Notes under the pieces: generated by a model
Seen by the model: only the letters and a program-made list of their open reading frames with translations
Told to the model about the DNA's origin: nothing
Databases searched by the model: none
Part shown: positions 1 through 53,945 of the stretch, in pieces
Layout: every line of letters starts with the position of its first letter
How positions within the stretch are numbered: position 1 is the first letter of the stretch
Source of the DNA: an uncultured Methanosarcinales archaeon
GTDB lineage: Archaea; Nanobdellota; Nanobdellia; Woesearchaeales; GW2011-AR9
Reading direction: 5' to 3'
NCBI GenBank assembly: GCA_964460195.1
Contig: CAYWPJ010000006.1
Coordinates: 1 to 53,945, forward strand
Length of the DNA stretch: 53,945 nucleotides
Made by a program: the position numbers and the translations under genes

Positions 1-101
1 CAATTCGTTTAACCAGATCCTAAGCTATTGTTTGAATTAGGCTTCGGAGATACTGTTAATCAGCGAAAGTTTTATTATCATCTGCTTTTTTGAACCAAAG
101 T

Positions 102-1112
102 ATGCTGCACACCCCCGAAATAAAAGCCCAATTAGCCGCACAGAAAGCCCAATGCCTCTTCTGTAAGCTCATCGCCAAAGAGATCGAAAGCAAGATTGTC
201 TTTGAAGATGATGCGGCCATCGCCGTCTTGGACATCAATCCCGCCCTGAAAGGGCACACCCTCTTTTTGCTGAAAGAGCATTATCCCATCATGCCCTATA
301 TCCCCCCGGACGAGTTCAGGCATTACTTCGGTTTGATTCCCAAATTAAGCCGGGCCGTTAAGGAAGGAATAGTCAGGACGGGGATGAGCCTCTTTATCGC
401 CAACGGCGGCATCGCCGGACAGCAAAGCTCCCATTTCTTGATTCATTTGCTGCCGCGGGAGAACGGCGACGGCTTCTTTAATTTTCTTTTCAGCGGCGGA
501 AGAGAAGAACTAACCGGGGAAGGAAAGAAAGTCCTGGTCCGGAATTTTCCTTTGGTTATGGAGAATCATTTCCGGAGAATTCCGGCCGTCTGGCATCGGG
601 GGAAGGGAAATATTCCTCCTTTCCTGGAAAAAATTTATGAAAGCTCCCCTCTTCTCTATGAAGATGAGAGAGTTTTAGTGGTCTTAGCCAAGAGAGGCAT
701 GGTCCCCGGCCATGTTGAAATATACAGCAAAACTGAGGTCAAGCTAATCGAAAATCTTTCTGAAGAAGAGGTAGTTCATTTATTCTACACTGCTTCTTGC
801 GCTGCCTCCCTGCTCTTCGAAGGGCTGAAAGCCCAGGGGACGAACATCATTTTAAAATCCGGCCGTTCCGACGACAACCCGGAAGGGGGGCTGGTCGTCC
901 ACGTCCTGCCGCGGAAGGAAGGGGACGGTTTGCCGGATTTGTGCTGGAAACCCCGGTCGGCCGATTACGACTTGGATTCTGTTGCTTCCAAAATCAAGGA
1001 CAGGACATGGAAAATTAATTACCAAGAGGAAAAGAAGAAAGTAGTGGTCGAGACAAAGAGTGTTTCTAATGATGATGAAATTGGTAAGGCGATTGTCAGG
1101 ATAAAAAAGTAA
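102..1112 (+). CDS. Double HIT-domain (histidine triad) nucleotide hydrolase/transferase
   Basis: ORF 90..1112 starts at TTG; the first ATG is at 102. N-half has CLFCKLIAKE..VFEDD and SSHFLIHLLPR. C-half has PGHVEIYS and GGLVVHVLPRKEGD. Two HIT-like halves lie in one chain. Confidence 0.75.
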   Translation: MLHTPEIKAQLAAQKAQCLFCKLIAKEIESKIVFEDDAAIAVLDINPALKGHTLFLLKEHYPIMPYIPPDEFRHYFGLIPKLSRAVKEGIVRTGMSLFIANGGIAGQQSSHFLIHLLPRENGDGFFNFLFSGGREELTGEGKKVLVRNFPLVMENHFRRIPAVWHRGKGNIPPFLEKIYESSPLLYEDERVLVVLAKRGMVPGHVEIYSKTEVKLIENLSEEEVVHLFYTASCAASLLFEGLKAQGTNIILKSGRSDDNPEGGLVVHVLPRKEGDGLPDLCWKPRSADYDLDSVASKIKDRTWKINYQEEKKKVVVETKSVSNDDEIGKAIVRIKK

Positions 1113-1133
1113 AGTTGCCTAAAATTAATTTTT

Positions 1134-2447
1134 CTATTCTCTTTTAAATTCAACTAAAGAAAAAATATCATAGCTTTGTAACTTCTCCCGGCCTCTCAAA
1201 TCCGGCAGCTCAATGACGAAAGCAATGCCTTCCACTCTTCCTCCCAATTTCTCGACCAGCCGGCAGGCCGCCTGCATTGTCCCACCCGTCGCCAGCAGAT
1301 CGTCAACCATCAGGACTCTTTCCCCGGGGAGAACCGCATCCCGGTGGATCTCTACTGTATCCGTCCCGTATTCTAATTCATACTCGTGGGAAACCGTCTC
1401 CGCCGGCAATTTGCCCTTCTTCCGCACCAAAACAAAAGGCAAATTTAATTCCCACGCTAAAGCCGCCCCAAAAATAAATCCTCTCGACTCAATCCCGGCA
1501 ATCTTGGAAAGGTTCCGGTTTTGGTATCTCTCCTTAAACTTCTGAATGCAGTAATTGAAAGCCGGCGGGTCTTTCAGCAGGGTGGTGATATCCCGAAACA
1601 TCACCCCCGGCCGGGGCCAGTCGGGGATAGTTCTGATCGTGCTTTTCAAATCAATTTCAGGATGATGACAATTACTACCATGACCTTCATGAGAAACTTC
1701 TTTGATTTTCGGAATCGTCTTAACCAATAAATCAGCCACTTTACCGACATTTTCTTTGAAAACCTTGAGAACTTCTTCCCAGGTGACGGCTTTTTCTCCT
1801 TCCCGCCAGCAGTCATAGTCCGTTGACATGGCCACGGCCGCATAAGGAATGCCTATTTCGTTAGCGAGGACGGCTTCAGGGGCCAGACTCATGTTAATGA
1901 CGTCAGCCCCCCAAGCACGAAACAGATGCGATTCTGCTTTCGTCGAGAAACGAGGACCTTCAATGGTAATTACTGTTCCTTGAGGATGATATTTCAATCT
2001 TAATTCCTGGCAGGCTTTGATTAAATCCTCTCTTAAGGCGGTGGAGAAAGGTTCAGCCATCGGAGTATGCACTATTTTGCCGGGTTTAAATTCTTCATGG
2101 AAAGATATTTTTCTGTGTCTGGTAAAGTCGATCAATTGATCGAGAATGACAAAATCTCCCCGGCCGATTTCTTCTTTTAAAGAACCGCAGGCAGTTGTTG
2201 CCAAGACGTGAGTGCAGCCCGCTTCTTTCAAGGCCCAGATATTGGCCCGGGAATTGACTTGTGTCGGCGGGATGGTATGCTCCCGGCCATGTCTGGCAAT
2301 GAAAACGACATCAACATCATTTATTTTGCCGGATTTTAATGGCGAAGAAGGCTTGCCGTAAGGGGTTTCCACTTCGAGATCTTTTCCTTCCTTGAGGATT
2401 TCCGGGTCATCCAGCCCGGAGCCGCCGATGATGCCTATTTTAATCAT
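1134..2447 (-). CDS. Fusion protein: 5'-methylthioadenosine/purine nucleoside phosphorylase (N) + adenine phosphoribosyltransferase (C)
   Basis: N-terminus MIKIGIIGGSGLDDP.., HGREHTIPP and NMSLAPEAVLANE match the MTAP/PNP family. C-terminus FRDITTLLKDP and the PRPP loop VLMVDDLLATGGT match APRT. It is a single uninterrupted 437-aa ORF with an ATG start. Confidence 0.85.
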   Translation of the reverse strand: MIKIGIIGGSGLDDPEILKEGKDLEVETPYGKPSSPLKSGKINDVDVVFIARHGREHTIPPTQVNSRANIWALKEAGCTHVLATTACGSLKEEIGRGDFVILDQLIDFTRHRKISFHEEFKPGKIVHTPMAEPFSTALREDLIKACQELRLKYHPQGTVITIEGPRFSTKAESHLFRAWGADVINMSLAPEAVLANEIGIPYAAVAMSTDYDCWREGEKAVTWEEVLKVFKENVGKVADLLVKTIPKIKEVSHEGHGSNCHHPEIDLKSTIRTIPDWPRPGVMFRDITTLLKDPPAFNYCIQKFKERYQNRNLSKIAGIESRGFIFGAALAWELNLPFVLVRKKGKLPAETVSHEYELEYGTDTVEIHRDAVLPGERVLMVDDLLATGGTMQAACRLVEKLGGRVEGIAFVIELPDLRGREKLQSYDIFSLVEFKRE

Positions 2448-2550
2448 CGGACTGTTTCAGGGAAGAAATAGTTTATAAGAATTATGACGCTTTAGAATAA
2501 CTGTTCAATCCCAAAATTAGTTTAATGGAGCCTAAGCATAAGGTATATAA

Positions 2551-3861
2551 ATGCTGGAGAGATTACTTCCCGCTATGCCCCAGCCAGGCGACAAAGTCAA
2601 GGTCATCACCGAGAAAGGAAGCGAAGAAGGAGTGCTGATGCCCCGCTCTGGAACCAGCGTCTTCATCAAATTAGGTTCCGGCTACAATGTCGGCTTCCCG
2701 GCCCGGGACGTCAAAAAGATTCTTGTCGTGGAAAAAAAGGAAAAAAGCCAAAAGCTGCCGGCAAAACTCGCGCCGGACAAAAAGCTGCCGACCATCGCCC
2801 TGCTTCATACCGGCGGAACGATCGCCAGCCAGGCCGATTACCGCACCGGGGGAGTCGTTTCCAAGTTCCGCCCGGAAGACTTGGTGGAGATGTTCCCCGA
2901 GCTGAAAGAAATCGCCAACCTAAACTCAGAACTAATCTCCCAGATGTGGAGTGATGACCTGAGGTTTAAGAATTTCACCTTGATTGCCCAAAAGATTGAG
3001 CAGCAGGCTCGGAAAGGAGTTAAAGGGATTATTCTGAGCATGGGAACCGACAACCTGGCCGTGGCTTCCGCCGCTTTGTCTTTCATCATCGAGAAGACAC
3101 CCCTCCCGGTCATTCTCGTCGGGGCGCAGCGCTCTTCCGACCGGGGCAGCAGCGATGCCGGGATGAACTTAGTCTGTGCCGCTGAATTCATCCGGCAGAC
3201 CGATTTTGCCGGCGTGGCCATCTGCATGCATGGGAGCTCGGAGGATGATTACTGCTATATTTTGCCAGCCAATAAGACTTACAAGTTGCATTCGTCGCGA
3301 AGGGATGCTTTCAAAGCGGTCAATGCAGAACCCATCGCCAGAATCGGCTACAGTGACCGGAAAGTCATTTTTCTCAAAGAAAATTATCTTAGGGCAAGCC
3401 AGGAACTAGTCATTAAACCGAAGATGGAAGAGAAAGTCGGGCTGCTGAAAATCCATGTTAACATGTTCCCGGAACAATTTTCTTTCTTTAAAAGATATAA
3501 AGGGCTGATCCTGGAAGGGACTGGCTTGGGGCACACTCCCGGCCAGTCGTCTAACCCGGAGACGGAAATCCACCGGCAGATTTACCCCGCCATCAGGGAA
3601 GTTATCGACTCCGGCTGTGTCGTGGTCATGACAACGCAATGCCTGTTCGGCGGGGTGAACCTGAATGTCTATGATAAAGGACGTGATCTGCTGGCATTAG
3701 GAGTTATTTCCGGGAAGGACATGCTGGCCAATACGGCTTTGGTCAAGCTGTCCTGGCTGCTGGGAAATTACTCCAAGGTGGAGGCGGAAAAATTGGTCTC
3801 CCAGAATTTAAGGGGAGAAATCAATGAACGGCTGAGCTATGAAAAAGATTTTCTGGGATAA
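2551..3861 (+). CDS. gatD: Glu-tRNA(Gln) amidotransferase subunit D (asparaginase-like)
   Basis: N-terminal small barrel domain followed by asparaginase motifs LLHTGGTIAS and GMGTDNLA-like SMGTDNLAV. Length of 436 aa is typical of archaeal GatD. Confidence 0.9.
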   Translation: MLERLLPAMPQPGDKVKVITEKGSEEGVLMPRSGTSVFIKLGSGYNVGFPARDVKKILVVEKKEKSQKLPAKLAPDKKLPTIALLHTGGTIASQADYRTGGVVSKFRPEDLVEMFPELKEIANLNSELISQMWSDDLRFKNFTLIAQKIEQQARKGVKGIILSMGTDNLAVASAALSFIIEKTPLPVILVGAQRSSDRGSSDAGMNLVCAAEFIRQTDFAGVAICMHGSSEDDYCYILPANKTYKLHSSRRDAFKAVNAEPIARIGYSDRKVIFLKENYLRASQELVIKPKMEEKVGLLKIHVNMFPEQFSFFKRYKGLILEGTGLGHTPGQSSNPETEIHRQIYPAIREVIDSGCVVVMTTQCLFGGVNLNVYDKGRDLLALGVISGKDMLANTALVKLSWLLGNYSKVEAEKLVSQNLRGEINERLSYEKDFLG

Positions 3862-3990
3862 GTTTCTTTTAGAGTTGTTAGAATGCGCCACGGTTAGATA
3901 TATACAGTATAGTGTGTATATACATTTATAGAAATGTTTATAAATAAAATGCTTGATTAAGCCCATTACTGAAGTATATCACTATTAAAA

Positions 3991-4389
3991 ATGAAAATTG
4001 TGACTCCTTATGATAATTCCGGGAGGGATGACCGGAACGGAAAGTTTTACCGAACTAGAGCCGGGGGCCGAGATCTAAGAGAAGATTACAATCTATTCCG
4101 AGTTTTGCAGCGGGTGGAAGAGGATTATTTTAATTTAAAACGTACCAAACGGGAATTAAACGCCGTTCACCCCGTTCAGATAATTAAAGATTTTATTCCT
4201 GGCCTGAAGAGAATAGCTCTTCCCCTAGGTTATGCCGGCCAACAATCGGACAATCATGATCCTGTCGCTTTCTGGGTGCAGGATTACCACGCCCGCCAGG
4301 CTGGCGGCCCGCTGCGGAAAGCTAAACCTGGCCGCGAAACTATTCAGGAGCTAGAAAAAATATTATCCGTCGCTAAAAGCCGATGGTGA
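3991..4389 (+). CDS. Hypothetical protein
   Basis: 132-aa ORF with ATG start and host-like composition. No motif recognised. Confidence 0.4.
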   Translation: MKIVTPYDNSGRDDRNGKFYRTRAGGRDLREDYNLFRVLQRVEEDYFNLKRTKRELNAVHPVQIIKDFIPGLKRIALPLGYAGQQSDNHDPVAFWVQDYHARQAGGPLRKAKPGRETIQELEKILSVAKSRW

Positions 4390-4405
4390 GAACAAAAATT
4401 AAAAC

Positions 4406-4957
4406 ATGATTAATATGGAATTTGACACCGAATGCACTCCGGCCATGCCGGCCGGTCATAACTATATAACGCCGGGAAAAAAAGCTGAGCTTAAAGAGGG
4501 ACCCCTGGCCGAAGAAGGAATCCTGGCGGCATACCGGCAGAATCCCGCCCGCTTAGTGGGGTTATGCTATACACCTTACCGGATTGAAAAGTTTGAAGGG
4601 CTGGGAGAAAAAGTGGACAACGTCCATATTGTCGTCGTTAATGATTTCAATCAGGCCAATAGACTATTCCAAAGCCGCAAATACGACTTTATCATCCTCG
4701 CCGGGAAAAAGAGAGAAAAGGAACGCTTGCTCGGCAGCCTTTGCACCGAAGCGGCGAAATTCAGCCAAAATCTGAGTCCGTACCACCCTGTTTCTATGGT
4801 AGATGTTGAAAACGAAACCAATCTCACTTTAGGGTTAATCCAACGAATGGCGGAAGCCCACGACTTAAGGTTGGTTTTTGGCTCAAAGAAGGATGGAGTA
4901 ATTGATGCCGGCCTGTCAAAGTGCCTGGATGAGCGGCGCGAATCTAAAAATTTATAA
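4406..4957 (+). CDS. Hypothetical protein
   Basis: 183-aa ORF lying 17 nt after the previous ORF. No motif recognised. Confidence 0.4.
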   Translation: MINMEFDTECTPAMPAGHNYITPGKKAELKEGPLAEEGILAAYRQNPARLVGLCYTPYRIEKFEGLGEKVDNVHIVVVNDFNQANRLFQSRKYDFIILAGKKREKERLLGSLCTEAAKFSQNLSPYHPVSMVDVENETNLTLGLIQRMAEAHDLRLVFGSKKDGVIDAGLSKCLDERRESKNL

Positions 4958-4981
4958 AGAACCTGCCTTCTTGACAGATAA

Positions 4982-5290
4982 ATGAAAATTCCTAAGACCA
5001 TCAAGCGTTATTGTAAATACTGCCGGAAACACACCGAGCAGAAAGTCGCCCAAACCAAGAAGAAAAATCCCAGCTCATTAAGCCGGGGATCAAAATACCG
5101 GGCGAGAAAAAGGGGCCGGGCGAGGGGCACCGGCAACTGGGGACGCTACTCAAAACCGGCCGTGACCAAATTCAAGCGGACCGGCGCCAAAAACACCAAG
5201 AAAACCGACTTGCGCTACACCTGCAGCCTCTGCAAGAAAGCAACTTCCCAGGCTTATGGGATCCGGTCAAAAAAGGTTGAATTCGTATGA
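4982..5290 (+). CDS. rpl44e: 50S ribosomal protein L44e (eL42)
   Basis: [22 protein letters not shown].. has a zinc-ribbon CxxC...CxxC in a very basic protein. It is first in the conserved archaeal L44e-S27e-aIF2alpha-Nop10 order. Confidence 0.9.
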
Positions 5291-5460
5291 TTACTAAAAG
5301 CAAATTTATCAAAGTCCGGTGCGCTAAATGCAAGAATGAGCAAATCATCTTTGGCAATGCCAGCAGCATCGTGACCTGCCTCGTCTGCAATAAAGAGTTG
5401 GCTTATCCCACCGGCGGCAAATCAAAGATTTCCGCCAGGGTTCTCGAAGTGCTGGAGTGA
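5287..5460 (+). CDS. rps27e: 30S ribosomal protein S27e (eS27)
   Basis: Not in the ORF track (57 aa). Hand translation gives [57 protein letters not shown], with a C-x2-C..C-x2-C zinc ribbon. It overlaps the L44e stop by ATGA. Confidence 0.85.
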
Positions 5461-5515
5461 TTGGGCTTGGTTGGGGGAAGCTAAACAAACGCCCAAAAAC
5501 ATTTACACAAAAACA

Positions 5516-5523
5516 TTTATAAA
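5516..5523 (+). promoter_or_regulatory. TATA box (TTTATAAA) for the aIF2-alpha transcript
   Basis: TTTATAAA is centred about 27 nt upstream of the ATG at 5546, which suggests a leaderless mRNA. Confidence 0.55.
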
Positions 5524-5545
5524 ATACTTCCCTTCCCGGCCATAA

Positions 5546-6322
5546 ATGCTCTACCGACGCACCGGCATGCCGGAAACTGATGAAATCGTCCTTTGCAAAG
5601 TGACGAGTATTTTCCCTAATTCTGTCTTCGTCGAACTGGTTGAATACGATAAGCCGGGCATGGTCCACATTTCGGAGATCTCACCGGGAAGAATCCGGAA
5701 CCTGAGAGATTTTGTCAGCATCGGCCGGGAAATCGTTTGCAAGGTCCTGAGGATTGACCGGGAAAAAGGGCATATCGACCTTTCCTTAAGGAGGGTCAAT
5801 TCCACCCAGCACCAAGCCAAGCTGGACGAAATCAAGCAGGAATTGAAAGCCGAAAGCCTGATCAAAAACCTTTCCAAAAAACTGAAAATCCCAGCGGAAA
5901 AGCTTTACCAACTGCTCAGCGAGAAGATCTTCAAGGAATATTCCCATCTTTACCTCTGCTTTTGGGAGATCGTCAACGGGCAGGCGGATCTGGAAAAGTT
6001 GGGCGTAGAAAAAAAGCTGGCTCAGGAAATCACAGCGGCGGTCCTGGAGAAATTCAAGCCGGAGAAAATCACTCTCAAAGGCGAGATTCGACTGCAAACT
6101 TACAGCAGTGACGGCCTGGACAAGATCAAAAAGACTTTGGCGGAAATAGGGAAAATATCTGAAAGCCTGTCCTTAAGCTACCTTGGCGCCGGCCGGTACC
6201 GGCTGATCATTGAGGATTCTGACTACAAGCCGGCGGAGAAGAAATTAAAGAAAGTCGAGGGGATCCTGGAGAAGTTCGTTGACAAACTCTCGACGGCTGA
6301 ACTGAAAAGAGATGACCAATAA
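5546..6322 (+). CDS. eif2a: Translation initiation factor aIF2 alpha subunit
   Basis: N-terminal S1 domain (EIVLCKVTSI..GMVHISEISPGRIRNLRDF..GHIDLSLRRV). Length and operon context fit. Confidence 0.9.
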   Translation: MLYRRTGMPETDEIVLCKVTSIFPNSVFVELVEYDKPGMVHISEISPGRIRNLRDFVSIGREIVCKVLRIDREKGHIDLSLRRVNSTQHQAKLDEIKQELKAESLIKNLSKKLKIPAEKLYQLLSEKIFKEYSHLYLCFWEIVNGQADLEKLGVEKKLAQEITAAVLEKFKPEKITLKGEIRLQTYSSDGLDKIKKTLAEIGKISESLSLSYLGAGRYRLIIEDSDYKPAEKKLKKVEGILEKFVDKLSTAELKRDDQ

Positions 6323-6324
6323 GG

Positions 6325-6501
6325 ATGGTCGAGCATATCCACCAATGCCCTTCCTGCCGGAAGTATACTCTGGAAGAAAAGTGCTCCTGCGGCAAAAAGA
6401 CCCTGATTCCCCGGCCGCCCAAATTTTCCCTGGAAGACAAGTATGCCGGGATAAGGAGGCAGGCTAAAAAGAAAGAATGGCAAGAGAGCGGCCGGCTGTG
6501 A
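6325..6501 (+). CDS. nop10: H/ACA RNP protein Nop10
   Basis: Not in the ORF track (58 aa). Hand translation gives MVEHIHQCPSCRKYTLEEKCSCGKKTLIPRPPKFSLEDKYAGIRRQAKK.., with the zinc ribbon plus the P.KFS.EDKY hallmark. Confidence 0.85.
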   Translation: MVEHIHQCPSCRKYTLEEKCSCGKKTLIPRPPKFSLEDKYAGIRRQAKKKEWQESGRL

Positions 6502-6570
6502 GAGGTGATTCTTAGCGTTTGGTATAACTTTGCGTTACCATTAAACTCTTCCGGCAACGAAGGGAGAGAT

Positions 6571-6594
6571 ACGAGGAGCGTAGCAACGAAGAGT
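6571..6594. repeat. 24-nt motif copy A (ACGAGGAGCGTAGCAACGAAGAGT)
   Basis: 22/24 identical to 41431..41454. A partial copy lies at 23695..23712. Confidence 0.7.
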
Positions 6595-6625
6595 CAGGTG
6601 CGAGCCTTAGAAAAATACTTATCTT

Positions 6626-6934
6626 TCAATCGTTTATATTTCCAAGAACTATTTTTTCAACCTCTCCAATATCTTCTTTAGAACCAAATAAAGTTATACT
6701 TTGATGGCGATATTCACGCTCATCGCGAAAGACAAGATATTGAAGAACTACGTTCCGTGTGGGAATATGATACATAGAAAAACATGTCTTTCCCATATCT
6801 TGAACATGCGCATTTTCAACTATAGGTTCTGCTCTGACTCCAGGTCTTAATTCATATTTATTCTTCATAAATCTAAATGGACCTTCAGCAGCAAGTGGTT
6901 TCGCGCATATTGTTTTTTTAATATATTCGCTCAT
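6626..6934 (-). CDS. Hypothetical protein (AT-rich island ORF)
   Basis: The track ORF is 6626..7015. The internal ATG at 6934 is preceded by AAGGAGAT 5 nt upstream and by a TATA-like TTTATATA near 6966-6973. No motif recognised. Confidence 0.5.
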   Translation of the reverse strand: MSEYIKKTICAKPLAAEGPFRFMKNKYELRPGVRAEPIVENAHVQDMGKTCFSMYHIPTRNVVLQYLVFRDEREYRHQSITLFGSKEDIGEVEKIVLGNIND

Positions 6935-7174
6935 TTGAATCTCCTTGTGAAGGAAATAAGCTTCAGTATATAAATATTTTGGCCTGTTACTATAAATTAG
7001 TAGCACATAAGGCATTGGAAAATAGAGGAGCGAACAGCCGGTTGCATATAACGATGTGATCGCTGGTTATACCCCGAGACCATATCTTGTCTCTACGAAG
7101 TCTCAATCCATGGCCTGTCCCTTCAATTATTCAAATCCACAACTTTTATTAACTCTTCCCGCTTCTCCCGGTCG

Positions 7175-7447
7175 ATGCCCCTCAAACAAGAGCTTCTGAA
7201 GAAAGTCCCCCAGCACCTGAAAGAAGAGCCTTATTTCGCCGCCCTGCTGGACAGCATCAAAGAAAACAAGATTGAAAGCAAAACCCACCTGGCCGAGTTT
7301 CTCCATGCGGAAATCAGCCGGGTGGAAAAATGGCTGGAAGAAAACAAGGCTCAGGGGGCGACGGCGGTAAAGACCATCCGCGACAAAGCTATCAAATTAA
7401 ACGTGCTCCGGAGATGCGCCAAGCTGACGCAGGAATTCCTTTTTTGA
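7175..7447 (+). CDS. Hypothetical protein
   Basis: 90-aa ORF, predicted helical, no motif recognised. Confidence 0.35.
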   Translation: MPLKQELLKKVPQHLKEEPYFAALLDSIKENKIESKTHLAEFLHAEISRVEKWLEENKAQGATAVKTIRDKAIKLNVLRRCAKLTQEFLF

Positions 7448-7583
7448 CTCTAATTCACTTTGACTTTTTTTCTCTTTTTCCAAAGGGCTTTACTAAATGT
7501 AGAAGATAGATGTAAAGAATGTATGCAATTGCGGTTATGTGTTTTTCTGCAAGATTTCTGCAAGAAAAAATCACCGAAGGCAA

Positions 7584-7605
7584 CAGTATGGCACAGGGGC
7601 GTGCC
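7584..7605. repeat. Inverted-repeat arm (stop-codon-proximal) of the HIT cassette
   Basis: CAGTATGGCACAGGGGCGTGCC ends 1 nt before the stop codon (7606-7608). Its partner is at 8057..8077. Confidence 0.55.
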
Positions 7606-8019
7606 TTAAATAGCTCGTTGAATATCTTCTTTTATTCTTAATAATAAATCTAAAGACATTTTTCTTTTTGGATAAGGAGAATAATTTCCTTTTGGATTGG
7701 GATCAATAAAATCAATTTCGTAAAAATGTTTGGTGTCTTGAAATCTTGGGATTAAATGTGCGTGAAGATGAGGCCATTCGTTTCCTAATATTGCGACATT
7801 AGGCCGGGATTCACCAAATAATTTTGAAACTGCTTTGTGCCATTCAGGAACTACTATTGAAAACAACTCTTCTGATTCAGCAGGTACCATATCTGTAACT
7901 AAACCCGCATCTTCTCGAATGGCCGAAGCATAGCATCGGCCGAGATAAGGGAATTGAGTTTTATGCAGATATAAATCCCAAAGGTCAAATCTTTTTATTT
8001 TAAATTGTTCGTAATCCAT
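7606..8019 (-). CDS. HIT family (histidine triad) protein
   Basis: NEWPHLHAHLIPRF carries the HxHxHxx triad. ATG start; AT-rich relative to neighbours. Confidence 0.75.
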   Translation of the reverse strand: MDYEQFKIKRFDLWDLYLHKTQFPYLGRCYASAIREDAGLVTDMVPAESEELFSIVVPEWHKAVSKLFGESRPNVAILGNEWPHLHAHLIPRFQDTKHFYEIDFIDPNPKGNYSPYPKRKMSLDLLLRIKEDIQRAI

Positions 8020-8056
8020 GTACTAAGAAAAATTTCTATTTACTTAAATACTTATT

Positions 8057-8077
8057 GGCATGCCCAGAGTGATACTG
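8057..8077. repeat. Inverted-repeat arm (promoter-distal) of the HIT cassette
   Basis: The reverse complement of GGCATGCCCAGAGTGATACTG is CAGTATCACTCTGGGCATGCC. It shares the blocks CAGTAT, CAC, GGGC and TGCC in order with 7584..7605. Confidence 0.5.
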
Positions 8078-8124
8078 CACATAACTTGTATTATTGAATC
8101 TGAAGGATTTTACGGGATATGATT

Positions 8125-8934
8125 CTACTGGATATTAAAGTTCAGAATCGCCCCGCTGATGCCGATGCCGCGGGCGATGCCTTCCATCTGCAGCATTGAC
8201 TCCGCCTCAAAATCGGCGATTACCAGGCCGTTAAAATAATACATTTCCAGCACATCCTGCTCCAGGCCATAGGTTAATTTCTCCCCGACCGTCACTTCCC
8301 CGTTCCCCCTCGGCAGCTTGAGCATCGTCAATTCGATGTCATCCAAACTGAGGAAACTGTACTCCAGGTTCTCAAAAGAGATTTCAATTTCACTCGTTGA
8401 GGAAAGGGCGATGTTATTGATGGCCAGGCCCTTGGCGCTCCCGTCAAGGGAAAAGGCCTGCCGGTCGAACTCAATCTTCCCTTCAAAATCCCGAATCTGC
8501 AGGACGACCTCCTGGAGGTTGTTCAGTTCCAGGCGATCACCATTGACATTGATATTGGTGCTTAAATCATCGAATTCCAGAACGATTTCCCCCACTCCTG
8601 TCTCCTGGCTGATGCTGGGGATCTGGCTGTAGAACAGCAGGAAACTGACTTCTTTGAAATTTTTGCCGGCCGTCTTCCGGGGAGCTTTCTTGTTAAATTC
8701 CGTTCCAAAGCCTTCGGCAACTTCCGGCTCTTCTTCGCTATCTTCCTGGTTCTGATCTTCTAACTCGGCTGCCGGCACAGAACTGTCATTGACCACGCCG
8801 ATCATCGCGCTGGTCAGGCTGAAGTTCTGGGAATCGTTGGCCAGGAGAAGGAAAAAAATCCCCAAAATCACAAGAGTGATCATAATCACATAGAATCTGA
8901 CATGGTGGTGCTGTCCCGGTTGTTGTTGGTACAT
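8125..8934 (-). CDS. Membrane-anchored hypothetical protein
   Basis: The track ORF starts at TTG (8943); the ATG is at 8934. N-terminal TM segment FYVIMITLVILGIFFLLLA is followed by an acidic linker and an extracytoplasmic domain. Confidence 0.5.
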   Translation of the reverse strand: MYQQQPGQHHHVRFYVIMITLVILGIFFLLLANDSQNFSLTSAMIGVVNDSSVPAAELEDQNQEDSEEEPEVAEGFGTEFNKKAPRKTAGKNFKEVSFLLFYSQIPSISQETGVGEIVLEFDDLSTNINVNGDRLELNNLQEVVLQIRDFEGKIEFDRQAFSLDGSAKGLAINNIALSSTSEIEISFENLEYSFLSLDDIELTMLKLPRGNGEVTVGEKLTYGLEQDVLEMYYFNGLVIADFEAESMLQMEGIARGIGISGAILNFNIQ

Positions 8935-9046
8935 GTTAATCAAGCCTCTCTTTTAGTGATAATCCCGGATATGTTCAAATATTAATAAACTTTTTGGTTC
9001 TGGGGTGCTTTGATTGATGCCTGAAGCCGCTTTATATATAATTAGC

Positions 9047-9595
9047 CTACCCGCCCCTTCTGGTCTTCTCAATCAGGCCTTCCACCAGTTCCATGACTTC
9101 TTTAGGGCGGTCGACATCCTTAATTTCAATCGAAGTGGAGCCCGATTCAATGAAGACCGTCCCATAATTAAGGAGCCGCTGGAGGTGCGACTGTTTCATG
9201 CTGATATCCGGGACGAAAGCCAAAGGATGATAATTGACATTTTTCCTGGACTGCTTAATAATCCCTTTAATGATGCTTATTTTGGATTCAGAGATGACAT
9301 AGCAGAGGAAGAGCCGGGAAATTTCTCCGTAAGCCAGGGCAAATAAGCCCGCCCCAATGGCCAGATTCCTCAGGAAAGGCATTAGAGGAACCTGCTGAAG
9401 GTAAAAAAAGCCCACGCCGCCCAGCAGAATCAGGCCGCAGCCGTACTCAACCAAAAAATTTTTCCGTGATTTCCTCAGAACAGCCACAATTTGCGGCTCC
9501 GCTGGTTCAGCCTCCCGGCTTTTTCTTTGGTTCCCCTTTCTCTGGTCCTCTTTTTCTTCACTTTCAAACTTTCGTTCCATAAATCCGCTGGGCAT
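9047..9595 (-). CDS. Membrane protein with bacterial PH-like (YdbT/DUF304-like) domain
   Basis: Two TM helices are followed by ..QRLLNYGTVFIESGSTSIEIKDVDRPKEV, resembling bPH_2 domains. Confidence 0.55.
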   Translation of the reverse strand: MPSGFMERKFESEEKEDQRKGNQRKSREAEPAEPQIVAVLRKSRKNFLVEYGCGLILLGGVGFFYLQQVPLMPFLRNLAIGAGLFALAYGEISRLFLCYVISESKISIIKGIIKQSRKNVNYHPLAFVPDISMKQSHLQRLLNYGTVFIESGSTSIEIKDVDRPKEVMELVEGLIEKTRRGG

Positions 9596-9646
9596 AAATG
9601 GTCTTATTTCCTAAATCTTTATATATTTTATTATCATTCTTCATTC

Positions 9647-10456
9647 ATGCCTGAGCTGCCGGAAGTTGAGACCATTGTCAGACAACTGAACGAAAAAATT
9701 AAGGATCAAACCATTTCCCAGATTAAGGTCATTGATTATGCCCGGAATGTGCATGGCAATCTGGCAGAAAAAGCCCGGGCCAGGATTAAGGAAGTGGTGA
9801 GGAGGGCCAAGCTGCTCATTTTTCACCTTTCCAACGGTTATTCTTTTATCCTCCACCTCAAGCTGACGGGGCAGCTGCTCTACCACCGGAAGCTGCCGGA
9901 AGAGCTCCCTAAAGCAACGCACGTTATCTTTTCTTTTAAGGACGGCTCAGCCCTGCTATTCAATGATTTCCGGAAATTCGGGTATGTCAAACTGATGGAA
10001 ACCAAAGAGGTTGACGGCTACCTGATCCGGCAGGGGCTCGGCCCCGAGCCGCTGGAAACCAGCTTAAAAGCATTTAAAATGCGGCTGGAGGAGAAGCCAA
10101 AGGCAAAAATCAAGCCCTTGCTGATGGACCAGTCATTCATCGCCGGACTGGGCAACATCTATGCCCAGGAAGCTTGTTACCTGGCCGGCCTTTTACCGAC
10201 GAGAAAAATCTCTTCCTTAAGTGAGGGAGAAATTGAGAGGCTTTACCGGGTGATCCAGGAGCTCCTCCGCTCAGCCATTAAGCATCAGGGAACTTCCTTT
10301 GACACAATTTATGTCACCCCCGAGAATAAACGGGGAAGCTTCGACACTTTTTTGAAAGTTTACCATCAGCTGAAGTGCCATCAGTGCGGCTCGGCTCTGA
10401 AAAGAATAGCCCTGGCGGGGCGGGGAACATACTATTGCCCGAAGTGCCAGAGGTAA
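9647..10456 (+). CDS. Formamidopyrimidine/Nei-family DNA glycosylase (Fpg/MutM-like)
   Basis: The hallmark N-terminus MPELPEVE begins at the ATG at 9647; the track ORF begins upstream at TTG 9491. C-terminal zinc finger is CHQCGS..x16..CPKCQ. Confidence 0.85.
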   Translation: MPELPEVETIVRQLNEKIKDQTISQIKVIDYARNVHGNLAEKARARIKEVVRRAKLLIFHLSNGYSFILHLKLTGQLLYHRKLPEELPKATHVIFSFKDGSALLFNDFRKFGYVKLMETKEVDGYLIRQGLGPEPLETSLKAFKMRLEEKPKAKIKPLLMDQSFIAGLGNIYAQEACYLAGLLPTRKISSLSEGEIERLYRVIQELLRSAIKHQGTSFDTIYVTPENKRGSFDTFLKVYHQLKCHQCGSALKRIALAGRGTYYCPKCQR

Positions 10457-10464
10457 AATTCAAA

Positions 10465-10923
10465 TTATTCATGCTTTTTCACTTTTTCTTCCAAAGAGTC
10501 TGACACAGAAACTTCCGGCGGATCAGATTTAGCATCACGATTTTTAACTTTCGGCAGGTAAACGGACTCTTCTTCAAGTTTTTTCGTATAAAAATAACCG
10601 GCCGGAAACTCTTCTAGATTAAAGAATTTACCTAAAGCCTGTTTTTCCCTCTCAATCATGTCTGCCTGAAGGTAAATTGTACCTAAAAACCGGGGATCAA
10701 GGTGGTAAGTCCATACACTTTTTGCCATGTGCACTCCTTGACCCCTCCCTTTCAAAATAAATTTTCTTTCTAAGACTAAAGAGCGCTCTGCTCTTCCCAA
10801 CGCCTCGTTGAAAAGCCAGAAAGCCTGTTCTGTATCACTTTGCTTTTTGACAGAAAGAATGTAAGTCATATATTTTGGAAGAGCGTCAGGTGTATAAATG
10901 GTTTCCTTTTTTCTTTTTTTCAT
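10465..10923 (-). CDS. Hypothetical protein
   Basis: 152-aa ORF, no motif recognised. Confidence 0.4.
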   Translation of the reverse strand: MKKRKKETIYTPDALPKYMTYILSVKKQSDTEQAFWLFNEALGRAERSLVLERKFILKGRGQGVHMAKSVWTYHLDPRFLGTIYLQADMIEREKQALGKFFNLEEFPAGYFYTKKLEEESVYLPKVKNRDAKSDPPEVSVSDSLEEKVKKHE

Positions 10924-10956
10924 TTGATTATCTTCCGGGAATTCTCTTCCCTGCGG

Positions 10957-11703
10957 CTAGTCTCTTCTTCTGGCATGGCTGCCAATCTTTTTAATCTTTT
11001 TAATATCATTCACTTTTCCAAAATCAAAGGTTTTTTCCCTGTGAATTACATACACTTTATAGGGATTTATATTCTGCAAAAAAGGGCTTAGCAACTCCTC
11101 TTTCAGGATGTCAGTCCCTTCCAGCAGAGAGTTGAAGCTGGGGAGGACAATCAGTTCCCGGCTTTTCCATTTTCCTTTAAGAAAACATTTATACTTTTCG
11201 CACTTGCTGCCTTCCCGGAAAGTGATGGCCGGATGCCCGTGGCCGATAATGACCTTTTTCACGCCCCGACCCATCTTTTTAACCGGCTCGTCGCCGTGGA
11301 CAATCAAAGCACCACCAAGCTGATATTCCCTGATTACCCTGACACCTCTTTTCTCTGTGACCCTTTCCGTGAGCGGATCATGGTTCCCCTTAATAATTAT
11401 TATCTGCATCCCTTTCGCCAAAATAAAGTCAATCAGATGCAGGACATCCTTCCATTCCTGCCCGAGGACCGCGCCGAATTCGTGTTTCAGGTCGCCGTTG
11501 ATGACAATCATTTTCGGCTTGACTTTTTTGAGGATCCTTTCCAGGCTTCTGATGATCTCATCCCGCTGGAACTTGGGCACCAAGACTCCTTTCCTCTGCA
11601 GGGCTTCCTCATAGCCAAGGTGGAGATCGCTGATGACCAAGACCTTCTCCTTCTTGAAATAAAGGGCGGCGCTAATGATTTCCATGCCTGGGCTGATTTG
11701 CAT
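10957..11703 (-). CDS. Metallophosphoesterase (archaeal SbcD/Mre11-related small phosphoesterase family)
   Basis: Motifs LVISDLHLG, NGDLKHEFG, KGNHD and IGHGHP match the calcineurin-like phosphoesterase signature. Confidence 0.8.
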   Translation of the reverse strand: MQISPGMEIISAALYFKKEKVLVISDLHLGYEEALQRKGVLVPKFQRDEIIRSLERILKKVKPKMIVINGDLKHEFGAVLGQEWKDVLHLIDFILAKGMQIIIIKGNHDPLTERVTEKRGVRVIREYQLGGALIVHGDEPVKKMGRGVKKVIIGHGHPAITFREGSKCEKYKCFLKGKWKSRELIVLPSFNSLLEGTDILKEELLSPFLQNINPYKVYVIHREKTFDFGKVNDIKKIKKIGSHARRRD

Positions 11704-11833
11704 TTTATTTTTGTAAATAAAGCTTTATTTACAGCTTAAAAATGGCTATGCTTTAATTGCATAGCAATTTTTCTTGTTTCCCGGTCGGGAACAACCATTT
11801 TTCTCAACCATTCCCCTGTTTGAGAAAGAAATC

Positions 11834-11841
11834 TTTATAAA
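11834..11841 (+). promoter_or_regulatory. TATA box (TTTATAAA) upstream of the tRNA
   Basis: Centred about 30 nt upstream of the tRNA 5' end at 11867. Confidence 0.6.
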
Positions 11842-11866
11842 CAATTTGGATAAAGAGATTGATTAA

Positions 11867-12018
11867 GCCCTGGTAGCTTAGCGGTAGAGCACACGGACTT
11901 CAGGCGGCAAAGCTCCGGTTTTGAAGCTGAGGTGGTGAAGCTGTTACTCGTTAAGCAGTCACCGTGAAGCATGGAAAGTGCTCGGGAACGGTCGCCGGTT
12001 CGATCCCGGCCCAGGGCG
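11867..12018 (+). tRNA. tRNA, probably Asn(GTT), with three putative introns
   Basis: Acceptor GCCCTGG/CCAGGGC. D arm GCTT-AGCGGTA-GAGC. T arm GCCGG-TTCGATC-CCGGC. Anticodon stem CACGG/CCGTG. The 152 nt need about 80 nt of introns. The best parse removes 11897-11940, 11947-11960 and 11968-11989. That leaves loop CTGTTAA, variable loop AGGTC and discriminator G. Confidence 0.7.
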
Positions 12019-12019
12019 C

Positions 12020-12030
12020 TTTTTATTTAT
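12020..12030 (+). terminator. Oligo-T terminator after the tRNA
   Basis: TTTTTATTTAT lies directly after the discriminator base. Confidence 0.5.
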
Positions 12031-12050
12031 ATCTTTCGCTATACCTTAGC

Positions 12051-12314
12051 CTAAGATAGTCCCATTTCATAAATCCTCTCCGCCACCTTTTCAATCAGCC
12101 CGGTATCTTCACATTTCTTGAAGATCAGCTCCCCGTAGCCGTGGACAATGACCTCTCCTGCCTCCGTCCTGACAACCAAGAGAATCGGTGTTTCCAGGAT
12201 AACCTTAAACTTCTTCTTAATTGCCGCCAGATCCAGCTTCTGCTGCTTCCTTAATTTAACTGAATAAGCTGCTTTAGTCCTGCATCGGCCCACGGAAAAT
12301 TCAGCTACCATCAC
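12051..12314 (-). CDS. Hypothetical small protein
   Basis: 87-aa ORF downstream of psmA on the same strand. No confident motif. Confidence 0.35.
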   Translation of the reverse strand: MMVAEFSVGRCRTKAAYSVKLRKQQKLDLAAIKKKFKVILETPILLVVRTEAGEVIVHGYGELIFKKCEDTGLIEKVAERIYEMGLS

Positions 12315-12347
12315 TTTACTGAACCATCACGGCCATCTCCCGTCACC

Positions 12348-13076
12348 CTACTGAATATACTTTTTCAGTTCGTCATTGCTCAGCTTAGTCAGCCGCCTCC
12401 CTTCCGTATCAATGTAAGCGGCATCGACCCGGTCGAAGTTGAACTCGTTCTTCAAAAACTCTTTCAGGGCCTGCAGCCCCAGCCTGATCCCTTCCTCGAC
12501 GCTCAGGCTCGCCCGGTACTTCTTCTGCAGGATGGCTTCCACTTCCGCTTCCCCTTCGCCAATCACGGCGGCCCGGTGCTGGAAATAAAGACCGTAAGGC
12601 TCAGTCAGGAACAGCTTGACCTGGCCGTCCTCTTCCACTCCTCCGACCAGCATGGAAACGCCAAAAGGCCGCAGGCCGGCCGACTGGGTGCAGATCTGCT
12701 TGAGGTCGCAGATGTCCTTGACGATTGAGAGAATATCAATCTTAGAATCGTAAGTGACGGCATGCTGCTGCGCCTTCAGCTGGGCCCGGTCGACTAAAAT
12801 GCGGGCGTCAGCAATCAGGCCGGCGGCGGTCGCTCCGATGTGATCATCGATGCGGAACATCTTTTCGATGGCTTCCGGGATGACTAATTTGCTGATGATT
12901 CTTTTGTCAGTGATGAAGACCACTCCGTTCTTGCAGACGATCCCCATGGCGGTCGGCCCCTGCCGGACCGTCTTCTTGGCATATTCTACCTGAAGCAGCC
13001 TCCCATCCGGGGAGAACATTGTGATGCTTCGGTCATAACCCATCTTATCAATCATTTGTTTCTGATTCATTTTCAC
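12348..13076 (-). CDS. psmA: Proteasome subunit alpha
   Basis: YDRSITMFSPDGRLLQVEYA is the alpha-subunit signature. The 242 aa length fits. Confidence 0.92.
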   Translation of the reverse strand: MKMNQKQMIDKMGYDRSITMFSPDGRLLQVEYAKKTVRQGPTAMGIVCKNGVVFITDKRIISKLVIPEAIEKMFRIDDHIGATAAGLIADARILVDRAQLKAQQHAVTYDSKIDILSIVKDICDLKQICTQSAGLRPFGVSMLVGGVEEDGQVKLFLTEPYGLYFQHRAAVIGEGEAEVEAILQKKYRASLSVEEGIRLGLQALKEFLKNEFNFDRVDAAYIDTEGRRLTKLSNDELKKYIQ

Positions 13077-13212
13077 ACCTCATCTATTATAATTTATGAT
13101 AATTTTCTTTTTATAATTATTTTTCTTATTTTCTTACTTATTGTTTAGATTAAGTTTTTATTTCACTCTTGCTTATTGTTTTAGGCTTTATCTTACTCTT
13201 CCTTTCTTCCGG

Positions 13213-13548
13213 TTATTCCAGGCGGGGGCGGAGCTTCTTAAGCGTTCCGGAAGTGATGACTGACCGGATAATGATGGGGGTATTTTTAATCTTTTTGCTC
13301 AAAGACAGGGCGGCTCTCAATTCATTGACAAACTGATGGTTCACCCTGATGACAAACTTTTGCTTTTCCTGGTTAAACTTTTCCCTCAGGAAGAGCGGAG
13401 AAGCTTTGGAGAGGCCCCACTGCCCGAAGAAAGCGGCAAGGGAACGCCTGATTTCCTCCTCGACTTCCGCCAGGGAATGTTTTTTGTCTGAAACAATCTC
13501 AAAAACAACATACCTTTTTCTCTGTTTCAAAGAGGGCAAAAGCTTCAT
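13213..13548 (-). CDS. RNase P protein component Pop5 (Rnp2)
   Basis: MKLLPSLKQRKRYVVFEI.. is the typical Pop5 N-terminus. The Pop5-psmA neighbourhood is conserved in archaea. Confidence 0.7.
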   Translation of the reverse strand: MKLLPSLKQRKRYVVFEIVSDKKHSLAEVEEEIRRSLAAFFGQWGLSKASPLFLREKFNQEKQKFVIRVNHQFVNELRAALSLSKKIKNTPIIIRSVITSGTLKKLRPRLE

Positions 13549-13583
13549 TTTTATCCCCTGCCAACCCGCTCGGCAAATTATTT

Positions 13584-14015
13584 TTATTCTACAAACTCTT
13601 CATCTTCGATCGGCCCGCTCTCCTCATCGGAAACATCTTCATCCGTCCCTTCCTCACCGGGCTGCCCCTGCCCCAAGAAACTTGGGTCGTTGGTCAGCAC
13701 TTCTTTGGGCTTGGTCATGCCGGCGGCCTTCTCAATGATTTCAATCTTGCCGAATTTCCCGGCGGAGATCTGTTTCTCGCCTTTAAATTCAGAGCACCAG
13801 CCGTTCTGGAGATGAATCTTGTCGCCGACGCCGACTTTATCAATATCATCATTCCAGAGGGTCATCTTGACTTCTCCGGAATCATCCTTGGCGGTAGCAT
13901 TGCAGACCCGGCCGGCCTTGCCGAACTTCTCAAAGGAGCGGGGCTCTTCCTTTTCGACGACTTCAAAAACCAGGTCGACATTTCCTGTATTTGCTCGTAA
14001 ATCTTTAATTTCCAT
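13584..14015 (-). CDS. OB-fold single-stranded DNA-binding protein (SSB/RPA-like) with acidic C-terminal tail
   Basis: Single OB fold (..RVCNATAKDDSGEVKMTLWNDDIDKV..GDKIHLQNGW..) followed by the tail GEEGTDEDVSDEESGPIEDEEFVE. Confidence 0.65.
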   Translation of the reverse strand: MEIKDLRANTGNVDLVFEVVEKEEPRSFEKFGKAGRVCNATAKDDSGEVKMTLWNDDIDKVGVGDKIHLQNGWCSEFKGEKQISAGKFGKIEIIEKAAGMTKPKEVLTNDPSFLGQGQPGEEGTDEDVSDEESGPIEDEEFVE

Positions 14016-14094
14016 GGTAGCCTGGCTTTACGGGAGATGTTTTATATATTTTTCTATGATTTTTGTATTATATTTGTCAATCATTTTCGGTTGT

Positions 14095-14757
14095 TCAATC
14101 TCTGTCCGGCCGGCTTCTCCGGCACCGGAAGAACCATAATCCCTCTTTTTCATCAAGAACAACGGAAAAACCACTCTCTTCAAGCCTTTTCCTCCACTGC
14201 CTGGCACTAAAATGACTGACCTCTTTCTGCCCCTGCCATTGATTGATCTTTTTAGACGACAAAACCATGGCAAAAATCCCTTTGCTTTTCAGGATCCTTT
14301 TGATCTCCAACAACAACTGCCGGTAATTCCTGACATAATTTAAGACGAAGACGGCCGTCACCGAATCAAACTGGCCGCCGGGGAAAGGCAGTTTCTCCTC
14401 CAGGTCGCCGATGAGCTTCTTCCGGCAGCAGCCGTTCAGCTGCAGCATCTTTTCGGAAAGGTCAAGGCCAAGGGAAGGGAGATAGCTGTAAGCTCCGCAT
14501 CCTAAGTCGAGGTTCTCTCCTCCCCTGAGGAACAGCAGCTCTTTCTCAATCAGCCGCCTTTTCTCCTTCTCTACCTTCCTTCTCCACATGAACGCTTCGG
14601 CATTCCAGAAAGCCTTTTTGTCATCCGGCCAGCCCTTGGCCCAGGGAATCTCTTGAGTAATTCTCCTTAATTTATCTTCTACCTTCAGGCCGTGCTGCAG
14701 TTCAATTAAGCACTTAAAGAGTTCAGTTTCTGGATCCGTTGCCGGCTGACGATTCAT
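14095..14757 (-). CDS. Class I SAM-dependent methyltransferase
   Basis: Motif I is NLDLGCGAYSY. The post-I acidic residue and FDSVTAVFVLNYV fit the Methyltransf_11 type. Confidence 0.7.
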   Translation of the reverse strand: MNRQPATDPETELFKCLIELQHGLKVEDKLRRITQEIPWAKGWPDDKKAFWNAEAFMWRRKVEKEKRRLIEKELLFLRGGENLDLGCGAYSYLPSLGLDLSEKMLQLNGCCRKKLIGDLEEKLPFPGGQFDSVTAVFVLNYVRNYRQLLLEIKRILKSKGIFAMVLSSKKINQWQGQKEVSHFSARQWRKRLEESGFSVVLDEKEGLWFFRCRRSRPDRD

Positions 14758-14895
14758 TGTTTAAATAGAGTCCCCGCACTTATAGTAATGGTGAAATATT
14801 TTCGAACATTAGTTCACAATTACTAATAAGCAAATGTGTAAATTAATGCTCGAATATTAGTTACATTTGCTATATCGATAACTGGACACTAAAAT

Positions 14896-14903
14896 TTATA
14901 AAT
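14896..14903 (+). promoter_or_regulatory. TATA box (TTTATAAA) upstream of the tRNA
   Basis: Centred about 30 nt upstream of the tRNA 5' end at 14929. Confidence 0.6.
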
Positions 14904-14928
14904 TGTTTGCTTTTTGCAGTTACAGGTG

Positions 14929-15068
14929 GGCCTGTGGTCTAGTGGCTACCGGCAGGGGCTTTCATGCCGCTGATGGCCGCAAATGACATCGCCTCGACAT
15001 GAGCCGGCGCTTAAACACCGGTTGAGTGGAACGGCGGGGTTCAAGGGTTCGAGTCCCTTCAGGCCCAT
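14929..15068 (+). tRNA. tRNA, Val(GAC)-like body, with two putative introns (D-loop and anticodon loop)
   Basis: Acceptor GGGCCTG/CAGGCCC with discriminator A. T arm AAGGG-TTCGAGT-CCCTT. Anticodon stem TCGCC/GGCGG. GTC..GAC D stem is split by about 35 nt (about 14947-14981). About 32 nt (15001-15032) follow TCGACA. The isotype is uncertain because position 33 reads C. Confidence 0.65.
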
Positions 15069-15078
15069 TATTTTTTTG
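15069..15078 (+). terminator. Oligo-T terminator after the tRNA
   Basis: TTATTTTTTT lies directly after the tRNA 3' end. Confidence 0.5.
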
Positions 15079-15383
15079 AATAGGCCGAAAGTTCCGCACT
15101 TGAGTGTGGAGATTAAGGCTTTACGTCCTGGAGAGAAACACTGACACCGTTCGAGTCAATAGTCGTCAGGGGGTCGGCACTGCATAACTCGCTGCCAGAG
15201 CTAAAGCCGCCAAAGTTCTTTTGCTGCTTTTCCACAACGAATCTACCGCCTGTGAAAGATTCATGATTAAAAAAGCTAGTGGCAAACGTCGTTTATAAGA
15301 TTTTCCACAGAAAAAAGTTTTAGGATAGAAAACCCCCTTAATTCCATCGTAACTTTTATATTCTCATCAGCAATCCGGCCGAT

Positions 15384-17363
15384 ATGAAAAAAACAGCCAA
15401 GACGAGAACACTGATTTACTTTCTCTTCCTTGCCCTGCTGGCCAGCCCTTCCCTGGCCGACGACAACCCTTACCTTTATGACTCCCTGAAGCTCCAGCTT
15501 GATCTTCAGGGCTCTTTCAACCTGACAGCAGAAAGCGGCTCCTCCCGCACTGAAGAGGTCAACGTTGAGCTGCTGCTCTTCCCGGTAGAGGACTATCGGC
15601 AGGAAATCACCGGGCTGAATCATCGGGGGGAAAAAAGAAACCAGTCAATCTTCTTCCGTTGGGAAGAGCCCGGCTTCGGAAAGAAAGAATTCGGCTACAC
15701 CGCCCTGGTTTGGACAAATGACCGCCGGAAAGAAGTCAAGGAAAAAATCCCTTTCCCTCTGGAAAATGTCACGGGATATGAAGAATACCTCCGGCCGACG
15801 GAAACCATTGACTCCGACCATAAGAAAATCATTGCCCGGGCCAGCGAACTGGCGGAAGGCGAGGAAGACTTATTCAAGGTTGTCTTTATCATTGCCGACT
15901 GGGTCGAAAGAAACGTCGACTATGACCTGAGCACCCTGACGGTCGGCACGTCGCAGAAAGCCAGTTGGGTGCTGGAAAATCGGCAGGGCGCCTGCGACGA
16001 GATGACTTCCCTCTTCGTCGCCATGGTTCGCTCGCTAGGCATCCCCACCCGGTTCGTTTCCGGAGTCAGCTTCAGCACTTCCGACCTCTTTACCCGGCCC
16101 TGGCAGCCCCACGGCTGGGCGGAAGTCTTTTTCCCGGGAGTCGGCTGGGTCAGTTTTGACATCACCTTCGGAGAATACGGCTACGTCGACGTCACCCACA
16201 TCAAACTGCGGCACGGTTTTGACCCGCAGGAAGCCGCTACCCGGTATGAATGGATCGCCAACAGGGTCAGCCTGCAGGCCGGGGAGCTGGAATTAACGAC
16301 GGAAATCAAAAGTTTTGGCTCCCTTCAGGCGGGCGAAATCGCCTTAGAGATGGAGCTCCTGGCTGAAGAGACCGACTTCGGCAGCTACAACCTGGTCAAG
16401 GGAACACTCCGGAACCTGAAAGATTATTATGCTGCGGTAACCCTGCAGCTGGCCGCCCCATCGGAAATGGAGATTCAGGGAAGAAACAAAAGGACCATTC
16501 TCCTTTCGCCGGGGGAAACCAGGGAAACGTACTGGATCATCAAGGTCAGCGGGGGCCTCAATCCAAAATACAATTACCGCTTCCCCCTGATTTTGTATTC
16601 GGAAAAGAACGTCAGCGTCAGCGCTTCTTTCCATACCCAGGAAGGCAGGATGTTCTATTCTGAGGAGGAAATCGAGGAACTGGTGGTCCATGATGAAGAG
16701 AAAATCTATTCCCGGAAAATCAATTTTGACTGCGATTACCGGGAGGAAATAAGAATAGGAGAAGAAATGCAAATCAGTTGCCAAGTTCATAATGCCGGGA
16801 ATGCCAACTTACGGGAGATTAATTTCTGCCTTAAAGGGGTCTGTGAACTGATCGACCTGCCGATAAACCAGAAAGAAAGCCTCTCGGTCATGGTTCGCGG
16901 CGGGCAGCCCGGCTGGGAGAAGGCCGTCGTCAGCGCCGAGAATGAGCAGATTGAGAAAAAGACCGCTCTGAATTATGCCGTGCTGGATGAGCCGCAGGTG
17001 GAAATGACTGTCGATTTCCCCGAAGAGCTGAATCTGGGGCAGACTGCCGAGGGGGAAATAAAATTAAGGAAAAGCTCCTTCTCCATCCCGCAGAATGTCC
17101 GGCTGAAAGTTTCCTGGCTGGGCACGGAGAATTTCCTGGAGATGGATGCTTTGAACACGGAACAGGTTTTCACCCTTGACCTGCCTGCCCAGCGCCTGAG
17201 TTGGAAGAACAAGGTTAAAGTAGAGGTTTCCTGGGAAGATGGGGAAGGAAAGGCCTATTCTGAGGAAAAGGAATTGCTTATCCAAGGGAGAGCGCGGTCT
17301 TCAGGAGAGAAAATAAGGTTTTCCCTGAATGTGCTGCTGAAGGCTTTTGATTTGCTTTATTGA
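15384..17363 (+). CDS. Secreted transglutaminase-like domain protein
   Basis: Signal peptide MKKTAKTRTLIYFLFLALLASPSLA. Transglutaminase core is QGACDEMTSLFVAMVRSLGIPTR .. HGWAEVF .. GWVSFD (Cys-His-Asp). A long C-terminal beta-rich region follows. Confidence 0.8.
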   Translation: MKKTAKTRTLIYFLFLALLASPSLADDNPYLYDSLKLQLDLQGSFNLTAESGSSRTEEVNVELLLFPVEDYRQEITGLNHRGEKRNQSIFFRWEEPGFGKKEFGYTALVWTNDRRKEVKEKIPFPLENVTGYEEYLRPTETIDSDHKKIIARASELAEGEEDLFKVVFIIADWVERNVDYDLSTLTVGTSQKASWVLENRQGACDEMTSLFVAMVRSLGIPTRFVSGVSFSTSDLFTRPWQPHGWAEVFFPGVGWVSFDITFGEYGYVDVTHIKLRHGFDPQEAATRYEWIANRVSLQAGELELTTEIKSFGSLQAGEIALEMELLAEETDFGSYNLVKGTLRNLKDYYAAVTLQLAAPSEMEIQGRNKRTILLSPGETRETYWIIKVSGGLNPKYNYRFPLILYSEKNVSVSASFHTQEGRMFYSEEEIEELVVHDEEKIYSRKINFDCDYREEIRIGEEMQISCQVHNAGNANLREINFCLKGVCELIDLPINQKESLSVMVRGGQPGWEKAVVSAENEQIEKKTALNYAVLDEPQVEMTVDFPEELNLGQTAEGEIKLRKSSFSIPQNVRLKVSWLGTENFLEMDALNTEQVFTLDLPAQRLSWKNKVKVEVSWEDGEGKAYSEEKELLIQGRARSSGEKIRFSLNVLLKAFDLLY

Positions 17364-17414
17364 AGATTGTTTGGGCAGGATGAAAATTGTTATTGAAGAT
17401 TATAAAAGAAATTT

Positions 17415-17452
17415 AATCAGTTTAATAAAATTTTAATCCATTTAATAAAATT
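17415..17452. repeat. Tandem 20-nt direct repeat (AATCAGTTTAATAAAATT / AATCCATTTAATAAAATT)
   Basis: Two 18-nt cores, 16/18 identical, are spaced 20 nt apart. A degenerate third unit follows at 17453-17470. They lie within an 850-nt non-coding stretch. Confidence 0.6.
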
Positions 17453-18216
17453 AAACAGTTAATAATAAAAACAAAAATCAAATTTTTGATAAGAAATCAA
17501 ATATAAAAATAAAAAATAAGAAATTTATCTTCGTTTTTTCTTAGCTGCTTTTTTCTTTTTAGCCATGAACATTCACCCCTTTAATTTTTCTAATCGGAAG
17601 GAAGTTCTTTTCCTTTTTAAAGCTTTCTAAAAAGTCTAAATTTTTTTGTTCTTATTTTCGTTTTTACCGACGTGAAAAGAAGAAAGAGGAAAAAAACGGA
17701 AAAATTATTTTTTAACCGCGGCCGTTCTTCTTTTGCCTCGCCCGGAAGCCGGGGGAACTTTGCCCTTCCGTGTTCTCGACGGGAATCATTTAACAACAGC
17801 TTCTCACACGATAGTTTCTCCCTCAATCGTTTCTCGCGTTTTAAGGCATCTAAGGTGTCTTGAAAGGCATTTAATAGGTCTTAAGATCAGTGTGCGCTGG
17901 GAAGTTACTACCGTTAATCATCTCCCGCAGGGGATCATTGGGTGTTCACCACCGTCATCGCGCATTACACTCTTTGGATCATCTCCAGATGATTGATCAG
18001 ATTAATCTTTTGAGACGGATAAAATTAATCTTCTGATGGCCGCTCATCTTCTAATTGTTGATGATCTCCTAAGAGGCAGAGTGGAGCGGTTTATAAAATT
18101 TATGGGTAAAATTTATAAAACAGGGCTATATTTAACCCTAAAAACAAAGCACCTGAGTAAACAGAGAGCAAGAGCAAACCTCTTTCTTGAAGTTCCGGGT
18201 GGAGGAAAGAAAGAAA

Positions 18217-18513
18217 ATGGAAGGAACAGTAAAGTTTTTTAACCGAAAAAAAGGGTTTGGGTTCATCAGCGGAACTGACGGCAAGGACTATTTTGTCCAC
18301 GTCTCAGCCTTACAGGGCGTGACCTTTCTCCGCGACAATGACAAAGTGTCATTCAGCGGCGCGGAAGGGGACCGGGGCCTGAAAGCCGAGAACGTCAAGC
18401 TTCTGCAGAAAGCGTCCGAGCTGGCACCAAGCGAAGGCAACGGAGGCGAAGAAGAAGAGCCTGACGAAGAAGAATCAGACGGCGAAGAACCAGTGGAAGC
18501 AGTGGAAGAATAA
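18217..18513 (+). CDS. Cold-shock domain protein (CspA-like) with acidic C-terminal tail
   Basis: MEGTVKFFNRKKGFGFISGTDGKDYFVHVSAL carries RNP1/RNP2-like motifs. The ATG at 18217 is preceded by GGTGGAGG; the track ORF begins at TTG 18187. The tail is GGEEEEPDEEESDGEEP. Confidence 0.85.
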   Translation: MEGTVKFFNRKKGFGFISGTDGKDYFVHVSALQGVTFLRDNDKVSFSGAEGDRGLKAENVKLLQKASELAPSEGNGGEEEEPDEEESDGEEPVEAVEE

Positions 18514-18617
18514 GCCACGGCAGAAGAAAAGAAAGATGAACCGAGTGTTTTAAATATTTTTTATTTTTTGTTTGATTTTTTTTAGTTTAATATTGTTTTA
18601 TCCCTGTTCTGATAGAT

Positions 18618-19670
18618 TTATTTTAATACTTTCAAATCAAAACAGACCCGGAAAACTCCCGGCGAGAACTGCCCACACCGGACTTTCCTTAAGACCTTGA
18701 CCGGATGCCGGTAACGCCGGCAGAGCCTGCTGAGCTCTTCCGCCCGCTGACTAATCTTTTCTTCCTCGACAAAGTCATAAAAGTGGATTGTCCCTTTCGG
18801 CTTGGCCTTCCTCAGGGCCAGATCGAGGAAAAGCTCGCCGGTCTTGGGCAGGGGCATGACGACGCGGTCAAATCTTATTCTAAGTTTGGGCGCAATCAGG
18901 CGGGCATCGCCTTCATAAATGATGATTTTATCCTGGAAACCGTTCAAAGCGACGTTCTCTAAAGCGTATTGATGAGCCAAGGGATTGATTTCTATCCCGT
19001 AAATTTTTTTCGCCGGCGAATGCCTGGCCAGCACCAAAGGATAAGGCGCAGCTCCGGAGAACATCACCAAGACTTCTTCGCCCTTCTTCACCTGCCTGGC
19101 AATCCTCAGCCTTTCGTTGCCCAGCCGGGCGGAAAAATAGGTTTTCTCCAGGTCCAGCTTGATCCGGACGCCGTTTTCATAGTGGACCGTTTCTTTTGTC
19201 CTTTTCCCGGCGAGGATCTTGACTTTTCTCAGGCGGTAATCGCCTTCATGAATTTCCGCCTTCCTGACGACGGTCTCCACCTGCCGGCTCCGCGCTAGAT
19301 AAGCCTGGGCAATCAGTTTTTCCTTCTTCTTCAATTTATCAGGGATTTCCAAAATCATGATTTTGCCGACGATTTCCTGCGACTTAGGGAGTAACTCCAT
19401 CTCTTTTTCAGTTAATTTGCTCCGGAGAAGCTCCTCAACTGCCATTGGCCTATCCCTTTTCGGGAAAGAGAATTTGGTGTTGATTATCCTGGCCTGAGGG
19501 ACTCGCCGGGGAAGACCCTCCCTTTTCCCGGCTTCAGCCTTTTCGGCGAGAGGGAAATAGATGTAACCAAATTCCTTGACGGGGAGGTAGTCAGGATTAA
19601 TCAGGTGGCGTGCTTTAAGGAATTCTTTGACTTTTTCTGCCTGTTTCAGGTCCGTCTGGGCGGCGAGCAT
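18618..19670 (-). CDS. trm5: tRNA (m1G37) methyltransferase Trm5 / Met-10+ family
   Basis: C-terminal class I MTase with VLVMFSGAAPYPLVLA and IYGIEINPLAHQYALENVALNG. The architecture is typical of Trm5/Taw22. Confidence 0.75.
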   Translation of the reverse strand: MLAAQTDLKQAEKVKEFLKARHLINPDYLPVKEFGYIYFPLAEKAEAGKREGLPRRVPQARIINTKFSFPKRDRPMAVEELLRSKLTEKEMELLPKSQEIVGKIMILEIPDKLKKKEKLIAQAYLARSRQVETVVRKAEIHEGDYRLRKVKILAGKRTKETVHYENGVRIKLDLEKTYFSARLGNERLRIARQVKKGEEVLVMFSGAAPYPLVLARHSPAKKIYGIEINPLAHQYALENVALNGFQDKIIIYEGDARLIAPKLRIRFDRVVMPLPKTGELFLDLALRKAKPKGTIHFYDFVEEEKISQRAEELSRLCRRYRHPVKVLRKVRCGQFSPGVFRVCFDLKVLK

Positions 19671-19691
19671 ACCAAAGAGAATAAGTTTTGA

Positions 19692-20408
19692 TTATATAAA
19701 ATTATCGAGAAAGCTCTTCCCTGATTCGTTATAGCAGAGATCGCCGGCATCTCCTAACCCGGGAACGATATAGGCATTCTCATTTAGTTCATCGTCGATT
19801 GCCGCGGCATATATCCGGCAGTGGGGTATCTTTTTAATGACCTGCTCGATTCCCGGCCTGGCGGCAATGACTGAATTGACGGCTACCTGCCGGGGCCGGC
19901 CATGCTTTTTAGTTAAGAACTGATAAGCTTCAACCAGGCTGGAGCCGCTGGCCAGCATAATGTCGGGGATTAATAAGACTCTTCCCTCAAATGAAGCAAC
20001 CGGAATACTGGCGTACTGCAACTCTATATCGATGCGGCATTCAGCTGGATGGTAAGTTCCTTCTTTCCGTTTAGCGTCGAGAAAAGCCACGGGAGATTCA
20101 CGAAACACTTCCTCTGCTCCGGCCACTAGAGGATTTGCCGCCCGCAGGATGTTGAGAATGATAGGATCTTCTGACCGTAAGGTATGTTTTGCCGTTCCCA
20201 TGGTTGTTTTGACTTCCAGATTAGTTCTTTTAAAATCTTCCCTCTTCTCGGTTTCATAAGCCAGAAAACGGCCGATTTCATAGGCATTATGCCTAAACCG
20301 GTGCCCGTCCTGCTGTATCTTTGCATCACGCATCTCGGCCACTAACCGGCTGATATGGGGGCTATCCGAGACAAGAACCAAGCCTTCGTATCCCTCTACT
20401 TCTTTCAT
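19692..20408 (-). CDS. upp: Uracil phosphoribosyltransferase
   Basis: PRPP loop LLIPDIMLASGSS and C-terminal YIVPGLGDAGDLCYN. The ATG is at 20408; the track start at 20420 is TTG. Confidence 0.85.
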   Translation of the reverse strand: MKEVEGYEGLVLVSDSPHISRLVAEMRDAKIQQDGHRFRHNAYEIGRFLAYETEKREDFKRTNLEVKTTMGTAKHTLRSEDPIILNILRAANPLVAGAEEVFRESPVAFLDAKRKEGTYHPAECRIDIELQYASIPVASFEGRVLLIPDIMLASGSSLVEAYQFLTKKHGRPRQVAVNSVIAARPGIEQVIKKIPHCRIYAAAIDDELNENAYIVPGLGDAGDLCYNESGKSFLDNFI

Positions 20409-20703
20409 TAAAAATATCAAGAGACGGTGAGATTATAAATAGATTATTGTATTCAAATAGCCATTTTCTAGAGGGATGTAAATTAAGATGTCATCAAAAG
20501 AGTTTTGGGGGAATATCGATAAATGTGGTGATAATGTTATGGGAAATTGCGCCGGGTCTAAAACCCCACCCTTCAGATTACTAGCCTGCATGAACACGAA
20601 GCAAACTCAAAAACAGCTCTCCATTTATAAATATTAAATTTATCATTTGCCTCTTTTATGTCATTTGTAAGAATCACTTAAAAGTGGTAAGCCAACCAAA
20701 AAA

Positions 20704-20711
20704 TTTATAAA
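20704..20711 (+). promoter_or_regulatory. TATA box (TTTATAAA) for ORF 20756
   Basis: Lies 45 nt upstream of the ATG. GGAG sits 11 nt upstream of the ATG. Confidence 0.45.
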
Positions 20712-20755
20712 TCACCCCCTCTTTTAACTCCAAAATAAGCTCACGGAGACTTAGA

Positions 20756-21454
20756 ATGACTATTGAAAGCGTTGTTGGTTCATTGCAGGAAACATACAAA
20801 TTACTTCGTCCAGAAACTATACTTCACGTTGATCAATTAACGACAGAACGACGAACAAACCACGAATTACGTTCACAGTGGTTTCACACTGCCGATGGCG
20901 AAGTCTATTTTCTTCAAGGTGAAAAGAAAACCCCTACCTTAGCAATGACACGAGGTGCAAATAATCCCTTATTTCAGGATTCTACTATTGATACTTATTG
21001 TGAGCAGTTGCGGCGTGATGGAAACTATCATCCTTCTGCTGAAGAAACGCAGCGAGCATTGAAAGCATCAGATACGGTTTTGATTGATCTCACGGAATTA
21101 AAATTATCCGGAGACGAAACTGAATGGAGACACCTTGCTCTCGATCCTCGGGAATGGGAGAAACTAAACACAGAACAGCAAAAGTTAGCGCAGCGAGTCT
21201 ATGGTCCGGCGGCAGAATTCGCTGCCAATATGAAAATGCTTGCCGATGCAGGAATTTCAGAAACTAAAATTTTTGTGTTAAATCCTGAATATGTTCGAGA
21301 ACATGCACAACAAGGTGCGTTGGGGCGGGCGTCGTGGCTGGGTAGTTTCCACGACAACTCTGACTTCAGTGCCAATGTTCGCAACGTAGATAGTCGCGGC
21401 CGTGCGCGTGGGGTACGTCGTGAGTCGTTATCTCCCTTGTTACCAAATCAATGA
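20756..21454 (+). CDS. Hypothetical protein (AT-rich island ORFan)
   Basis: 232-aa ORF with its own TATA and SD. No motif recognised. Confidence 0.5.
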   Translation: MTIESVVGSLQETYKLLRPETILHVDQLTTERRTNHELRSQWFHTADGEVYFLQGEKKTPTLAMTRGANNPLFQDSTIDTYCEQLRRDGNYHPSAEETQRALKASDTVLIDLTELKLSGDETEWRHLALDPREWEKLNTEQQKLAQRVYGPAAEFAANMKMLADAGISETKIFVLNPEYVREHAQQGALGRASWLGSFHDNSDFSANVRNVDSRGRARGVRRESLSPLLPNQ

Positions 21455-21543
21455 GTTTTCTCCTTATGATTTATATCTGTAAGCATTAAATCAAATATTT
21501 CGCAGCTTTCATCACATTTCTTCCCGTATTGGAATTGGCAACA

Positions 21544-22581
21544 CTAAAAAAAATTACCTAACCCTTTCTGCTTCAGCTTGCCTTGTTCAGACTTTAATCT
21601 CTCCAATTTACCCCTCACTCTCTCTTCACTGAAATCATGTTTTCTCACCAATAGCTCAATCAGCTCTTCTTCATCAATCTTTTTCCATTCTAAAGAATAA
21701 TCATCAGTCACCGGCATATTTTTAACAGTATTAAATATTTTTTTCCAATCCAGCTCAGGATAATGTTCTTTCCACTTAACGGCGTCAAAAACAGCCTCAA
21801 ATTCTTTTCCCTGCTTTTTTACTAATTTCAAGGCTGTCTTCGGCCCGATTCCCTTGACCCCGCCGGGATTGTAATCCGTGCCGACCAAGATGGCCAAAAC
21901 AATCAGCTGGTCTAAATTTAACTCAAGATGGCTCAATACTTCCTTCAAAGAGATCATCTCTGGCTTGACTGTCTGGAAAGCCAGCCGGCCCGCTCTCTTT
22001 CTTTTCCCGGTGATGGAAAGGTTCCTGATTAGGAGGGGGCAGCCAAAAATCAGGTTGTCGTAATCCTGGGAGAGGGAAGCATAAGCGTCCTTCTTCTTGG
22101 CCATGTAAGCCGCCTGCGCCTCCCCTTCGGAAGGGGCCTGGACGATGGGCAGGCCTAGGGCAGCAATCACTTTCTGGGCGTCCGCCAGCATCTCTTTAGT
22201 CAGGACGGCCGTCCGGGAAGCAAATTTTTTCATTCCTTCAATGTCGCCGGCTTTCTCTGCTTCTTTTAATTTCAGGAGCGCTTCCTTCTTGACCGCCGTC
22301 CTTTTCTCCCAGGTCTTCAGTTTAATCTCCGGCGGTTTGCCGTCGAAGACAAAGACTAATTTCAGGCCCTGCTCCATCAGGGCAGTGGTTCGGTTGAAGA
22401 GTCCGATCAGATGGGAAGTGATGTTGCCGTGCCGGTCAGTCAGGGCTGAACCGTCGGCGCCCCGAATGGTCGTCAGGAACTGGTAAAGGTAATTGTAGGC
22501 ATCGACGGCCAGCACTTTACCTTTAAGATCCTTTATTTCAATTTCCCGTTTGACCACCAGGTCTTTGAATTGAAGGCCCAT
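21544..22581 (-). CDS. fen: Flap endonuclease 1
   Basis: MGLQFKDLV.., AVDAYNYLYQFL, VFVFDGKPP, and H3TH LVGTDYNPGGVKGIGPKTA. C-terminal PIP-like motif is KQKGLGNFF. Confidence 0.92.
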   Translation of the reverse strand: MGLQFKDLVVKREIEIKDLKGKVLAVDAYNYLYQFLTTIRGADGSALTDRHGNITSHLIGLFNRTTALMEQGLKLVFVFDGKPPEIKLKTWEKRTAVKKEALLKLKEAEKAGDIEGMKKFASRTAVLTKEMLADAQKVIAALGLPIVQAPSEGEAQAAYMAKKKDAYASLSQDYDNLIFGCPLLIRNLSITGKRKRAGRLAFQTVKPEMISLKEVLSHLELNLDQLIVLAILVGTDYNPGGVKGIGPKTALKLVKKQGKEFEAVFDAVKWKEHYPELDWKKIFNTVKNMPVTDDYSLEWKKIDEEELIELLVRKHDFSEERVRGKLERLKSEQGKLKQKGLGNFF

Positions 22582-22582
22582 T

Positions 22583-23605
22583 TTATTCCACTTTCCGGAC
22601 TACGGTATTTTCAAAGGCGCCCGATTCCAGCATCTCTTCGGCTTTCTTGCCCAGCTCCTGGGTATACAAAAACAATAAGGGCAGCTTTTTCACCTGGGCT
22701 TCCATGTAAGCTGAGGAGAGGTCCTTCTCGTCGCACCTTTTCTTCTGCTTGGCCTTGCAGAAATAAGTCATTCGGCCGACTGCCGTCGGAACTTTTAAGA
22801 TAAAATTCATCTCGGCATTCTTCCGGAGGGTCTCCTTCTGCTCGATGTTTATCTTCAGCCGGCTGAAGAGGGCTTCAATCTGAGGGAAAAACTCATCGGT
22901 TTTCTTTTTCCGGGCGACTTTCTCCCTGACTTTCTGTAAGAAAAATCTTTTCTCCCATTTAACCGGCTCTTCTTTGGCAATCTCCTCTTTTTTTGTTTCT
23001 TCCCTTCGGACCTCCTCCTGAGCTCTCTCTTCCTCGATTTTTTCCGCCACCGCAGAACTGGGCGATGGGAGAACGGCTTTGGCCGATTCTTCCGCTGCCT
23101 GGGCCGGCAGCCGGGAAGCCGGCCTGAGCGGCTCCTCGGCCGGCAAAACCTGCTGCATGATTATTTCATTGGTTTCCTTTTCCGGCAGGAGATGCCATTT
23201 CCAGAAAAGCTCTTTCGTCCCGTTGGCAGTAACGTGCAGGGGGACAGCAAAATCTTTCAGGGAGCGCAGGGAAACCTTGGTCAGCAGGTCAGCCTGGGCT
23301 TCCCGCAGGACTTTCTTCTCTTTGAGCGTCTGCAGGACCTGCAGATCTTTCGGGTTAAGGTTGCCGGCGGCGAACTGGTAGAGCCTTTCCTTCTGCGGCG
23401 GCAGGTAATATAAAGGCGAACCGCCGACTTTCAGGCAGGAAACCCTGACCTTTCCCTGGGAGACTAAATCAGAAAGAAGGGCGGAAGCCAGGAGAATATT
23501 GCTGCCGATGGCTTTAGCGACTTTAACGGGCAGGGAAGGGCCGTTCGACTGGAGAAAGCTGATGATTTTATCCATAACATTAATCTTGTTCGGAGCGTCC
23601 ATCAA
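22583..23605 (-). CDS. Hypothetical protein with N-terminal winged-helix-like domain and Lys/Glu-rich linker
   Basis: ISFLQSNGPSLPVKVAKAIGSNILLASALLSDLVSQGKV looks like a wHTH. The C-terminal domain is unassigned. The stop lies 1 nt from the fen start, so the two are probably co-transcribed. Confidence 0.45.
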   Translation of the reverse strand: MMDAPNKINVMDKIISFLQSNGPSLPVKVAKAIGSNILLASALLSDLVSQGKVRVSCLKVGGSPLYYLPPQKERLYQFAAGNLNPKDLQVLQTLKEKKVLREAQADLLTKVSLRSLKDFAVPLHVTANGTKELFWKWHLLPEKETNEIIMQQVLPAEEPLRPASRLPAQAAEESAKAVLPSPSSAVAEKIEEERAQEEVRREETKKEEIAKEEPVKWEKRFFLQKVREKVARKKKTDEFFPQIEALFSRLKINIEQKETLRKNAEMNFILKVPTAVGRMTYFCKAKQKKRCDEKDLSSAYMEAQVKKLPLLFLYTQELGKKAEEMLESGAFENTVVRKVE

Positions 23606-23694
23606 AGCACAGGAGAGGGAGAAGTTTAAATAATTTGTGGGTGGGGGGCACAGTCAAGTTAACAATTGACTCTCCTCCACTTTATGTGAAGGTC

Positions 23695-23712
23695 GGAGCA
23701 TCAGCGACGAAG
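23695..23712. repeat. Partial copy C of the 24-nt motif (GGAGCATCAGCGACGAAG)
   Basis: Matches GGAGCAT-AGCGACGAAG of 41435..41451 with one inserted C. Confidence 0.55.
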
Positions 23713-23780
23713 TTTTTTGCCACCGGATGTAGAGATTGACACCGTAGCATTAGGTTGAGTTAAGTTTTTCGTTAGTAAGG

Positions 23781-23794
23781 CGAGGAGGGGCGTT
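23781..23794. repeat. Inverted-repeat arm (promoter-distal) of the two-gene cassette
   Basis: CGAGGAGGGGCGTT. Its partner at 25723..25737 is the reverse complement with one extra G/C. Confidence 0.65.
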
Positions 23795-23852
23795 GAAAGT
23801 GGTAGTAATCTTTTTAAGGTGGGGCGTGCTTTTCTATTGAAAAGAGGCTGAA

Positions 23853-25226
23853 ATGAAAGAACAAGAAAATCTGCGGATTTTCGGTTCCAGAAATGCGACA
23901 CATTTCTCGGAATCAGAAATACTTGAGTTAAAGACATCAACATCCGAACTGAAAGAGGCGATAATCTCAATAGTTTCTATTCTCAATAAGCATCAGAAAG
24001 GAGAGCTGTATTTTGGTGTTAAGCCGAATGGAGAAGTAATTGGTCAATTTGTCGCCGAGAAGACCATGCGGGATATATCCAAGACTATCTCTGACAATAT
24101 TGAACCAAAAATATTTCCTAAGATTAATGAAGTACATTTGGAAGGAAAGAAATGTGTTCAGGTTGAGTTTTCTGGAGAACACGTTCCCTATTATGCTTTT
24201 GGAAGAGCGTATATCCGCGTCGGAGATGAAGACAAAAAGATTAGCTCGCAAGAGTTAGAAAAGCTGATTTTGAAGAAAAACAGAATCCTATGGGAAGAAG
24301 AAATTTCTGAGAAAAATCCGAAAGACGTTAATGAAGAAACACTGAGAGATTTTGTTGAGAGAGCAAATGCAGCAAAACGAATAGATTTCAAGTTTACCAA
24401 TGCGAAAGCGGTACTGAACAAGTTAGGCTTGTTGAAAGATGGAAAATTACTGAAAGCCGCTGAAGTCTTGTTTTGCGATGAAAACCAACACGAAGTACAG
24501 GCAGCGGTATTTGCAGGAACTGATAAACTGACTTTTCTAGATATTCGGCAGTTTAAGGGAAATATTTTTCAATTGCTACAACAGTCTGAATCATACATTA
24601 AAGAACATATCAATTGGCGGGCTGAACTGAAAGAGCGTATTCGGAAAGAAATTCCCGAAATTCCCATTAGAGCGATTACAGAATCATTAGTAAACTCTCT
24701 CTGCCATAGGGATTATGAAAACAGGAAAGGCAATGAAGTTGCCATCTTCAAAGACAGGGTAGAGATTTACAATCCAGGATTATTTCCGGAGGGTTATGAT
24801 CCAAGAGATTTCTTTACCGGGACTGAAAGATCAATTTTGAGAAATCCGCTAATAGCCAATACACTTTATTTGAGCAAAGATATTGAGCGTTGGGGGTCTG
24901 GAATTAAAAGGATTCATGACGCTTGTAAAGAAGAAAAGGTTAAAGTTGAGTTTAAGAAGCTCAAAAGCGGGTTTTTGGTAGTCTTTGATAGGAAGTTCGA
25001 AGTTATGGGCGGTGTAAAGTTCGGAGATGGTTCGGAGAAAAGTTCGGAGAAAATTTTGGCTTTAATTAAAGAGAATAAATCTATTTCTGCACGAGAGATG
25101 GCTACAATTATTGGAATTTCACAGAGGGCGGTAGAAAAGCAACTTGCCATCCTAAGAAAGGAAAGACGTATTAAAAGAATTGGCGGAGCGAAAGGGGGAT
25201 ATTGGGAAGTTGCGAGTACCACTTGA
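23853..25226 (+). CDS. Schlafen/AlbA_2 domain + HATPase_c_4-like ATP-binding domain + C-terminal wHTH protein
   Basis: N-terminus SESEILELKTS..ELYFGVKPNGEVIGQ is AlbA_2-like. CHRDYENRKGNEVAIFKDRVEIYNPG resembles the ATPase-like module. C-terminus ISAREMATIIGISQRAVEKQLAILRKERRI is a wHTH. Confidence 0.8.
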   Translation: MKEQENLRIFGSRNATHFSESEILELKTSTSELKEAIISIVSILNKHQKGELYFGVKPNGEVIGQFVAEKTMRDISKTISDNIEPKIFPKINEVHLEGKKCVQVEFSGEHVPYYAFGRAYIRVGDEDKKISSQELEKLILKKNRILWEEEISEKNPKDVNEETLRDFVERANAAKRIDFKFTNAKAVLNKLGLLKDGKLLKAAEVLFCDENQHEVQAAVFAGTDKLTFLDIRQFKGNIFQLLQQSESYIKEHINWRAELKERIRKEIPEIPIRAITESLVNSLCHRDYENRKGNEVAIFKDRVEIYNPGLFPEGYDPRDFFTGTERSILRNPLIANTLYLSKDIERWGSGIKRIHDACKEEKVKVEFKKLKSGFLVVFDRKFEVMGGVKFGDGSEKSSEKILALIKENKSISAREMATIIGISQRAVEKQLAILRKERRIKRIGGAKGGYWEVASTT

Positions 25227-25239
25227 GAAAGACGAAAGA

Positions 25240-25247
25240 TTTATAAA
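25240..25247 (+). promoter_or_regulatory. TATA box (TTTATAAA) for ORF 25281
   Basis: Lies 34-41 nt upstream of the ATG at 25281. Confidence 0.4.
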
Positions 25248-25280
25248 TGGGGGTGTTTTTAGGGGTGTTAGGGGTTAAAA

Positions 25281-25718
25281 ATGGTTCATTTAAAATATCA
25301 CATTAGGAAGCTTCGGTACGGATCTAATGGTAGATGGAACTCTTGGGAATACGAAGCATTTTCCGATAAACCAGATTATAAAGCCTACTATGGTGAACAA
25401 AGTGGAATATCCGCAAGACACCTTACTATTGACTCACTTGCCCGAGAATTATCAACGTATCCTGGTATTACTAATACCAGTTTTGTCCCAGAAGAAAGAT
25501 TAACATTTCCTGGCGTTACTAATGTAAGTTATTTGGCTTCAGAAAAAATAAGGGACTGTGTAAAGGGAGTCCAAATTGTAACTTCTACTCCTACTAATAC
25601 CACATTCATGCAATGGAGTACCGTCAGCGATGAGGAACTAGGCGAATTGACATCAAAGATTTTTGAACACTATAAAGAACGTAGAGAAAAGACTGGTGAA
25701 TTTGTTGCCTGTATATAA
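25281..25718 (+). CDS. Hypothetical protein
   Basis: 145-aa AT-rich ORF downstream of the Schlafen-like gene. No motif recognised. Confidence 0.45.
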   Translation: MVHLKYHIRKLRYGSNGRWNSWEYEAFSDKPDYKAYYGEQSGISARHLTIDSLARELSTYPGITNTSFVPEERLTFPGVTNVSYLASEKIRDCVKGVQIVTSTPTNTTFMQWSTVSDEELGELTSKIFEHYKERREKTGEFVACI

Positions 25719-25722
25719 GTAA

Positions 25723-25737
25723 AACGCCCCCTCCTCG
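25723..25737. repeat. Inverted-repeat arm (stop-codon-proximal) of the two-gene cassette
   Basis: AACGCCCCCTCCTCG starts 4 nt after the stop codon at 25716-25718. Confidence 0.65.
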
Positions 25738-25874
25738 TTAATAATTCTACCTTTTTTACGTCGTTTAGCGTAGGTGCCAATCTCAAAGTTTATCCAAAAG
25801 AACGTCAGCACAAGAAGGTCAAAGGTGGCCAAAAAATTGAAGTTAACGGTCTTTATCGTCCGCCCAGGCAGTCA

Positions 25875-26519
25875 TCAGGGCCTCACCCATTTAATCTCCC
25901 AGTAAGTCACATCGGCTTCTTCATCGACGCACCCGATCAGCAGCCTTTTCTTGGTGCTGTGCGCCACCCGGTTCTTGGCTGAGAATTCATGCCAGGTCAG
26001 AGTGCTGCCTTCATGCACCGGAAAGACAATCCATTTAGCATGGTCCTCCCCCGGCTTGATGCCCCGCTCATAAACCCGGAAATCGGCGCCGAATTTCAGG
26101 GCGGTCTTGATGATATAACCCCGGTTTCTCATATCCTTGAAGACACAGTACCGGATCCAGAAATTGGGCTCGACTTTGCGCGCCTTTTTCAGGAAAGCCT
26201 CAAAGGTTAGTATCTTTCCGGCATCGCTCCTGACTTCCAGGCGGCCTTTTTCCATCAGGTAAAGGGCTTCCAGGAGCGACAGTTCGAGGCTCCCGTTTTC
26301 TGCCAGGGAGCCGAACCGGGACTGGTTATAGAATTCCCTTGCCTCATCCGAGGATTCGGTGATGGCCTTCTCTCCGCCGAGAACCGCCTTAACAACCGGT
26401 TTTTTCTTTACTTCTTTCTCTTCCGGTTTCTCGGCGCTTGGTTTCTCTGTGTTCTCATCTTTCCCAAAAGAAGTTTCAGGCAAAGCTGCTTCTTGGGGTT
26501 TCTTTTTCTTTCCACCCAT
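25875..26519 (-). CDS. endA: tRNA-splicing endonuclease (EndA, single alpha-type unit) with Lys/Glu-rich N-terminal extension
   Basis: LSLLEALYLMEKGRLEV, RGYIIKTALKFGADFRVYERG, HAKWIV and VAHSTKKRLLIG align by eye with M. jannaschii EndA, including the catalytic Y/H/K. Confidence 0.9.
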   Translation of the reverse strand: MGGKKKKPQEAALPETSFGKDENTEKPSAEKPEEKEVKKKPVVKAVLGGEKAITESSDEAREFYNQSRFGSLAENGSLELSLLEALYLMEKGRLEVRSDAGKILTFEAFLKKARKVEPNFWIRYCVFKDMRNRGYIIKTALKFGADFRVYERGIKPGEDHAKWIVFPVHEGSTLTWHEFSAKNRVAHSTKKRLLIGCVDEEADVTYWEIKWVRP

Positions 26520-26669
26520 GATTCTGGGAAATTACCTCCCTTGTTTTTAAACGTTTCTGAAAAAAACGTCCCGACCGAAAAGTTGGGAGAGCGAACATTC
26601 CGCCCGGCCATCATAATTCAAGACTATAATATCACAAACCTTTTAAGCCAGGCTCCTGCTTCCTTCCCG

Positions 26670-27575
26670 ATGCCGATGATGAAAAAGAGCCGGAAAAGGA
26701 AAGTAATTATTTCTATCCCTGCTTACAATGAAGAGCAGACCCTCCCCAGAGTGATTAGTGAGATTAAGGAAGTGATGAAAGATTCCCCTTATCACTGGCG
26801 AATCTTAGTCCTAGATGACGGCTCTCGGGACAGGACGGCGGAAATCGCCCGGCTGTCGGGGGCCATTGTCCTATCCCACCGCCGGAACCGGGGCCTAGCC
26901 GAGGCCTTCCGCAGCGAGATGGGAGAATGCCTCAGACTGAAAGCGGAGATTATTATTCATACCGACGCTGACGGGCAGTATCTCCCCCAGCATATCCCCC
27001 AAATGATTGAAAAAGTTGAAGAAGGTTATGATTTGGTCCTGGGAAGCCGTTTCCGCGGGAGAATCCAGTCCATGCCTCTCCTGAAAAAGCTCGGAAATGT
27101 CGCTTTCTCTAAAGCTTTAAGTTCGCTGACCCGGACGAGAATCACCGACTCGACGACCGGCTTCCGGGCCTTCACGGCGGAAGTCGCTCGGGAAATAAGT
27201 TATATCAACACTTTCACTTACACGCAGGAGCAGATCATCAAGGCCGCCAAGCAGGGATTCCGGATTACTGAAATACCCATCACCGCCCGAAGAACAAGGG
27301 AAAGCCGCCTTTTTAAAAACCCCTTCCAATACGCCCTCAAGGCCTGGATTAACATCTTAAGGATTTACCGGGATTACGAGCCCCTGATGTTTTTTGGCCG
27401 CATTGGGCTGGCCCTGTTCGCTCTGGGATTGACCATTGGGGTCTGGCTGATTTATCGTTTCCTAACTTTGGGCTACATTGGGAAGATCCCGTCCACCATC
27501 CTCAGCATGCTCCTAATCCTAGTCGGGCTGCAAGTGATCGTCTTCGGCTTTTTAGCGGATATGATGAGGAAGTAA
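26670..27575 (+). CDS. Family 2 glycosyltransferase (dolichyl-phosphate hexose synthase-like) with C-terminal TM helices
   Basis: VIISIPAYNEE, LVLDDGSRD and IHTDADGQ carry the DxD. There are two C-terminal TM helices. The ATG at 26670 is chosen; the track ORF begins at 26493. Confidence 0.8.
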   Translation: MPMMKKSRKRKVIISIPAYNEEQTLPRVISEIKEVMKDSPYHWRILVLDDGSRDRTAEIARLSGAIVLSHRRNRGLAEAFRSEMGECLRLKAEIIIHTDADGQYLPQHIPQMIEKVEEGYDLVLGSRFRGRIQSMPLLKKLGNVAFSKALSSLTRTRITDSTTGFRAFTAEVAREISYINTFTYTQEQIIKAAKQGFRITEIPITARRTRESRLFKNPFQYALKAWINILRIYRDYEPLMFFGRIGLALFALGLTIGVWLIYRFLTLGYIGKIPSTILSMLLILVGLQVIVFGFLADMMRK

Positions 27576-27707
27576 ACCCTAGGAAAATGATTAAGAGGAA
27601 ATAATTAAAAAGAGATGAGGAGAATGATTATTGAAAATTATGACGAGAACCTTCGGCCGTAAACAAATTCCACACACGAAAACGGTGATTTACACAGAAA
27701 CCGGTTC

Positions 27708-28547
27708 TTATGGTGACAAAAGAGGAAGTAGATGCCTAAGATCCGATGATGGTCCTTTAGCATCAATATAATAGATACGTTCCCGCAGATCTGGGTTTGC
27801 CAGTACTTTTTCCTCAAGAAAATCCTGTAATGGTTTGTTATAATTAAAAGCTATTCCTATACCTCCCTTTTCTGCTATTCCAAGAATTCCACCACTATCC
27901 CCCATAGTGTCCCCAATATGAGCAATTTGTGCTGATGATATTTCGGGGAAATATTTTTGTGCATATTCGACAACCAACAGAGCTTTTGCAGTCTCATCAA
28001 CGATGCCTAATTCTATTATGCCGGTGGCTTGAAGAGAGTCATAAATACCACTTCTCGTTGCTTCACTATTGTTGAAATAATCTCGGACAATTTTTTCCAA
28101 TTCAACCTCATTTAACGTAGCTTGGACATCACCATCCCAACCAAATTTCAAATAATTTCCAATAAAGCCATTAATTCTGTAAAATCCAATTTGTTCCCGA
28201 ATAGAATAGAAAGTAACAGAGTATCCGGTGGAATTGATGACAAAGGGAATGCTCCTCATCCCTAATGCATTGACAAAATCAAAAAAACCTGTAACATATT
28301 CCATACGTGTCTTTGTATAATCTATTGCTTGCCGTAGTGTAAGGCCTTTAGTTAACGGGCCAGCATTAGAAAAAGCTTCTTCCATCGATGCCATGCCGGA
28401 AGTTTGTTTCTTAAAAACAGCATCTGCTTCCCTAAACTTTTCTTCACCGATGTACTGTCGAATCATATCACTCATGGTGTGTTGATGCACTAACGTTCCG
28501 TTTAAATCCGAAGAGACAAGACTGATTGGAAGTACTTTTTGTTTCAT
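27708..28547 (-). CDS. HAD-superfamily (subfamily IB-like) protein with D-x-N motif I
   Basis: Motif I is SSDLNGTLV, motif II VINSTG, motif IV IGDTMGDSGG. AT-rich. Confidence 0.55.
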   Translation of the reverse strand: MKQKVLPISLVSSDLNGTLVHQHTMSDMIRQYIGEEKFREADAVFKKQTSGMASMEEAFSNAGPLTKGLTLRQAIDYTKTRMEYVTGFFDFVNALGMRSIPFVINSTGYSVTFYSIREQIGFYRINGFIGNYLKFGWDGDVQATLNEVELEKIVRDYFNNSEATRSGIYDSLQATGIIELGIVDETAKALLVVEYAQKYFPEISSAQIAHIGDTMGDSGGILGIAEKGGIGIAFNYNKPLQDFLEEKVLANPDLRERIYYIDAKGPSSDLRHLLPLLSP

Positions 28548-28715
28548 GATGGAACAGAGAAAACAATATATTAAAAGCGAAGAACGTGAAGCTTTCTTGA
28601 ACTGCTTAAGAGTTTAGGGTCATAGACTCCTGTATGATAATACCACCCATAGATAGTATGAAGGTATAGTTATAATCATAGAAACATTTTTAAATAACTA
28701 CTCAAAAGTAGAATT

Positions 28716-30317
28716 ATGATTAGTAAATTAGCCAAATGGCTCAAACTGACGGCACAGCAAGCTACCCTTCTTCATCTTATGTATTCCCTTCAGGAACAAC
28801 ATTTACCGACAAACCCTATCTCTTTAGAAAAGGCATATCTGCAGCAAACAAAAGTATTTATCCAAAAATCAAACTTATTCACCCAGCTGAAGATTCTACA
28901 AGAGCGAGGCATTGTCACTAAAACCATTAAATCCAACTATATCCTTAATCTTCGGGGTATCCAAGAAGCATTGTTTGTGCAAAAGCAGGAGTTTACCAAA
29001 GACATTGATGAATTAAACCTTTTTATTTCAGATGCTAAAGCTTTCTTTGAGAAAATAATAAAACCAACCGGTGCTTCAGTAACGTACCTCACTGCGGAAG
29101 ATCTCTATAAAAAGTTAGCATTTAATCTTAAAAATGCAACTGCGTATTACTTTGGTTGCGATTTTCCACACTATGCATACACACTTGCATTGTGCACTAA
29201 TGCACAAGAAGCCGCGTATGTTGAAGTGCTTACAGCGAAGATACAGGACAATAATTTTTCATTATTCTGCCTTTCACCGTACCGAATAGAAAGTTTGTCC
29301 TATCGCTTACAAGAGAGGTATAAAAATAAAGAATTCATTAAGGAAGAGCTTAAAGAAGTCTGTACTCGTGCACGGGGGATAACTATTCAATATCAGAATA
29401 TAGAGCTGCGAAAATCTCCCATTCCATTCAATGTTGCTCTAATCGAAAACCCTGCTGAGGGGAATACTTTTTTTATGTTCTTAAAAGATTCAAAAGGGAT
29501 TATTACCGGCGGAATTTTCGTAAATTCCTATGAGACAACAAAACATACGAAACAACACTTTCTGACTCAACTTGGACTAAATCAAGTAATAAAAAAGAGT
29601 GAGGATTTTCCAATCTTCTCTGACACGGAATTTTTGCCAGTTCCTGAAAGTAATAGAAGAAAACTCGTCGCTTTTGATGTCAATCGTATTTTTACTGTTA
29701 ACCATACAACAGTAGAACTCGCAAACCTTGTTGGAAGAGAGAAAGCTGTATTTGGTTTTATTACAAAGCAAATAGAAGGTAATTTAAGTATGCAAGAAGC
29801 TATTTTAGAGAGTGCTCGGCTATTGAAAGGCCTATCGGTAAAAAAAATAGAATCTTTATTACCGAGCATAGCTCTGATAAAGAATGTTAAAAATGGACTT
29901 GTTAAGTTAAAAGAAGCCGGTTATTACATTCTTGCGATATCTTCAGGCTTTAGTCACTTAGTAACTCCAATCTGTAAAGATCTTGGCGTTGATGAAATTT
30001 ACTGCAACGTTTTGGGTGAAAAAGATAGAAAATTAACTGGCGAAGTCATTGAAAGAAGTGTCCTTACTGATGACGTAAAATATTATATTGTAAAATACGT
30101 TCAAGAACGCCTCTCAATACCTCCTGAGAACAGTATTGGTGTAGGAGACGGCTACTCTGATCTTCCACTACTAAAATCCTCAAAAAAGAGAATTTGCTTT
30201 AACCCGAGCAAAAAGATGAAAGAATTATTTGAGGCTGGAGATGAACGTATAACTCATCTCGTAGAAGAACCTGATTTTATGAAAGTAGTAGACTTGATTC
30301 TTGCAGATAAAGATTAA
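28716..30317 (+). CDS. wHTH (TrmB-like) N-terminal domain fused to a SerB-like HAD domain with D-x-N motif I
   Basis: The N-terminus ..LFTQLKILQERGIVTK.. is wHTH-like. The C-terminus has VAFDVNRIFT (motif I variant), AISSGFS and GVGDGYSDLPLL. Confidence 0.55.
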   Translation: MISKLAKWLKLTAQQATLLHLMYSLQEQHLPTNPISLEKAYLQQTKVFIQKSNLFTQLKILQERGIVTKTIKSNYILNLRGIQEALFVQKQEFTKDIDELNLFISDAKAFFEKIIKPTGASVTYLTAEDLYKKLAFNLKNATAYYFGCDFPHYAYTLALCTNAQEAAYVEVLTAKIQDNNFSLFCLSPYRIESLSYRLQERYKNKEFIKEELKEVCTRARGITIQYQNIELRKSPIPFNVALIENPAEGNTFFMFLKDSKGIITGGIFVNSYETTKHTKQHFLTQLGLNQVIKKSEDFPIFSDTEFLPVPESNRRKLVAFDVNRIFTVNHTTVELANLVGREKAVFGFITKQIEGNLSMQEAILESARLLKGLSVKKIESLLPSIALIKNVKNGLVKLKEAGYYILAISSGFSHLVTPICKDLGVDEIYCNVLGEKDRKLTGEVIERSVLTDDVKYYIVKYVQERLSIPPENSIGVGDGYSDLPLLKSSKKRICFNPSKKMKELFEAGDERITHLVEEPDFMKVVDLILADKD

Positions 30318-30613
30318 CCGCGATAGTGTTTAATCTGCGGGATATATTTAAATTATTCGATTTGATTAAACAGGTATATCCCTAAGAGTAAAAAAATCCA
30401 AATTCCATAACCTATTTAAACCTTGATTTAAACTTGTTTTAGAGAAAGAGAAGGGAAGCAGCAAAAAAAAGTCAGGAGGCAGCAAAAAAAGTGGCTGATC
30501 AAAAAATCAAAAACCCAATCGCAGCAAGCTGCGGGGTATGCGCTAGTCATCCCAAAAGTGATTGTGTTTTTGGTGTTTCCTCTGACATCGATGGTCACAG
30601 CAAGCTGTTGGGT

Positions 30614-32875
30614 ATGCACCCAGAGGAAACAATCAAAATCATCGTCACCTTAGGCCCTTCCTGCAATAAAGAAGAAGACCTGCGGACGATCAAAGACAAA
30701 GGAGTGGATTTCGTCCGCATCAATATGTCCCATTCTTCCCTGGAAGACTTAAAATATTTCATCGGCCTGGCAAAGAAGGCCGGCCTGGCTTTCATCATCG
30801 ACACGGAAGGATCGCAGATCCGGTCCGGTGAGCTGGCTTCCGGCTCCCTTGAACTCGAGGAAAACGACGAAGTGAAGATCTACGCCGAACCGGTTGTCGG
30901 CGATAAAACTAAGCTCTCCTTAAAGCCGGGCCAGGCGGTCCGGCAGCTGGAAGAAGGCGACCTTGTTTACATTGACTTTGACACCCTGAGCTTGAGGGTT
31001 TCCGACACTTCCACCCTTAATCAGGGCTACATTCTTGCCAAAGCCATCACTAAAGGTATCATGGACAGCAACAAAGCGGTCAGCCTGGTCTGCGGAACGG
31101 AAAAAAAGGTCTCTCTGCCGACCTTGTCCGAGAAAGACTTCCAATCCATCCAGTTAGGCCTGCAGGAAGGCATCGGCTACATCGCCGCCTCTTTCATCCG
31201 CTCGGGAAAGGCCGTCGATGAAGTCAGGCAGGCGACGCAGAACACGATGAAGATCATTTCCAAGATCGAATGCATCGAGGCGCTGGAGAACCTGGATGAA
31301 ATCATCCGCAAATCTGATTACCTTCTCATCGACCGGGGAGACCTGAGCAAGGAGATCCCCGTGGAAAAGATTCCCTTCACTCAGAACATCATCATCAGGA
31401 AAGCCCGGAAGGAAGGGGTGGGTGTTTTTGTCGCCACCAACCTTCTGGAGACAATGATTGAAAAAAAGAAACCGACCCGGGCGGAAGTTCATGACATCAT
31501 GCGGACAATCGTCGACGGAGCTGCCGGGCTGACGCTGGCCGCCGAAACCGCCATCGGCAAATATCCCATGGAATGCATCAATATGCTTAACAAGCTGATT
31601 CGGCATTCCCAGCTCCTGACCCGGCAGGGAAAGAAAGCTGAACCGGTGCCGGATTGTTTCACTGAAGCTCTGGAAAAAAATAATTATCTTCTTGATCAGG
31701 AAGTCTCTTCCTCTTTGATCCCGCCCCACGGGGGCAGATTAGTCAACCGCGTTCTGAAAAAACCGCCCGAGCCGGAATCCCTCAATTCCCTGCCCCGGCT
31801 GACCCTTCCGGAAACCGCCCAGATGGATGTTGAGCAGATTGCCATAGGCGCCTACAGCCCGATTGAAGGTTTCTTAGGCAAAGAAGACCTGCAAAATGTC
31901 CTGGACAACATGCGGCTGGCCAGCGGGATTGTCTGGCCGATTCCCATTATCTTAGATGTTCCTGAGGAAGAAGCAGCGAAACTTTCCCTGGGAAAGGACG
32001 TGCTTCTGGTCGACGGAGAGAACGAAGCCATGGCCATCCTCCACCTGGAAGAAAAATATTATTTTGACCGGCAGGAGATGGCAGGAAAGATGTACGGCAC
32101 GGAAAACGACGAGCATCCCGGCGTCAGGATGATTAGGAGCCTGAACCCGGTCTTCCTGGCCGGGAAGATTGATTTGCTCCGGCGGAGGAAGGCTGAGTTC
32201 AAAGAGTATCAGCTGACTCCCCGGCAAACTCGGAGAGTTTTCGAGGAAAGAGGCTGGGCTAAAGTCGTCGGTTTCCATACCCGCAACGTCATCCACCGCA
32301 GCCATGAATTCCTCCAGCTCCGAGCCCTGGAGAAAGAGCACGGCGACGGCTTGTTTGTCCATCCCATCGTCGGGAAAAAGAAAAAAGGTGATTTCCATGC
32401 CTCTTACATCATCAAATCATATGAAATGATGAAAAAAGATTTTTATCCAAAGGACAAGGTCGTTTTCGGCACTTTCTGCAGCTATTCCCGCTACGCCGGG
32501 CCGCGGGAATCCTTATTCACCGCCCTTTGCCGGAAGAATTTCGGCTGCAGCCACTTTATTGTCGGCCGGGACCATACCGGCGTCGGCAATTTTTACCACC
32601 CTAAAGCGGCGCACACCATCTACCAGCGGTTTCCTGACTTGGGGATCAAGCCGATTTTCTTCGACCAGGTTTTTTATTCCGGGAAGCTGGACAAATATAT
32701 CCATGAAAAAGATTCCCCTGACCATCCGGAAGAGGACAAGCGGCAAATCAGCGGGACGCAGGCCAGGGAGATGCTGGAGCGGGGAGAACTGCCGCCAGCC
32801 TGGTTCATGCGCCCGGAGATCTCCCGGATGATCGTTGACAGCCTTAAGAGGGGCGAGGAGGTTTTCGTCAGATGA
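30614..32875 (+). CDS. Fusion protein: pyruvate kinase catalytic (A/B) domains + ATP sulfurylase (sulfate adenylyltransferase)
   Basis: PK motifs: IVTLGPS, RINMSHS, KIISKIECIEALENLDEI, DRGDLSKEIP, ATNLLETM, PTRAEVHDI, AAETAIGKYP. Sat motifs: PPHGGRLV, SPIEGFL, FHTRNVIHRSHE, HPIVGKKKKGDF, GRDHTGVG. The ATG at 30614 is preferred over the GTG at 30491. Confidence 0.85.
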   Translation: MHPEETIKIIVTLGPSCNKEEDLRTIKDKGVDFVRINMSHSSLEDLKYFIGLAKKAGLAFIIDTEGSQIRSGELASGSLELEENDEVKIYAEPVVGDKTKLSLKPGQAVRQLEEGDLVYIDFDTLSLRVSDTSTLNQGYILAKAITKGIMDSNKAVSLVCGTEKKVSLPTLSEKDFQSIQLGLQEGIGYIAASFIRSGKAVDEVRQATQNTMKIISKIECIEALENLDEIIRKSDYLLIDRGDLSKEIPVEKIPFTQNIIIRKARKEGVGVFVATNLLETMIEKKKPTRAEVHDIMRTIVDGAAGLTLAAETAIGKYPMECINMLNKLIRHSQLLTRQGKKAEPVPDCFTEALEKNNYLLDQEVSSSLIPPHGGRLVNRVLKKPPEPESLNSLPRLTLPETAQMDVEQIAIGAYSPIEGFLGKEDLQNVLDNMRLASGIVWPIPIILDVPEEEAAKLSLGKDVLLVDGENEAMAILHLEEKYYFDRQEMAGKMYGTENDEHPGVRMIRSLNPVFLAGKIDLLRRRKAEFKEYQLTPRQTRRVFEERGWAKVVGFHTRNVIHRSHEFLQLRALEKEHGDGLFVHPIVGKKKKGDFHASYIIKSYEMMKKDFYPKDKVVFGTFCSYSRYAGPRESLFTALCRKNFGCSHFIVGRDHTGVGNFYHPKAAHTIYQRFPDLGIKPIFFDQVFYSGKLDKYIHEKDSPDHPEEDKRQISGTQAREMLERGELPPAWFMRPEISRMIVDSLKRGEEVFVR

Positions 32876-33438
32876 AACCCCTGATTATCACCTGCGGCTT
32901 GTCCGGCTCGGGCAAGACCTTCCATTCAAAGAAACTGAAGGAAAAGCTGGCTGGTTACCGTTTGATCAACCTGGGCCAGTTCCGGGAGCAGCTGGGCATT
33001 ACTACTTATTCCCGCAAAGATACGCCTAAAATGCTGGCCCTGGCCATCGAGGAGATTGAAAAGAACCATCATCTCGGCTTCGGCTCCCTCCTCGACGCTA
33101 ATTTAAAGACCAATGACTTGAGGCAGTGCTTCTATGACCTGGCCAAATATTTAGGAACGGAAGTCCTCCTCATCGAGATGAGCTGCTCTGACGAAGCCGC
33201 CCGCCGGAGGATGGAAGAACGGGAGCAGACGACTCTGGCTGAGAACCCGAAATTGTTCTCTGTCTATCTCGAGCAGAAGAAGGTCTGGCAGGACACTTTA
33301 ATGGACTTAGAGTTGGCCGGGAATGAGCATCTGACGGTCATCAAATACAATACTGAAAGCCATTCCTTAGAATTAATTAAGGGGAATCTGGCTGGTTCTG
33401 CTCTGGTTGGGCAAATCGTGGAAGTGTTGGCTGGTTGA
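32872..33438 (+). CDS. P-loop kinase (AAA_33/APS-kinase-like fold; substrate unknown)
   Basis: Walker A is CGLSGSGKT. LLDANLKTNDLRQ resembles the DxTN motif of AAA_33 kinases. The ATG overlaps the upstream stop (ATGA at 32872-32875). Confidence 0.6.
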   Translation: MKPLIITCGLSGSGKTFHSKKLKEKLAGYRLINLGQFREQLGITTYSRKDTPKMLALAIEEIEKNHHLGFGSLLDANLKTNDLRQCFYDLAKYLGTEVLLIEMSCSDEAARRRMEEREQTTLAENPKLFSVYLEQKKVWQDTLMDLELAGNEHLTVIKYNTESHSLELIKGNLAGSALVGQIVEVLAG

Positions 33439-33561
33439 ATGATGAAAAAGCCGGCTGGCTGAGCAAGAGGTAAAAAGCATAAACGTATGCGTCGCTGTTA
33501 AGTGAGCCAAGCCGGAGGTGAGAGTGCAATGTGCCGCCTCATCCCGAAGGAGTGAGAAAAG

Positions 33562-33576
33562 TTGCCCAAAGCCCGC
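33562..33576. repeat. Inverted-repeat arm (stop-codon-proximal) of the MazG-like cassette
   Basis: TTGCCCAAAGCCCGC ends 1 nt before the stop codon (33577-33579). Its partner is at 33972..33986, 13/15 complementary. Confidence 0.7.
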
Positions 33577-33927
33577 CTATTTTTTAACAAGATTATTTTC
33601 AGGATTTTTATGATTATATTTTGCTAGAATTTCTTTTTTAACAAGATTAAACGCTTCTTCAATATCAACATCAAGTTGATTCGCAAGGCGACAAGTGCCG
33701 AAAAACAAATCTCCTATCCCATCAACAAAAATATCTTTATTTTCCTCTACAAATTTTTTGCGTTCTTCTTCTGATTTATATCTCAAATGTTGTGACATTT
33801 CAACAAGTTCTTCATGTAAATGGTCAAACTTATCAACACTTGGCACATCTTTCCAATTGTTACGCTCAGCAAAAAATTTGAGTGATTTCTGAGCTTCTTT
33901 CATTGTGGTGATTTGTTTTTCTTCCAT
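33577..33927 (-). CDS. MazG-like nucleoside triphosphate pyrophosphohydrolase (small, all-alpha)
   Basis: FAERNNW..FDHLHEELVEMSQH and GIGDLFFGTCRLANQLDVDIEEAF match the EExxE/D metal-binding helices of the MazG family. AT-rich. Confidence 0.7.
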   Translation of the reverse strand: MEEKQITTMKEAQKSLKFFAERNNWKDVPSVDKFDHLHEELVEMSQHLRYKSEEERKKFVEENKDIFVDGIGDLFFGTCRLANQLDVDIEEAFNLVKKEILAKYNHKNPENNLVKK

Positions 33928-33950
33928 CTGATTAAATTAAAATCCTAAAC

Positions 33951-33958
33951 TTTATAAA
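33951..33958 (-). promoter_or_regulatory. TATA box (TTTATAAA) for the MazG-like gene
   Basis: Centred about 27 nt upstream of the ATG at 33927 (leaderless geometry). It lies between the ORF and the distal IR arm. Confidence 0.55.
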
Positions 33959-33971
33959 CCAATTGCTTTTA

Positions 33972-33986
33972 GCGGGCGTAGGGCAA
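33972..33986. repeat. Inverted-repeat arm (promoter-distal) of the MazG-like cassette
   Basis: The reverse complement of GCGGGCGTAGGGCAA is TTGCCCTACGCCCGC, compared with TTGCCCAAAGCCCGC. Confidence 0.7.
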
Positions 33987-33999
33987 TTTCAAACAAAAG

Positions 34000-34752
34000 C
34001 TAATTCCTCTCCCGATCTTCCTTCAGCAGACTGAGGGACTGGCTGAGCAGTTTCCTCAAAAATTCTAAAAAGTTGACCAGGGAATAGGCAATTAAAGTGT
34101 AATGAGGCAGATCAAAAATTATTCCAAAAAAAAGCAGGTTCCCCAGATGCTCGACCCGGAAGAAGTCAAAGAGCCGCTGTTTCCAGTTAAACCGCCCCGT
34201 CAGCGATCCGGAGCGGAGAGCCGACTGCTGCATCAGCTCAAAAACCTTGTTTCTTTCCTCTTCGGTCTTCGAATACCAGGCCGGGTTTAGAGTAATCGCC
34301 TTGTTAAGCAGATAAAAAAGAGCGGCAGCGAAACCAAAAATCAGGTAGAGGGGGCCGAAGCGGAGGGAAGTGCCTATACCTAAGCAGACGAAGAGGAAAG
34401 GATTGTTGACATAGTGCCCCAGCTGATCAAGATATTTCGGGAAAAGCTTCTTCCGCAGCGGGCGTTGGGGATGGTGATAGCGGTAGAGTTTCCCGTCCGA
34501 CAGGTCAAGGACAAACATCAGCTGGAAAAGGACAATCCCCAGGACGAAGTAGCGGTATTCCCCGCTCAGGAAAAGCAGGGGGATAAAAAACTGGAAGATG
34601 ACCCAGAAAAAAGTCAGCTGGGTAGGAGTAACCTTCAAAAGGAGGGCTAGTTTAACAATATAATTGGCAAAGTAATCTAAAACTCTTTCATAACCCCATC
34701 TTTTAGTTTGGGTTTGTTCACGAATGGTTTTTATTGACGGAAGTTTCATCAC
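34000..34752 (-). CDS. Divergent CDP-alcohol phosphatidyltransferase-like membrane protein
   Basis: Polytopic. DLSDGKLYR corresponds to DxxDGxxAR, followed by KYLDQLGHY. It is a paralog of 36401..37234. Confidence 0.55.
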   Translation of the reverse strand: MMKLPSIKTIREQTQTKRWGYERVLDYFANYIVKLALLLKVTPTQLTFFWVIFQFFIPLLFLSGEYRYFVLGIVLFQLMFVLDLSDGKLYRYHHPQRPLRKKLFPKYLDQLGHYVNNPFLFVCLGIGTSLRFGPLYLIFGFAAALFYLLNKAITLNPAWYSKTEEERNKVFELMQQSALRSGSLTGRFNWKQRLFDFFRVEHLGNLLFFGIIFDLPHYTLIAYSLVNFLEFLRKLLSQSLSLLKEDRERN

Positions 34753-36272
34753 TCCACTCTTTTCTCTCCCTTTTCTCCTGTTTTCGCTCTGCGTTTAAAA
34801 ATTTTCTGAACAAAAAGCCAATCTTCCTTCCTGATCTCCCCAAATAAGTACAAAAATAGCAGGTAGATTGAAAACAAAGCGAAGTAATTCACCAGTAAAA
34901 GTATTCCCGAGTATTGCCAGAAAGAAGCCAGGATAAAAATTAACAGAGAGAGAGCGGTTATTTTCAGGAAAGAAGAAAGACCAACCAGGGTTTTCCATTT
35001 CCCATACGTGTAGGCCAGAGCGGCCAGCAGGGCGATTAAAGCAGCTGACAGGAAGGACCAGGCCGCCCCGATTAAGCCTAGTTTAGGAATTAACAGCCAG
35101 CTGATCAAAAACAGGGCGGCTAAAATGATGATGGTCATGCCCATTTCCACTTTCGGCCGGCCGCTGCCGGTAATCACTGAAGCCAGCAGGGTAAAGACAG
35201 CCAGGGCGCCGGAGCCTAAAGCCAGAAGGGTAAAAACCGGCGCCGCCGGAAGATAATCCGGCGGATAAAATAAGACGACTAATTTTTCCGAGGTGGCTGT
35301 AATCAGGGCCAGGCAGGGGAAAAGAAGCAGCAGAAGGTAACGCAGCGAGCCGGAAAGATATTTCTTTGCCTGCTCAACTTTTCCCGCCGAGAAAGCCCGG
35401 GAGACGGAGGGCATTAAAGTGATGGCCACAACGGAAAAGACCATGAAAGGGAACTGGGAAAGGGTCAAAGCGGCTGTATAGTAGCCCATCAATTCGTTGC
35501 TCACCAGAAAATATTTGACTAAAAAAGTGTTAAGATTTCTCACTAAGGTCAGAGCCAGGGCAGCAACCGTGACCGGCAGGGAAAATTTTAAGATTTCAAC
35601 CCATCCGAAAGTTCTTCCCGAGCTAAAAGCCCGCGCCGGACCGCTTTTCTGGGGCAGGTTCCGCTGCAGAAGCCAGGCGCCGGCCAGAAAAGAAACGACG
35701 GCGGCTAACAAATAACCGGTTAAAACCCCCCAAAGCTGGAATCCCAGAAAAACCAAAACGACGACCAAGATCATTCTCAGGAAGGGATAGCCGACCCTGA
35801 GGATGAACTGCTGCCGGAAAAGACGCAGTCCGTTAAGATAACCGTTGGGATAGAGAGAATTGAGAGCCAAAGGAAAAACGATTACCCCTAAAAGGATCAG
35901 GTAACCTTTCAGCAGGGGCTCTTTGAGAAAGGAAGCCAGGAATCCGGCAGAGAGGATATAGATTAAAGAAAGAGAAATACCTAAAATAACCTGCAGCCGG
36001 AAGGAAGTTTTGATCAGTGATTGTGCGTTAACCTTTGTCTCGGAAAGGAATTTGGCCACCGCTTTAGGTATCCCGGTATTGAGAAAAGCGCGGTTGAAGA
36101 GATAGAGGGACATCAGCAGGCCGAAAATACCGTACATTTCCACTCCCAATTGCCGGGCTAAGATAATGTGTAAAAGATAGTTGGAAAGGATGAAAACCAG
36201 TTCGGAAACCATCATGTAAAAAGTAGCGACTCCCATTGACTGGGCTCTCTTTGGCTGGCTCGACTGGCTCAT
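34749..36272 (-). CDS. MOP-superfamily polysaccharide/oligosaccharide flippase (Wzx-like)
   Basis: 507 aa with about 12-14 TM helices and an N-terminus typical of polysaccharide biosynthesis protein families. It overlaps the downstream gene by 4 nt. Confidence 0.75.
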   Translation of the reverse strand: MSQSSQPKRAQSMGVATFYMMVSELVFILSNYLLHIILARQLGVEMYGIFGLLMSLYLFNRAFLNTGIPKAVAKFLSETKVNAQSLIKTSFRLQVILGISLSLIYILSAGFLASFLKEPLLKGYLILLGVIVFPLALNSLYPNGYLNGLRLFRQQFILRVGYPFLRMILVVVLVFLGFQLWGVLTGYLLAAVVSFLAGAWLLQRNLPQKSGPARAFSSGRTFGWVEILKFSLPVTVAALALTLVRNLNTFLVKYFLVSNELMGYYTAALTLSQFPFMVFSVVAITLMPSVSRAFSAGKVEQAKKYLSGSLRYLLLLLFPCLALITATSEKLVVLFYPPDYLPAAPVFTLLALGSGALAVFTLLASVITGSGRPKVEMGMTIIILAALFLISWLLIPKLGLIGAAWSFLSAALIALLAALAYTYGKWKTLVGLSSFLKITALSLLIFILASFWQYSGILLLVNYFALFSIYLLFLYLFGEIRKEDWLFVQKIFKRRAKTGEKGEKRVE

Positions 36273-36400
36273 GGGAAATTTTCGGCGGCTAAAAAGTATT
36301 TAAGCCTGCTGGAAGAAAGAGACATAAAAAGCTTTCAAAGGCGTGTTGAAATATATATTCAGATAAGTATTGGGAGCCTTCATTTTAGCTCTTTTTCATT

Positions 36401-37234
36401 TTAGCTCTTCTTTATTTTCAGTTTCATTCCTTTGTCAAAACGGCCCAACATCTTTAACTGCACGTAGATCACCCGCAGCATTTTCAAAAGATAGATGGGA
36501 GTATAAACAAAAATAGCCCATTGGGGCAGGTTGACCAGGATCAGGAGAGTCATCAGATTCAAAGGATTGCTCCTCCGGAAAATGAGGAAAAGATTGATTA
36601 ATTTCTGGCTTTTGGGCCGGGTGGACAGCTTTTCTTTAATGATTAAGACTTTTTTTCTCATATCCTTTGCGTAATAAAAAGGATCAGTGATCGCCAGTTG
36701 GCTGTAAAGAATGCTGAAAGCGGCAACTAGCCCGAGGATAAGATACAGATAGTCGTCGTAAGCGAGGGACGTGCCGAGCGACAGGCAGAGGAAAAAGATC
36801 GGCCCGCCGAAATATAACCCCAACTCTTCCAGAAAGATGCCCCGATAGCTTCTGATCTTCTTTATTCTGGCCAGCTGCCCGTCGATATAGTCCAGCAGGG
36901 CGGCGGACGTGTAGAGAAGCACGCCAATGACGTTGAATTTGTATGTCCCAAAGACCATCAAGAAGGAAGCAAATAGCTGCAGGAAAACCCAAAAGGCAGT
37001 GATTTGGTTGGGGGTGATATTTGTCTTTAAGATAATTCTGGTCACGTAGAGCAGCGAATGATGCATCAGGACGCTGAACCAGGAATAATAATCTTTCTTG
37101 CAAAGTTCCCGCAGCTCGGCCATGGAAATATCTTTATAAGGCTTGGATGGATAAGGTTTAGGGGGATCTGATTTAGAAGGATGTGATTTTGAGAGGTAAG
37201 GTTTAGGCGGCTCTTTTTTGGCTGGTTTGGGCAT
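36401..37234 (-). CDS. CDP-alcohol phosphatidyltransferase family protein (divergent second half-motif)
   Basis: LLDYIDGQLAR-x8-GIFLEELGL means D1, D2, G and AR are present, D3 is Glu and D4 is absent. The N-terminus is proline/lysine-rich with PKPY/PSKS repeats. Confidence 0.65.
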   Translation of the reverse strand: MPKPAKKEPPKPYLSKSHPSKSDPPKPYPSKPYKDISMAELRELCKKDYYSWFSVLMHHSLLYVTRIILKTNITPNQITAFWVFLQLFASFLMVFGTYKFNVIGVLLYTSAALLDYIDGQLARIKKIRSYRGIFLEELGLYFGGPIFFLCLSLGTSLAYDDYLYLILGLVAAFSILYSQLAITDPFYYAKDMRKKVLIIKEKLSTRPKSQKLINLFLIFRRSNPLNLMTLLILVNLPQWAIFVYTPIYLLKMLRVIYVQLKMLGRFDKGMKLKIKKS

Positions 37235-37426
37235 GGACTGGCCGGCGGCAATATTATTTAAAAGGCTTTCGTTCCTGTGTTCTATTGTGTTATCCCGAAA
37301 CTATTTCCCCGCGATTAAATCTGAGAACTTCCTATCTCTGAGAACCATTACTTATTTAAACCAGCAGTTTTTAAAAGAAAATTGTAGGTTAATAAACGAT
37401 GGATTAAATAAATGGTGAATTAAACA

Positions 37427-37909
37427 ATGATTGGCACAATCCAGCTTTTCCTTTCCCGCTGCCTCCGCCCCTTTTGGAAACCCGGCCTGCCGGTGATTTT
37501 TCCCTTAGCCCAGCTGATGCGGGAACTGCTTCTTTTCATCTTCAAATGCGATATCTCTCCCCTGGCTAAAGTTCCCTATTCGACCAAATTTCCCCATCAT
37601 ATCGGCATTGTCATCGGCGCCTGCACCATGGGCGAGAACTGCCTCATCCGGCCTAACGTGGTGATCGGAAGAAAAGATGTCGAGGGGGAAAAGGAAACCC
37701 TGGCGGAAAAAAGAGCTAAATTTCCCATGCTTGGTTCTAATATCATCATCGGCTCCAATGTTTCCATCCTTGGCCCGATCCGGATCGGCGACAATTCCAT
37801 CATCGGGGCGGGAAGCGTCGTTCTGAAGGACGTTGAGGAGAATGGGATATATGCCGGCGTGCCGGCGAAAAAAGTCGGTGAGGTTAATGTTAAGCGAGCG
37901 ATATATTAA
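37427..37909 (+). CDS. Hexapeptide-repeat acyltransferase, serine O-acetyltransferase (CysE)-like C-terminal domain
   Basis: HHIGIVIGACTMGENCLIRPNVVIG .. KFPMLGSNIIIGSNVSILGPIRIGDNSIIGAGSVVLKDV..AGVPAKKV forms a left-handed beta-helix. Confidence 0.7.
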   Translation: MIGTIQLFLSRCLRPFWKPGLPVIFPLAQLMRELLLFIFKCDISPLAKVPYSTKFPHHIGIVIGACTMGENCLIRPNVVIGRKDVEGEKETLAEKRAKFPMLGSNIIIGSNVSILGPIRIGDNSIIGAGSVVLKDVEENGIYAGVPAKKVGEVNVKRAIY

Positions 37910-38933
37910 CGACGATAAGAGTACAGTCTATCTAGGTGAATCCGCCCTGTCCGGGAAGCAGGCTTTGCTGGCGAAAGCAGCTCAAGGGATATACCCCACA
38001 GAAGAAGCGCCTTGCTCTATCTGCCAGAGCGGCCATTTTAAAGTCCTTTCCAAAAAGGAGCGAAGAGGAATCCCCTTATCCGTAGTTATCTGCCAGAATT
38101 GCGGTTTGGTCCAAGCTAACCCCCGGTTGGATAAGGAAGCTTACGTCCAGTTTTATAACAACGAATACGAGCTGCTTCAAGCTGAAGCAGACGGAGAAAA
38201 TGAAACTTTCTTCAGCATCGAACGGAAGCGGGGGAAAAAAATTTATGAATTTCTAAAAGGACAGCTGGGAAGGGGAATTAAGGATAAATTTATCGTCGAG
38301 ATTGGTGCCGGGGCCGGGGGGATTCTCTCTTATTTTCAGGAACAGGGAAACGAGGTTTACGGTCTCGACTTGGGAGAGGAATATGTTAGATTTGGCCAAA
38401 AGAAAGGTGTCCGCCTGGAGGTAGGGGGGATAGAAAAACTTAAGCAGCTAAAGAAAAAACCTTACTTAGTCATCTACAATCACGTTTTGGAGCATCTTCT
38501 CGATCCTCTTAAAGAATTGCAAGAGGTAAAAAAACACCTGAGAGAAGGAACTTTTTTGTACCTCGCTGTACCGGGAATTAAAAACATCCCTTACTCCCAT
38601 CAATCAGACTTTCTAAAATACTTAACCATCACTCACGTCAATTATTTCACTAAGACAACTGTATCTAATTTGTTTAAGATGGCCGGGGGGTTAAGAATTG
38701 TCCATGTTGATGAAAAAATAGAAGCCTTCCTCCAGCTGGATTCAAGGGTTAAACCGAACAAGATTCAAAACGACTATGAGTCCTGCTGGGAATTTCTTCA
38801 GAAGCTTGAAAATAGCCGACCAGGGAATTTTTCCTGGCAAAGGATTAAAAACGCTCTGATGAACTTTTTAAAGAGAATAGGGCTGTACCGTTATTTAAAA
38901 TCGGCTTATTCCAAAATAAGCAATTTCCTATAA
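37887..38933 (+). CDS. Class I SAM-dependent methyltransferase with N-terminal Cys4 zinc ribbon
   Basis: CSICQS..x..CQNCG, then motif I VEIGAGAGG and YGLDLGEE. The ATG at 37887 is preceded by GGTGAGGT; the track ORF begins at 37833. Confidence 0.7.
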   Translation: MLSERYINDDKSTVYLGESALSGKQALLAKAAQGIYPTEEAPCSICQSGHFKVLSKKERRGIPLSVVICQNCGLVQANPRLDKEAYVQFYNNEYELLQAEADGENETFFSIERKRGKKIYEFLKGQLGRGIKDKFIVEIGAGAGGILSYFQEQGNEVYGLDLGEEYVRFGQKKGVRLEVGGIEKLKQLKKKPYLVIYNHVLEHLLDPLKELQEVKKHLREGTFLYLAVPGIKNIPYSHQSDFLKYLTITHVNYFTKTTVSNLFKMAGGLRIVHVDEKIEAFLQLDSRVKPNKIQNDYESCWEFLQKLENSRPGNFSWQRIKNALMNFLKRIGLYRYLKSAYSKISNFL

Positions 38934-39079
38934 CGGAAGACATAATTATTTATACAAATTAGTTATGTCTTCCGAATATAGTAACTGATACTTTGTATAA
39001 ATATTTAAGTCAGTTACTATATAACAAAAACCGCACTAATCCCGGACAATTTTCAATAAACAAATGTCTGTCAAGACAA

Positions 39080-40366
39080 TTACAAAAGATAATCACCTTC
39101 CAAGAAATGCTGCAGCACTTCCCGGCAATATTCCTCATTCATCTCCTTGACGTCGACGACCGTAAATCTTCCTTTCTTCATCCCATAACTCCGGCAGCGC
39201 TGCATCGCCGCGACGGCCTGCTCGGGGCTCAAACCAATCTCTTCAAGGGAAAGGGGCAAACCCAGGCGGGCAACCAAACGATTAATCTCACTAATTTCAC
39301 GACTATCTCTTCCCTGCACATAGCTCATCAGCTGGGAGCCTAGGGCGACCAGCTCGCCATGCAAGGGCGGGCAGGCAAAACCTTCCTCTGCCTCCTTGGC
39401 AAAGAGATGCTCCGAACCGCTGGCCGGAGCGCTCCCGACCCAGCCAGTGATATGGCAAAGAAGCACCTGATGGAAAACATAATCGGCAATCCATTCCGCC
39501 AGCGGCCGGCGGGAGTCAACCTGTCCCAGCCAGTCAAGCGTCCCACGGCACATGTCAATAACAACCTCATTTGTTTTAGCCCGGCCATATTTTTCAGCGA
39601 GCTTCCAGTCCTCAACCGCCGTCGTATAAGCCATCAAATCGCCTAATCCAGCTCTGATCAGGCGGGGGTTGTTTTCCTGGAGCCCTTCAAGGAAATTAGT
39701 GTCGACCAAAGCCAAATTAGGAACGGTTCCATCAATCGTTTTTTCATGGCCTAATTCTTTGATCGCCGGCAGACAATGAATTTTGGGAGAAGCATAAACG
39801 TGGCTCGCTAAACTGGTGGGAACAGCGATCGTGAAATTCCCCGCCTGCATCTGCACGTATTTGAGGATGTCCATAACCCTTCCCCCGCCGATGCCGATGA
39901 GACGGCTTTCCCGGCTCTCCGCAGTAGCGGTGATGATTTCCTGTAAATCCCTTCCGCTGAGGGCATCAATCAGATAAACCCGGCTCCGGTTGAAGATGCC
40001 GGAACCGAAAGATTCCCGGAAGAGGGAATGGACATTCCGGTCAGTGATGACAATAGCGGAATTCATCTCCGGAACGATTTTCTGAATCATCCCCTGTCCG
40101 ACAACTACTTCCTCAGAGATATAACTCCCGACAGGAAGATTCCGGAGCAAATCTTCTTTTAAATGCTCTTTTTTCTGCCCCTCTATCCCTTGCGGCCGGA
40201 GAAAAGTTTTTTGCCAGATCTCCTCGAGCTCGGCTCGTTTCCGCAAAGACAAGTCATCGTTTGAAAGATAAAGCCGCTCGTGCAGCCCCAGCAGGTAGCT
40301 TCCCAGCCGGGTTCTCCGGATAATTTCCCTGGGCACGAAAAGGGAAGAAGGAAGTCCCTCAGCCAT
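39080..40366 (-). CDS. egsA: sn-glycerol-1-phosphate dehydrogenase family (EgsA/AraM-like) with about 80-aa N-terminal extension
   Basis: GIGGGRVMDILKY, AVPTSLASH, GLGDLMAYTTAVEDWKLA, SAPASGSEHLFAKE and PLHGELVALG align by eye with archaeal G1PDH. Confidence 0.75.
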   Translation of the reverse strand: MAEGLPSSLFVPREIIRRTRLGSYLLGLHERLYLSNDDLSLRKRAELEEIWQKTFLRPQGIEGQKKEHLKEDLLRNLPVGSYISEEVVVGQGMIQKIVPEMNSAIVITDRNVHSLFRESFGSGIFNRSRVYLIDALSGRDLQEIITATAESRESRLIGIGGGRVMDILKYVQMQAGNFTIAVPTSLASHVYASPKIHCLPAIKELGHEKTIDGTVPNLALVDTNFLEGLQENNPRLIRAGLGDLMAYTTAVEDWKLAEKYGRAKTNEVVIDMCRGTLDWLGQVDSRRPLAEWIADYVFHQVLLCHITGWVGSAPASGSEHLFAKEAEEGFACPPLHGELVALGSQLMSYVQGRDSREISEINRLVARLGLPLSLEEIGLSPEQAVAAMQRCRSYGMKKGRFTVVDVKEMNEEYCREVLQHFLEGDYLL

Positions 40367-40446
40367 TTTTCAACATCACTCCTTTCGGCATCACTCCGGA
40401 ACTGAGGCTCAATAATTTTATAAACCTTGTGAAAAAGAGGGTAAGG

Positions 40447-41295
40447 ATGAAGGAAGAGGCAGTAGAAATTCGAGAAGAGGCAGCAGAAACTCCCCGGCCC
40501 GAAGCAAAAAAAGTAGAGGAAATCAACCTCAAAAAAGCAGAGGAAGTCAACATTAAAGAAGCAGGAGAAATCGACATCAGTCAGTTCAGCCGGACAAAAA
40601 AAAAGTTTGCGCTGGTATGCCAAAACGATATTCCTTATTTAATCAAGGAAATCAGCCTTAAAAACCTGGCCGGCAAACATTCCCTTCAATTTTTCTATGA
40701 GCAGATTTTGGAATATATCTACCTCATCCGGCAGGCCGGGATTCCCCTTCCGGAGATAGCTGAACATTCTCGGAAAGATGACAAACTGTCTTTTACCTGC
40801 CGGTACCACGGGAAAAATTTCCTCCAGCTGGCCCAAAATCCGGCCAGGCTTGTCGGGGAAATGCTGCCTTTGGTGAAAAAAGCCGTGCGCATCCTGCGGC
40901 AGGCACAGGAAGCAAACCTCTCCCTGGACCCCAACCTTAAGTACTTTTGTTCTGACGAAGAGGGGAAAGTTTATTTTGTTGATTTTTCCCCCCCTTACGG
41001 GCTGGACTACCGGGAGCAGAACTATGATCAAATAGTCATCAGGGCCACGGCGCCAGAGCACCAGGCAATCGTCGCCCAAAACTTAGAGTGCTTTAAGCCG
41101 GAAAATTTAGGGTTTCATTTCGCCGGCGATTTGCTGAAAGAAGATCCGGCCTATGAAGAGATCATGCCCGGCCTATACCAGCTCTTGGTGGAAGAGAGAG
41201 TTGTTTCGGTTCCCTACCATGAATTCCTGCAGAGGGCCCATCAGGTCAAAAAGATTGAATTGGACCGGATTGGCCGCGGTCTCCGGCTGAGCTGA
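40447..41295 (+). CDS. Hypothetical protein (acidic N-terminus; possible kinase-like fold, unproven)
   Basis: ATG at 40447; the track start at 40429 is GTG. LSLDPNLKYF..KVYFVDFSPP only vaguely recalls kinase catalytic and DFG-like segments. Confidence 0.4.
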   Translation: MKEEAVEIREEAAETPRPEAKKVEEINLKKAEEVNIKEAGEIDISQFSRTKKKFALVCQNDIPYLIKEISLKNLAGKHSLQFFYEQILEYIYLIRQAGIPLPEIAEHSRKDDKLSFTCRYHGKNFLQLAQNPARLVGEMLPLVKKAVRILRQAQEANLSLDPNLKYFCSDEEGKVYFVDFSPPYGLDYREQNYDQIVIRATAPEHQAIVAQNLECFKPENLGFHFAGDLLKEDPAYEEIMPGLYQLLVEERVVSVPYHEFLQRAHQVKKIELDRIGRGLRLS

Positions 41296-41430
41296 GGGTG
41301 CCAAGGGGCTTTAGACCCACTAATTCTTTGTAAAGTACCGACCGCAATGAATTAAATGCCGTTAAGTCCTCGGGGCTTTAAGCGAGCCAGACTAAAATTT
41401 GTTTATCAGATATCTGGCGAGCGTGCCCCG

Positions 41431-41454
41431 ACGAGGAGCATAGCGACGAAGAGT
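41431..41454. repeat. 24-nt motif copy B (ACGAGGAGCATAGCGACGAAGAGT)
   Basis: 22/24 identical to 6571..6594. It directly abuts the outer IR arm at 41454. Confidence 0.7.
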
Positions 41455-41468
41455 AAAATTTGAGTTCT
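41454..41468. repeat. Outer inverted-repeat arm, left (TAAAATTTGAGTTCT)
   Basis: Perfect 15/15 reverse complement of 42116..42130. Confidence 0.85.
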
Positions 41469-41500
41469 CATTGGTTTTGTTTAAAGAAATAAGTATAGTG

Positions 41501-41511
41501 GGGGAAGTTCT
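41501..41511. repeat. Inner inverted-repeat arm, left (GGGGAAGTTCT)
   Basis: Perfect 11/11 reverse complement of 42093..42103. It lies upstream of the TATA box. Confidence 0.8.
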
Positions 41512-41528
41512 CAATATTGGGGGTAATC

Positions 41529-41538
41529 TTTATATAAA
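41529..41538 (+). promoter_or_regulatory. TATA box (TTTATATAAA) for ORF 41560
   Basis: Centred about 26 nt upstream of the ATG (leaderless geometry). Confidence 0.55.
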
Positions 41539-41559
41539 AGTAGTAATTTTTATTGTTTT

Positions 41560-42093
41560 ATGGGGGATGAATTATATAGGGCGATTTTGGAAAGAGTAAA
41601 GTTAGTTCCTAATGTTCATATTAGAAAGGATTATTTTATTCCAACAGAAACAAAACTTGATCTCCCAGACATTGTAGGTAACACAACGTATAATGGGTAT
41701 GATGTTCATTGCAGTACTACTTGTGAGGTTATTGTTGGATTTGACACCAGAACAGAAAGAGTAAAAAAATTTGGTTTTCTTCCGTGGGGAAAACGAGAAG
41801 AACCTCTTGCAAGCTTGGACGATATTAGAGAAGAATTGGCAAGTGTTCCAGAAATTGGAGAACCATTAAGTCATAATGAACGCTTCTTGGTTTATGAGAG
41901 AAAGGTAGGAACAGGAGTTTCATTAAAGTTGTTTGATTTAGTTGTTGTTGGCGTAGGGTCTTTCTTAGGTCAACACTGTGAAGCTATCCAACAATGGGAT
42001 GGACAACGTTTTGGAGCTTACGAATGGTTAAAGATTGATACTCCATTTGCCGCACAGTTGAAGCAGGCTCATGTAGCGAGTTACGGACGATAA
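41560..42093 (+). CDS. Hypothetical protein (AT-rich cassette ORFan)
   Basis: 177-aa ORF, no motif recognised, flanked by nested perfect inverted repeats. Confidence 0.5.
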   Translation: MGDELYRAILERVKLVPNVHIRKDYFIPTETKLDLPDIVGNTTYNGYDVHCSTTCEVIVGFDTRTERVKKFGFLPWGKREEPLASLDDIREELASVPEIGEPLSHNERFLVYERKVGTGVSLKLFDLVVVGVGSFLGQHCEAIQQWDGQRFGAYEWLKIDTPFAAQLKQAHVASYGR

Positions 42094-42103
42094 GAACTTC
42101 CCC
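42093..42103. repeat. Inner inverted-repeat arm, right (AGAACTTCCCC)
   Basis: Overlaps the last base of the stop codon TAA (42091-42093). Confidence 0.8.
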
Positions 42104-42115
42104 TACGTACTTCTT

Positions 42116-42130
42116 AGAACTCAAATTTTA
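42116..42130. repeat. Outer inverted-repeat arm, right (AGAACTCAAATTTTA)
   Basis: Perfect reverse complement of 41454..41468. Confidence 0.85.
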
Positions 42131-42134
42131 TTGG

Positions 42135-42152
42135 ACATAATTTAAATTATGT
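42135..42152. repeat. Perfect 18-bp palindrome ACATAATTTAAATTATGT
   Basis: Self-complementary over all 18 nt. It lies 5 nt outside the outer IR arm. Confidence 0.8.
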
Positions 42153-42316
42153 TGAATCCCGGATATTTTAAGGGTATAAGGCCTGAAAGGAAGGAATTTC
42201 GCATCTCGTAATCAAATAACCCCAAACTACCCATTAGTAGATTTAACGTGAACCATTGCGGGCCTCTGCGGCTCAACCACACCCAATGTTCTGGTGCACC
42301 CGCTTGTAAAGAAGAT

Positions 42317-43528
42317 TCAGCAGCAGAAACTTCTCATCTGCTCGAGATTGTCCTTAAACGTTCCGGCTTTAAACAGTCCGGAAGTTCCGCCGACAAAAAT
42401 CCTCGCTCCCGCCTGGTAGAGATGGGGCAGGGTTCTTGGCCCGACCGAGCCGTCAACCATAATGGAAACCGGCTGTGCGTGCTCCCGGGCGTATTCGCTG
42501 AAAGCCCGGATGCGCTCAATGACGGAAGGAACAAATTCGTTGCCCTTAAACCCCGGTTCGACACCCATGAAGAGAACCAGACTAATCTTTCCCAGGAAAG
42601 GGTATAATTTTTCCACCGGCGTCCCGGGATTAATGGCCAGCCCGGCTTTCATCCCTCTGGCTTTGATATCGTCAAGAACGCCGTCAATGCCCGCTTCACT
42701 TTCCAGATGGACGATGACAATGTCCGCGCCGGCTTCCGCCAGGCGGGAGATGTAAGAGGCAGGGTATTTAACCATCAGATGAACATCAATCGGCAGGTAG
42801 GTGTGGGACCTTAAGGCGGCGATATGATCGATGTTCAGGGAAATATTGCGGCTGAAATCGCCGTCGATAATATCGATGTGGAACATATCGACATCGGCTT
42901 CAGCTAGTTTTCTGATGTCATCAAGCAGATGAAGCTGGTTGGCGCACATCAGCGAAGCGGAGATTTTCACTTCCCGGCCCCGGGTGTCATTCAACATGGC
43001 TGAGGAGAGGATCTCTCCGGAACTTTGGTCCCGGCCTTCGATGATATGCTTTTCGATGATGGAAATCTGGTTTCTCCGCCTCTGATGCCTTTCCCCTTCG
43101 GCTTCAGTGAAAAGCCAGGTTCTGACGATTTCTTTCGCCTGCTGGCTGGAGAGGTGGCCGGCCCCCAAAGCGAGGATGTTGCTGTCGGTATGCCGGCGGC
43201 TTAACTCGGCCACTTCATGATTGTAAGCCAGGGCGGCTCGGATACGGGGGAACTTATTGTCGACGATGGAGACTCCCACCCCGGTTTTACAGACGACAAT
43301 TCCCCTTCGGTACTGTCCTTTGGATACTTTGTCGGCGACGGAAAGGGCATAGATGGGGAAATCAACGCTTTCTTGAGAATAAGTACCCAAGTCCAGGGGC
43401 TGGAAACCGAGCTGGGTGAGATACTGCTTGAGTTCCTCTTTAAGCTCAAAAGCCGGGTGGTCACTGGCGATAGGTATGACTTCGGGCATGACCTCTTTTG
43501 TCATGATGGGGAAGGCCGGACAGAGCAT
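42317..43528 (-). CDS. Fusion protein: ribose-5-phosphate isomerase B (N) + ribulose-phosphate 3-epimerase family (C)
   Basis: RpiB motifs: IPIASDHPAFELKEEL, GIVVCKTGVGVSIVDNKFPRIRAAL, RRHTDSNILALG, EGERHQRR. Rpe motifs: SASLMCAN, FHIDIIDGDF, IDVHLMV, MGVEPGFKG, MVDGSV. Start could be 43528, 43504 or 43489. Confidence 0.85.
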   Translation of the reverse strand: MLCPAFPIMTKEVMPEVIPIASDHPAFELKEELKQYLTQLGFQPLDLGTYSQESVDFPIYALSVADKVSKGQYRRGIVVCKTGVGVSIVDNKFPRIRAALAYNHEVAELSRRHTDSNILALGAGHLSSQQAKEIVRTWLFTEAEGERHQRRRNQISIIEKHIIEGRDQSSGEILSSAMLNDTRGREVKISASLMCANQLHLLDDIRKLAEADVDMFHIDIIDGDFSRNISLNIDHIAALRSHTYLPIDVHLMVKYPASYISRLAEAGADIVIVHLESEAGIDGVLDDIKARGMKAGLAINPGTPVEKLYPFLGKISLVLFMGVEPGFKGNEFVPSVIERIRAFSEYAREHAQPVSIMVDGSVGPRTLPHLYQAGARIFVGGTSGLFKAGTFKDNLEQMRSFCC

Positions 43529-43652
43529 ATTTAAACGTTGTGGAACATTATAAAAGATTTGAAGTTAAATGTTCTCTAACGGAAGTTGAAAAAGGTATAA
43601 GTTAAATATTTGAAGTTGCACCCCGCCGAAAGGGGGAACTTCTAAAAAATAT

Positions 43653-45197
43653 TTAACCTGAAGAATATTTGAACAAAAGTATCTTATTGAATTCCTTCAA
43701 CTCGCCCGGCGGAAAACGGGCTTCCAGCTTCTCTTTAACTCCCTGATAATCCTTGAATTGGGGCGTAACCAGCAGCCAAATATTCTTTGGCGCATCCGGC
43801 GGCATATTTTTTGAGGCATCCAGTGGCAGGAACCGGTCAACTTCTTTATCGACTTCCTCCCCGCTTTTAACCGCAATCAGGTTATACTCCGGTCCGGGAC
43901 CGCCGGCATCATGTCCGGCATAATAATTAAACAGAAAGAGGGTTGAAGGGCTGTCATCAATAATCACCATACTTCCGGCCGGCGCCTTCTCTGCCAGGTA
44001 AGCGATGGCCCCCTTCCAGTCCGGCTTGGTCGATGATTCATAATAGGTATGCAGGGCAAAGCCGTTGACAACAAGAATGATCACCACAACTAAGACTTTT
44101 AATTTCCGGCTCTTCAGCTGCAGGATGCCTTTAGCCATCAAGACATAAAGCACAGGGACGATAAAATAAGAATGCCGCACCAGGGAAAGGGATTCGACGG
44201 TGAATTTAAGGGAGAAAAGGTAGACAATGCCCAAAGCGGCCAGGCCAGCCAGGAATAACATCTCTTTTTTTTCTTTAAACCATGTGAACCACGCTCCGGA
44301 AAAAAAATCGGTTTTTTTCTTCAGGAAGAGGATCAAGGCCAGGAAACCAATCACTAAGGCCAGGGGCAGGATAAAAAAGAAGAGCCCCAGGCTAGCCAGA
44401 GCTTCGGGAACTCCCCGCACCGTCAAGGCATTCAACAGATGATGATGTCTGGTGAAGAACTGCCTCAGCAGGAGGCGGGCTAAAGGAAGGGACAGCAGGA
44501 AAAATACCCAAACGGAACAAGCCCACTCTTTTAAGAAAGGTTTCCGGTTGAGGAAACAGATCAGCAGCCAATGAAGGAAAACCAGGAAAAGAGTCAGGTA
44601 GTTGACATACATAGCCAAAACTAAAGTTAAAATGTAAGCAATTAAAAATTTCCTGTTCCTTTGGCTGTTATTATTGTTATTGTCATAATTATCACTAATT
44701 TTATCATCAATCTTTTTATTCCTCATCGCTTCAACCAGGAAATAAGTTGAAAGCAAAGCCAGGAAGCCAAACAAGCTGTATAATCTTGCTTCCTGTGAAT
44801 AGAGCACCTGAAGCATCGCCGTGGCCATCAGCAGGGAGCTGAGCAAAGCGGTGGGGCGGTCGAAAAAAGGATCCAAGCCTTTGACCAGGAAAAAAAACAC
44901 TAAAATGGAGAGCAGCCCAAAGAAAGCAGAAGTAAACCGGAGGGAAAATTCCGAATCGCCAAACAATTTGATCCAATAATGCAGAAGGAGGTGATGCCCG
45001 TAAGGAGAGCCTTCCAGCTGGGCGACCTTTGCCATCACCTTCGCCGGGCTTTCTTCCCCGGCTTCCATCAGGGAGACAGCTTCGTCCGTCCATAAGCTCT
45101 CGGCGTCCAACTGGTAAAAACGCAGGATCCCCCCCGCCAGGAGGATCAACAGCAGCAGCCATAAGTATATTTTTTTCATGGTGTTTTTCTTCTTCAA
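43653..45197 (-). CDS. GT39/ArnT-like (PMT_2) polyprenyl-phosphate-sugar-dependent glycosyltransferase
   Basis: Polytopic, 514 aa. The N-terminus LLILLAGGILRFYQLDAESLWTDEAVSL is the typical first-loop DE motif. Confidence 0.75.
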   Translation of the reverse strand: MKKKNTMKKIYLWLLLLILLAGGILRFYQLDAESLWTDEAVSLMEAGEESPAKVMAKVAQLEGSPYGHHLLLHYWIKLFGDSEFSLRFTSAFFGLLSILVFFFLVKGLDPFFDRPTALLSSLLMATAMLQVLYSQEARLYSLFGFLALLSTYFLVEAMRNKKIDDKISDNYDNNNNNSQRNRKFLIAYILTLVLAMYVNYLTLFLVFLHWLLICFLNRKPFLKEWACSVWVFFLLSLPLARLLLRQFFTRHHHLLNALTVRGVPEALASLGLFFFILPLALVIGFLALILFLKKKTDFFSGAWFTWFKEKKEMLFLAGLAALGIVYLFSLKFTVESLSLVRHSYFIVPVLYVLMAKGILQLKSRKLKVLVVVIILVVNGFALHTYYESSTKPDWKGAIAYLAEKAPAGSMVIIDDSPSTLFLFNYYAGHDAGGPGPEYNLIAVKSGEEVDKEVDRFLPLDASKNMPPDAPKNIWLLVTPQFKDYQGVKEKLEARFPPGELKEFNKILLFKYSSG

Positions 45198-45226
45198 GAT
45201 GTTTTCTTTAAGGAGTTTCTTCCGGG

Positions 45227-45982
45227 CTACATCACAGAACCGCCGCAGACCGGGATGTTAACTCCGGTAATCCCTTTAGACTTTTCTGAAGCCAGAAAAA
45301 GAATGGTTCTGGCCGTATCTTCCGCCTCCGCCAACCGCCTCAGCGGAGTCTGCATACCTAGGACTTCAAACATCTTTTCCGGGAGGTGCTCGGTGAATCT
45401 GGTCCTGGTCACCCCGGGAGAAACCATATTGACACTGATGCCCAAAGGGCCCAGTTCAGCTGCCAGCGCTTTGGAAAAGCCTTCCAGGGCATGCTTGGCG
45501 ACGAGATAAGGTGAAAGTTTAGGCGGCGGAACACTGAAAACGTAGGAAGTCAGGACATTAATCAGCTTCCCCTCTTTCCGCTCAACCATCTGCGGCAGGG
45601 CCTGTTTTGCCAGATGGTAAGCTCCTTTGACGACGACATCTATAAATTTCTGGTAATCCTCCCAGTTTAGCTCCGGCACGCCGGCCGGCTGGGGCTTCGG
45701 GCAGGCATTATTGACAATGACATCAATCCGGCCGTATTTTTCCATCACGATTTCCACCATTTTTTTTACCTGCTCTTCTTCCGCCACATCCGCCGGCACG
45801 GCCAGGGCGCTGTCCGGACTGCCCGTTTCTCGCTGAATTTCGGAAACCAGCCGGGCGGCGGTAGACTCGTCTGCCCGGTAATTAACAATCACTTTTGCCC
45901 CGTTCATCGCCAGAAGGCGGGCGGTAGCCGCTCCGATGCCGGTATTTCCTCCGGTAATCAGGACAACCTTATCTTTGACCAT
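45227..45982 (-). CDS. Short-chain dehydrogenase/reductase (3-oxoacyl-ACP reductase FabG-like)
   Basis: VVLITGGNTGIGAATA (TGxxxGxG), NNAC and catalytic YLVAK. The ATG is at 45982; the track start at 45997 is TTG. Confidence 0.85.
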   Translation of the reverse strand: MVKDKVVLITGGNTGIGAATARLLAMNGAKVIVNYRADESTAARLVSEIQRETGSPDSALAVPADVAEEEQVKKMVEIVMEKYGRIDVIVNNACPKPQPAGVPELNWEDYQKFIDVVVKGAYHLAKQALPQMVERKEGKLINVLTSYVFSVPPPKLSPYLVAKHALEGFSKALAAELGPLGISVNMVSPGVTRTRFTEHLPEKMFEVLGMQTPLRRLAEAEDTARTILFLASEKSKGITGVNIPVCGGSVM

Positions 45983-46081
45983 TTTTATAATCCTCAATTA
46001 TCTTTAATTTTATTTAATCATTTATTGTATCTTAACTATTTCTACTGTTTTTATTTTTAAAGCATGTTCTTAAAGCATATC

Positions 46082-46519
46082 CTAAAGCACCCTGACCCTG
46101 GCTTCGCCTTCCACCAGCAATTTATCCCCTTCCCAGACAGTTGTTCTCAACTCGAGGAGGCGCAGGGCGTCAACTTTTTTGGTCACTTCCCCGCGGACGA
46201 CGATGGTCTGCCCGATCTTCACCGGCCGCCGGAAATTTAAACTCTGTGAAAGATAAAGACATCTTTTTCCCGGCAGGTGCATCCCAACCAAAGCCGAAAA
46301 GAGCGAACCGACCAGCATCCCGTGAGCGATCTTCCCGCCAAAGGGGGTCGTCCGGGCAAAATCCCCGTCAACGTGCAAAGGATTAAAATCACCGGTCAAA
46401 CGGGCAAAACAATTGATTTCCTCTTCACCAATCAGCTTGCTGAAACTGGCCTGATCGCCGACTTGGATCTTTTCGTAACTTAAGTCTGCCGCCTTTAAGC
46501 CGGCTTGGTCAATCATCAA
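46082..46519 (-). CDS. MaoC-like (R)-specific enoyl hydratase/dehydratase (hot-dog fold)
   Basis: FARLTGDFNPLHVD..IAHGMLVGSLFS is the hydratase 2 motif. Confidence 0.85.
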   Translation of the reverse strand: MMIDQAGLKAADLSYEKIQVGDQASFSKLIGEEEINCFARLTGDFNPLHVDGDFARTTPFGGKIAHGMLVGSLFSALVGMHLPGKRCLYLSQSLNFRRPVKIGQTIVVRGEVTKKVDALRLLELRTTVWEGDKLLVEGEARVRVL

Positions 46520-46749
46520 ATTTTCACCCCGTGCCGGCGCAGGGACTCCTTGATGTCGCGGACCGTTCTTACCAGCATGATCTCTTCCATGGTGAACTTG
46601 ACGTTAAAACTTTTCTCCAGCTCAGTCACCATTATCAGGCCGTTGAAAGAATCCCAGCTGGCAATGTTGTCCGGCGAGCTCTCTTCATTAATGGCTGAGG
46701 GATCAACCTTGAGGACTTCTGACAGTATTCGGTAAAGTTTTTCTTCCAT
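46516..46749 (-). CDS. Acyl/peptidyl carrier protein (phosphopantetheine attachment site)
   Basis: 77 aa. SWDSFNGLIMVTELEKSFNVKF carries the DS attachment serine. It overlaps the MaoC gene by 4 nt. Confidence 0.8.
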   Translation of the reverse strand: MEEKLYRILSEVLKVDPSAINEESSPDNIASWDSFNGLIMVTELEKSFNVKFTMEEIMLVRTVRDIKESLRRHGVKI

Positions 46750-46829
46750 CTTTTATCTTCTGTTCCCTTTTTTTATTCTCCATTTTTATTTTCCTGCCTC
46801 CCGCCGGTCTCTTTAGCCAGCCTTGACTT

Positions 46830-48578
46830 TTAATCCTTAACCTCAAGGTAATCGGGATAAGCCGGATGATCATTTTCCAAATCAAGGGACCACAAAATAG
46901 AGCTTTCTTTCTCTTCGTAAAGGGCAAAGCCGTGAGCTTTATAAAAGTCCCTGGTCTGGATGTTCTTCCCAGTCGGGATATATTCTCCAATCACTTTTTT
47001 TGCTCCCCGCTCCCGGGCTTTCTTCAGGAGGTGAACCAGCAGGACCTCTTCGATTGACCGTCCCAGGATGCGGCAGCTCATCAGGAAAGAGTCAATTAAC
47101 ACGGTCTCTCCCGCCATCCTGAGGATCGCCACGCCGACAATCCCGTTCTCCCCCAGCTTGTCCCAGGACCTGATTGAGCAGACATAATACCGGGAAGAAC
47201 GGCTAAATTCTTCAATCTCGGCTTCAGAATACCGCCGGGCAGTCAAATTGAACTGGTTGGTGCGGTTAGTCAGCTGGGAGATGCGGGGAATGGTGAAACT
47301 GTCTGCTAGCTTGATTTCCACTTTCATCTCCAGGCTTCGGAGGAAATCGGCCGGATTCTTAAATTCCTTCCTCATTTCCTTTCTCTGCCTCTCTTCAGCA
47401 TACATCTTCCCCCTAGCTTTATCTACTTCCGTCAGCTGCAGGGAATTGAATTCCTTCAGATTCATCAGGGTCTCGGCGTAGAGCGAAGGATCACCGGGAA
47501 GGCCAACCACTGTCACTTCCGGCAGGAGCTCTTTGACCAGCAGGCGGTTAAGCTGATCGTCGTCGACGAAGACCAGGCTGTCCGTGCCGATGTTCAGCTC
47601 TTCAGCGATCTCCTTGAGGTTAGCGGCTTTGTCCAGCCAATTAAGGCGCATCGCCGAGAAATGCTCTTCTCTCAGGAGCATGTAAGGATGCCGGCGGAGC
47701 ACTTCCAGGGCGTCATCGGGATTGTTCTTGCTGTTGATGGCCAGGATCACCCCTTTATGGAATAAGGAAAGGATAACTTTCTGGAATTCTAAAAAAGCGT
47801 TGCCCGGAGGGGTCAAGCCAAGTTTGAGATTGTCCAGCCCCTCTTCGCCGACGACTCCGCCCCACAAAGTATTGTCCAAGTCCAGGACGAGACATTTTTT
47901 CGGCTTGCGCCGGATGGCCGCCAGATAAGTAAAGTACTGCTCGGCCAGGGCAGGGTAATAATCGGGATGCAGTTTCATGTCTGCCAGGTAATACAGGCGG
48001 GAATCAAAACTGTTCTTCTTGCCCTGGGCGCTCAGAAAGAGGTCATAATCAAAGATGAGGACATTTTTGTTTCCCCGGAAGGCCTCTTCCAGCTCCCCGT
48101 TCATCCGGCGGACAAAACTCCTCAGCCCCATTTCTTCCTTGTGGTCGATGATTCCTAAGGGGGAATAAAGAGGAACTTCAAAGTTGTGGACGATGATAAA
48201 AGTCCGGGGGTGCCGCTGGGAAAAGTTTGACAGCAATTCCCGGAGATAACAAATTTTCTCGCCAATCAGCTCTTCCTTCTGCGCCCGGCTCTTCCGGAGC
48301 AGCTCCAGGTAGTCCGGAAAATAAGACTTAAAATCAAGGAAATAAAAAAGTATCCCCGGCTGGTATTGGGACAGCCCGCTCTCCGGATGGCTCAGCTCCT
48401 GAACACCAAAATTGTAAGAGGTATAAAGCCGGATTTCCGCCGGCAGGTTTTCCTGGAAGCATAATTTTTCCATCACCTTGGGGAAATTGTTTAAAGTGAA
48501 ACTGGCCAGGATGGCGACTTTAATCTTATCCTGGGAATCCTTATCCTGAGAGTCCTGAGCGCCGGAATTGTTTCCCAT
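46830..48578 (-). CDS. FkbH-like HAD-IIIC domain protein with C-terminal GNAT-like domain
   Basis: CLVLDLDNTLWGGVVGEEGLDNLKLG is the diagnostic HAD-IIIC/FkbH motif. The length of 582 aa and a C-terminal acyltransferase-like fold fit. Confidence 0.85.
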   Translation of the reverse strand: MGNNSGAQDSQDKDSQDKIKVAILASFTLNNFPKVMEKLCFQENLPAEIRLYTSYNFGVQELSHPESGLSQYQPGILFYFLDFKSYFPDYLELLRKSRAQKEELIGEKICYLRELLSNFSQRHPRTFIIVHNFEVPLYSPLGIIDHKEEMGLRSFVRRMNGELEEAFRGNKNVLIFDYDLFLSAQGKKNSFDSRLYYLADMKLHPDYYPALAEQYFTYLAAIRRKPKKCLVLDLDNTLWGGVVGEEGLDNLKLGLTPPGNAFLEFQKVILSLFHKGVILAINSKNNPDDALEVLRRHPYMLLREEHFSAMRLNWLDKAANLKEIAEELNIGTDSLVFVDDDQLNRLLVKELLPEVTVVGLPGDPSLYAETLMNLKEFNSLQLTEVDKARGKMYAEERQRKEMRKEFKNPADFLRSLEMKVEIKLADSFTIPRISQLTNRTNQFNLTARRYSEAEIEEFSRSSRYYVCSIRSWDKLGENGIVGVAILRMAGETVLIDSFLMSCRILGRSIEEVLLVHLLKKARERGAKKVIGEYIPTGKNIQTRDFYKAHGFALYEEKESSILWSLDLENDHPAYPDYLEVKD

Positions 48579-48595
48579 TTTTTAATCTCTTTTCT

Positions 48596-49039
48596 TCAAT
48601 CCTCTGGTACTTGGCTAGCCAAAGCGACGGCCGTCGCATAATCCGAAGTATGGGAAAAGCTGACTTTAATTTGATATTTAGCTAATCCCGGCCGGCGGAT
48701 TCTGGCGGCAGGCGCGGGGCTGCCGGCTTCAGCTTCAATCTCAATCTCTTTCAGGGAAAGGTTAAGGGAAGGAATCGCCTTAATGATTGCTTCCTTAGCC
48801 GCAAAACGGGCGGCAAAAGACTGCGCCGGGCTGGGCTTGGTCAGGCAGGTCCTGATCTCCTCTTCAGTGAAGAGCTTAAAGTAAAATTCTTTGTTTTCCG
48901 AATATGGCCGCTGCTCAAAGCGGGCGACTGATTCAATGTCCGTCCCTATCCCCGGCATTCCCTTAAGTATTTTCTCAGACGCATCTTCGGATACTTCCCC
49001 GAGTACTCCTTTAGGCATTCTTCCTGGTCTCTTAGGCAT
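48596..49039 (-). CDS. 4'-phosphopantetheinyl transferase, AcpS type (holo-ACP synthase)
   Basis: GIGTDIESVARFE, FAAKEAIIKA and SFSHTSDYATAVA. The true start may be the internal Met at 48958 (MPGIGTDIE). Confidence 0.8.
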   Translation of the reverse strand: MPKRPGRMPKGVLGEVSEDASEKILKGMPGIGTDIESVARFEQRPYSENKEFYFKLFTEEEIRTCLTKPSPAQSFAARFAAKEAIIKAIPSLNLSLKEIEIEAEAGSPAPAARIRRPGLAKYQIKVSFSHTSDYATAVALASQVPED

Positions 49040-49628
49040 TCCTTCTCACCTCTTTGACATAAAACAGCCTTTTATTTTCCCCCCGCCCTAAAGAGTGGGT
49101 TTCCTTAAATCCGAAATATCGGTAAAGCTGGTTAGCGGTTAAATTATTTTCCTTAACTTCCAGGGCATACTTTTTCACGCCCAGCTCTCGGTACTTTTGG
49201 TCAACCATCTTCATCAGGTTCAGGGCAATGTAAAGATTCCGGTACTTCGGAGCGACAAAAAAAAGGATGAACTCTTCCTTGATTTCCGCCTTCTGGTTCC
49301 CCGCTGGATAAAGCTGACGCAGGCGGAAAATCCTCTTTAGCAGGCCTATGAGGAAAAGCGGTTTCATCAGCAAACGCCGGTAAAGCTGGTTGATATCCCT
49401 GGTCGAGACGGCCGCGCCGACGACCTGCCCTGCCTCATTCAGCGCCGCAAAGCCAAAACAGTTGCCGCTGCCTATCCCGGCATCATAGAACAGGCGGGCA
49501 TATTTTTCTCCCATGTCATAGAGCAACCCCTCCTGCAGAGAGCGCAAATGCAGGGAAGCAATCTCCCAAACATCATTTCGGTCGAGAGGACGATAACTTA
49601 TTTTACTTTCGACTTTTCCCATCTTCAT
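49032..49628 (-). CDS. GNAT-family N-acetyltransferase
   Basis: The core VVGAAV..., YRNLYIALNLM and ANQLYRYFGFK is weakly GNAT-like. It overlaps both neighbours, so it is internal to the operon. Confidence 0.6.
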   Translation of the reverse strand: MKMGKVESKISYRPLDRNDVWEIASLHLRSLQEGLLYDMGEKYARLFYDAGIGSGNCFGFAALNEAGQVVGAAVSTRDINQLYRRLLMKPLFLIGLLKRIFRLRQLYPAGNQKAEIKEEFILFFVAPKYRNLYIALNLMKMVDQKYRELGVKKYALEVKENNLTANQLYRYFGFKETHSLGRGENKRLFYVKEVRRNA

Positions 49629-50461
49629 TCCCCGCCCAGCCGCAGGCTGACCACCCTTTTGAAATAGACCCAGCCGAATTTCAGCAGCGAGGTTAAACTG
49701 CCGGCCGTCTTTGAGCTGCCTTCCAGGCGGTCAATAAAATAATAAGGCACTTCTTTGATTTTATATCCTTTCCGCCCGGCCCGGTAAAGAAAGGCAATGC
49801 AATATTCCCCATAAGTAGAATCGGGCAGGGGGAGCTGGGCCAGGACTTCCCGTCTGGCGGCAATGAAACCGCTGGTGTAATCTAAAACCTTAAAGTTAAG
49901 GATGAAGTTGGCCGCCAGGTTGATCATCCGGCTGGTGACTAAACGCAGCCTTGGCCGGAGATCCTTTCCTCCCTGGGCATACCTCGAAGCGACGGCAATA
50001 TGATTGTTCTCCAGCTCGGCGAGAAGCCGGGGAATGGTTTCGGGAGGCATGGATAAGTCGGCATCCATCCAAACAATAAATTTTCCCTTCGACTCGGCGA
50101 TGCCCCGTTTCAGTGAATTTGCCAGGCCCTTATTTTCTGTCCTCCGGATGACCCTGACCCCTTTCTCTTTGTGCCCGGCACCTGCCGCGATCTGCCAGGT
50201 TTTGTCAGGGCTGTCGTCGTCGATGACAATGATTTCTTTACGGCGCCCGGTGAGAGCCCGATCAATCCTTTCGATTAAATGGGTGATATTACCGGACTCG
50301 TTATAGGTCGGCAGGATAACTGAGATTTCCACTTCCTCTTTTATTCCATCTTTTACTCCCTTGTTTACCTCCTCTTTTATCTCATCTTTTACCCAGCTTT
50401 TTACTTCATCCTTTACTCCACCTTTTACTTCACCTTCTCCCTTCAACTCTTTGCTTTTCAT
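49625..50461 (-). CDS. Family 2 glycosyltransferase (polyprenyl-phosphate hexose synthase-like) with Lys/Glu/Val repeat N-terminus
   Basis: SVILPTYNE, IVIDDDSPD, WMDADLS and YTSGF. The N-terminal 45 aa are VKD/E-x-V/I-K repeats. Confidence 0.85.
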   Translation of the reverse strand: MKSKELKGEGEVKGGVKDEVKSWVKDEIKEEVNKGVKDGIKEEVEISVILPTYNESGNITHLIERIDRALTGRRKEIIVIDDDSPDKTWQIAAGAGHKEKGVRVIRRTENKGLANSLKRGIAESKGKFIVWMDADLSMPPETIPRLLAELENNHIAVASRYAQGGKDLRPRLRLVTSRMINLAANFILNFKVLDYTSGFIAARREVLAQLPLPDSTYGEYCIAFLYRAGRKGYKIKEVPYYFIDRLEGSSKTAGSLTSLLKFGWVYFKRVVSLRLGGE

Positions 50462-50746
50462 CTAAAGAAGAACTGAATCCAAGCCTTTAAATAACTTTTG
50501 AAAGAGTGACACTACCGTCCTCCATACTTTTCTTATAAGGAGTCGCTACCCCCTTATTTCATTTGCCCTTCTTTATTGCTTTATGTTTTTTATAGTAATT
50601 GGTGTAGTACCTGTTAGTTGCCCTAAGCCAGAGGCGGAAGCGCAGCGTGGTCTGAGGTTCGGGTGTTTTAGGAGAAGGAGTATTGTAACTTGAGAGTAGT
50701 TAATAACCGAAAGGTTTAAATACTTGCGGTTAAAATTAGATTAAAT

Positions 50747-51430
50747 ATGGCAGATTCAATATTTAGAGAACTCTTACAGTCAGGAGGGATAGACCCCAAA
50801 CAATTTGCAATTCCTCAAAGTGTACTTAATCAGGGAGTACAATCCCAATTGGATGTTCTTAAAAATAGTTATAAGTGGGGTGATCCTTCATTAGCTGTTG
50901 TGTATGATGAGTTGCCTCTAGAGCAAACTCTTTCCAAAATTAAATTAACCTTGAGGGATATGTTTAACTGTGTAGATTTTCCTTATATTGAAACAAGAGG
51001 AAAGAAGAAAGCTCAAAGTGCACCATCTGCGGATAAGCCTACCTCAGGTTTATTAAGCCACCTTTTTGACGCTGAGGAAACAGACTTTAATCAACCCACT
51101 TTAATTTTATATCATAGTTTTGATGGCATCCCTAGGGGAGTGATCAAATTGATAAAAAGAGAACCGCTTAATGTTGGGGAAGATGCTTGGGAACAGATCA
51201 CACAAATGACTAATTATTTAGATGGTGGCTGTGGTAGGCACTGGACACATGCACACAGTCGTATGCAAAGCCCCCGTTTACCAAAACTTTCCGGAAACGG
51301 CTCTCTTATTAGAACTGCAATTGTAATGTCAATGGATGAAAAGGTAGCTAATAATTGGTATAACGAACACCACACTAGCTGCACTAGATCACATATTGGT
51401 CGTGATTTTCGAGCAAATTATATTTTCTAA
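50747..51430 (+). CDS. Hypothetical protein (AT-rich island ORFan)
   Basis: 227-aa ORF, no motif recognised. Confidence 0.5.
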   Translation: MADSIFRELLQSGGIDPKQFAIPQSVLNQGVQSQLDVLKNSYKWGDPSLAVVYDELPLEQTLSKIKLTLRDMFNCVDFPYIETRGKKKAQSAPSADKPTSGLLSHLFDAEETDFNQPTLILYHSFDGIPRGVIKLIKREPLNVGEDAWEQITQMTNYLDGGCGRHWTHAHSRMQSPRLPKLSGNGSLIRTAIVMSMDEKVANNWYNEHHTSCTRSHIGRDFRANYIF

Positions 51431-51536
51431 AATGAAGTATTAAATCATTGGTATTTTGAGATGCCCCACTTTTAGGATAACAGAAGTATTACCCACCACC
51501 ACAATCCATATAAACATTTCCCTGCTTAAAATAAAG

Positions 51537-52775
51537 ATGAAATACGCCCACCTGGCCGACGCCCACTTAGGCGCCTGGCGGGAACCGAAAATGCGGGATC
51601 TCTCCATGGAAGCTTTCCTGACCGCCATCGACGACTGCCTTAAGCAGGAAGTCGACTTCATTCTCTTCGCCGGCGACTTATTCAACACTTCCCTTCCCTC
51701 CCTGGACATCCTCAAGACGGCTACCCATAAACTGAAAGAGCTGAACGATAAAGAAATTCCTTTTTACGCCATCGCCGGCTCGCATGACTTCTCGCCTTCC
51801 GGAAAGACGATGATTGACGTCCTGGAAAAGGCCGGCCTGCTCATTAATGTCAGCAAAGGGAGCGCCGAAGGGGAAGCCCAGTTGCTCCGCTTAAGCTTTA
51901 CCATTGATCAAAAAACCGGAGCCAAGATCACCGGCATCCTCGGCCGGAAGGGCCAGCTGGACTGGTCATGCTACGAAAACCTGGATTTAAGCTCCTTGGA
52001 GCAGGAGCCGGGTTACAAAATCTTCCTCTTTCATACCACTCTAACCGAACTGAAGCCAAAGGACTTGGAGAAAGTCGAATCCCGCCCGGCTTCTCTCTTG
52101 CCCAAAGGATTTAATTACTACGCCGGCGGCCACGTCCACCATCCGGTTAAGATTGAATTAGATGGTTACGGCCCTTTAGCTTATCCGGGAGCCTTGTTCC
52201 CCACCGATTTCGGCGAGGTGGAAAAATACGGCCACGGCGGCTATTATCTAATCTCGGCCGAAGGCCCGGCGGAAAACTACCGGCAAAAAGTCGAATGGCG
52301 GCCGGTGAAAGTCCGGGAGCGTCATTCTTTAATTCTTGACTGCCGGCATCGGACGCCGGAAGCCATCAATACCCAGCTTAGGGAGCATTTCGAGCAGTTG
52401 GACATTGAGCAGGGGCTGGTGACAATCCGGCTTGCCGGAAAGATTGAACAGGGGAAAATCTCCAACATCAATTTCAAAGAGATTTTTCAGCAAGTTTATT
52501 CTAAAGGAGCTTATTTCGTCATGAAGAACACTTCTCAGCTGATCTCACCGGAATTTGAAGAAATAAAAATTGTCCAGTCCAGTCCGGAACTGATGGAAGA
52601 AGAGCTGATCAAAGAGCATCTGCAGCAGAACAAGCTGTTTGAGCGGGAAAAGGAGTTCTACCTGACCAAGGCTCTCCTGGCTGCCCTGAACACGGCCAAA
52701 AAGGAGGGGGAAACCATGGCCGATTTCCAGACCAGAGTGGAAAGCGAAATCAATCAGCTGCTGGAAATAGATTAA
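51537..52775 (+). CDS. mre11: DNA double-strand break repair nuclease Mre11 (metallophosphoesterase)
   Basis: MKYAHLADAHLG, FAGDLFN, IAGSHD and GGHVHH. The ATG at 51537 is preferred; the track ORF begins at 51456. Confidence 0.8.
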   Translation: MKYAHLADAHLGAWREPKMRDLSMEAFLTAIDDCLKQEVDFILFAGDLFNTSLPSLDILKTATHKLKELNDKEIPFYAIAGSHDFSPSGKTMIDVLEKAGLLINVSKGSAEGEAQLLRLSFTIDQKTGAKITGILGRKGQLDWSCYENLDLSSLEQEPGYKIFLFHTTLTELKPKDLEKVESRPASLLPKGFNYYAGGHVHHPVKIELDGYGPLAYPGALFPTDFGEVEKYGHGGYYLISAEGPAENYRQKVEWRPVKVRERHSLILDCRHRTPEAINTQLREHFEQLDIEQGLVTIRLAGKIEQGKISNINFKEIFQQVYSKGAYFVMKNTSQLISPEFEEIKIVQSSPELMEEELIKEHLQQNKLFEREKEFYLTKALLAALNTAKKEGETMADFQTRVESEINQLLEID

Positions 52776-52837
52776 TAAATAATGTCCTCCACTAAACAAT
52801 CGAAAATAATAAATACCCCCCTGCCTTCTGCCCAAGG

Positions 52838-53029
52838 ATGGAGCTGTTTTCCCTCCTGGGAATGCTGATCATTGCCATCATTGTCATTTTTTTAATTTAT
52901 TCCCTTTTAAGTTCTGTTCGTTTCCTCTTTTTCTTCCTCCTGGTCGTCATGCTGGCCGTCTTCTATTTCAGGGTTTCCCTGACTGATATCTTCAGGTGGC
53001 TGGTTGACCTGCTGCTGGTTGTCTTTTAG
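52838..53029 (+). CDS. Small hydrophobic protein (two predicted TM helices)
   Basis: 63-aa ORF, very hydrophobic. Support is only ORF presence and its position between mre11 and rfc. Confidence 0.3.
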   Translation: MELFSLLGMLIIAIIVIFLIYSLLSSVRFLFFFLLVVMLAVFYFRVSLTDIFRWLVDLLLVVF

Positions 53030-53105
53030 CTTTCCAAAAGTGCTTAACCCATTTGAGGTAAAACTTATAAAAGAGAGGCCTTTGAGCCTAAGAAGGGGGT
53101 AAATA

Positions 53106-53945
53106 ATGGTTTCATCCATCTGGACCGAGAAATACCGGCCGAACAAATTCGAAGAAGTGAAAGGACAGAAAGAGATAGTTAATAAAGTCAAAGCGTTCAT
53201 CGAAACTAAAAGCATGCCCCATCTTTTGTTCAGCGGGCCGGCCGGCTGCGGGAAAAGCACCCTGGCCATCGTCGCCGCCAAGGAGCTGTACGGGGATAGC
53301 TGGCGGCAGAACTTTCTGGAACTCAATGCCAGCGACACTCGGGGAATCGACACGATCCGGGGCCAGGTGAAAGATTTTGCCCGGACCAAAGCCATCGGCG
53401 ACGTCCCTTTCAAGATTATTTTCCTGGACGAGTGCGATGCCCTGACCAGGGAAGCGCAGCAGGCCATGAGGCGGACGATGGAAAATTATACCCAAACCAC
53501 CCGGATGATCCTTTCCTGCAACTTTTCGTCGAAGATTATCGATCCGGTGCAGTCAAGATGCGCCGTTTTCCGGTTCAAGCCTTTAAGTCCAGAGGAAATT
53601 GAAAAAGTTATTTATAATGTAGCTAAAAATGAAGGAGGAGAAATACAGCAAGCTGTTTTGCCTGATGTTAAAAGAGCTCTAGTTGAAGTTAGTGATGGTG
53701 ATTGCCGAAGATTGATAAATATCATGCAAAGTTGTTTTGCGGTGAAACGAGAGGGAGAATATCTTACGGTAGAAGATGTTTATACCATGGCGTCCGTCGC
53801 CAAGCCGAAGGAAGTTAATGAGGTGTTAAGCGTTGCGGCGAAGGGAGATTTTTTAACTGCCCGTAAGAAACTATTGTCCTTAATGTTGGATTATGGATTA
53901 TCCGGCTTGGACATCATCAAGCAGGTCCAGAAAGAGATCTGGAAT
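53106..53945 (+). CDS. rfcS: Replication factor C small subunit (3' end beyond the window)
   Basis: Not in the track because it is open at the window end. Hand translation gives MVSSIWTEKYRPNKFEEVKGQKEIV.., Walker A GPAGCGKST, DEAD-like FLDECDAL, SRC motif VQSRCAVFRF. The frame stays open to 53945. Confidence 0.9.
   Translation, partial: MVSSIWTEKYRPNKFEEVKGQKEIVNKVKAFIETKSMPHLLFSGPAGCGKSTLAIVAAKELYGDSWRQNFLELNASDTRGIDTIRGQVKDFARTKAIGDVPFKIIFLDECDALTREAQQAMRRTMENYTQTTRMILSCNFSSKIIDPVQSRCAVFRFKPLSPEEIEKVIYNVAKNEGGEIQQAVLPDVKRALVEVSDGDCRRLINIMQSCFAVKREGEYLTVEDVYTMASVAKPKEVNEVLSVAAKGDFLTARKKLLSLMLDYGLSGLDIIKQVQKEIWN

What the first reader, a model, noticed from the sequence alone, without database searches (positions are those of the whole stretch)
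6500..51490. Dispersed AT-rich promoter+ORF cassettes, each bracketed by short inverted repeats with one arm at the stop codon
Visibly AT-richer single-gene (once two-gene) islands interrupt the GC-richer core genes. In four islands the geometry is the same. One IR arm lies 0-4 nt from the stop codon. The other lies just upstream of the cassette's own TATA box, so it is outside the transcript. The four are: HIT gene (7584-7605 / 8057-8077); Schlafen-like gene plus ORFan (23781-23794 / 25723-25737); MazG-like gene (33562-33576 / 33972-33986, 13/15); and ORFan 41560 (nested perfect 15-mer and 11-mer). Weaker versions flank ORFs 20756 and 50747. The arm sequences differ between loci and no transposase or integrase lies in the window. 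Two models fit. Either these are non-autonomous TIR-bounded cargo elements mobilised in trans, or the cassettes insert into the centre of pre-existing host palindromes, which would explain locus-specific arms. Recognisable cargo is nucleotide-hydrolase or defence-flavoured: HIT, MazG-like and Schlafen/AlbA_2-ATPase. I know of no described archaeal element with this architecture.
Basis: partly seen in the sequence, partly recalled or inferred. Interest (0 to 1): 0.8.

Follow-up and report, generated by a model that had tools for sequence, protein, structure and literature searches.

The report
Small mobile gene cassettes in DPANN archaeon
The AT-rich single-gene islands in this Woesearchaeota-like contig are real, and at least three are compact mobile cassettes that carry their own inverted repeats between unrelated genomes, probably moved in trans by a recombinase encoded elsewhere.

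Summary
The window is a whole 53.9-kb contig of a DPANN (Woesearchaeota-like) archaeon.

**Islands.** They are real: GC3 is 0.20-0.36 in island genes against about 0.6 in core genes.

**Inverted repeats (IRs).** This part is only partly confirmed.
- ORF 41560: far beyond chance (z about 11). It is really one roughly 38-nt terminal IR with a 20-nt indel.
- Schlafen unit and MazG-like gene: z about 3-4, a level that 2 of 43 core genes also reach.
- HIT, ORF 20756 and ORF 50747: chance level.

**Cross-genome evidence.**
- The 41560 unit (41361-42136) recurs at 91% nt identity in another MAG at an unrelated locus, with knife-sharp boundaries. Its gene and IR occur in five different contexts, with one compensatory change.
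- Its non-coding flanks are more conserved than third codon positions.
- The MazG IR recurs in a second genome.
- So the arms belong to the cassette, not to host palindromes.

**Cassette anatomy.** Cassettes also share short GTTAWGTS/SACWTAAC termini and a GC-rich end module. One junction is an 11-6-11 dif-like site. In another MAG, three cassettes sit in tandem near a XerA-type recombinase.

**Best reading.** These are non-autonomous cassettes moved in trans, probably by tyrosine recombination (inferred). The kind of element is known; this variant appears new for archaea.

The parts
41361..42136 (+). ORF-41560 cassette, the mobile unit (776 bp)
   Evidence: 91% nt identity to L038 3987-4768 at an unrelated locus. 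Identity by segment: 43% outside left, 91% end module, 93% IR-to-ATG, 90% ORF, 98% 3' flank, 39% outside right.
41361..41368 (+). Left terminus GTTAAGTC
   Evidence: Homology with L038 starts exactly here. Matches the motif GTTAWGTS; 5 of its 6 window copies are intergenic beside islands.
41369..41453 (+). GC-rich end module (imperfect hairpin CCTCGGGGC...GCCCCGACGAGG, then GCGACGAAGAG)
   Evidence: Conserved with L038. The 23-mer ACGAGGAGCATAGCGACGAAGAG recurs at 6571-6593. Fold energy is not exceptional (z -1.3).
41454..41511 (+). Left inverted-repeat arm (outer 15-mer + 20-nt indel + inner block), just upstream of TATA at 41529-41536
   Evidence: Conserved in window, L038 and L040. The inner block is conserved in all five loci.
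41560..42093 (+). Cargo ORF, 177 aa, no family match
   Evidence: Five homologs at 69-89%. Under purifying selection: 31 of 51 differences fall at third codon positions. AlphaFold model unusable (pLDDT 32).
42093..42130 (+). Right inverted-repeat arm; overlaps the last base of the stop codon
42130..42157 (+). dif-like junction ATTGGACATAA-TTTAAA-TTATGTTGAAT (11-6-11)
   Evidence: Best match in the whole window to E. coli dif, 21/28; only 2 of 200 shuffles reach 21. Homology with L038 ends inside it.
33485..33991 (-). MazG-like cassette (unit shared with L045)
   Evidence: Alignment: homology runs from the promoter-side arm to about 13 nt beyond the GTTAAGTG terminus. Protein 93% identical.
33497..33555 (+). 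Terminus GTTAAGTG plus GC-rich end module (TGCACTCTCAC type) on the stop-codon side of the gene
   Evidence: The same module type follows the racemase gene in L045.
33556..33576 (.). MazG IR arm abutting the stop codon (GAAAAGTTGCCCAAAGCCCGC)
   Evidence: Conserved in L045.
33972..33990 (.). MazG IR arm upstream of TATA (33951-33958)
   Evidence: Identical in L045. Homology with L045 ends within about 3 nt of it.
23772..23794 (.). Schlafen-unit left IR arm, upstream of TATA (about 23807-23820)
   Evidence: score 24.5, p <= 0.005.
23853..25718 (+). Two-gene cargo: SLFN_AlbA_2 + HATPase_c_4 + HTH protein, and a 145-aa ORFan
25723..25744 (.). Schlafen-unit right IR arm, 4 nt after the stop codon
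23696..23712 (+). End-module motif GAGCATCAGCGACGAAG left of the Schlafen unit
7534..8085 (-). HIT cassette bounded by a perfect 8-nt inverted pair GTTATGTG (7534-7541) / CACATAAC (8078-8085)
Evidence: Flanks are conserved with L049, where the cassette lies next to a tRNA 3' end.
6554..6593 (+). End-module motifs (2 x GCAACGAAG; 23-mer 21/23 identical to 41431-41453) beside AT-rich ORF 6626-7015(-)
27708..30317 (.). AT-rich divergent HAD-phosphatase pair; no significant bracketing IR
   Evidence: Absent between the same flanking genes in L002 and L003.
38934..39022 (.). Gene-less compound palindrome holding GACATAA...TTATGTC; possible empty or remnant site
   Evidence: Not followed further.

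Best explanation
The AT-rich islands are small, non-autonomous mobile gene cassettes that circulate among Woesearchaeota/DPANN genomes.

ANATOMY. A full cassette reads:
1. A short terminus, GTTAWGTS.
2. A 40-130-nt GC-rich end module with GCRACGAAG or GCAGAG motifs.
3. A subterminal inverted-repeat arm.
4. A self-promoted cargo unit (TATA box plus 1-3 ORFs) in either orientation.
5. The matching arm.
6. The inverse terminus, SACWTAAC.

WHY THE ARMS SIT WHERE THEY DO. The cassette is packed very tightly. The cargo's stop codon falls in or next to one arm, and the TATA box lies just inside the other.

WHAT THE ARMS ARE. They are part of the element, not host sequence. They are kept by selection.

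HOW IT MOVES (inferred). The cassette is excised and inserted in trans. The most likely agent is a host XerA-type tyrosine recombinase acting on the short dif-like junctions, through a circular intermediate. This would give tandem arrays near xerA and single insertions at secondary palindromic sites.

SHOWN: the islands; the cassette-borne conserved arms; the sharp mobile-unit boundaries; the different genomic contexts; the shared termini and modules.

INFERRED: the recombinase, the circular intermediate, and the role of the arms as recognition or accessory sites.
For: 1. ISLANDS ARE INSERTIONS. GC3 contrast. L002 and L003 lack the HAD and MazG islands between conserved neighbours.

2. THE 41560 UNIT IS A DISCRETE MOBILE SEGMENT. 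It is 91% identical over 776 bp to L038, a 36%-GC MAG, at an unrelated locus. Identity drops to about 40% on both sides. The gene and its IR occur in five contexts: L038, L039, L040-43, L044 and the window.

3. BREAKPOINTS COINCIDE WITH ARM ENDS. Homology of the window with L040 starts at the outer-left arm and ends about 5 nt after the outer-right arm. With L039 and L044 it starts at the inner-left block.

4. THE ARMS ARE MAINTAINED. IR scores are 45, 45, 34.5, 18 and 19 in the five loci. L044 carries a compensatory pair, GTTCT->GTTTT with AGAAC->AAAAC.

5. THE FLANKS ARE CONSTRAINED. There are 16 differences in 242 non-coding positions against 31 in 178 third codon positions (Fisher p = 0.0008).

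6. THE MAZG ARMS AND MODULE RECUR in L045.

7. THE ARCHITECTURE RECURS ELSEWHERE. L038 holds three tandem cassettes. Their stop-abutting IRs are 4877-4890/6971-6984 (14/14), and 7251-7264/8651-8664 (14/14) nested in 7227-7251/8685-8709. The racemase gene in L045 has a 17/17 IR overlapping its stop codon, followed by an end module.

8. SHARED TERMINI AND MODULES. Five of six GTTAWGTS copies in the window are intergenic beside islands (binomial p = 2e-4). All four intergenic GCRACGAAG copies lie beside islands and on the + strand.

9. TYROSINE-RECOMBINASE HINT. The site at 42130-42157 is the best E. coli-dif match in the window (21/28; 2 of 200 shuffles reach it). L038 junctions read ATTGGACTTAA-CGATG-TTAAGTCTCCG and occur as direct repeats between cassettes. 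XerA-type recombinases (NF040815, 214 and 238 bits) lie 1.5-2 kb from the L038 array and the L045 cassettes.
Against: - Within the window, the IR enrichment at AT-rich genes is modest (p = 0.048). Two core genes reach similar z.
- Five of about nine islands show no significant IR.
- MazG homologs in L047 and L053 lack the arms, so the arms are not obligatory for the gene.
- Only one junction in the window is a convincing full dif-like site. A palindromic-consensus scan found no others above background.
- The left and right junction spacers of the 41560 cassette differ (ATGCCG versus TTTAAA). Simple two-strand exchange would not leave that, unless the spacers diverged later.
- The end modules do not fold better than shuffled sequence (z from -2.2 to +1.1).
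- No circular junction or nucleotide-level empty site could be examined. No relative closer than about 69% aa identity was found.
- Only one compensatory event supports selection for complementarity.
Confidence: 0.55

Rival explanations
1. Classical TIR transposition in trans, i.e. a mobile insertion cassette (MIC) or cargo-bearing MITE. The 14-40-nt arms are the ends recognised by a DDE transposase encoded elsewhere in the genome. The GTTAWGTS termini and end module are incidental or belong to a second element into which the cassette inserted.
For: The arms are cassette-borne and conserved, and they coincide with homology breakpoints. The 41560 arms can be read as AAATTTGAGTTCT.../...AGAACTCAAATTT flanked by TA on both sides, which would fit an IS630/Tc1-like TA duplication. 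A DDE_Tnp_1 IS with its own 21-nt TIRs exists in L045, so these lineages do have transposases.
Against: No unambiguous target-site duplication at any cassette (read directly); the TA is itself palindromic, so it says nothing either way. No second copy of any arm in the window. The arms differ between cassettes, so several transposases would be needed. The L045 IS TIRs are unrelated to the cassette arms. No transposase in the window. Window-to-L038 homology extends 93 nt beyond the left arm.
Confidence: 0.22
2. The arms are functional parts of the transcription unit, not mobility determinants. They could be paired binding sites for a regulator or an insulator protein, or sequences that pair in read-through RNA to silence or process the cassette. 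They travel with the gene simply because they lie inside whatever segment is transferred.
For: The arms sit at fixed positions relative to the TATA box and the stop codon. Arms of different cassettes share G-rich/C-rich words: GGGGCG, GTTGCCC(C)AAA and TTTGAGT (read). The flanks are under purifying selection. The compensatory change in L044 fits a pairing requirement.
Against: The upstream arm lies outside the cassette's own, apparently leaderless, transcript. Homology breakpoints fall at the arm ends, which a purely regulatory role does not predict. MazG homologs in L047 and L053 have no arms.
Confidence: 0.15
3. One reading: each cassette inserted into the centre of a pre-existing, locus-specific host palindrome, so the arms are host sequence.
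For: The arm sequences differ between cassettes within the window. The outermost junctions are palindromic (42130-42157). A gene-less compound palindrome exists at 38934-39022.
Against: The same arms flank the same gene at unrelated loci in different genomes: 41560 in five contexts, MazG in two. The arms lie inside the segment of 91% identity, whose flanks are about 40% identical.
Confidence: 0.04
4. There is nothing special: ordinary horizontally acquired low-GC genes, with inverted repeats found by chance by a reader who was looking for them.
For: HIT, ORF 20756, ORF 50747, ORF 6626 and the HAD pair show no IR above shuffles. Two core genes reach z > 3. About 80 IRs of score >= 11 exist in the window.
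Against: 41560 has z about 11. Arms are conserved across genomes, with a compensatory change and constrained flanks. The architecture recurs in L038 and L045. Shared termini and motifs are non-randomly placed.
Confidence: 0.04

Closest known systems
Mobile insertion cassettes (MICs) and cargo-bearing MITEs of bacteria (e.g. IS231-derived MIC231; Tn3-type MICs in Xanthomonas, PMC4337579)
   Same: One or a few passenger genes and no transposase, bracketed by inverted repeats and presumed to be mobilised in trans. Dispersed single copies.
   Different: No target-site duplication was found, no cognate IS, and no repeated TIR family within the window. An asymmetric GC-rich end module and extra short termini lie outside the arms. 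Each cassette carries its own archaeal promoter packed against the arm.
Xer-dependent elements: IMEX (CTX/TLC/VGJ phages, GGI; PMC5357621) and Acinetobacter pdif modules (PMC6449649, PMC12907356)
   Same: The modules carry no recombinase of their own. They are small (1-3 genes) and bounded by short dif-like palindromic sites. They can stack in tandem: the L038 array lies 1.5 kb from xerA. The cargo is accessory genes.
   Different: Only one junction in the window is a full 11-6-11 site; the rest are half-sites. Insertions are dispersed over the chromosome rather than at one dif site or on plasmids. The host is archaeal, where a single XerA would have to act alone. Dependence on XerA is untested. 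The 2021 review of archaeal tyrosine recombinases lists no archaeal IMEX (PMC8371274).
Integron gene cassettes, including those reported in Archaea (Ghaly et al. 2022, PMC9668308)
   Same: Single-gene cassettes with GTTRRRY/RYYYAAC-like boundary words. There is a structured, sequence-variable site beside each gene, tandem arrays near a Xer/IntI-like tyrosine recombinase, and a presumed circular intermediate. Integrons and CALINs have been reported in Nanoarchaeota.
   Different: The module carries GTTRRRY at its 5' end on both strands, the opposite polarity to attC (R''...R'). Cassettes carry their own TATA promoters. The nearby recombinases score as XerA and fall below the integron-integrase cut-off (196-211 bits against 265). 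No attI was identified.
Phage 'morons' and the promoter-stem-loop (PeSL) cassettes of T4-type phages (from my own knowledge, not checked in the library)
   Same: Autonomous promoter+ORF units of deviant composition are inserted between conserved genes. Repeated flanking motifs are proposed to mediate shuffling.
   Different: Those are known from bacteriophage genomes. Here the cassettes sit in an archaeal chromosome. None were found in IMG/VR.

Membership tests
Integron gene cassette / attC | attC site reads 5'-RYYYAAC (R'') ... GTTRRRY (R')-3' around an imperfect hairpin at the 3' end of the cassette | tested here: not met
   The modules start with GTTAAGT/GTTATGT and end with a weak RYYYAAC-like word (41361-41453). 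The polarity is reversed on both strands (sequence read). Rfam scans gave only tRNAs. Hairpin energies are not exceptional.
Integron gene cassette / attC | Cassettes are promoterless and expressed from Pc | tested here: not met
   Each cassette has its own TATA box 20-30 nt upstream of the ATG.
Integron gene cassette / attC | Integron integrase (IntI) next to the array | tested here: not met
   No recombinase in the window. The L038 and L045 recombinases score 196 and 211 bits on TIGR02249 (cut-off 265). Their best hit is XerA NF040815, at 214 and 238 bits (cut-off 220).
Xer-dependent elements (IMEX / dif modules) | Element encodes no recombinase of its own | tested here: met
   Cassettes of 0.5-2.6 kb hold only cargo ORFs.
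Xer-dependent elements (IMEX / dif modules) | Bounded by dif-like sites: two roughly 11-bp inverted arms around a 6-8-bp centre | tested here: inconclusive
   42130-42157 fits 11-6-11 and is the best E. coli dif match in the window (21/28, p about 0.01). L038 junctions fit with a 5-6-nt centre. Other window junctions are half-sites only, and a consensus scan shows no enrichment.
Xer-dependent elements (IMEX / dif modules) | Recombination is catalysed by the host Xer recombinase | not testable with these tools
   The only evidence is proximity of XerA-type genes to cassettes in L038 and L045.
MIC / MITE (TIR transposon derivative) | Terminal inverted repeats at the element ends | tested here: met
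   41560: 38/58-nt arms. MazG: 19-21 nt. Schlafen: 22-23 nt. Short 8-9-nt outer termini in HIT and in L038 cassettes A and C.
MIC / MITE (TIR transposon derivative) | Target-site duplication flanking the TIRs | tested here: not met
   No direct repeat abuts the arms. The TA beside the 41560 arms is palindromic and uninformative. The 15-17-nt direct repeat in L038 is the recurring junction site of a tandem array.
MIC / MITE (TIR transposon derivative) | An autonomous IS with the same ends, or several copies of the same TIR in the genome | tested here: not met
   Each arm occurs only at its own cassette in the window. There is no transposase in the window. The rest of the genome was not available.
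IS200/IS605-derived PATE | Subterminal hairpins at both ends, no TIR, no TSD, strand-specific insertion next to a short target word | tested here: inconclusive
   All end modules lie on the + strand and there is no TSD. However, clear TIRs are present and hairpin stability is unremarkable. No TnpA or TnpB was seen.

The most novel reading that the evidence does not exclude
DPANN archaea, and possibly the CPR bacteria that share the MazG-like cargo at 75-93% aa identity, host an integron-like but distinct cassette system.

- Each cassette is a self-promoted gene carrying one dif-like site, an accessory GC-rich module and subterminal inverted repeats.
- The housekeeping XerA recombinase excises the cassettes as circles.
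- They stack in tandem next to xerA and scatter to secondary palindromic sites across the chromosome.

If so, this would be the first archaeal Xer-exploiting mobile element family. It would also be a main route by which these reduced genomes trade nucleotide-salvage and defence genes.
Probability: 0.3. Interest if true: 0.8.

Novelty: new variant of a known kind. Interest (0 to 1): 0.62.

Why it matters
DPANN archaea have tiny genomes, depend on their hosts, and are known almost only from MAGs. How they gain and exchange accessory genes is poorly understood.

A family of sub-kilobase, recombinase-less, self-expressed cassettes that moves between Woesearchaeota of very different GC content would be a concrete vehicle for that exchange. 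The cargo seen here fits: HIT, MazG-like NTP pyrophosphatase, HAD nucleotidases and a Schlafen/AlbA_2 ATPase.

If the housekeeping XerA drives the movement, this would extend Xer hijacking (IMEX, dif modules) to Archaea. It would also give an experimentally testable recombination substrate.

In practice, the cassette signature can be used to annotate mobile DNA in MAGs. That signature is the GTTAWGTS termini, the GCRACGAAG module and the stop-abutting inverted repeats.

Tried and rejected
- **Exact-protein look-ups** of three window proteins found nothing. The contig is nevertheless in the collection: P0126 is 100% identical and sits on a 53,945-nt contig.
- **Close relatives for nucleotide-level empty sites**: the best was 69% aa identity in GTDB genomes and JGI metagenomes. 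Only gene-order 'empty sites' were possible.
- **tRNA-target idea**: no tRNA lies next to any window island. In L049, however, the HIT cassette does abut a tRNA 3' end.
- **Rfam**, at both gathering and E <= 1 thresholds: only two tRNAs, and nothing for the modules.
- **Module as a stable hairpin or attC-like fold**: energies are indistinguishable from shuffles, and the polarity is wrong for attC.
- **Viral origin**: MazG protein and profile scans of IMG/VR found nothing. A degenerate module pattern gave 72 hits, all chance by BLAST.
- **Palindromic dif-like consensus scan** of the window: only the 42130 site stands out.
- **Looser CATAA-N-TTATG pattern**: 16 hits against 8.6 expected, mostly in coding sequence.
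- **Right-junction multiple alignment** was uninformative.
- **AlphaFold model of ORF 41560**: pLDDT 32, unusable, so no fold search was run.
- **Archaeal dif sequences** could not be retrieved from the open texts. I therefore used E. coli dif from memory as the independent probe.
- **Inversion polymorphism of cargo relative to module**: none seen among homologous loci.

Full report
**What the window is.** aIF2-alpha, tRNA-splicing endonuclease, proteasome alpha, Rpp14, L44e and FEN1 mark an archaeon. The closest relatives of its PK-ATP-sulfurylase fusion are Woesearchaeota/Nanoarchaeia MAGs, at 65-69% aa identity. One window protein is on record on a contig of exactly 53,945 nt, so the window is a whole contig. 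No integrase or transposase domain occurs in any ORF scanned.

**The islands are real.**
- Core genes have GC3 0.50-0.72. Eleven genes in about nine islands have GC3 0.20-0.36.
- In relatives L002 and L003 the order GT2 -> PK-sulfurylase -> kinase -> g34000-homolog is uninterrupted. The window carries the 2.6-kb HAD pair and the MazG-like gene at those positions. At least these two islands are therefore lineage-specific insertions.
- Recognisable cargo: a HIT-like hydrolase, a MazG-like NTP pyrophosphatase, two HAD phosphatases (one UMPH-1-like), and a SLFN_AlbA_2 + HATPase_c_4 + HTH protein.
- The 'nucleotide-hydrolase flavour' holds. The 'defence' label rests only on domain-level PADLOC hits for the Schlafen-like protein.

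**The inverted repeats, tested inside the window.** All four repeats exist at the stated coordinates.
- *Stop-anchored test:* 41560 p <= 0.003; MazG p = 0.01; ORF 50747 p = 0.04; ORF 20756 p = 0.12; HIT p = 0.20.
- *Wider gapped test:* 41560 scored 45 against a null of 17.5 +/- 2.3. The Schlafen unit scored 24.5 (p <= 0.005). MazG scored 21.5 (p about 0.015). HIT scored 16 against 15.9. ORFs 20756 and 50747 were not significant.
- *Control on every gene:* 2 of 43 core genes also exceed z = 3. AT-rich versus core gives Mann-Whitney p = 0.048.
- *Window-wide:* short IRs are about twice as common as in block shuffles, but not at scores >= 13.

On this evidence alone, only 41560 is secure. HIT, 20756 and 50747 should be dropped. 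The 'nested 15-mer and 11-mer' of 41560 align as one long arm pair. The right arm is 42093-42130 (38 nt). The left arm is 41454-41511 (58 nt) and carries a 20-nt indel.

**Evidence from other genomes changes the picture.** ORF 41560 has five homologs.
- In L038, a 36%-GC Woesearchaeota MAG, the gene lies between a U32 peptidase and unrelated genes. Yet window 41361-42136 aligns at 91% over 776 bp.
- Identity by segment is 43% / 91% / 93% / 90% / 98% / 39%. The segments are left outside, end module, IR-to-ATG, ORF, 3' flank and right outside.
- The ORF is under purifying selection: 31 of 51 differences fall at third codon positions. The non-coding flanks are more conserved than those third positions (16/242 against 31/178, Fisher p = 0.0008).
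- The gene also occurs between SpoIIM and LemA (L039), beside HRDC/Bro-N genes (L040-43), and after Vut_1 (L044).
- L040 shares with the window exactly the stretch from the outer-left arm to about 5 nt past the outer-right arm. L039 and L044 share the stretch from the inner-left block onward.
- The arm pair is detectable in all five loci.
- L044 has a compensatory change: GGGGAAGTTTT / AAAACTTTCCC against GGGGAAGTTCT / AGAACTTCCCC.

The arms therefore belong to the cassette and are maintained. They are not locus-specific host palindromes.

**MazG-like and HIT cassettes.**
- *MazG spread:* the MazG-like gene has hundreds of homologs at 75-93% identity in DPANN archaea and also in CPR bacteria.
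- *MazG in L045:* in this 34%-GC genome the promoter-side arm is identical. The stop-side arm and about 95 nt of downstream module are conserved, and homology ends within a few nt of the promoter-side arm.
- *MazG without arms:* in L047 and L053 the gene lacks the arms.
- *HIT homologs* sit in three different contexts. In L049 the cassette abuts the 3' end of an intron-containing tRNA gene.
- *HIT flanks* are conserved between the window and L049, but the claimed IR is not significant in any locus and shows no covariation.

**The architecture recurs beyond the window.**
- L038 holds three cassettes in tandem.
- The second is bracketed by a perfect 14-mer. Both of its arms lie 3-6 nt from stop codons (4877-4890 / 6971-6984).
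- The third is bracketed by a perfect 14-mer nested in a 25-mer. Again this is a 38/59-nt arm pair with a 20-nt indel, with the inner right arm 4 nt after the stop.
- In L045 a racemase gene has a perfect 17-mer whose right arm overlaps its stop codon, followed by an end module of the MazG type.

- *Short outer termini.* GTTAWGTS occurs six times in the window. Five copies are intergenic and beside islands, at 7534, 8078(-), 33497, 38962 and 41361 (p = 2e-4). HIT is bounded by a perfect 8-nt pair (7534-7541 / 8078-8085). L038 cassettes A and C are bounded by perfect 9-nt pairs.
- *A GC-rich end module.* It lies between the left terminus and the nearer arm. Motifs of the form GCRACGAAG or GCAGAG occur in it. 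All four intergenic GCRACGAAG copies lie beside islands, all on the + strand. A 23-mer is shared 21/23 between 6571-6593 and 41431-41453.
- *Either orientation.* The cargo unit lies promoter-first after the module in 41560 and Schlafen, and stop-first in MazG, HIT and ORF 6626.
- *Tight packing.* On the side without the module, the arm abuts the terminus. This compaction explains 'one arm at the stop codon'.
- *Junctions.* Site 42130-42157 (ATTGGACATAA-TTTAAA-TTATGTTGAAT) has the 11-6-11 layout described for Xer sites, archaeal ones included (PMC5357621). It is the best match in the whole window to E. coli dif, a sequence I supplied from memory (21/28; 2 of 200 shuffles reach 21).
- *Junctions in L038.* Adjacent cassettes are separated by direct copies of ATTGGACTTAA-CGATG-TTAAGTC....
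- *Nearby recombinases.* XerA-type recombinases lie 1.5-2 kb from the L038 array and the L045 cassettes.

**Interpretation.**
- *Shown:* the islands are mobile cassettes with cassette-borne, constrained inverted repeats and shared end features.
- *Inferred:* they move in trans by tyrosine recombination at short dif-like junctions via circles. The arms and module would act as recognition or accessory sequences.
- *Weak points in the window.* Only one full site exists in the window. The two 41560 junction spacers differ. The modules are not unusually stable. There is one compensatory event.
- *Missing data.* There are no read-level data.
- *Rivals:* TIR transposition by an unseen transposase (the MIC model) is the main one. 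A regulatory role for the arms cannot be excluded. The host-palindrome model is contradicted for 41560 and MazG. Pure chance remains the best reading only for HIT, 20756 and 50747.

**Comparison with known systems.**
- The elements work like bacterial MICs, Xer-dependent IMEX/dif modules (PMC5357621, PMC6449649) and integron cassettes. Integrons have been reported in Nanoarchaeota (PMC9668308).
- They fail the integron tests run here. attC polarity is reversed, the cassettes carry their own promoters, and the recombinases score below the IntI cut-off.
- They fail the TSD and cognate-IS tests for MICs.
- They meet the 'no own recombinase' test for Xer elements. The 'dif-like ends' test is only partly met.
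- A 2021 review of archaeal tyrosine recombinases mentions no IMEX. Searches for DPANN mobile cassettes found nothing similar.

I rate this a new variant of a known kind, of moderate-to-high interest. The finding as written is partly right.

Noticed in passing
window 11867-12018 and 14928-15067 (+): Two tRNA genes with long introns (spans of 152 and 140 nt). Rfam finds them but ARAGORN misses them.
   Followed up: no
window 33577-33927 (-) and proteins P0006-P0125: The MazG-like NTP pyrophosphatase has hundreds of homologs at 75-93% aa identity. They span DPANN archaea (Woesearchaeota, Aenigmatarchaeota, Nanoarchaeia) and CPR bacteria (Parcubacteria, Patescibacteria). That is unusually high conservation across domains and suggests frequent transfer.
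   Followed up: partly
window 38934-39022: A gene-less compound palindrome between convergent genes. It consists of three interleaved 12-13-nt perfect inverted pairs in the order A-B-A'-C-B'-C'. It contains GACATAA...TTATGTC and TATA-like loops. It may be an empty or remnant cassette site.
   Followed up: partly
L049 about 4600-4790 (upstream of the HIT homolog at 4846-5259): In MAG GCA_016203205.1 the HIT cassette lies immediately downstream of an intron-containing tRNA gene (3' end ...GGGTTCAAATCCCGGCCGGGGCA). This is a classical integration target.
   Followed up: no
L039 about 7042, about 9690 and about 14052 (+): Three copies of a repeated element, GTAC(R)TATTWAGTTAAGTCTGTGCGGGCTTGGTCAAGATGG..., occur within 20 kb of MAG GCA_016203205.1. 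One lies upstream of the ORF-41560 homolog. This is a further type of cassette end module.
   Followed up: partly
window 30491-32875 (+) and 42317-43528 (-): Two unusual fusion enzymes: pyruvate-kinase barrel + PUA_2 + ATP-sulfurylase (794 aa), and RpiB + ribulose-phosphate 3-epimerase (403 aa). The first has 60-69% identical homologs in DPANN archaea and in Chloroflexota, Gemmatimonadota, Parcubacteria and others.
   Followed up: no
window 50331-50438: Seven to nine tandem copies of a degenerate 12-nt unit lie in the 5' part of the GT2 gene 49625-50461 (-). This implies a 4-residue peptide repeat at its N-terminus.
   Followed up: no
window 11712-11733: A perfect 22-bp palindrome, TGTAAATAAAGCTTTATTTACA, lies in the intergenic region between gene 10957-11703 and the tRNA at 11867.
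   Followed up: no
window 90-1112 (+): A second, GC-normal (core-like) HIT-domain protein of 340 aa is encoded at the start of the contig. The AT-rich HIT cassette therefore adds a paralogous activity rather than a unique one.
   Followed up: no

Follow-up and report, generated by a model that had tools for sequence, protein, structure and literature searches.

The locus between endA and a conserved gene for a 340-aa protein in this tiny (DPANN) archaeon carries an inserted mobile cassette. The insertion itself, the conservation of the ends, the exchange of cargo at fixed breakpoints and the pairing of an occupied with an empty docking site are seen directly in the sequences compared here. Overall, we conclude, with a probability of roughly 60%, that the cassette consists of a platform and one exchangeable gene, that it is moved by integron-like recombination, that its Schlafen gene is of a defence type and that the second gene, ORF145, is a passenger. 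There is good support for its being a cassette; how the recombinase acts, the promoters, the role in defence and the passenger status of ORF145 are what we infer.

Comparison with relatives defines the insertion. In these genomes, endA lies next to the 340-aa gene in the same orientation, with a gap of 13–142 nt in 23 of the 36 related loci. The corresponding gap is 2269 nt in the window, which is the whole stretch of DNA analysed (53,945 nucleotides). The cassette extends from about 23656 to 25847, roughly 2.19 kb, and separates endA from the promoter of the 340-aa gene. It is AT-rich, as the initial annotation had it, with a G+C content of 37–39%; the genome as a whole has 45% and the immediate flanks about 50%. 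That annotation took a GC-rich, 14/15-nt inverted repeat as the boundary of the cassette. This has to be revised, since homology to other copies continues outside both arms, by 86 nt leftward (23695) and 111 nt rightward (25848), and the repeat is the innermost block pair of longer ends. The left boundary (23656–23695) is blurrier than the right. The second copy in the window of the left junction core, AAGTTAAC, is at the right junction. A GTC just before the left copy completes GTCAAGTTAAC, similar to the TTGAAnnTAAC arm of the docking site, a consensus derived from comparison of related recombinase loci. A metagenome scan for a close host relative with a same-species empty site yielded nothing beyond about 55% overall identity. 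No tRNA was found in a scan of the window, so the cassette is not a tRNA-targeted island. Rfam returned no match for the cassette region and five related loci, and the exact end motifs were absent from the IMG/VR viral contigs.

Both arms of the repeat are present where they had been placed, and the features of the cassette are collected in Table 1. The arms are complementary apart from one extra C/G, and because of this 1-nt indel the repeat was missed by an ungapped repeat finder; it was confirmed by eye and by regular expression. The right arm does start 4 nt past the stop codon of the second reading frame (25716–25718), and the partial motif copy noted some 70 nt beyond the left arm corresponds to the head motif GGAGCATCAGCGACGAAG, which is found again at 41435–41451 and in other cassettes. 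The repeat pair forms the innermost blocks of a longer, imperfect, multi-block terminal inverted repeat, the right end repeating the blocks of the left end in mirror order. Mirror blocks of this kind are seen in the copies L042, L043 and L044, with five to six collinear inverted blocks per copy spanning 220–240 nt. A second Schlafen subfamily (L054, L055 and L057) has the identical layout built from different sequences, and the tips in other subfamilies start with TGTTAG. Within the left end, GTGGTAGTAATCTTTTTAAGGT is invariant across all copies, and the right end is homologous to that of L060 until 25848, the exact point at which L060 runs into its junction element.

Table 1. Features of the cassette and its junctions, in window coordinates
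Feature	Position	Strand	Sequence	Remarks
Left junction core	23656..23663	.	AAGTTAAC	8-mer found twice only in the 54-kb window
Non-coding left end	23664..23852	+		Homology to left ends of L042–L046 starts at 23714, to that of L060 at 23695
Head motif	23695–23712		GGAGCATCAGCGACGAAG	Within left end
Repeat block 4	23713–23724		TTTTTTGCCACC	Left end
Repeat block 5	23732–23743		GAGATTGACACC	Left end
Repeat block 6	23781–23794		CGAGGAGGGGCGTT	Left end; left arm of the initial annotation
Promoter-like element	23810–23819 (TATA-like box)		AGTAATCTTTTTAAGG	Left end; read from sequence only
Prokaryotic Schlafen gene, 457 aa	23853..25226	+		Pfam
Putative internal promoter P2	25227..25247	+	GAAAGACGAAAGATTTATAAA	BRE-like element and TATA box TTTATAAA at 25240–25247
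Degenerate forward copy of block 6	25248..25260	+	TGGGGGTGTTTTT	
Cargo gene ORF145	25281..25718	+		Small alpha/beta protein, uncharacterised family
Cargo-slot boundaries			TTTATAAA on the left, AACGCCCC on the right	
Non-coding right end	25723..25847	+		54 nt 96% identical to L042
Block 6'	25723–25737		AACGCCCCCTCCTCG	Right end; right arm of the initial annotation
T6 run	25752–25757			Right end; likely terminator
Block 5'	25773–25784		GGTGCCAATCTC	Right end
Block 4'	25824–25836		GGTGGCCAAAAAA	Right end
Tip	25837–25847		TTGAAGTTAAC	Right end; matches arm beside recombinase genes

Taken alone, the repeat in the window is no more than moderately unlikely: 4 of 1000 shuffles and 4 of 1491 genomic controls did as well as the extended left/right alignment (p ~0.003). 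A search of the 1.36-Mb genome allowing up to two errors revealed no further repeat copy as close as this one, with its single-base indel. Joined and folded as single-stranded DNA, the two ends of the window copy give z = −4.3. What weighs strongly is the conservation of both ends in other genomes.

The platform, comprising the left end, the Schlafen gene, P2, the cargo slot and the right end, recurs in no fewer than five further genomic contexts, where its DNA is 83–96% identical, with different cargo in each and identical breakpoints. L042–L046 align to 23714–25247, the alignment of L043 reaching 25283; on the right side, the match resumes at 25723 or 25728 and ends near 25785. Identity is as high as 96%. 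The cargo between the matched parts is unrelated, encoding a Metallophos protein of 333 aa, proteins of 400 and 77 aa, proteins of 105, 91 and 77 aa and, in L060, proteins of 147, 174 and 121 aa. Units are arranged in arrays in L060 and L042. The Schlafen protein is 86–91% identical between genomes; the values are 76% for ribosomal protein S2 (RPS2), 71% for the recombinase described below and about 55% for the 340-aa protein. The empty site in relatives, the presence of the platform in other contexts and a Schlafen identity exceeding that of RPS2 and the recombinase bear out the earlier suggestion that the cassette is horizontally mobile.

In all copies, homology stops directly past the TATA box of P2 and restarts at (A)ACGCCCC, and the five cargo segments other than ORF145 all finish in (T/A)(T/A)AC immediately 5' of block 6'. 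P2 is nearly invariant in six copies, in which it is the last conserved stretch ahead of the cargo slot; it is confined to the close subfamily, and Schlafen loci at a greater distance do not have it. Both archaeal promoters of the cassette, P1 and P2, are putative. The degenerate block 6 copy TGGGGGTGTTTTT and the sequence at 25723–25737 make up a nested inverted repeat that encloses ORF145 alone, and L060 has AGGAGGGGCG at the position corresponding to TGGGGGTGTTTTT. The cargo differs at identical breakpoints, and ORF145 is therefore probably an interchangeable passenger expressed from P2 and not a fixed partner of the Schlafen protein. The 145-aa product is still unassigned, with no match in Pfam, NCBIfam, PADLOC or PHROGs, but it is not the ORFan it was first taken to be: one close homologue (68% identical) and 18 distant relatives were found. 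The AlphaFold model is of fair quality (pLDDT 80.5), and comparison with the PDB gave no fold match (best E 0.17, TM < 0.3).

The initial annotation had instead proposed a candidate defence or abortive-infection module carried as a cassette. On such a reading, the Schlafen protein and ORF145 would act jointly, perhaps with one as effector and the other as sensor, or as a toxin with its antidote, and would move as a fixed pair. We consider this unlikely. The pair does recur in one other locus, L022, in a different genomic context and with the same promoter segment upstream; P2 puts ORF145 directly under platform control; and the Schlafen family has proven defence proteins. However, this amounts to two of seven platform copies in all, and the copy in L022 is decayed, with a truncated 5' end, an in-frame TGA and a premature stop in the ORF145 homologue. 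Moreover, in five of six independent platform copies the Schlafen gene has a different partner, five other cargo sets filling the same slot, and no cargo protein convincingly matches any defence family. Distant relatives of ORF145 are found with no Schlafen gene nearby, and cassette hallmarks were not found in the contexts of two of them, L047 and L050.

The docking site is revealed by a genome of the same family, G016 (L043/L144), in which the platform and a 160-nt hairpin-forming junction element are situated exactly at a conserved site between TAAC and a palindrome, beside the gene for an Xer-like recombinase. The order there is TrmB and GTCGTATAAC, followed across the first boundary by the junction element and platform up to TTTCGCCTAAC and, across the second boundary, by ACCTATTAAACGCAG-TTTCAA-TTGCGTTTAATAGG and the recombinase gene. 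At the orthologue in the window genome (C48; 71% identical), GCGTATAAC and ACCTATTTGG are contiguous, so that this is an empty orthologous site. Insertion at a fixed point beside the recombinase gene is thus observed for the G016 copy against the empty C48, and not for the window copy, which appears to sit at a look-alike secondary site, GTCAAGTTAAC, with AAGTTAAC at both junctions. Of 13 related recombinase loci, 11 retain (TT[GT]NN)nnTAAC-NN-TATTAARCG upstream of the gene, and the right tip of the window copy, TTGAAGTTAAC, fits the recombinase-locus arm.

The recombinase beside the G016 copy is a 260-aa, Xer-like tyrosine recombinase. It scores 197 bits on XerA_Arch (NCBIfam cut-off 220) and 190 bits on the integron integrase model (NCBIfam cut-off 265), the latter match being split in two, and, with a threshold of E ≤ 1e-60, no more than 12 of 41 relatives were found to have it. 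The window contains no recombinase gene and no IntI integrase with the IntI-specific additional domain. In related genomes, a hairpin-forming junction element of 150–200 nt precedes the platform. As single-stranded DNA, the elements of L043 and L060 have paired TAAC/GTTA ends (z = −6.8), and the right end, junction element and left end of L043 together give z = −12. The element is absent from the window copy and from the whole window genome. Inverted half-sites are present at the junctions; the left and right types differ by 2 nt in spacing, and the arms match weakly. We compared these sites with the dif-type format (PMC2958812). Read as canonical 28-bp dif sites (11-6-11), the junctions do not give a clean fit. 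The loop of the palindrome on the recombinase side varies, from 6 to 17 nt or more, and the palindrome is therefore not a classical dif site.

Long inverted repeats of several blocks, tips starting with TGTTAG in other subfamilies and an 8-bp direct repeat at the two junctions would also be expected of a non-autonomous transposon with long terminal inverted repeats, served in trans by a DDE transposase, for which AAGTTAAC would be the 8-bp target-site duplication. This explanation is improbable. The right AAGTTAAC belongs to the conserved end common to L060 and is therefore not target DNA, and no duplications were seen at L042, L043 and L044. The window genome has no transposase with matching ends, and the end motifs, for which further copies were sought there, occur once. 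Moreover, the point of insertion next to a tyrosine recombinase gene is the same to the nucleotide.

All three domains assigned to the first protein in the initial annotation are detected by Pfam: SLFN_AlbA_2 (PF04326; E 9.2e-17, residues 20–130), HATPase_c_4 (E 7e-18), which is degenerate and GHKL-like, and a C-terminal winged helix, HTH_11/HTH_24. The catalytic motif is intact, E20-SEIL-E25-L-K27 (E-x4-E-x-K), and 118 of 120 close homologues retain it. The prokaryotic Schlafen (pSlfn) family, whose catalytic motif is defined as E-x4-(E/D)-x-K, includes experimentally shown anti-phage tRNases (PMC13056530), and HisKinase-HTH is its second commonest architecture, at 19.2% of the survey (Perez Taboada et al. 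2026, PMC13056530). The protein described here resembles that architecture in combining the SLFN nuclease domain and its motif with a histidine-kinase-like ATPase and an HTH; it departs from the published description in that its gene is carried by a cassette that has a cargo slot and whose ends are conserved. Defence and tRNA cleavage have been shown for the Ig-like and DUF262 fusions; HisKinase-HTH was outside the four architectures chosen for testing, and no defence by a HisKinase fusion is reported in that study (PMC13056530). By analogy with the tested bacterial relatives, the most likely role of the Schlafen protein is that of a regulated RNA (tRNA) nuclease in virus defence. The proposal of a defence module holds for the family of the first protein, which includes anti-phage tRNases, but not at the level of a recognised system: PADLOC gave partial domain matches only for the first protein (pAgo-associated models) and no system-level match for the pair. 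Homologues of the Schlafen protein at 47–62% identity are found in diverse bacterial MAGs.

The Schlafen-type protein could itself be the capture or mobility factor of the platform, a functional analogue of an integrase located upstream of a promoter and slot. Its gene is the sole one conserved in all copies, the order of gene, promoter and slot recalls intI-Pc-attI, it has nuclease-type and DNA-binding domains, and the (T/A)(T/A)AC shared by the five other cargo segments just before block 6' would be in keeping with such a role. It shows, however, neither a fold nor a motif of a recombinase or transposase, the known activity of the family is tRNA cleavage, and thousands of homologues lack such ends; we regard this role as very improbable. 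Least credible is that the repeat is a mere regulatory or terminator feature, or chance, in a pair of ordinary chromosomal genes: for two intergenic stretches to share a 14/15-nt repeat is no great rarity and the right arm precedes a T-run that may be a transcription terminator, but both ends are conserved elsewhere despite other flanks and cargo, and relatives have the empty site.

For a cassette moved by integron-like recombination, we envisage that the ends, once joined, for example in a circular intermediate, could form one long imperfect hairpin, and that the Xer-like recombinase would move the cassette by conservative site-specific recombination, with a crossover proposed after TAAC, much as in the capture of integron cassettes. 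The window cassette would have landed at the look-alike secondary site GTCAAGTTAAC and, since it has no junction element, may now be immobile; P2 would drive the passenger ORF145. Counting against this reading are the lack of a recombinase gene and a junction element in the window, the imperfect fit of the junctions to an 11-6-11 format, the below-cut-off scores and patchy occurrence of the recombinase, the blurred left boundary, the moderate p value of the repeat and, for the defence role, the partial PADLOC matches and the results published for other Schlafen architectures. Excision would give a joined empty site, in which CAGTCAAGTTAAC is followed by GGTCTTTATCG, and a circular junction, in which ATTGAAGTTAAC is followed by AATTGACTC. 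More tentatively, and at somewhat less than even odds, DPANN archaea of the Woesearchaeales type may run an undescribed integron-like capture system, consisting of an Xer-like recombinase, a docking site of TTGAAnnTAAC and palindrome, and giant folded ends, for which the Schlafen platform would be a second-level collector with its own promoter and site-specific slot, giving nested cassettes. Among the papers searched, none described the recombination system proposed here.

If correct, this would provide a concrete route by which tiny, recombination-poor archaea gain and reshuffle accessory genes, those of defence type included, by means of a cassette system that is integron-like in its working and different in its parts. 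It would also place a Schlafen-type nuclease on a mobile platform spreading among archaeal lineages; the family has recently been linked, in organisms ranging from bacteria to humans, to the antiviral cleavage of tRNA. The locus offers a clean contrast of an occupied with an empty docking site, cargo breakpoints that are fixed and an insertion at a secondary site, so that the proposed recombination point, after TAAC, can be put to a direct test.

Two known systems invite comparison. As with the cassettes of integrons, including those of archaea (Ghaly et al. 2022, PMC9668308), insertion of the G016 copy is at a single point beside a tyrosine recombinase gene; the junction element is predicted to fold into a hairpin with paired TAAC and GTTA ends, which take the form RYYYAAC and GTTRRRY in some copies (GCCTAAC/GTTAGGC); units form arrays (L060 and L042); and the same unit is found across different genomes. 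Unlike in integrons, the recombinase is a 260-aa, Xer-like protein that falls under the integron-integrase cut-off, the folded region is much bigger, a 150–200-nt junction element being extended by ends of 130–240 nt, the cassettes have their own promoters and several genes, and the window copy is without a junction element and distant from any recombinase. The pdif modules of Acinetobacter are gene modules bounded by inverted XerC/XerD sites. Although the present modules are chromosomal, have an archaeal host and long multi-block ends, and a regular 28-bp 11-6-11 site was not found in them, they share with the pdif modules a discrete organisation, inverted half-sites, occurrence in many contexts and, presumably, an Xer-type recombinase.

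The Schlafen protein of the cassette has close homologues (83–91% identical) whose genes lie in very different contexts, following genes for ribosomal protein S2, an HTH_45 protein, TrmB or TFIIB. The DNA of these copies matches the window in two separate blocks with unrelated genes between them; the first block is longest in locus L043, and identity in the second reaches 96%. In an alignment of six copies, homology ends directly after GAAAGACGAAAGATTTATAAA and resumes at (A)ACGCCCC, the right arm of the inverted repeat reported in the initial annotation (block 6'). Situated directly behind the Schlafen stop codon, GAAAGACGAAAGATTTATAAA reads as an archaeal BRE/TATA promoter (P2). The cargo that follows is ORF145, encoding 145 residues, in the window and in the decayed locus L022, a metallophosphoesterase in L042, 400-aa and 77-aa proteins in L044–L046, proteins of 105, 91 and 77 aa in L043 and of 147, 174 and 121 aa in L060. 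No convincing relation to defence was found among the cargo proteins of the platform copies. The layout recurs in a second Schlafen subfamily (L054, L055, L057), where the blocks differ in sequence and the cargo is either a transglutaminase-like protein or AsnC, LysE and deformylase.

The Schlafen gene and ORF145 had been regarded as a pair, a view we no longer favour since the cargo differs between copies and distant ORF145 relatives are not beside Schlafen genes. We read ORF145 as a passenger that would be expressed from P2, and recombination may take place at the cargo slot itself. ORF145, described as an ORFan, gave no match in the family libraries searched, but it is a member of a small family of 110–136-aa proteins with conserved motifs. 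Structure prediction gives it a small alpha/beta fold (pLDDT 80.5), for which no match was found in the PDB.

Several further features of the copies were noted. The motif (T/A)(T/A)AC terminates all five non-ORF145 cargo segments, immediately ahead of block 6', and a forward block-6-like G-run lies just past the P2 TATA box in three copies (window, L043 and L060). In L022 a Schlafen–ORF145 combination between Nre and GroEL/GroES genes has lost the AlbA_2 domain and both ends, and carries an in-frame TGA and a premature stop in the ORF145 homologue. L060 comes from a Nanoarchaeota MAG; its platform has taken up an IS4-type (DDE_Tnp_1) transposase gene in the left end, between block 6 and the promoter, and its Schlafen gene is split by a frameshift.

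The repeat arms are present as first reported, CGAGGAGGGGCGTT and AACGCCCCCTCCTCG being complementary but for one extra base; because of this 1-base indel, an ungapped repeat search does not list them. With up to two errors allowed, no second copy as close was found in the whole 1.36-Mb genome. The G+C content is 37–39% in the cassette segment and 45% in the genome. Without the other loci, the extended repeat of the window has only moderate significance: of 1000 shuffles and of 1491 genomic controls, four each reach its score. The argument for the cassette rests on ends that are conserved between loci. The non-coding ends of L042, L043 and L044 (220–240 nt) contain up to six short blocks in mirror order, five or six per copy: GTTAGGCGA at the tip, then TTTGAAAACCTGCC, GTTGTTGCC, TTTTTGCCACC and AAATTGGCACC, and last GGAGGGGCG, the repeat originally taken as the boundary. 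The arms are the innermost block (6) of a larger set, of which the window carries blocks 4, 5 and 6. The outer parts of the window copy match L060, stopping exactly at TTGAAGTTAACG on the right, past which L060 runs into another element and the window into the endA flank. For AAGTTAAC the window has just two occurrences, by which we delimit the unit; its left limit is the less certain and may lie anywhere in 23656–23695.

Cassette 'head' modules (GTTAGGCGAGG...CGTCCCCGAAGGAGTC or ...GGAGCATAGCGACGAAG) also lie elsewhere in the genome and window, some adjoining the window's two other repeat-bounded cassettes; their presence at several places suggests one shared cassette system. An intergenic repeat of 120–150 nt (five copies, 92–99% identity) has inverted ends (GGCTGGCTGTCCCATAATT ... 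AATTGTGACCCAGCC) and so is MITE-like in look; one copy abuts cassette-head-like sequence.

Coordinates of the cassette and associated features
Feature	Location	Remark
Cassette	~23656–25847	AAGTTAAC at 23656–23663 and 25840–25847
Schlafen ORF	23853–25226	SLFN_AlbA_2, HATPase_c_4, winged helix
P2 (GAAAGACGAAAGATTTATAAA)	25227–25247	
ORF145	25281–25718	
Block 4	23713–23724; 25824–25836	left; right
Block 5	23732–23743; 25773–25784	left; right
Block 6	23781–23794; 25723–25737	left, CGAGGAGGGGCGTT; right, AACGCCCCCTCCTCG
First matching block	23714–25247	to 25283 in L043
Second matching block	25723/25728 to ~25785	
Match to L060	23695–23798; 25720–25848	outer left; outer right
P2 and G-run past its TATA box	25227–25260	same position in L043 and L060
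Decayed combination	L022:1175–2640	
Platform with transposase gene	L060:532–1602 and 1852–3169	
Head modules	C2:~60994 (-); C4:~38694 (+); C29:~568 (-); window 41435–41451, about 33500–33570	
Intergenic repeat	C2:56875–57016; C2:61036–61177; C3:54113–54262; C10:21861–22003; C7:45410–45530	
Candidate empty docking site	C48:5637–5779	GCGTATAAC, ACCTATTTGGCGCAG...palindrome; upstream of recombinase gene 4858–5637 (-)
endA spacer insertions	L003–L009, L019, L115, L116, L121, L130–L132, L140, L142	loci listed
Bacterial or Methanosarcinales labels	P0006, L054, L055, L059, L063, L064–L069	proteins/loci listed

Judging by how its close homologues are named, the genome is that of a Woesearchaeales-type DPANN archaeon. 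The gene order endA, 340-aa gene, fen1 is kept in relatives. Related genomes and metagenomes supplied 36 loci with both endA and the 340-aa gene; the spacer between these genes is 13–142 nt in 23, and in the other 13 it is 313–2215 nt and filled with unrelated genes; none contains a Schlafen or ORF145 homologue. The window spacer is 2269 nt, and we conclude from these lengths and contents that the site is an insertion hotspot, the short spacers representing the empty state that the initial annotation had proposed to look for in relatives. The inserted genes, one or two per locus, encode 71–332 aa, and this recurrent landing place directly follows the TATA box of the 340-aa gene. A search for a near relative of the host found none.

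The Schlafen protein of the window genome is 90%, 86% and 91% identical to those of the L044, L043 and L042 genomes, against 76% for ribosomal protein S2, 71% for the recombinase and 66% for an HTH protein, a contrast that points to horizontal transfer; the L043 genome (G016) is of the same family, its 340-aa protein being 55% identical to that of the window. Schlafen homologues 72–90% identical bear the labels of a CPR bacterium (Portnoybacteria) and of Methanosarcinales MAGs, and those 47–62% identical occur in many bacterial phyla. Either the gene has been transferred widely between domains or some sequences were binned wrongly.

In L043, TrmB is followed by a stretch ending in GTCGTATAAC, then by the junction element (160 nt), the Schlafen platform with TTTCGCCTAAC at its end, the palindrome ACCTATTAAACGCAG-TTTCAA-TTGCGTTTAATAGG, an 85-nt gap and the gene of a 260-aa Xer-like tyrosine recombinase. 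A recombinase 71% identical to this one, with the same palindrome, is encoded on contig C48 of the window genome, where GCGTATAAC and ACCTATTTGG are contiguous; this is apparently an empty docking site, 142 nt from the contig end. The window genome has three further tyrosine recombinase genes, of which C24 carries two and C1 the third. In 11 of 13 related loci the recombinase gene is preceded by an arm with TAAC at its end, two bases and TATTAARCG..., the arms being mostly TTGAAnnTAAC or TT[TG]CGnnTAAC. The right tip of the window copy, TTGAAGTTAAC, fits this arm and its left junction, GTCAAGTTAAC, resembles it. At E <= 1e-60, only 12 of the 41 relatives gave a hit to the recombinase.

On the simplest reading, a circular cassette would recombine conservatively with a look-alike site in the chromosome, the crossover falling after TAAC. 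This fits the folding of the junction element, which as single-stranded DNA forms a long hairpin with its TAAC and GTTA ends paired (z = -6.8), and of the L043 right end, junction element and left end, which fold as one 600-nt hairpin (z = -12); the joined ends of the window copy give z = -4.3. It also fits the tandem units of L060 and L042, which have junction elements between them. The window copy is without a junction element or nearby recombinase and so may be stranded.

All three domains assigned to the Schlafen protein in the initial annotation were recovered, and the catalytic E-x4-E-x-K motif is kept (E20, E25, K27), as in 118 of 120 close homologues. Its architecture, HisKinase-HTH, ranks second in frequency among prokaryotic Schlafens; tRNA cleavage and defence have been shown for other architectures (PMC13056530), so that by homology the protein may serve as a regulated RNase against viruses.

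The proposed mode of movement is integron-like, with differences. The L043-type enzyme scores below the cut-offs of both integron integrase and XerA, and the junctions were rejected as regular dif sites, whose format they do not fit. Our literature search for such systems returned IntI-based archaeal integrons alone (PMC9668308), and some junction elements may have been counted there as attC sites.

What the first reader, a model, noticed from the sequence alone, without database searches (positions are those of the whole stretch)
30614..33438. Pyruvate-kinase catalytic domain fused to ATP sulfurylase, translationally coupled to a P-loop kinase
All hallmark PK active-site segments are present (ISKIE.., DRGDLSKEIP, ATNLLETM, PTRAEV.D, ETAIGKYP). 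The usual C-terminal regulatory domain is replaced by a complete ATP sulfurylase with its PUA-like N-domain, HxxH-type FHTRNVIHRSH and GRDHTG. The next gene overlaps by ATGA and encodes a GLSGSGKT kinase. One reading is a PAPS-forming module in which PEP-driven ADP-to-ATP recycling pulls the unfavourable sulfate activation step. Alternatively the Sat-like half may adenylylate something other than sulfate. No sulfotransferase or APS/PAPS reductase is visible in the window. I do not recall this domain combination being described.
Basis: partly seen in the sequence, partly recalled or inferred. Interest (0 to 1): 0.7.

Follow-up and report, generated by a model that had tools for sequence, protein, structure and literature searches.

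The report
Pyruvate kinase fused to ATP sulfurylase
An archaeal gene fuses a working-looking pyruvate kinase to a working-looking sulfate-activating enzyme; the fusion is real, widespread and unstudied, and most likely makes the sulfate donor PAPS with built-in ATP recycling for sulfating the cell surface.

Summary
ORF 30491/30614-32875 (+) encodes a PK barrel, a PUA-like domain and an ATP-sulfurylase domain. It has no PK C-terminal domain. It overlaps by ATGA a 188-aa P-loop kinase gene (32872-33438).

It is not an assembly artefact. More than 120 close homologues and about 73 representatives at 50% identity share the architecture, in DPANN archaea and several bacterial phyla.

Related fusions also exist: Sat-PK (reverse order), full-length PK-Sat, PK-APS kinase and PK-Sat-APS kinase. 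Syntenic loci carry sulfotransferases, CysQ-like phosphatases and glycan-synthesis genes.

Best reading: a PAPS-forming module in which PK re-phosphorylates the ADP released by the kinase step. This mirrors the PK/PEP regeneration needed in vitro to avoid the APS kinase-ADP-APS dead-end complex.

- The 188-aa kinase is not a canonical APS kinase; its fold is closest to 6PF2K. It occupies the APS kinase slot in a mutually exclusive way, so it is a candidate replacement.
- The fused Sat clade carries His/Thr where canonical enzymes have Gln/Ala at the sulfate site.
- About a third of representatives have a dead Sat domain but an intact PK.

The window has no sulfotransferase. I found no paper describing the fusion.

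The parts
30491..32875 (+). PK-Sat fusion gene. It is 794 aa from the GTG at 30491. The probable true start is the ATG at 30614, which gives 753 aa.
   Evidence: ORF; Pfam; NCBIfam; homologue alignment; AF2 model pLDDT 87.6, pTM 0.86, aa 1-45 disordered.
30632..31579 (+). Pyruvate kinase A+B (barrel and cap) domain, aa 48-363, with no PK_C domain after it.
   Evidence: PF00224 1.5e-69. Equivalents of R72, N74, S76, D112, T113, R119, K269, E271, D295, T327 and E363 are all present. Family signature DTEGSQ(I/V)R.
31580..31717 (+). Inter-domain linker, aa 364-409: a helix followed by a partly conserved NYLLD...SSSLIPPHGG lead-in.
   Evidence: Alignment; AF2 low confidence only at aa 380-384.
31718..32182 (+). 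PUA-like N-domain of ATP sulfurylase, aa 410-564.
   Evidence: PF14306 1.7e-46.
32204..32839 (+). ATP-sulfurylase catalytic domain, aa 572-783, with FHTRNVIHRSHE and GRDHTG.
   Evidence: PF01747 1.9e-77. NF003166 scores 444 bits against a 387 cutoff. Best PDB match 8a8d, E 2e-102.
32872..33438 (+). 188-aa P-loop kinase (AAA_33; fold closest to 6PF2K), joined by an ATGA overlap. Candidate non-canonical APS kinase.
   Evidence: It is always immediately downstream of PK-Sat in relatives.
28716..30317 (+). 533-aa protein with a SerB-like HAD-IB C-terminal domain and an unknown N-terminal half. Conserved neighbour of the fusion.
   Evidence: 57-61% identical homologues next to PK-Sat in L002/L003 and L005.
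27708..28547 (-). 279-aa HAD-like protein. Conserved neighbour of the fusion.
   Evidence: 49-58% identical homologues next to PK-Sat in L001, L002/L003 and L005.
26493..27575 (+). GT2 glycosyltransferase. Conserved neighbour of the fusion.
   Evidence: 64-70% identical homologues in L001, L002/3, L006, L008-L010.
34000..37234 (-). Two CDP-alcohol phosphotransferase-like membrane proteins (34000-34752 and 36401-37234) flanking a Wzx-type flippase (34749-36272). This is the surface-glycan or lipid part of the cluster.
   Evidence: homologues beside PK-Sat in L002, L006, L007, L009, L010.

Best explanation
The gene encodes a bifunctional pyruvate kinase / ATP sulfurylase that belongs to a PAPS-synthesis and sulfation module inside a cell-surface glycan gene cluster of a DPANN archaeon. 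The proposed steps are as follows. The Sat half makes APS and PPi from ATP and sulfate. The translationally coupled 188-aa kinase phosphorylates APS to PAPS and releases ADP; in most relatives a canonical APS kinase, adjacent or fused, does this step. The PK half uses PEP to turn that ADP back into ATP on the spot. The net reaction is sulfate + ATP + PEP -> PAPS + PPi + pyruvate. The benefit is local removal of ADP, which traps APS kinase in an enzyme-ADP-APS dead-end complex, and a high local ATP level for two ATP-consuming steps. The Sat module also takes the place of the missing PK C-domain as the structural partner of the PK barrel. What is shown: the domain content, the intact catalytic residues, the conserved architecture and the genomic association. 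What is inferred: both enzyme activities, the identity of the 188-aa kinase's substrate, and any physical coupling between the parts.
For: - Domains and residues.
- The fusion is conserved. All 120 best hits (62-80% identity) have PK+PUA_2+ATP-sulfurylase, and 12 of them also carry a C-terminal PF01583 APS kinase. 73 representatives at 50% identity have an intact PK joined to a Sat or Sat-like half.
- Separate fusion arrangements link PK to the PAPS enzymes: Sat-PK in reverse order, with a PK only 33% identical to the window's; PK+PK_C-Sat, also with a 33%-identical PK; and PK-APS kinase without Sat, seen in two assemblies next to a sulfotransferase.
- Context: sulfotransferase, APS kinase and CysQ-like Inositol_P genes are adjacent in L002/3, L004, L006, L007, L013, L015, L020, L022, L025, L027.
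- The 188-aa kinase family lies immediately downstream of PK-Sat wherever the upstream DNA is present. It is followed by sulfotransferase + CysQ-like in four loci (L006, L007, L025, L027). It never co-occurs in a locus with PF01583. Ten other PK-Sat loci (L001-L004, L009, L010, L013, L015-L017) have PF01583 and no kin188.
- Profile comparison of the kinase family with APS kinases gives 95.7% probability; R38 aligns with the Arg of DGDxxR.
- Literature: APS kinase forms an enzyme-ADP-APS dead-end complex (PMC3734648). A PK/PEP regeneration system was required for PAPS synthesis in vitro (PMC9885120).
- The AF2 pTM of 0.86 for the whole chain suggests a defined packing of the two halves.
Against: - No sulfotransferase, CysQ or canonical APS kinase lies in the 54-kb window.
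- The 188-aa kinase lacks the APS kinase DGD motif. Its fold is closest to 6-phosphofructo-2-kinase (TMq 0.78), while APS kinase ranks only 41st (TMq 0.59).
- The sulfate-site Gln and Ala of canonical sulfurylases are His and Thr here.
- 23 of 73 representative fusions have a degenerate Sat domain but an intact PK. PK therefore does not strictly need an active fused Sat.
- L004 carries a canonical Sat + APS kinase in the same cluster in addition to PK-Sat, which hints at non-redundant roles.
- No biochemical data exist.
Confidence: 0.6

Rival explanations
1. The protein is primarily a pyruvate kinase. The Sat-derived half acts mainly as a replacement regulatory or oligomerisation domain, for example sensing APS, PAPS or ATP, rather than as a significant source of APS.
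For: PK catalytic residues are conserved in every full-length fusion. The Sat motifs are degenerate in 23 of 73 representatives, and these still sit in the same kind of cluster. PK_C, the usual allosteric domain, is missing. There is precedent for dead sulfate-pathway domains used as regulators: the APS-kinase-like allosteric domain of fungal ATP sulfurylase (my own knowledge), and the degenerate Sat-like domain fused to an APS kinase in L013.
Against: In the window's clade all Sat catalytic motifs are invariant across 120 homologues. In most loci the fused Sat is the only Sat-motif gene next to APS kinase and sulfotransferase. The protein passes the NCBIfam sulfate adenylyltransferase cutoffs.
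Confidence: 0.15
2. The His/Thr-type Sat half acts on an anion other than sulfate, such as selenate, phosphate or a phosphonate. One possibility is an ATP + Pi -> ADP + PPi cycle which, together with PK, would give PEP + Pi -> pyruvate + PPi. In that case the module would not be a sulfate activator.
For: The residues that contact sulfate in canonical enzymes are changed. The Gln of QTRN is His, and the Ala of GRDHAG is Thr. Both changes are clade-wide. L004 carries a canonical Sat + APS kinase alongside PK-Sat.
Against: The same His/Thr Sat is fused to canonical APS kinase in 12 close homologues. It is the only Sat next to sulfotransferase and CysQ-like genes in many loci. All other ATP/APS-binding motifs are canonical.
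Confidence: 0.1
3. The 188-aa kinase is not an APS kinase. It would phosphorylate a sugar or sugar phosphate of the glycan pathway, or act like an adenylate kinase (AMP + ATP -> 2 ADP) that feeds PK. APS would then be used directly, or phosphorylated by an enzyme encoded elsewhere.
For: The best structural matches are 6PF2K, polynucleotide kinase and gluconokinase. There is no PF01583 or TIGR00455 match beyond the P-loop. The DGD motif is absent.
Against: The kinase and canonical APS kinase are mutually exclusive in PK-Sat loci, and it occupies the identical operon position. Four kin188 loci have the gene order kinase - sulfotransferase - CysQ-like, which implies PAPS use with no other APS kinase in view. 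Many invariant Arg/Lys and aromatic residues fit an anionic nucleotide substrate (inference).
Confidence: 0.3
4. The fusion is an assembly or gene-calling artefact that joins separate PK and sat genes.
For: None beyond the a priori possibility. A few PK-only and Sat-only representatives of the same clade exist; they may be split genes or fragments.
Against: A single uninterrupted ORF. The same architecture occurs in more than 120 clusters at 90% identity, from NCBI, JGI, ENA and Logan assemblies, and on a 10.4-Mb contig. The linker is conserved. The whole chain gives a confident single-chain model.
Confidence: 0.01

Closest known systems
Bifunctional PAPS synthases and Sat-APS kinase fusions (human PAPSS1/2; Aquifex aeolicus Sat/APSK, PDB 2gks)
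   Same: Enzymes of the sulfate-activation pathway are joined on one polypeptide. The Sat domain is homologous (2gks E 1.5e-69). 12 close relatives of the window protein also carry the APS kinase domain.
   Different: The fused partner here is pyruvate kinase, a central-metabolism enzyme that is not part of the classical pathway. The window protein has no APS kinase domain. Its sulfate site has His/Thr instead of Gln/Ala.
ATP sulfurylase of Methanothermococcus thermolithotrophicus (PDB 8a8d; PMC10322725)
   Same: It is the closest solved structure for the Sat half (E 2e-102 over aa 410-780). It has the PUA-like plus catalytic domains, the RN..H..H motif and GRDH.
   Different: It is a stand-alone homodimer with QTRN and GRDHAG and a Cys-rich stretch in domain III. 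The window protein has HTRN and GRDHTG, lacks those cysteines, and carries an N-terminal PK.
Canonical pyruvate kinase (e.g. Geobacillus stearothermophilus 2e28, E. coli PykF 1pky)
   Same: A+B domains and all catalytic, Mg2+ and K+ ligands are present.
   Different: There is no C-terminal allosteric domain (PF02887). The protein scores below the TIGR01064 equivalog cutoff, 288 against 306 bits. It has the DTEGSQ(I/V)R signature (E114, Q117) where DTKGPEIR is canonical. It sits in a glycan and sulfation cluster, not a glycolytic context.
Engineered PK/PEP ATP-regeneration systems for enzymatic PAPS synthesis (PMC9885120)
   Same: The proposed logic is the same: PK removes the ADP made by APS kinase, which prevents the enzyme-ADP-APS dead-end complex and recycles ATP.
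   Different: That is an artificial mixture of separate enzymes. Here the coupling is genetically fixed in natural proteins, and it is untested.
6-phosphofructo-2-kinase domain and AAA_33 P-loop kinases (for the 188-aa protein)
   Same: Best structural matches (TMq 0.73-0.79, E about 1e-10). Pfam AAA_33 2.6e-13.
   Different: Sequence identity is only 17-19%. The family has its own invariant motifs (YSRKDTP, DANLK, RQ.FYD). It is a small family restricted to the slot downstream of PK-Sat.

Membership tests
Pyruvate kinase (PF00224 / TIGR01064) | TIM-barrel A domain with inserted B (cap) domain | tested here: met
   PF00224 aa 48-363 covers model positions 4-328 of 328, 235 bits against a cutoff of 30.
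Pyruvate kinase (PF00224 / TIGR01064) | Catalytic and metal-binding residues (rabbit M1 numbering, from my own knowledge of the family: R72, N74, S76, D112, T113, R119, K269, E271, D295, T327, E363) | tested here: met
   All 11 are present at window aa 76, 78, 80, 104, 105, 111, 258, 260, 284, 316 and 352. They are conserved in all full-length fusions.
Pyruvate kinase (PF00224 / TIGR01064) | C-terminal alpha/beta regulatory domain (PF02887) and full-length equivalog score | tested here: not met
   No PK_C hit. TIGR01064 scores 288.2 bits, below the 306.4 cutoff; the match covers model positions 3-339 of 476 only.
Pyruvate kinase (PF00224 / TIGR01064) | PEP + ADP -> pyruvate + ATP activity | not testable with these tools
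   Needs an enzyme assay.
Homo-oligomeric ATP sulfurylase (Sat; PF14306+PF01747, TIGR00339, NF003166) | PUA-like N-domain plus catalytic domain, scoring above curated cutoffs | tested here: met
   PF14306 158 bits and PF01747 260 bits. NF003166 scores 444.4 against 387; TIGR00339 scores 369 against 322.95.
Homo-oligomeric ATP sulfurylase (Sat; PF14306+PF01747, TIGR00339, NF003166) | RN..H..H nucleotidyl-transfer motif and the GRDH motif | tested here: met
   TRNVIHRSH and GRDH align with 8a8d, 1v47, 2gks, 4dnx and 1jhd. They are invariant in 120 homologues.
Homo-oligomeric ATP sulfurylase (Sat; PF14306+PF01747, TIGR00339, NF003166) | Canonical sulfate-pocket residues: the Gln of QTRN and the Ala of GRDHAG | tested here: not met
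   His596 and Thr696 take their places. All five aligned PDB sulfurylases have Gln; four have GRDHAG and 2gks reads GRDHAS. The His/Thr pair is characteristic of the PK-associated clade.
Homo-oligomeric ATP sulfurylase (Sat; PF14306+PF01747, TIGR00339, NF003166) | ATP + sulfate -> APS + PPi activity | not testable with these tools
   Needs an enzyme assay.
APS kinase (CysC; PF01583 / TIGR00455), tested for the 188-aa protein | Family profile match above the cutoff | tested here: not met
   No PF01583 hit. NF004041 gives E 0.0015 and 18.6 bits against a 127 cutoff, P-loop only. BLASTP against real APS kinases matches only the P-loop.
APS kinase (CysC; PF01583 / TIGR00455), tested for the 188-aa protein | GLSGSGK(S/T) P-loop together with the DGDxxR motif | tested here: not met
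   The P-loop is present. DGD is absent (N-L/P-G instead), although the Arg is retained as invariant R38.
APS kinase (CysC; PF01583 / TIGR00455), tested for the 188-aa protein | Structural similarity to APS kinase | tested here: inconclusive
   hhalign against an APS kinase profile gives 95.7% probability over 111 columns. Foldseek ranks 6PF2K first (TMq 0.78) and APS kinase 41st (TMq 0.59).
APS kinase (CysC; PF01583 / TIGR00455), tested for the 188-aa protein | Operon association with Sat and with PAPS-using genes | tested here: met
   It is immediately downstream of PK-Sat in the window, L006, L007, L008, L026, L103 and the JGI locus. In L005 it lies two genes downstream, after the HAD533 and HAD279 homologues. 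It is followed by sulfotransferase + CysQ-like in L006, L007, L025 and L027. It is mutually exclusive with PF01583.
Bifunctional PAPS synthase (Sat+APSK on one chain) | An APS kinase domain on the same polypeptide as Sat | tested here: not met
   The window protein has no kinase domain. 12 close homologues of about 920-1340 aa do.

The most novel reading that the evidence does not exclude
PK-Sat, with its partner kinase, is a natural PEP-driven PAPS synthase complex. PK would be an obligate, physically coupled ADP-scavenging and ATP-supplying subunit. The Sat fold would double as the scaffold that replaces PK_C and would be retained even where it is catalytically dead. The 6PF2K-like 188-aa kinase would be a previously unrecognised, non-orthologous class of APS kinase. 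The His/Thr sulfate pocket would be an adaptation of this PK-associated sulfurylase clade.
Probability: 0.35. Interest if true: 0.75.

Novelty: new variant of a known kind. Interest (0 to 1): 0.6.

Why it matters
- Sulfate activation is thermodynamically and kinetically awkward. Known solutions are fusion of the sulfurylase to APS kinase, or to a GTPase (CysN). A conserved natural fusion to pyruvate kinase would be a third solution: glycolytic PEP would be tied directly to PAPS supply.
- It would be the natural counterpart of the PK/PEP regeneration trick that biocatalysis groups add by hand. That makes these proteins candidate one-piece PAPS generators.
- There is a practical consequence for metagenomics. 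One gene scores as both 'pyk' and 'sat', so it can inflate inferences of glycolytic ATP gain and of sulfur cycling in DPANN and CPR genomes. For example, sat was reported in all, and pyk in 75%, of the vent DPANN MAGs in PMC8091004.
- The candidate replacement APS kinase and the dead-Sat members are each testable leads.

Tried and rejected
- ARAGORN found no tRNAs; Rfam found two intron-containing ones.
- Nine literature searches for the fusion, using combinations of pyruvate kinase, ATP sulfurylase / sulfate adenylyltransferase, fusion/fused, DPANN, Woesearchaeota and PAPS, gave no description of it.
- I looked for a hidden sulfotransferase, CysQ or APS kinase in the window by Pfam on about 48 ORFs and by tblastn with relatives' proteins at E up to 5. 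Only noise came back. The 288-aa ORF at 40429-41295 gave a weak sulfotransferase hit (E 0.27), but by eye its sequence resembles a protein-kinase-like fold, so I rejected it.
- The metagenome scan with the kinase family returned mostly distant generic P-loop kinases (22-35% identity) with no Sat association. Only four new informative loci emerged.
- The PDB sequence search with the 188-aa kinase was uninformative; the best hit was 6PF2K at E 0.011. The same search with the HAD-like 279-aa protein gave only a weak phosphoserine phosphatase match.
- I considered PK acting as a PEP-dependent APS kinase and a sulfoenolpyruvate-type sulfuryl transfer. I dropped both because nothing in the data supports them.
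- Inter-domain contacts could not be extracted; the structure tool returns only confidence and secondary structure.
- Whether the fusion is the only PK in its genome could not be tested from a 54-kb window.
Full report
**What is in the sequence**

The + strand carries one uninterrupted ORF, 30491..32875 (794 aa from a GTG).

Pfam finds three domains:
- a complete pyruvate kinase barrel (aa 48-363, 1.5e-69, model positions 4-328 of 328);
- a PUA-like domain (aa 410-564, 1.7e-46);
- an ATP-sulfurylase domain (aa 572-783, 1.9e-77).

There is no PK C-terminal domain.

NCBIfam gives the same picture. The Sat half passes the curated sulfate adenylyltransferase cutoffs: NF003166 scores 444 against 387, and TIGR00339 scores 369 against 323. 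The PK half falls just short of the full-length equivalog cutoff (288 against 306 bits), because only model positions 3-339 of 476 are matched.

The next ORF, 32872..33438 (188 aa, GLSGSGKT), begins at an ATG that overlaps the TGA stop as ATGA.

On the start codon, homologues begin at about aa 43-46, and aa 1-45 are predicted disordered. ATG 30614 is therefore the likelier start. An AGGAGG 11 nt upstream of the GTG leaves the longer form possible.

**The organism**

The window is archaeal. It encodes the tRNA splicing endonuclease, FEN1, Trm5/TYW2, a proteasome alpha subunit, aIF2-alpha and GatD, and it has two intron-containing tRNAs. The nearest homologues that carry a source name are from Woesearchaeota and Nanoarchaeota MAGs. 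It is therefore most likely a DPANN archaeon.

**The fusion is not an artefact and is not rare**

- The 120 best database hits (62-80% identical) come from NCBI, JGI, ENA and Logan assemblies. All have PK+PUA_2+ATP-sulfurylase. Sources name them 'sulfate adenylyltransferase' or 'pyruvate kinase'.
- A search of representatives at 50% identity gave 73 clusters with an intact PK joined to a Sat or Sat-like half, down to 32% identity to the query.
- In GTDB genomes the fusion also occurs in bacteria at 52-62% identity: an Ardenticatenaceae 10.4-Mb contig, Chloroflexia, Anaerolineae, Gemmatimonadota, a deltaproteobacterium, Parcubacteria and Nitrospinia.
- No PDB chain spans both halves.
- Nine literature searches found no description of the fusion.

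**Catalytic integrity**

Equivalents of the PK residues R72, N74, S76, D112, T113, R119, K269, E271, D295, T327 and E363 are all present (rabbit muscle numbering, from my own knowledge of the family). In the 73 fusions counted here, 9 to 11 of the 11 are retained; T113S is the commonest change. The family has its own DTEGSQ(I/V)R signature.

The Sat half aligns end to end with solved sulfurylases. The best match is M. thermolithotrophicus 8a8d (E 2e-102). The TRN..H..H and GRDH motifs are retained.

The Gln of the canonical QTRN motif is His. The Ala of GRDHAG is Thr. These are the residues that line the sulfate site in canonical enzymes (my own knowledge).

The His/Thr pair is essentially invariant in the close family: 118 of 120 have GRDHTGV and nearly all have FHTRNV. 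It marks the PK-associated clade. Canonical Gln/Ala sulfurylases, whether stand-alone or Sat-APS kinase, form a separate group in a rough neighbour-joining tree.

**Evidence for a functional link between PK and PAPS synthesis**

Other architectures exist besides PK-Sat:

| Architecture | Example | Detail |
|---|---|---|
| PK-Sat-APS kinase | 12 of the 120 close hits | canonical PF01583 at the C-terminus |
| Sat-APSK-PK-Sat | P0003 | 1341 aa |
| Sat-PK, reverse order | P0203 | PK only 33% identical to the window's; K+-independent-type signature |
| PK+PK_C-Sat | P0160 | full-length PK, also 33% identical; Sat 54% identical |
| PK-APS kinase, no Sat | P0230 | two independent assemblies, beside a sulfotransferase |

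Identities are, and the P0230 context is. Several separate unions of PK with one or other PAPS enzyme are classic evidence of a shared pathway.

**Genomic context**

Relatives of PK-Sat sit in surface-glycan clusters of glycosyltransferases, Wzx-type flippases, sugar-modifying enzymes and CDP-alcohol phosphotransferase-like proteins. These clusters also carry the rest of a sulfation pathway:
- Sulfotransfer_1 genes directly adjacent (L002/3, L004, L006, L007, L020);
- canonical APS kinase adjacent (L001, L004, L009, L010, L015, L016, L019, L022);
- an APS kinase-CysQ fusion or a CysQ-like Inositol_P gene (L003, L006, L007, L015, L025, L027).

The bacterial Ardenticatenaceae locus reads PK-Sat, a 533-aa unknown protein, a degenerate-Sat/APS kinase, a sulfotransferase and a flippase. 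There, PK-Sat is the only gene with sulfurylase catalytic motifs.

The window is syntenic with these loci. It shares the GT2, the two HAD proteins, the flippase and the CDP-alcohol phosphotransferase-like genes at 31-70% identity. It contains no sulfotransferase, CysQ or canonical APS kinase within 54 kb.

**The 188-aa kinase**

It is not a canonical APS kinase:
- there is no PF01583 or TIGR00455 match beyond the P-loop;
- the DGD motif is missing;
- a confident model (pLDDT 92) is closest to the 6-phosphofructo-2-kinase domain (TMq 0.78), then to polynucleotide kinase and gluconokinase, with APS kinase only at rank 41.

It belongs to a small family of 24 clusters with distinctive invariant motifs: YSRKDTP, DANLK and RQ.FYD.

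Every close member whose upstream DNA is available lies directly after PK-Sat: the window, L006, L007, L008, L026, L103 and a JGI contig. L005 is the exception, where it follows two genes further on. In L006, L007, L025 and L027 it is followed by a sulfotransferase and a CysQ-like gene. None of these loci has PF01583. Ten other PK-Sat loci (L001-L004, L009, L010, L013, L015-L017) have PF01583 and no member of this family.

A profile comparison with APS kinases gives 95.7% probability. The invariant R38 aligns with the Arg of DGDxxR, and the LGIT segment aligns with the LGF(S/T) segment.

I therefore regard it as a candidate displacement of APS kinase. This is an inference. The locus counts are small and are not phylogenetically independent.

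**Proposed mechanism**

1. Sat: ATP + sulfate -> APS + PPi.
2. Kinase: APS + ATP -> PAPS + ADP.
3. PK: ADP + PEP -> ATP + pyruvate.

A hallmark of APS kinases is uncompetitive substrate inhibition through an enzyme-ADP-APS dead-end complex (PMC3734648). In an engineered cascade, PAPS was 'practically missing' without a PK/PEP regeneration module (PMC9885120). The natural fusions look like the genetic fixation of that same coupling.

PK does not directly pull the sulfurylase equilibrium, because ADP comes from the kinase step. PK keeps that kinase turning over, which in turn removes APS. PK also keeps ATP high.

The direct PK-APS kinase fusion (P0230) fits this reading best.

**An unexpected twist**

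In 23 of the 73 representative fusions the Sat motifs are destroyed (4 or fewer of 7 key residues) while PK is fully intact. In one such protein the PK half is 60% identical to the window's, but the Sat-like half is only 35% identical.

These proteins still sit beside APS kinases and sulfotransferases (L019, L020, L022). No other sulfurylase motif is present in those loci.

So PK is the constant activity of the family, and the Sat fold evidently also has a non-catalytic role. That role is plausibly as a structural substitute for PK_C or as a docking module. The whole-chain AF2 pTM of 0.86 is consistent with a fixed packing of the two halves.

For the window protein the Sat motifs are intact and invariant in its clade, so a bifunctional enzyme remains the best reading.

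**Unexplained**

- The meaning of the His/Thr sulfate pocket.
- Why L004 carries a canonical Sat + APS kinase as well as PK-Sat.
- The source of APS in loci whose fusion has a dead Sat domain.
- The roles of the two conserved HAD proteins. They could be a PPi or PAP phosphatase, but that is a guess.
- The absence of a sulfotransferase from this window.

**Verdict**

This is a real, widespread and apparently unpublished variant of the multi-enzyme sulfate-activation theme. It carries three testable extras: PK coupling, a candidate new APS kinase, and pseudo-sulfurylase members. Interest is 0.6.

Noticed in passing
window 11867-12018 (+) and 14928-15067 (+); 25875-26519 (-): Two tRNA genes of 152 and 140 nt, so presumably intron-containing. 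Rfam found them but ARAGORN missed them. A tRNA splicing endonuclease gene lies nearby. This fits an archaeal (DPANN) origin.
   Followed up: partly
window 28716-30317 (+) and 27708-28547 (-): A 533-aa protein (unknown N-terminal half plus a SerB-like HAD-IB domain) and a 279-aa HAD-like protein are conserved neighbours of PK-Sat in L001, L002/3 and L005 (49-61% identity). Neither was detected in the bacterial loci. Their role is unknown; a PPi or PAP phosphatase is one guess.
   Followed up: partly
window 34000-34752 (-), 36401-37234 (-); L004, L006, L007, L009, L010, L020: CDP-alcohol phosphotransferase-like membrane proteins recur right next to PK-Sat, Sat or APS kinase genes. It is untested whether they only add a phospho-alcohol to the glycan or lipid, or whether they could use APS, which resembles their CDP-X donors.
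   Followed up: no
L019, L020, L021, L022 (P0159, P0152, P0226, P0205) and about 19 further representatives: PK-Sat-like fusions whose Sat HxxH and GRDH motifs are destroyed while PK is intact. They still lie beside APS kinase or sulfotransferase genes. These are pseudo-sulfurylase domains.
   Followed up: partly
P0230 (L023 3070-4671, L024 1805-3406); P0203; P0160; P0184; P0003; P0029: Other architectures were seen: PK-APS kinase without Sat, Sat-PK in reverse order, full-length PK(+PK_C)-Sat, nucleotide pyrophosphatase-PK-Sat, Sat-APSK-PK-Sat, and NTP-transferase-PK-Sat.
   Followed up: partly
L002 17619-20510, L006 1232-4159, L007 13388-15279, L008 4161-7031, L020 9293-12364: A 960-1020-aa protein with PPDK_N and PEP-utilizers (swivel His) domains, but no PEP-binding barrel, recurs beside PK-Sat. 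Most copies also carry an N-terminal cytidylyltransferase domain; L020 lacks it. It is always followed by a class-I glutamine amidotransferase. The window has no copy.
   Followed up: no
window 42317-43528 (-); 1134-2447 (-); 90-1112 (+): Other gene fusions occur in the window: RpiB + ribulose-phosphate 3-epimerase, nucleoside phosphorylase + phosphoribosyltransferase, and a 340-aa protein with two HIT-domain matches.
   Followed up: no
window 45227-49039 (-): A run of genes: FkbH_N+GNAT (582 aa), a 4'-phosphopantetheinyl transferase, a MaoC dehydratase and an SDR. It suggests an acyl or glyceryl-carrier type modification within the same glycan region.
   Followed up: no
window 30491-30613 (+): A Cys-rich 41-aa N-terminal extension of the annotated ORF (..CGVCASHPKSDC..) is absent from homologues and predicted disordered. 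An AGGAGG precedes the GTG. The true start codon is uncertain.
   Followed up: partly
window 33577-33927 (-): A 116-aa MazG-like nucleotide pyrophosphohydrolase (weak NCBIfam hits only) is convergent with the kinase gene. It is not conserved in the related loci.
   Followed up: partly
Literature: PMC8091004: A survey of vent DPANN MAGs reports sat in all MAGs and pyk in 75%, and reads them as sulfur dissimilation and glycolytic ATP gain. A single PK-Sat gene could account for both calls, so such inferences may need re-checking.
   Followed up: no

Follow-up and report, generated by a model that had tools for sequence, protein, structure and literature searches.

A MazG-like gene in a probable Xer-type cassette with internal inverted-repeat arms, found in both DPANN archaea and CPR bacteria

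Integrons and CALINs have been described in archaeal MAGs (Ghaly et al. 2022, PMC9668308), and a cross-domain spread of integron cassettes has been proposed (PMC9668308). The pdif modules of Acinetobacter plasmids are a second kind of small mobile unit to which a single-gene cassette can be compared. Odd gene trees had earlier led to the inference that ultra-small bacteria and archaea of shared groundwater habitats exchange genes; to our knowledge, no mechanism has so far been attached to exchange between CPR bacteria and DPANN archaea. Here we analysed a MazG-like gene and its surroundings in a 53,945-nt stretch of DNA (the window). Our results suggested, with fair probability, that positions 33497-33993, read on the minus strand, form a self-contained cassette of roughly 0.5 kb, which belongs to an integron-like system using a Xer-type (XerA-like) recombinase instead of an integron integrase.

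The features of the locus are listed in Table 1. G000 denotes the genome of the window, and L-numbers denote homologous loci elsewhere. The initial annotation had placed the gene between convergent genes, which is correct, and had regarded it as mobile cargo between two host genes. The latter was borne out by its homologues, which reach 75-93% amino acid identity in unrelated contexts of two domains, and by a GC content foreign to the hosts: the ORF is an AT-rich island with a GC fraction of 0.30, versus about 0.50 in the flanks.

Table 1. Features of the cassette and of its flanks, in positions of the window
Feature	Position	Strand	Remarks
P-loop (AAA_33) kinase-like gene, host flank	32872..33438	+	convergent with the cassette
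Junction outside the cassette	33472..33496	-	AGCGAC, then hairpin GCATAC-GTTT-ATGC and a T run; terminator-like
3' terminal core half-site GGCTCACTTAAC	33497..33508	-	ACTTAAC (33497-33503) fits the attC R'' consensus RYYYAAC
GC-rich generic 3' segment, about 53 nt, with UUCG-loop hairpin	33509..33561	-	between downstream arm and half-site
Downstream clamp arm TTGCCCAAAGCCCGC	33562..33576	-	minus strand GCGGGC-TTT-GGGCAA; abuts the stop codon of the ORF
116-aa MazG-like gene, predicted all-alpha NTP pyrophosphohydrolase (cargo)	33577..33927	-	by sequence and profile similarity
Putative promoter and leader	33928..33971	-	TTTATAAA box at 33951-33958, 23 nt before the ATG
Upstream clamp arm GCGGGCGTAGGGCAA	33972..33986	-	minus strand TTGCCC-TAC-GCCCGC; 44 nt upstream of the ATG
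Decayed 5' core half-site TTTGAAA	33987..33993	-	G before it at 33994; 3 nt missing compared with sisters
Membrane-protein gene, host flank	34000..34752	-	co-directional with the cargo; stop 34000-34002, 6 nt from the cassette boundary

The inverted repeat around the gene is real, and its sequence features match their first description. Pairing of the two arms at 13 of 15 positions consists of 6 bp, a 3x3 mismatch and 6 bp, and a repeat search gave a longer version of 18 nt with 83% complementarity. A check against shuffled flanks had been proposed; in dinucleotide-preserving shuffles of the two flanks, the observed score was reached in 3 of 3000. When repeats flanking ORFs were scored across the genome, the arm pair ranked 9th among 3016 ORFs. 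A genome-wide non-complementary control gave 15 ORFs with scores of at least 16 and 3 with at least 18, and the inverted repeat within this genome is therefore only suggestive, since control ORFs score equally high by chance. It is made solid by the homologous cassettes in other genomes, which retain both arms with compensatory changes. The downstream arm is present and covarying in L024, L061, L027, L030, L063 and L166. For 21 pairs in 9 hand-aligned cassettes, a small set of mutually related sequences, 86.8% of the cells were paired versus 80.3% after shuffling (0/500) and 29-39% when the partner was slid, and changes on both sides were found in 9 pairs versus 4.1 expected (0/500). The arm 15-mer is not dispersed in the window (4 matches with at most 3 mismatches versus 2.5 expected) and has no further copy elsewhere in the genome. 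A reading of the arms as a dispersed repeat or MITE was rejected for this lack of excess copies.

The arms do not mark the limits of the unit. Outside them, 11 nt on the upstream side and about 65 nt on the downstream side are shared among the copies, and the homology of the window copy with L024 ends at the decayed 5' half-site. The homology break was found at G|TT in 10 loci. Among the copies the 5' limits are G|TTATACGACA, G|TTATGTGCAA or G|TTAAGTGAAA, and the 3' limits, in the same order, are TCGTATAAC, GCACATAAC and TCACTTAAC. The 5' end of the sister cassette L159 (GTTAAGTGAAA) has its reverse complement in the 3' half-site of the window. The position of this half-site is taken by GCACATAAC in L061 and by TCGTATAAC in the CPR copies, which are again reverse complements of the respective cassette's own 5' end. 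The 5' ends of the sisters read G|TTAAGTGAAA, as compared in L159 (GTTAAGTGAAATTG...) and L024 (GTTTAAGTGAAATTGCCC). Core ends of the integron type are present as ACTTAAC in the window, GTTAAGT at the 5' end of L159 and GTTATGT/ACATAAC in L061. Judged from these alignments, the arms are internal to the cassette, and the G|TT.../...AAC ends are the two halves of a dif- or attC-like core. A test of the unit as a transposon or MITE failed, as the arms are not terminal and no direct repeat flanks the unit. GTTAAGT was also tried as a genome-wide mark of cassettes and was rejected, because it is not enriched (152 occurrences versus 213 expected) and a GTTAAGTAAAGTT... motif stands before core genes as well.

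The segments between arms and ends were also compared. The GC-rich 3' segment is conserved with L024, L025 and L061, and its motif TGCRCTYTCRC...CGCTCA is common to the CPR copies. No consensus RNA fold was found for this segment across the copies, and an Rfam search of positions 33000-34500 gave chance-level matches only. The AGCGAC and CATACG strings of the outer junction are also found 3' of the L024 copy, and AGCGACGAAG occurs 12 times in the genome versus 2.1 expected. Upstream of the ATG, archaeal and bacterial copies alike keep the string TTTATAAAGTTCAGGATTTTTATTTAATCAT, and in a subset of the copies both arms, the TTTATAAAG promoter and the GC-rich 3' segment are present together. The cassette would have its own TATA/-10-like promoter with a short or absent leader.

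For the cargo, the label 'MazG-like' holds by sequence, with PDB matches to YpjD 2gta (4e-6; profile 1.4e-7 over residues 7-107) and to 5ie9 (profile 2e-7). PHROG 715 'MazG-like' matched at 0.0037, and the Pfam MazG models gave 13.6-14.3 bits, below their gathering scores. Seven residues (E39, E40, E43, D69, G70, G72 and D73) are invariant in 43 homologues. They form a first acidic motif, E39-E40-x-x-E43, and a second, D69-G70-x-G72-D73, in which Gly70 takes the place of the canonical Glu of ExxD and Asp69 stands one residue earlier. YpjD-type proteins (B. subtilis YpjD 2gta; 5ie9) are all-alpha and, like the cargo, of about 110 aa with EExxE and a GD in a later helix, and align over the full length; in contrast to them, the cargo is only about 25-30% identical, scores below the Pfam gathering level and has Gly70 for Glu. 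The AF2 model shows helices only, at a low pLDDT of 62, and a Foldseek search with this weak model found nothing significant (top match AF1178 pyrophosphatase, E = 1.5). Compared with the bacterial copy L027, 31 of 117 third codon positions differ, versus 12 of 234 first and second positions. The cargo is presumably a working nucleotide pyrophosphohydrolase under purifying selection.

Altogether 664 homologues of the MazG-like protein were found, and the best 120 of them are 75-93% identical in amino acids and come from sources named Woesearchaeota, Nanoarchaeia, Aenigmatarchaeota, Patescibacteria and Parcubacteria. In Woesearchaeota, Aenigmatarchaeota, Saccharibacteria, Berkelbacteria and other CPR, the gene has unrelated surroundings, and neighbourhoods differ among 37 genome loci and 80 metagenome loci. 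The domain of several contigs could be verified by markers: GatD, FEN-1 and TYW2 on the window contig, with L21e in the genome, and thermosome, L21e and Rpb4 on the L023 contig are archaeal, and bL19 with a Mur ligase on the L027 contig and sigma-70 on the L030 contig are bacterial. A phylogeny of the protein had been suggested as a check, and the tree requires at least 8 switches between archaeon and bacterium on 35 tips. The window ORF is 87.7% identical in nucleotides to the Saccharibacteria copy, and the whole unit (gene, promoter, arms, GC-rich segment and half-sites) is about 88-91% identical between verified archaeal and bacterial contigs. These alignments indicate that near-identical MazG cassettes, with the same putative promoter and DNA scaffolding, are present in DPANN archaea and CPR bacteria. 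The initial annotation had also pointed to viruses as carriers; for this MazG subfamily 'virus cargo' has no support, because no close relative was found among IMG/VR viral contigs.

A candidate for the enzyme was found beside two other copies. The cassette comes after the gene of a divergent 270-aa XerA-type recombinase and a dif-like site on one Saccharibacteria contig (L027) and one Woesearchaeota contig (L019). On the L027 contig, the minus-strand recombinase gene (1992-2804) is separated by 110 nt from a site, AATTCGCATAA-AAGCGAG-TTATACGACA, behind which the cassette lies. In L019, a recombinase gene on the minus strand precedes racemase, 53-aa, NYN and MazG genes, which form an array on the plus strand. 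Such an integron-type array beside a recombinase is absent in the window. We compared these two recombinases and the three of G000 with the models TIGR02249 (IntI) and NF040815 (XerA). The L027 and L019 proteins passed the XerA model with 240.6 and 238.2 bits (cut-off 220), and for all five recombinases XerA was the best model, while the IntI model matched in two separate stretches with 186-224 bits (cut-off 265), the IntI insert being absent. The model passed by the Saccharibacteria recombinase is one for archaeal XerA. The L027 and L019 proteins share 46% identity, and with the C48 copy of G000 they share 45.5%. Many junctions (L027, L140, L030, L063, L061) are plain cores of arm, 6/7 nt and arm with no L boxes or loop. 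Dif-like sites such as TTCGTATAA-AAATGAG-TTATACGACA and similar ones were found in relatives, and elsewhere in G000 at C24:9158 (TGGACATAA-CTCTTA-TTATGTCCA) and at window position 42131. Further clamped ORFs stand beside dif-like palindromes in G000 (C54:3586, C24:4500 and window 42131). Perfect clamps of 17 nt and 15 nt belong to the racemase cassette of L019, whose GC-rich element is 90% identical over 31 nt to that of L063/64.

On the proposed reading, the cassette is ordered as 5' half-site, upstream arm, promoter, MazG ORF, downstream arm, GC-rich segment and 3' half-site TCACTTAAC, the last being the reverse complement of the 5' half-site G|TTAAGTGAAA of intact sisters. A XerA-like recombinase would cut the cassette out as a circle and integrate it anew, at similar sites or pseudo-sites. 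The joined ends of the circle would form a palindromic 9-6-9 core, TCACTTAAC-N6-GTTAAGTGA, and TCGTATAA-N6-TTATACGA is a second candidate recombinase core. The private clamp arms could pair in single-stranded or extruded DNA, so that the cassette's own half-sites meet and a single cassette moves as a unit. This assigned role of the arms is our inference, and the DNA-level role already suggested for them is plausible. The first argument for it had taken the distal arm to be untranscribed. This point is uncertain: the membrane-protein gene runs in the same direction and has its stop just 13 nt short of that arm, and no terminator separates the two.

No recombinase gene lies on the contig of the window copy, the three XerA-like genes of the genome being located on C24, C48 and C1. 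This copy is probably immobilised, given the lack of a recombinase on the contig and the 3 nt lost from the 5' half-site. No partner half-site was recognisable at either junction of the window, where the cassette-side half is the only one. An empty site, which had been proposed as a check, was sought in relatives and none was found; the junction of kinase and membrane-protein genes is not syntenic in any relative compared. Neither a circular form nor an excision junction was seen. The relatives G029 and G028 retain the membrane-protein orthologue and its synteny with a flippase, with no adjacent kinase or MazG gene, and an exact look-up of the kinase protein gave no match. The copy in the window stands alone, presumably inserted at a secondary site of poor quality, and with part of its 5' half-site lost since then it is probably fixed.

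Other explanations of the locus were also weighed. The initial annotation had proposed that the MazG gene was inserted into a GC-rich palindrome, a shared terminator of the convergent host genes, which was thereby split into the arms. The joined arms would indeed give a GC-rich hairpin between convergent genes, but in the unrelated contexts of the six loci named above the gene is again flanked by these arms, they travel and covary with the cassette in other genomes, and homology continues past both of them, which leaves an insertion into a host palindrome hardly credible. Equally little can be said for a chance inverted repeat beside a horizontally acquired gene. Several equally good ORF-flanking repeats per genome appeared in the controls, and other 15-nt repeats with 93% complementarity lie within the same 900 nt; against this stand the local shuffles and the compensatory changes by which homologous cassettes conserve the repeat.

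An action of the arms in RNA is improbable. Here a read-through transcript from the upstream gene or cassette would hold both arms and fold them into a long-range stem with the ORF inside, serving to process, stabilise or insulate the cassette message. This reading would suit the short distance from the membrane-protein stop to the upstream arm, the exact bracketing of promoter and ORF by the arms in several cassettes, and the single changes, which are often T:G wobbles on the sense strand (11 cells). However, 4 cells hold C:A, a wobble only on the other strand, and the folding strand is not decided by these counts. The cassette's own transcript would lack the upstream arm, because the promoter lies inside the stem; the arms are kept in bacteria and archaea despite different RNA-processing enzymes, and no Rfam family matched. 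We also considered it unlikely that the unit is an ordinary integron cassette, in which the GC-rich segment and ACTTAAC would be the start of a degenerate attC, IntI would act in trans and the window would be of the solo or CALIN type. The ends do fit the attC R-box (ACTTAAC as RYYYAAC, GTTAAGT as GTTRRRY, with the G|TT crossover point), and the 74-95-nt hairpins at the L047, L019, L028 and L029 junctions, folding as R''-L''-loop-L'-R' (z = -3.6 to -4.5), fit a classical folded attC equally well, so that these junctions do not tell a dif-type from an attC-type site. Archaeal integrons are moreover mostly arrays without IntI (PMC9668308). In contrast, the recombinases beside the L027 and L019 arrays and all three in G000 are XerA-type without the IntI insert, many junctions are the plain cores listed above, the cassette has its own putative promoter, and the window copy has neither an L''/L' pair nor an R' downstream of ACTTAAC. 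Taken together, an integron-like cassette moved by a Xer-type recombinase remains the reading we prefer.

As a wider and more tentative proposal, it is possible that CPR and DPANN share one XerA/dif-like cassette platform, which trades self-promoted single genes across domains; the clamp arms would then be a pairing device, an 'inside-out attC' with the gene in the loop, for cassette-precise excision. The sharing of a whole unit and of one recombinase family in both domains would offer a concrete cross-domain vehicle for genes common to CPR and DPANN. A XerA platform may also explain the apparent absence of an integron integrase in most archaeal cassette arrays, and the conserved TTTATAAAG box near the ATG could serve archaea as a TATA box and bacteria as a -10 element. 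When these genomes are annotated, a GC-rich inverted repeat close around a small AT-rich gene would be the mark of a cassette, not a terminator or a transposon end.

Compared with known systems, the MazG cassettes resemble integron cassettes as single-gene, head-to-tail units beside a divergent tyrosine recombinase gene, with G|TT boundaries, inverted AAC/GTT core boxes and ends conserved in structure, not in sequence. They differ in that the adjacent recombinase is XerA-type without the IntI-specific domain, many junctions are simple double-stranded-type cores with a 6-7-nt spacer, and each cassette has its own putative promoter. The private clamp pair enclosing promoter and ORF and the GC-rich segment are both foreign to the attC model. 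Arms of dif sites follow the pattern ...CATAA / TTATG..., to which the arms ...CGTATAA / TTATAC... of the MazG system are close. With pdif modules and other Xer-exploiting elements the cassettes share small size, 28-bp-type sites as seen in relatives and a reliance, here predicted, on a Xer-family recombinase. Unlike pdif modules, they reside in chromosomes of CPR and DPANN hosts and consist of one gene with a putative promoter of its own, their near-palindromic arms are cassette-specific, clamp arms and a GC-rich segment are present, and the recombinase gene heads the array as an integron integrase does.

The 116-residue product of the MazG-like gene was assigned by sequence and profile comparison. 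A Pfam search returned MazG-type matches that were all sub-threshold, but the protein and a 43-sequence profile matched the small MazG-like proteins YpjD (2gta; 1.4e-7 over residues 7-107) and 5ie9, and PHROGs and NCBIfam agreed with this assignment. E39-E40-x-x-E43 is invariant in the 43-sequence set. The second acidic motif is D69-G-x-G-D73, in which one canonical Glu is replaced by Gly, with Asp adjacent. The AlphaFold model was all-helical and weak (pLDDT 62), and a fold search with it gave nothing informative. The family is compact, with only 63 clusters (50% identity) at E <= 1e-3 among 1.8 billion representatives. Compared with a bacterial copy, differences were found at 31/117 third codon positions and 12/234 first and second positions, an excess that we read as purifying selection on a working protein.

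The initial annotation had described an arm at the stop codon, a second arm upstream of the ATG and a promoter-like box, and all of these were borne out in the sequence. The arms pair at 13/15 positions (6 bp, a 3x3 mismatch, 6 bp) and were lengthened to 18 nt at 83% by a repeat search. They bracket an AT-rich island, the GC of the ORF being 0.30 versus about 0.50 in the flanks (genome mean 0.453). In 3/3000 dinucleotide-preserving shuffles of the two flanks the observed score was reached. Among all 3016 ORFs of the genome scanned for flanking repeats the pair ranked 9th, and a non-complementary control in the same scan gave 15 ORFs at score >=16 and 3 at >=18. The repeat is thus locally unusual, but this genome alone leaves it unproven, because control ORFs score comparably. 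The reading of the arms as a dispersed repeat was rejected after the window and its genome were searched for further copies.

Coordinates of cassette features and related elements (window, or contigs C1 to C31 of the same genome)
Feature	Position	Strand	Remark
MazG-like ORF	window 33577-33927	minus	116 aa
Downstream arm TTGCCCAAAGCCCGC	window 33562-33576		touches ORF stop codon
Upstream arm GCGGGCGTAGGGCAA	window 33972-33986		44 nt upstream of ATG
TTTATAAA box	window 33951-33958		
GC-rich element with AGCGACGAAG	window 23703, 41442; C9:16370, C29:577, C1:135622, C24:~4560		
GTTAAGTA(A/G)AGTT(C/G)TTAAGT motif	C2:6680, C31:4185, C1:1528, C13:31144		
Perfect 9-6-9 palindrome TGGACATAA-CTCTTA-TTATGTCCA	C24:9158-9181		~300 nt upstream of XerA-like gene
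Related site TTGGACATAA-TTTAAA-TTATGTTGAAT	window 42131-42157		directly after another clamped cassette

The homologue search gave 664 relatives. The best 120 of the 664 were 75-93% identical, and their source names ran from Woesearchaeota, Nanoarchaeia and Aenigmatarchaeota through Patescibacteria and Parcubacteria. Sixty relatives from the window's order, all of different genera, were also searched; 15 matched at E <= 0.001, and only three of these matches were good (57-65% identity). Scans and gene maps showed unrelated neighbourhoods at 37 genome loci and 80 metagenome loci. Since MAG labels can be wrong, the host domain was verified from genes on the same contigs. The window contig carries GatD, FEN-1 and TYW2, and its genome encodes L21e, which a control found only in archaea; the contig of locus L023 carries thermosome, L21e and Rpb4. 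On the bacterial side, bL19 and a Mur ligase lie on the contig of L027 (Saccharibacteria), and a sigma-70 factor on that of L030. At the nucleotide level the window ORF shares 87.7% identity with L027 (Saccharibacteria) and 90.9% with L024 (Woesearchaeota). In L025 (CAYUKJ010000188.1) the cassette has a GC of 32% within flanks of 64%; this copy keeps the downstream arm, while its upstream arm and promoter are replaced. A maximum-likelihood tree of 35 copies requires no fewer than 8 changes of label between archaea and bacteria; it is poorly resolved, as expected from 116 residues. No relative was found among IMG/VR viral contigs.

Many copies are plain genes without flanking features, such as the one in a His_Phos-MazG-NUDIX operon in L021. 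DNA beyond the ORF is common to the window and L024, L025, L061, L027, L028, L029, L030, L047, L063-65, L109, L140, L159 and L166. In this subset the upstream arm, the string TTTATAAAGTTCAGGATTTTTATTTAATCAT up to the ATG, the downstream arm straight after the stop and a GC-rich segment of 50-75 nt are shared, and homology between copies in different contexts ends sharply. The 5' limit lies 11 nt outside the arm, at G|TTATACGACA in most CPR copies, G|TTATGTGCAA in L061 and G|TTAAGTGAAA in L159. The 3' limit follows the reverse complement of each copy's own 5' string (TCGTATAAC, GCACATAAC; TCACTTAAC in the window). From these limits we place the true cassette ends at an inverted pair of half-sites, with AAC/GTT at the crossover side. 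The initial annotation was therefore partly right: the cassette is mobile, but the arms it took as the ends of the unit are internal, shared sequence extending past both.

AGCGAC stands directly 3' of the 3' half-site in the window and L024. The GC-rich element (...GGAGCNN-AGCGACGAAG...) adjoins cassette junctions and occurs 12 times versus 2.1 expected. In L065 (metagenome contig Ga0209521_10155952), an IS200/IS605-type TnpA gene starts directly after MazG residue 114 and replaces the downstream arm. The GTTAAGTA motif, followed by a GC block (e.g. ATGCACCCCCGCC), was ruled out as a cassette-specific mark, as it also precedes core genes such as an SRP54-like one.

Nine cassettes were aligned by hand in four segments, and paired cells were counted over 21 pairs. 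Pairing reached 86.8%, versus 80.3% when shuffled (0/500) and 29-39% with the partner slid. Two-sided changes occurred in 9/21 pairs versus 4.1 expected (0/500), and the terminal half-sites, outer clamp stem and inner clamp stem all contributed. In the outer clamp of L061, three base pairs are swapped (TTGCCC/GGGCAA to TCCGCC/GGCGGA). These results support, but do not prove, selection of the ends and arms as inverted repeats, because the nine cassettes are few and related to one another.

In both domains, arrays with an integron-like layout that include the cassette lie next to XerA-type recombinases. In L027 (214 kb), the dif-like site AATTCGCATAA-AAGCGAG-TTATACGACA is followed by the cassette and then core genes, and a 270-aa tyrosine recombinase gene (1992-2804) lies 110 nt from the site on the opposite strand. 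On the Woesearchaeota contig L019/L024, a 269-aa recombinase gene precedes a palindromic site, behind which racemase, 53-aa, NYN and MazG genes form an array on one strand. Both recombinases pass the NCBIfam archaeal XerA model (240.6 bits for L027 and 238.2 for L019; cut-off 220), the L027 protein being bacterial, and neither comes close to the cut-offs for XerC or XerD. The two proteins share 46% identity, and 45.5% identity was found to one of the three XerA-like genes in the window's genome. Another XerA-like gene there (C1:32071-32547) may be decayed, since its C-terminus is aberrant and lacks the ...TTxIYTH catalytic-Tyr motif.

The L019 racemase cassette has private nested arms (perfect 17 nt and 15 nt) around its promoter and ORF, and it contains the GC-rich element of the MazG cassettes (90% over 31 nt). 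A 74-nt hairpin element 3' of it (2714-2787), interpretable as an attC-like site or as a mini-cassette with no ORF, is 89% identical to L047:1280-1353 in a Berkelbacteria array. Scaffolding, not just cargo, is thus common to both domains. Within L047 (VMGK01000018.1, 818-1877), a 107-nt element that has no ORF and has inverted ends (GTTGTGCAA.../...CGCACAAC) is present three times and interrupts two different MazG-type ORFs of one array; these positions suggest that recombination can take place within genes, at AAC pseudo-sites. Further ORFs with private arms were found next to dif-like palindromes in the window's genome, at C54:3586, C24:4500 and window 42131.

We propose that the cassette would be excised as a circle, its joined ends forming a 9-6-9 palindromic core, and that the circle could reinsert at like sites or pseudo-sites. 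Our preferred guess for the clamps is that they pair and so would draw the two half-sites of one cassette towards each other. When the intact L061 ends were joined into a model circle junction and folded as single-stranded DNA, a clamp stem, a GC-rich hairpin and a half-site hairpin formed (z = -3.1). The clamp sequence varies between cassettes, the unpaired 3x3 centre is kept and AT-rich clamps are longer, as would be expected if their role depends on structure and not on a specific sequence. A clamp function at the RNA level is a possible alternative. That IntI moves an ordinary integron cassette in trans is unlikely, yet we retain this rival, because classical folded attC sites are an equally good reading of some junctions in relatives. 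The integron-integrase model matched both recombinases in two pieces only, with the IntI-specific region skipped, and the L027 protein also fell far below the IntI cut-off.

The window cassette is the only copy in its genome, and no recombinase gene was found on its contig when the contigs of this genome were searched. Its 5' boundary lies at 33993/33994, with the stop codon of the membrane-protein gene 6 nt away, and at its 5' half-site G|TT---TGAAA stands in place of the GTTAAGTGAAA of sister copies. A convincing partner half-site was absent at either window junction. In our reading, the cassette inserted alone at a secondary site, has decayed since then and is probably fixed now. No empty site was found among relatives, which were all of different genera and in which the kinase/membrane-gene junction is not conserved, and an exact look-up of the kinase protein gave no record elsewhere. 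At 33410-33464, across the end of the kinase gene, Rfam gave a weak match to the C/D-box sRNA family sR44 (12.3 bits, E = 5.6), which is at chance level.

In conclusion, the feature is an integron- or dif-module-like cassette, and it is of interest because it is shared across domains. Boundaries, covariation, recombinase type and array layout were tested here. Our literature search did not turn up any account of a cassette platform of XerA type in CPR or DPANN. Integrons have been published in Archaea, mostly as arrays without an integrase (PMC9668308), and Xer-dependent dif modules are known from Acinetobacter plasmids. To these, our results add the bacterial side, in that CPR share the cassette, its scaffolds and the recombinase family, and an example of a solitary, decaying insertion.
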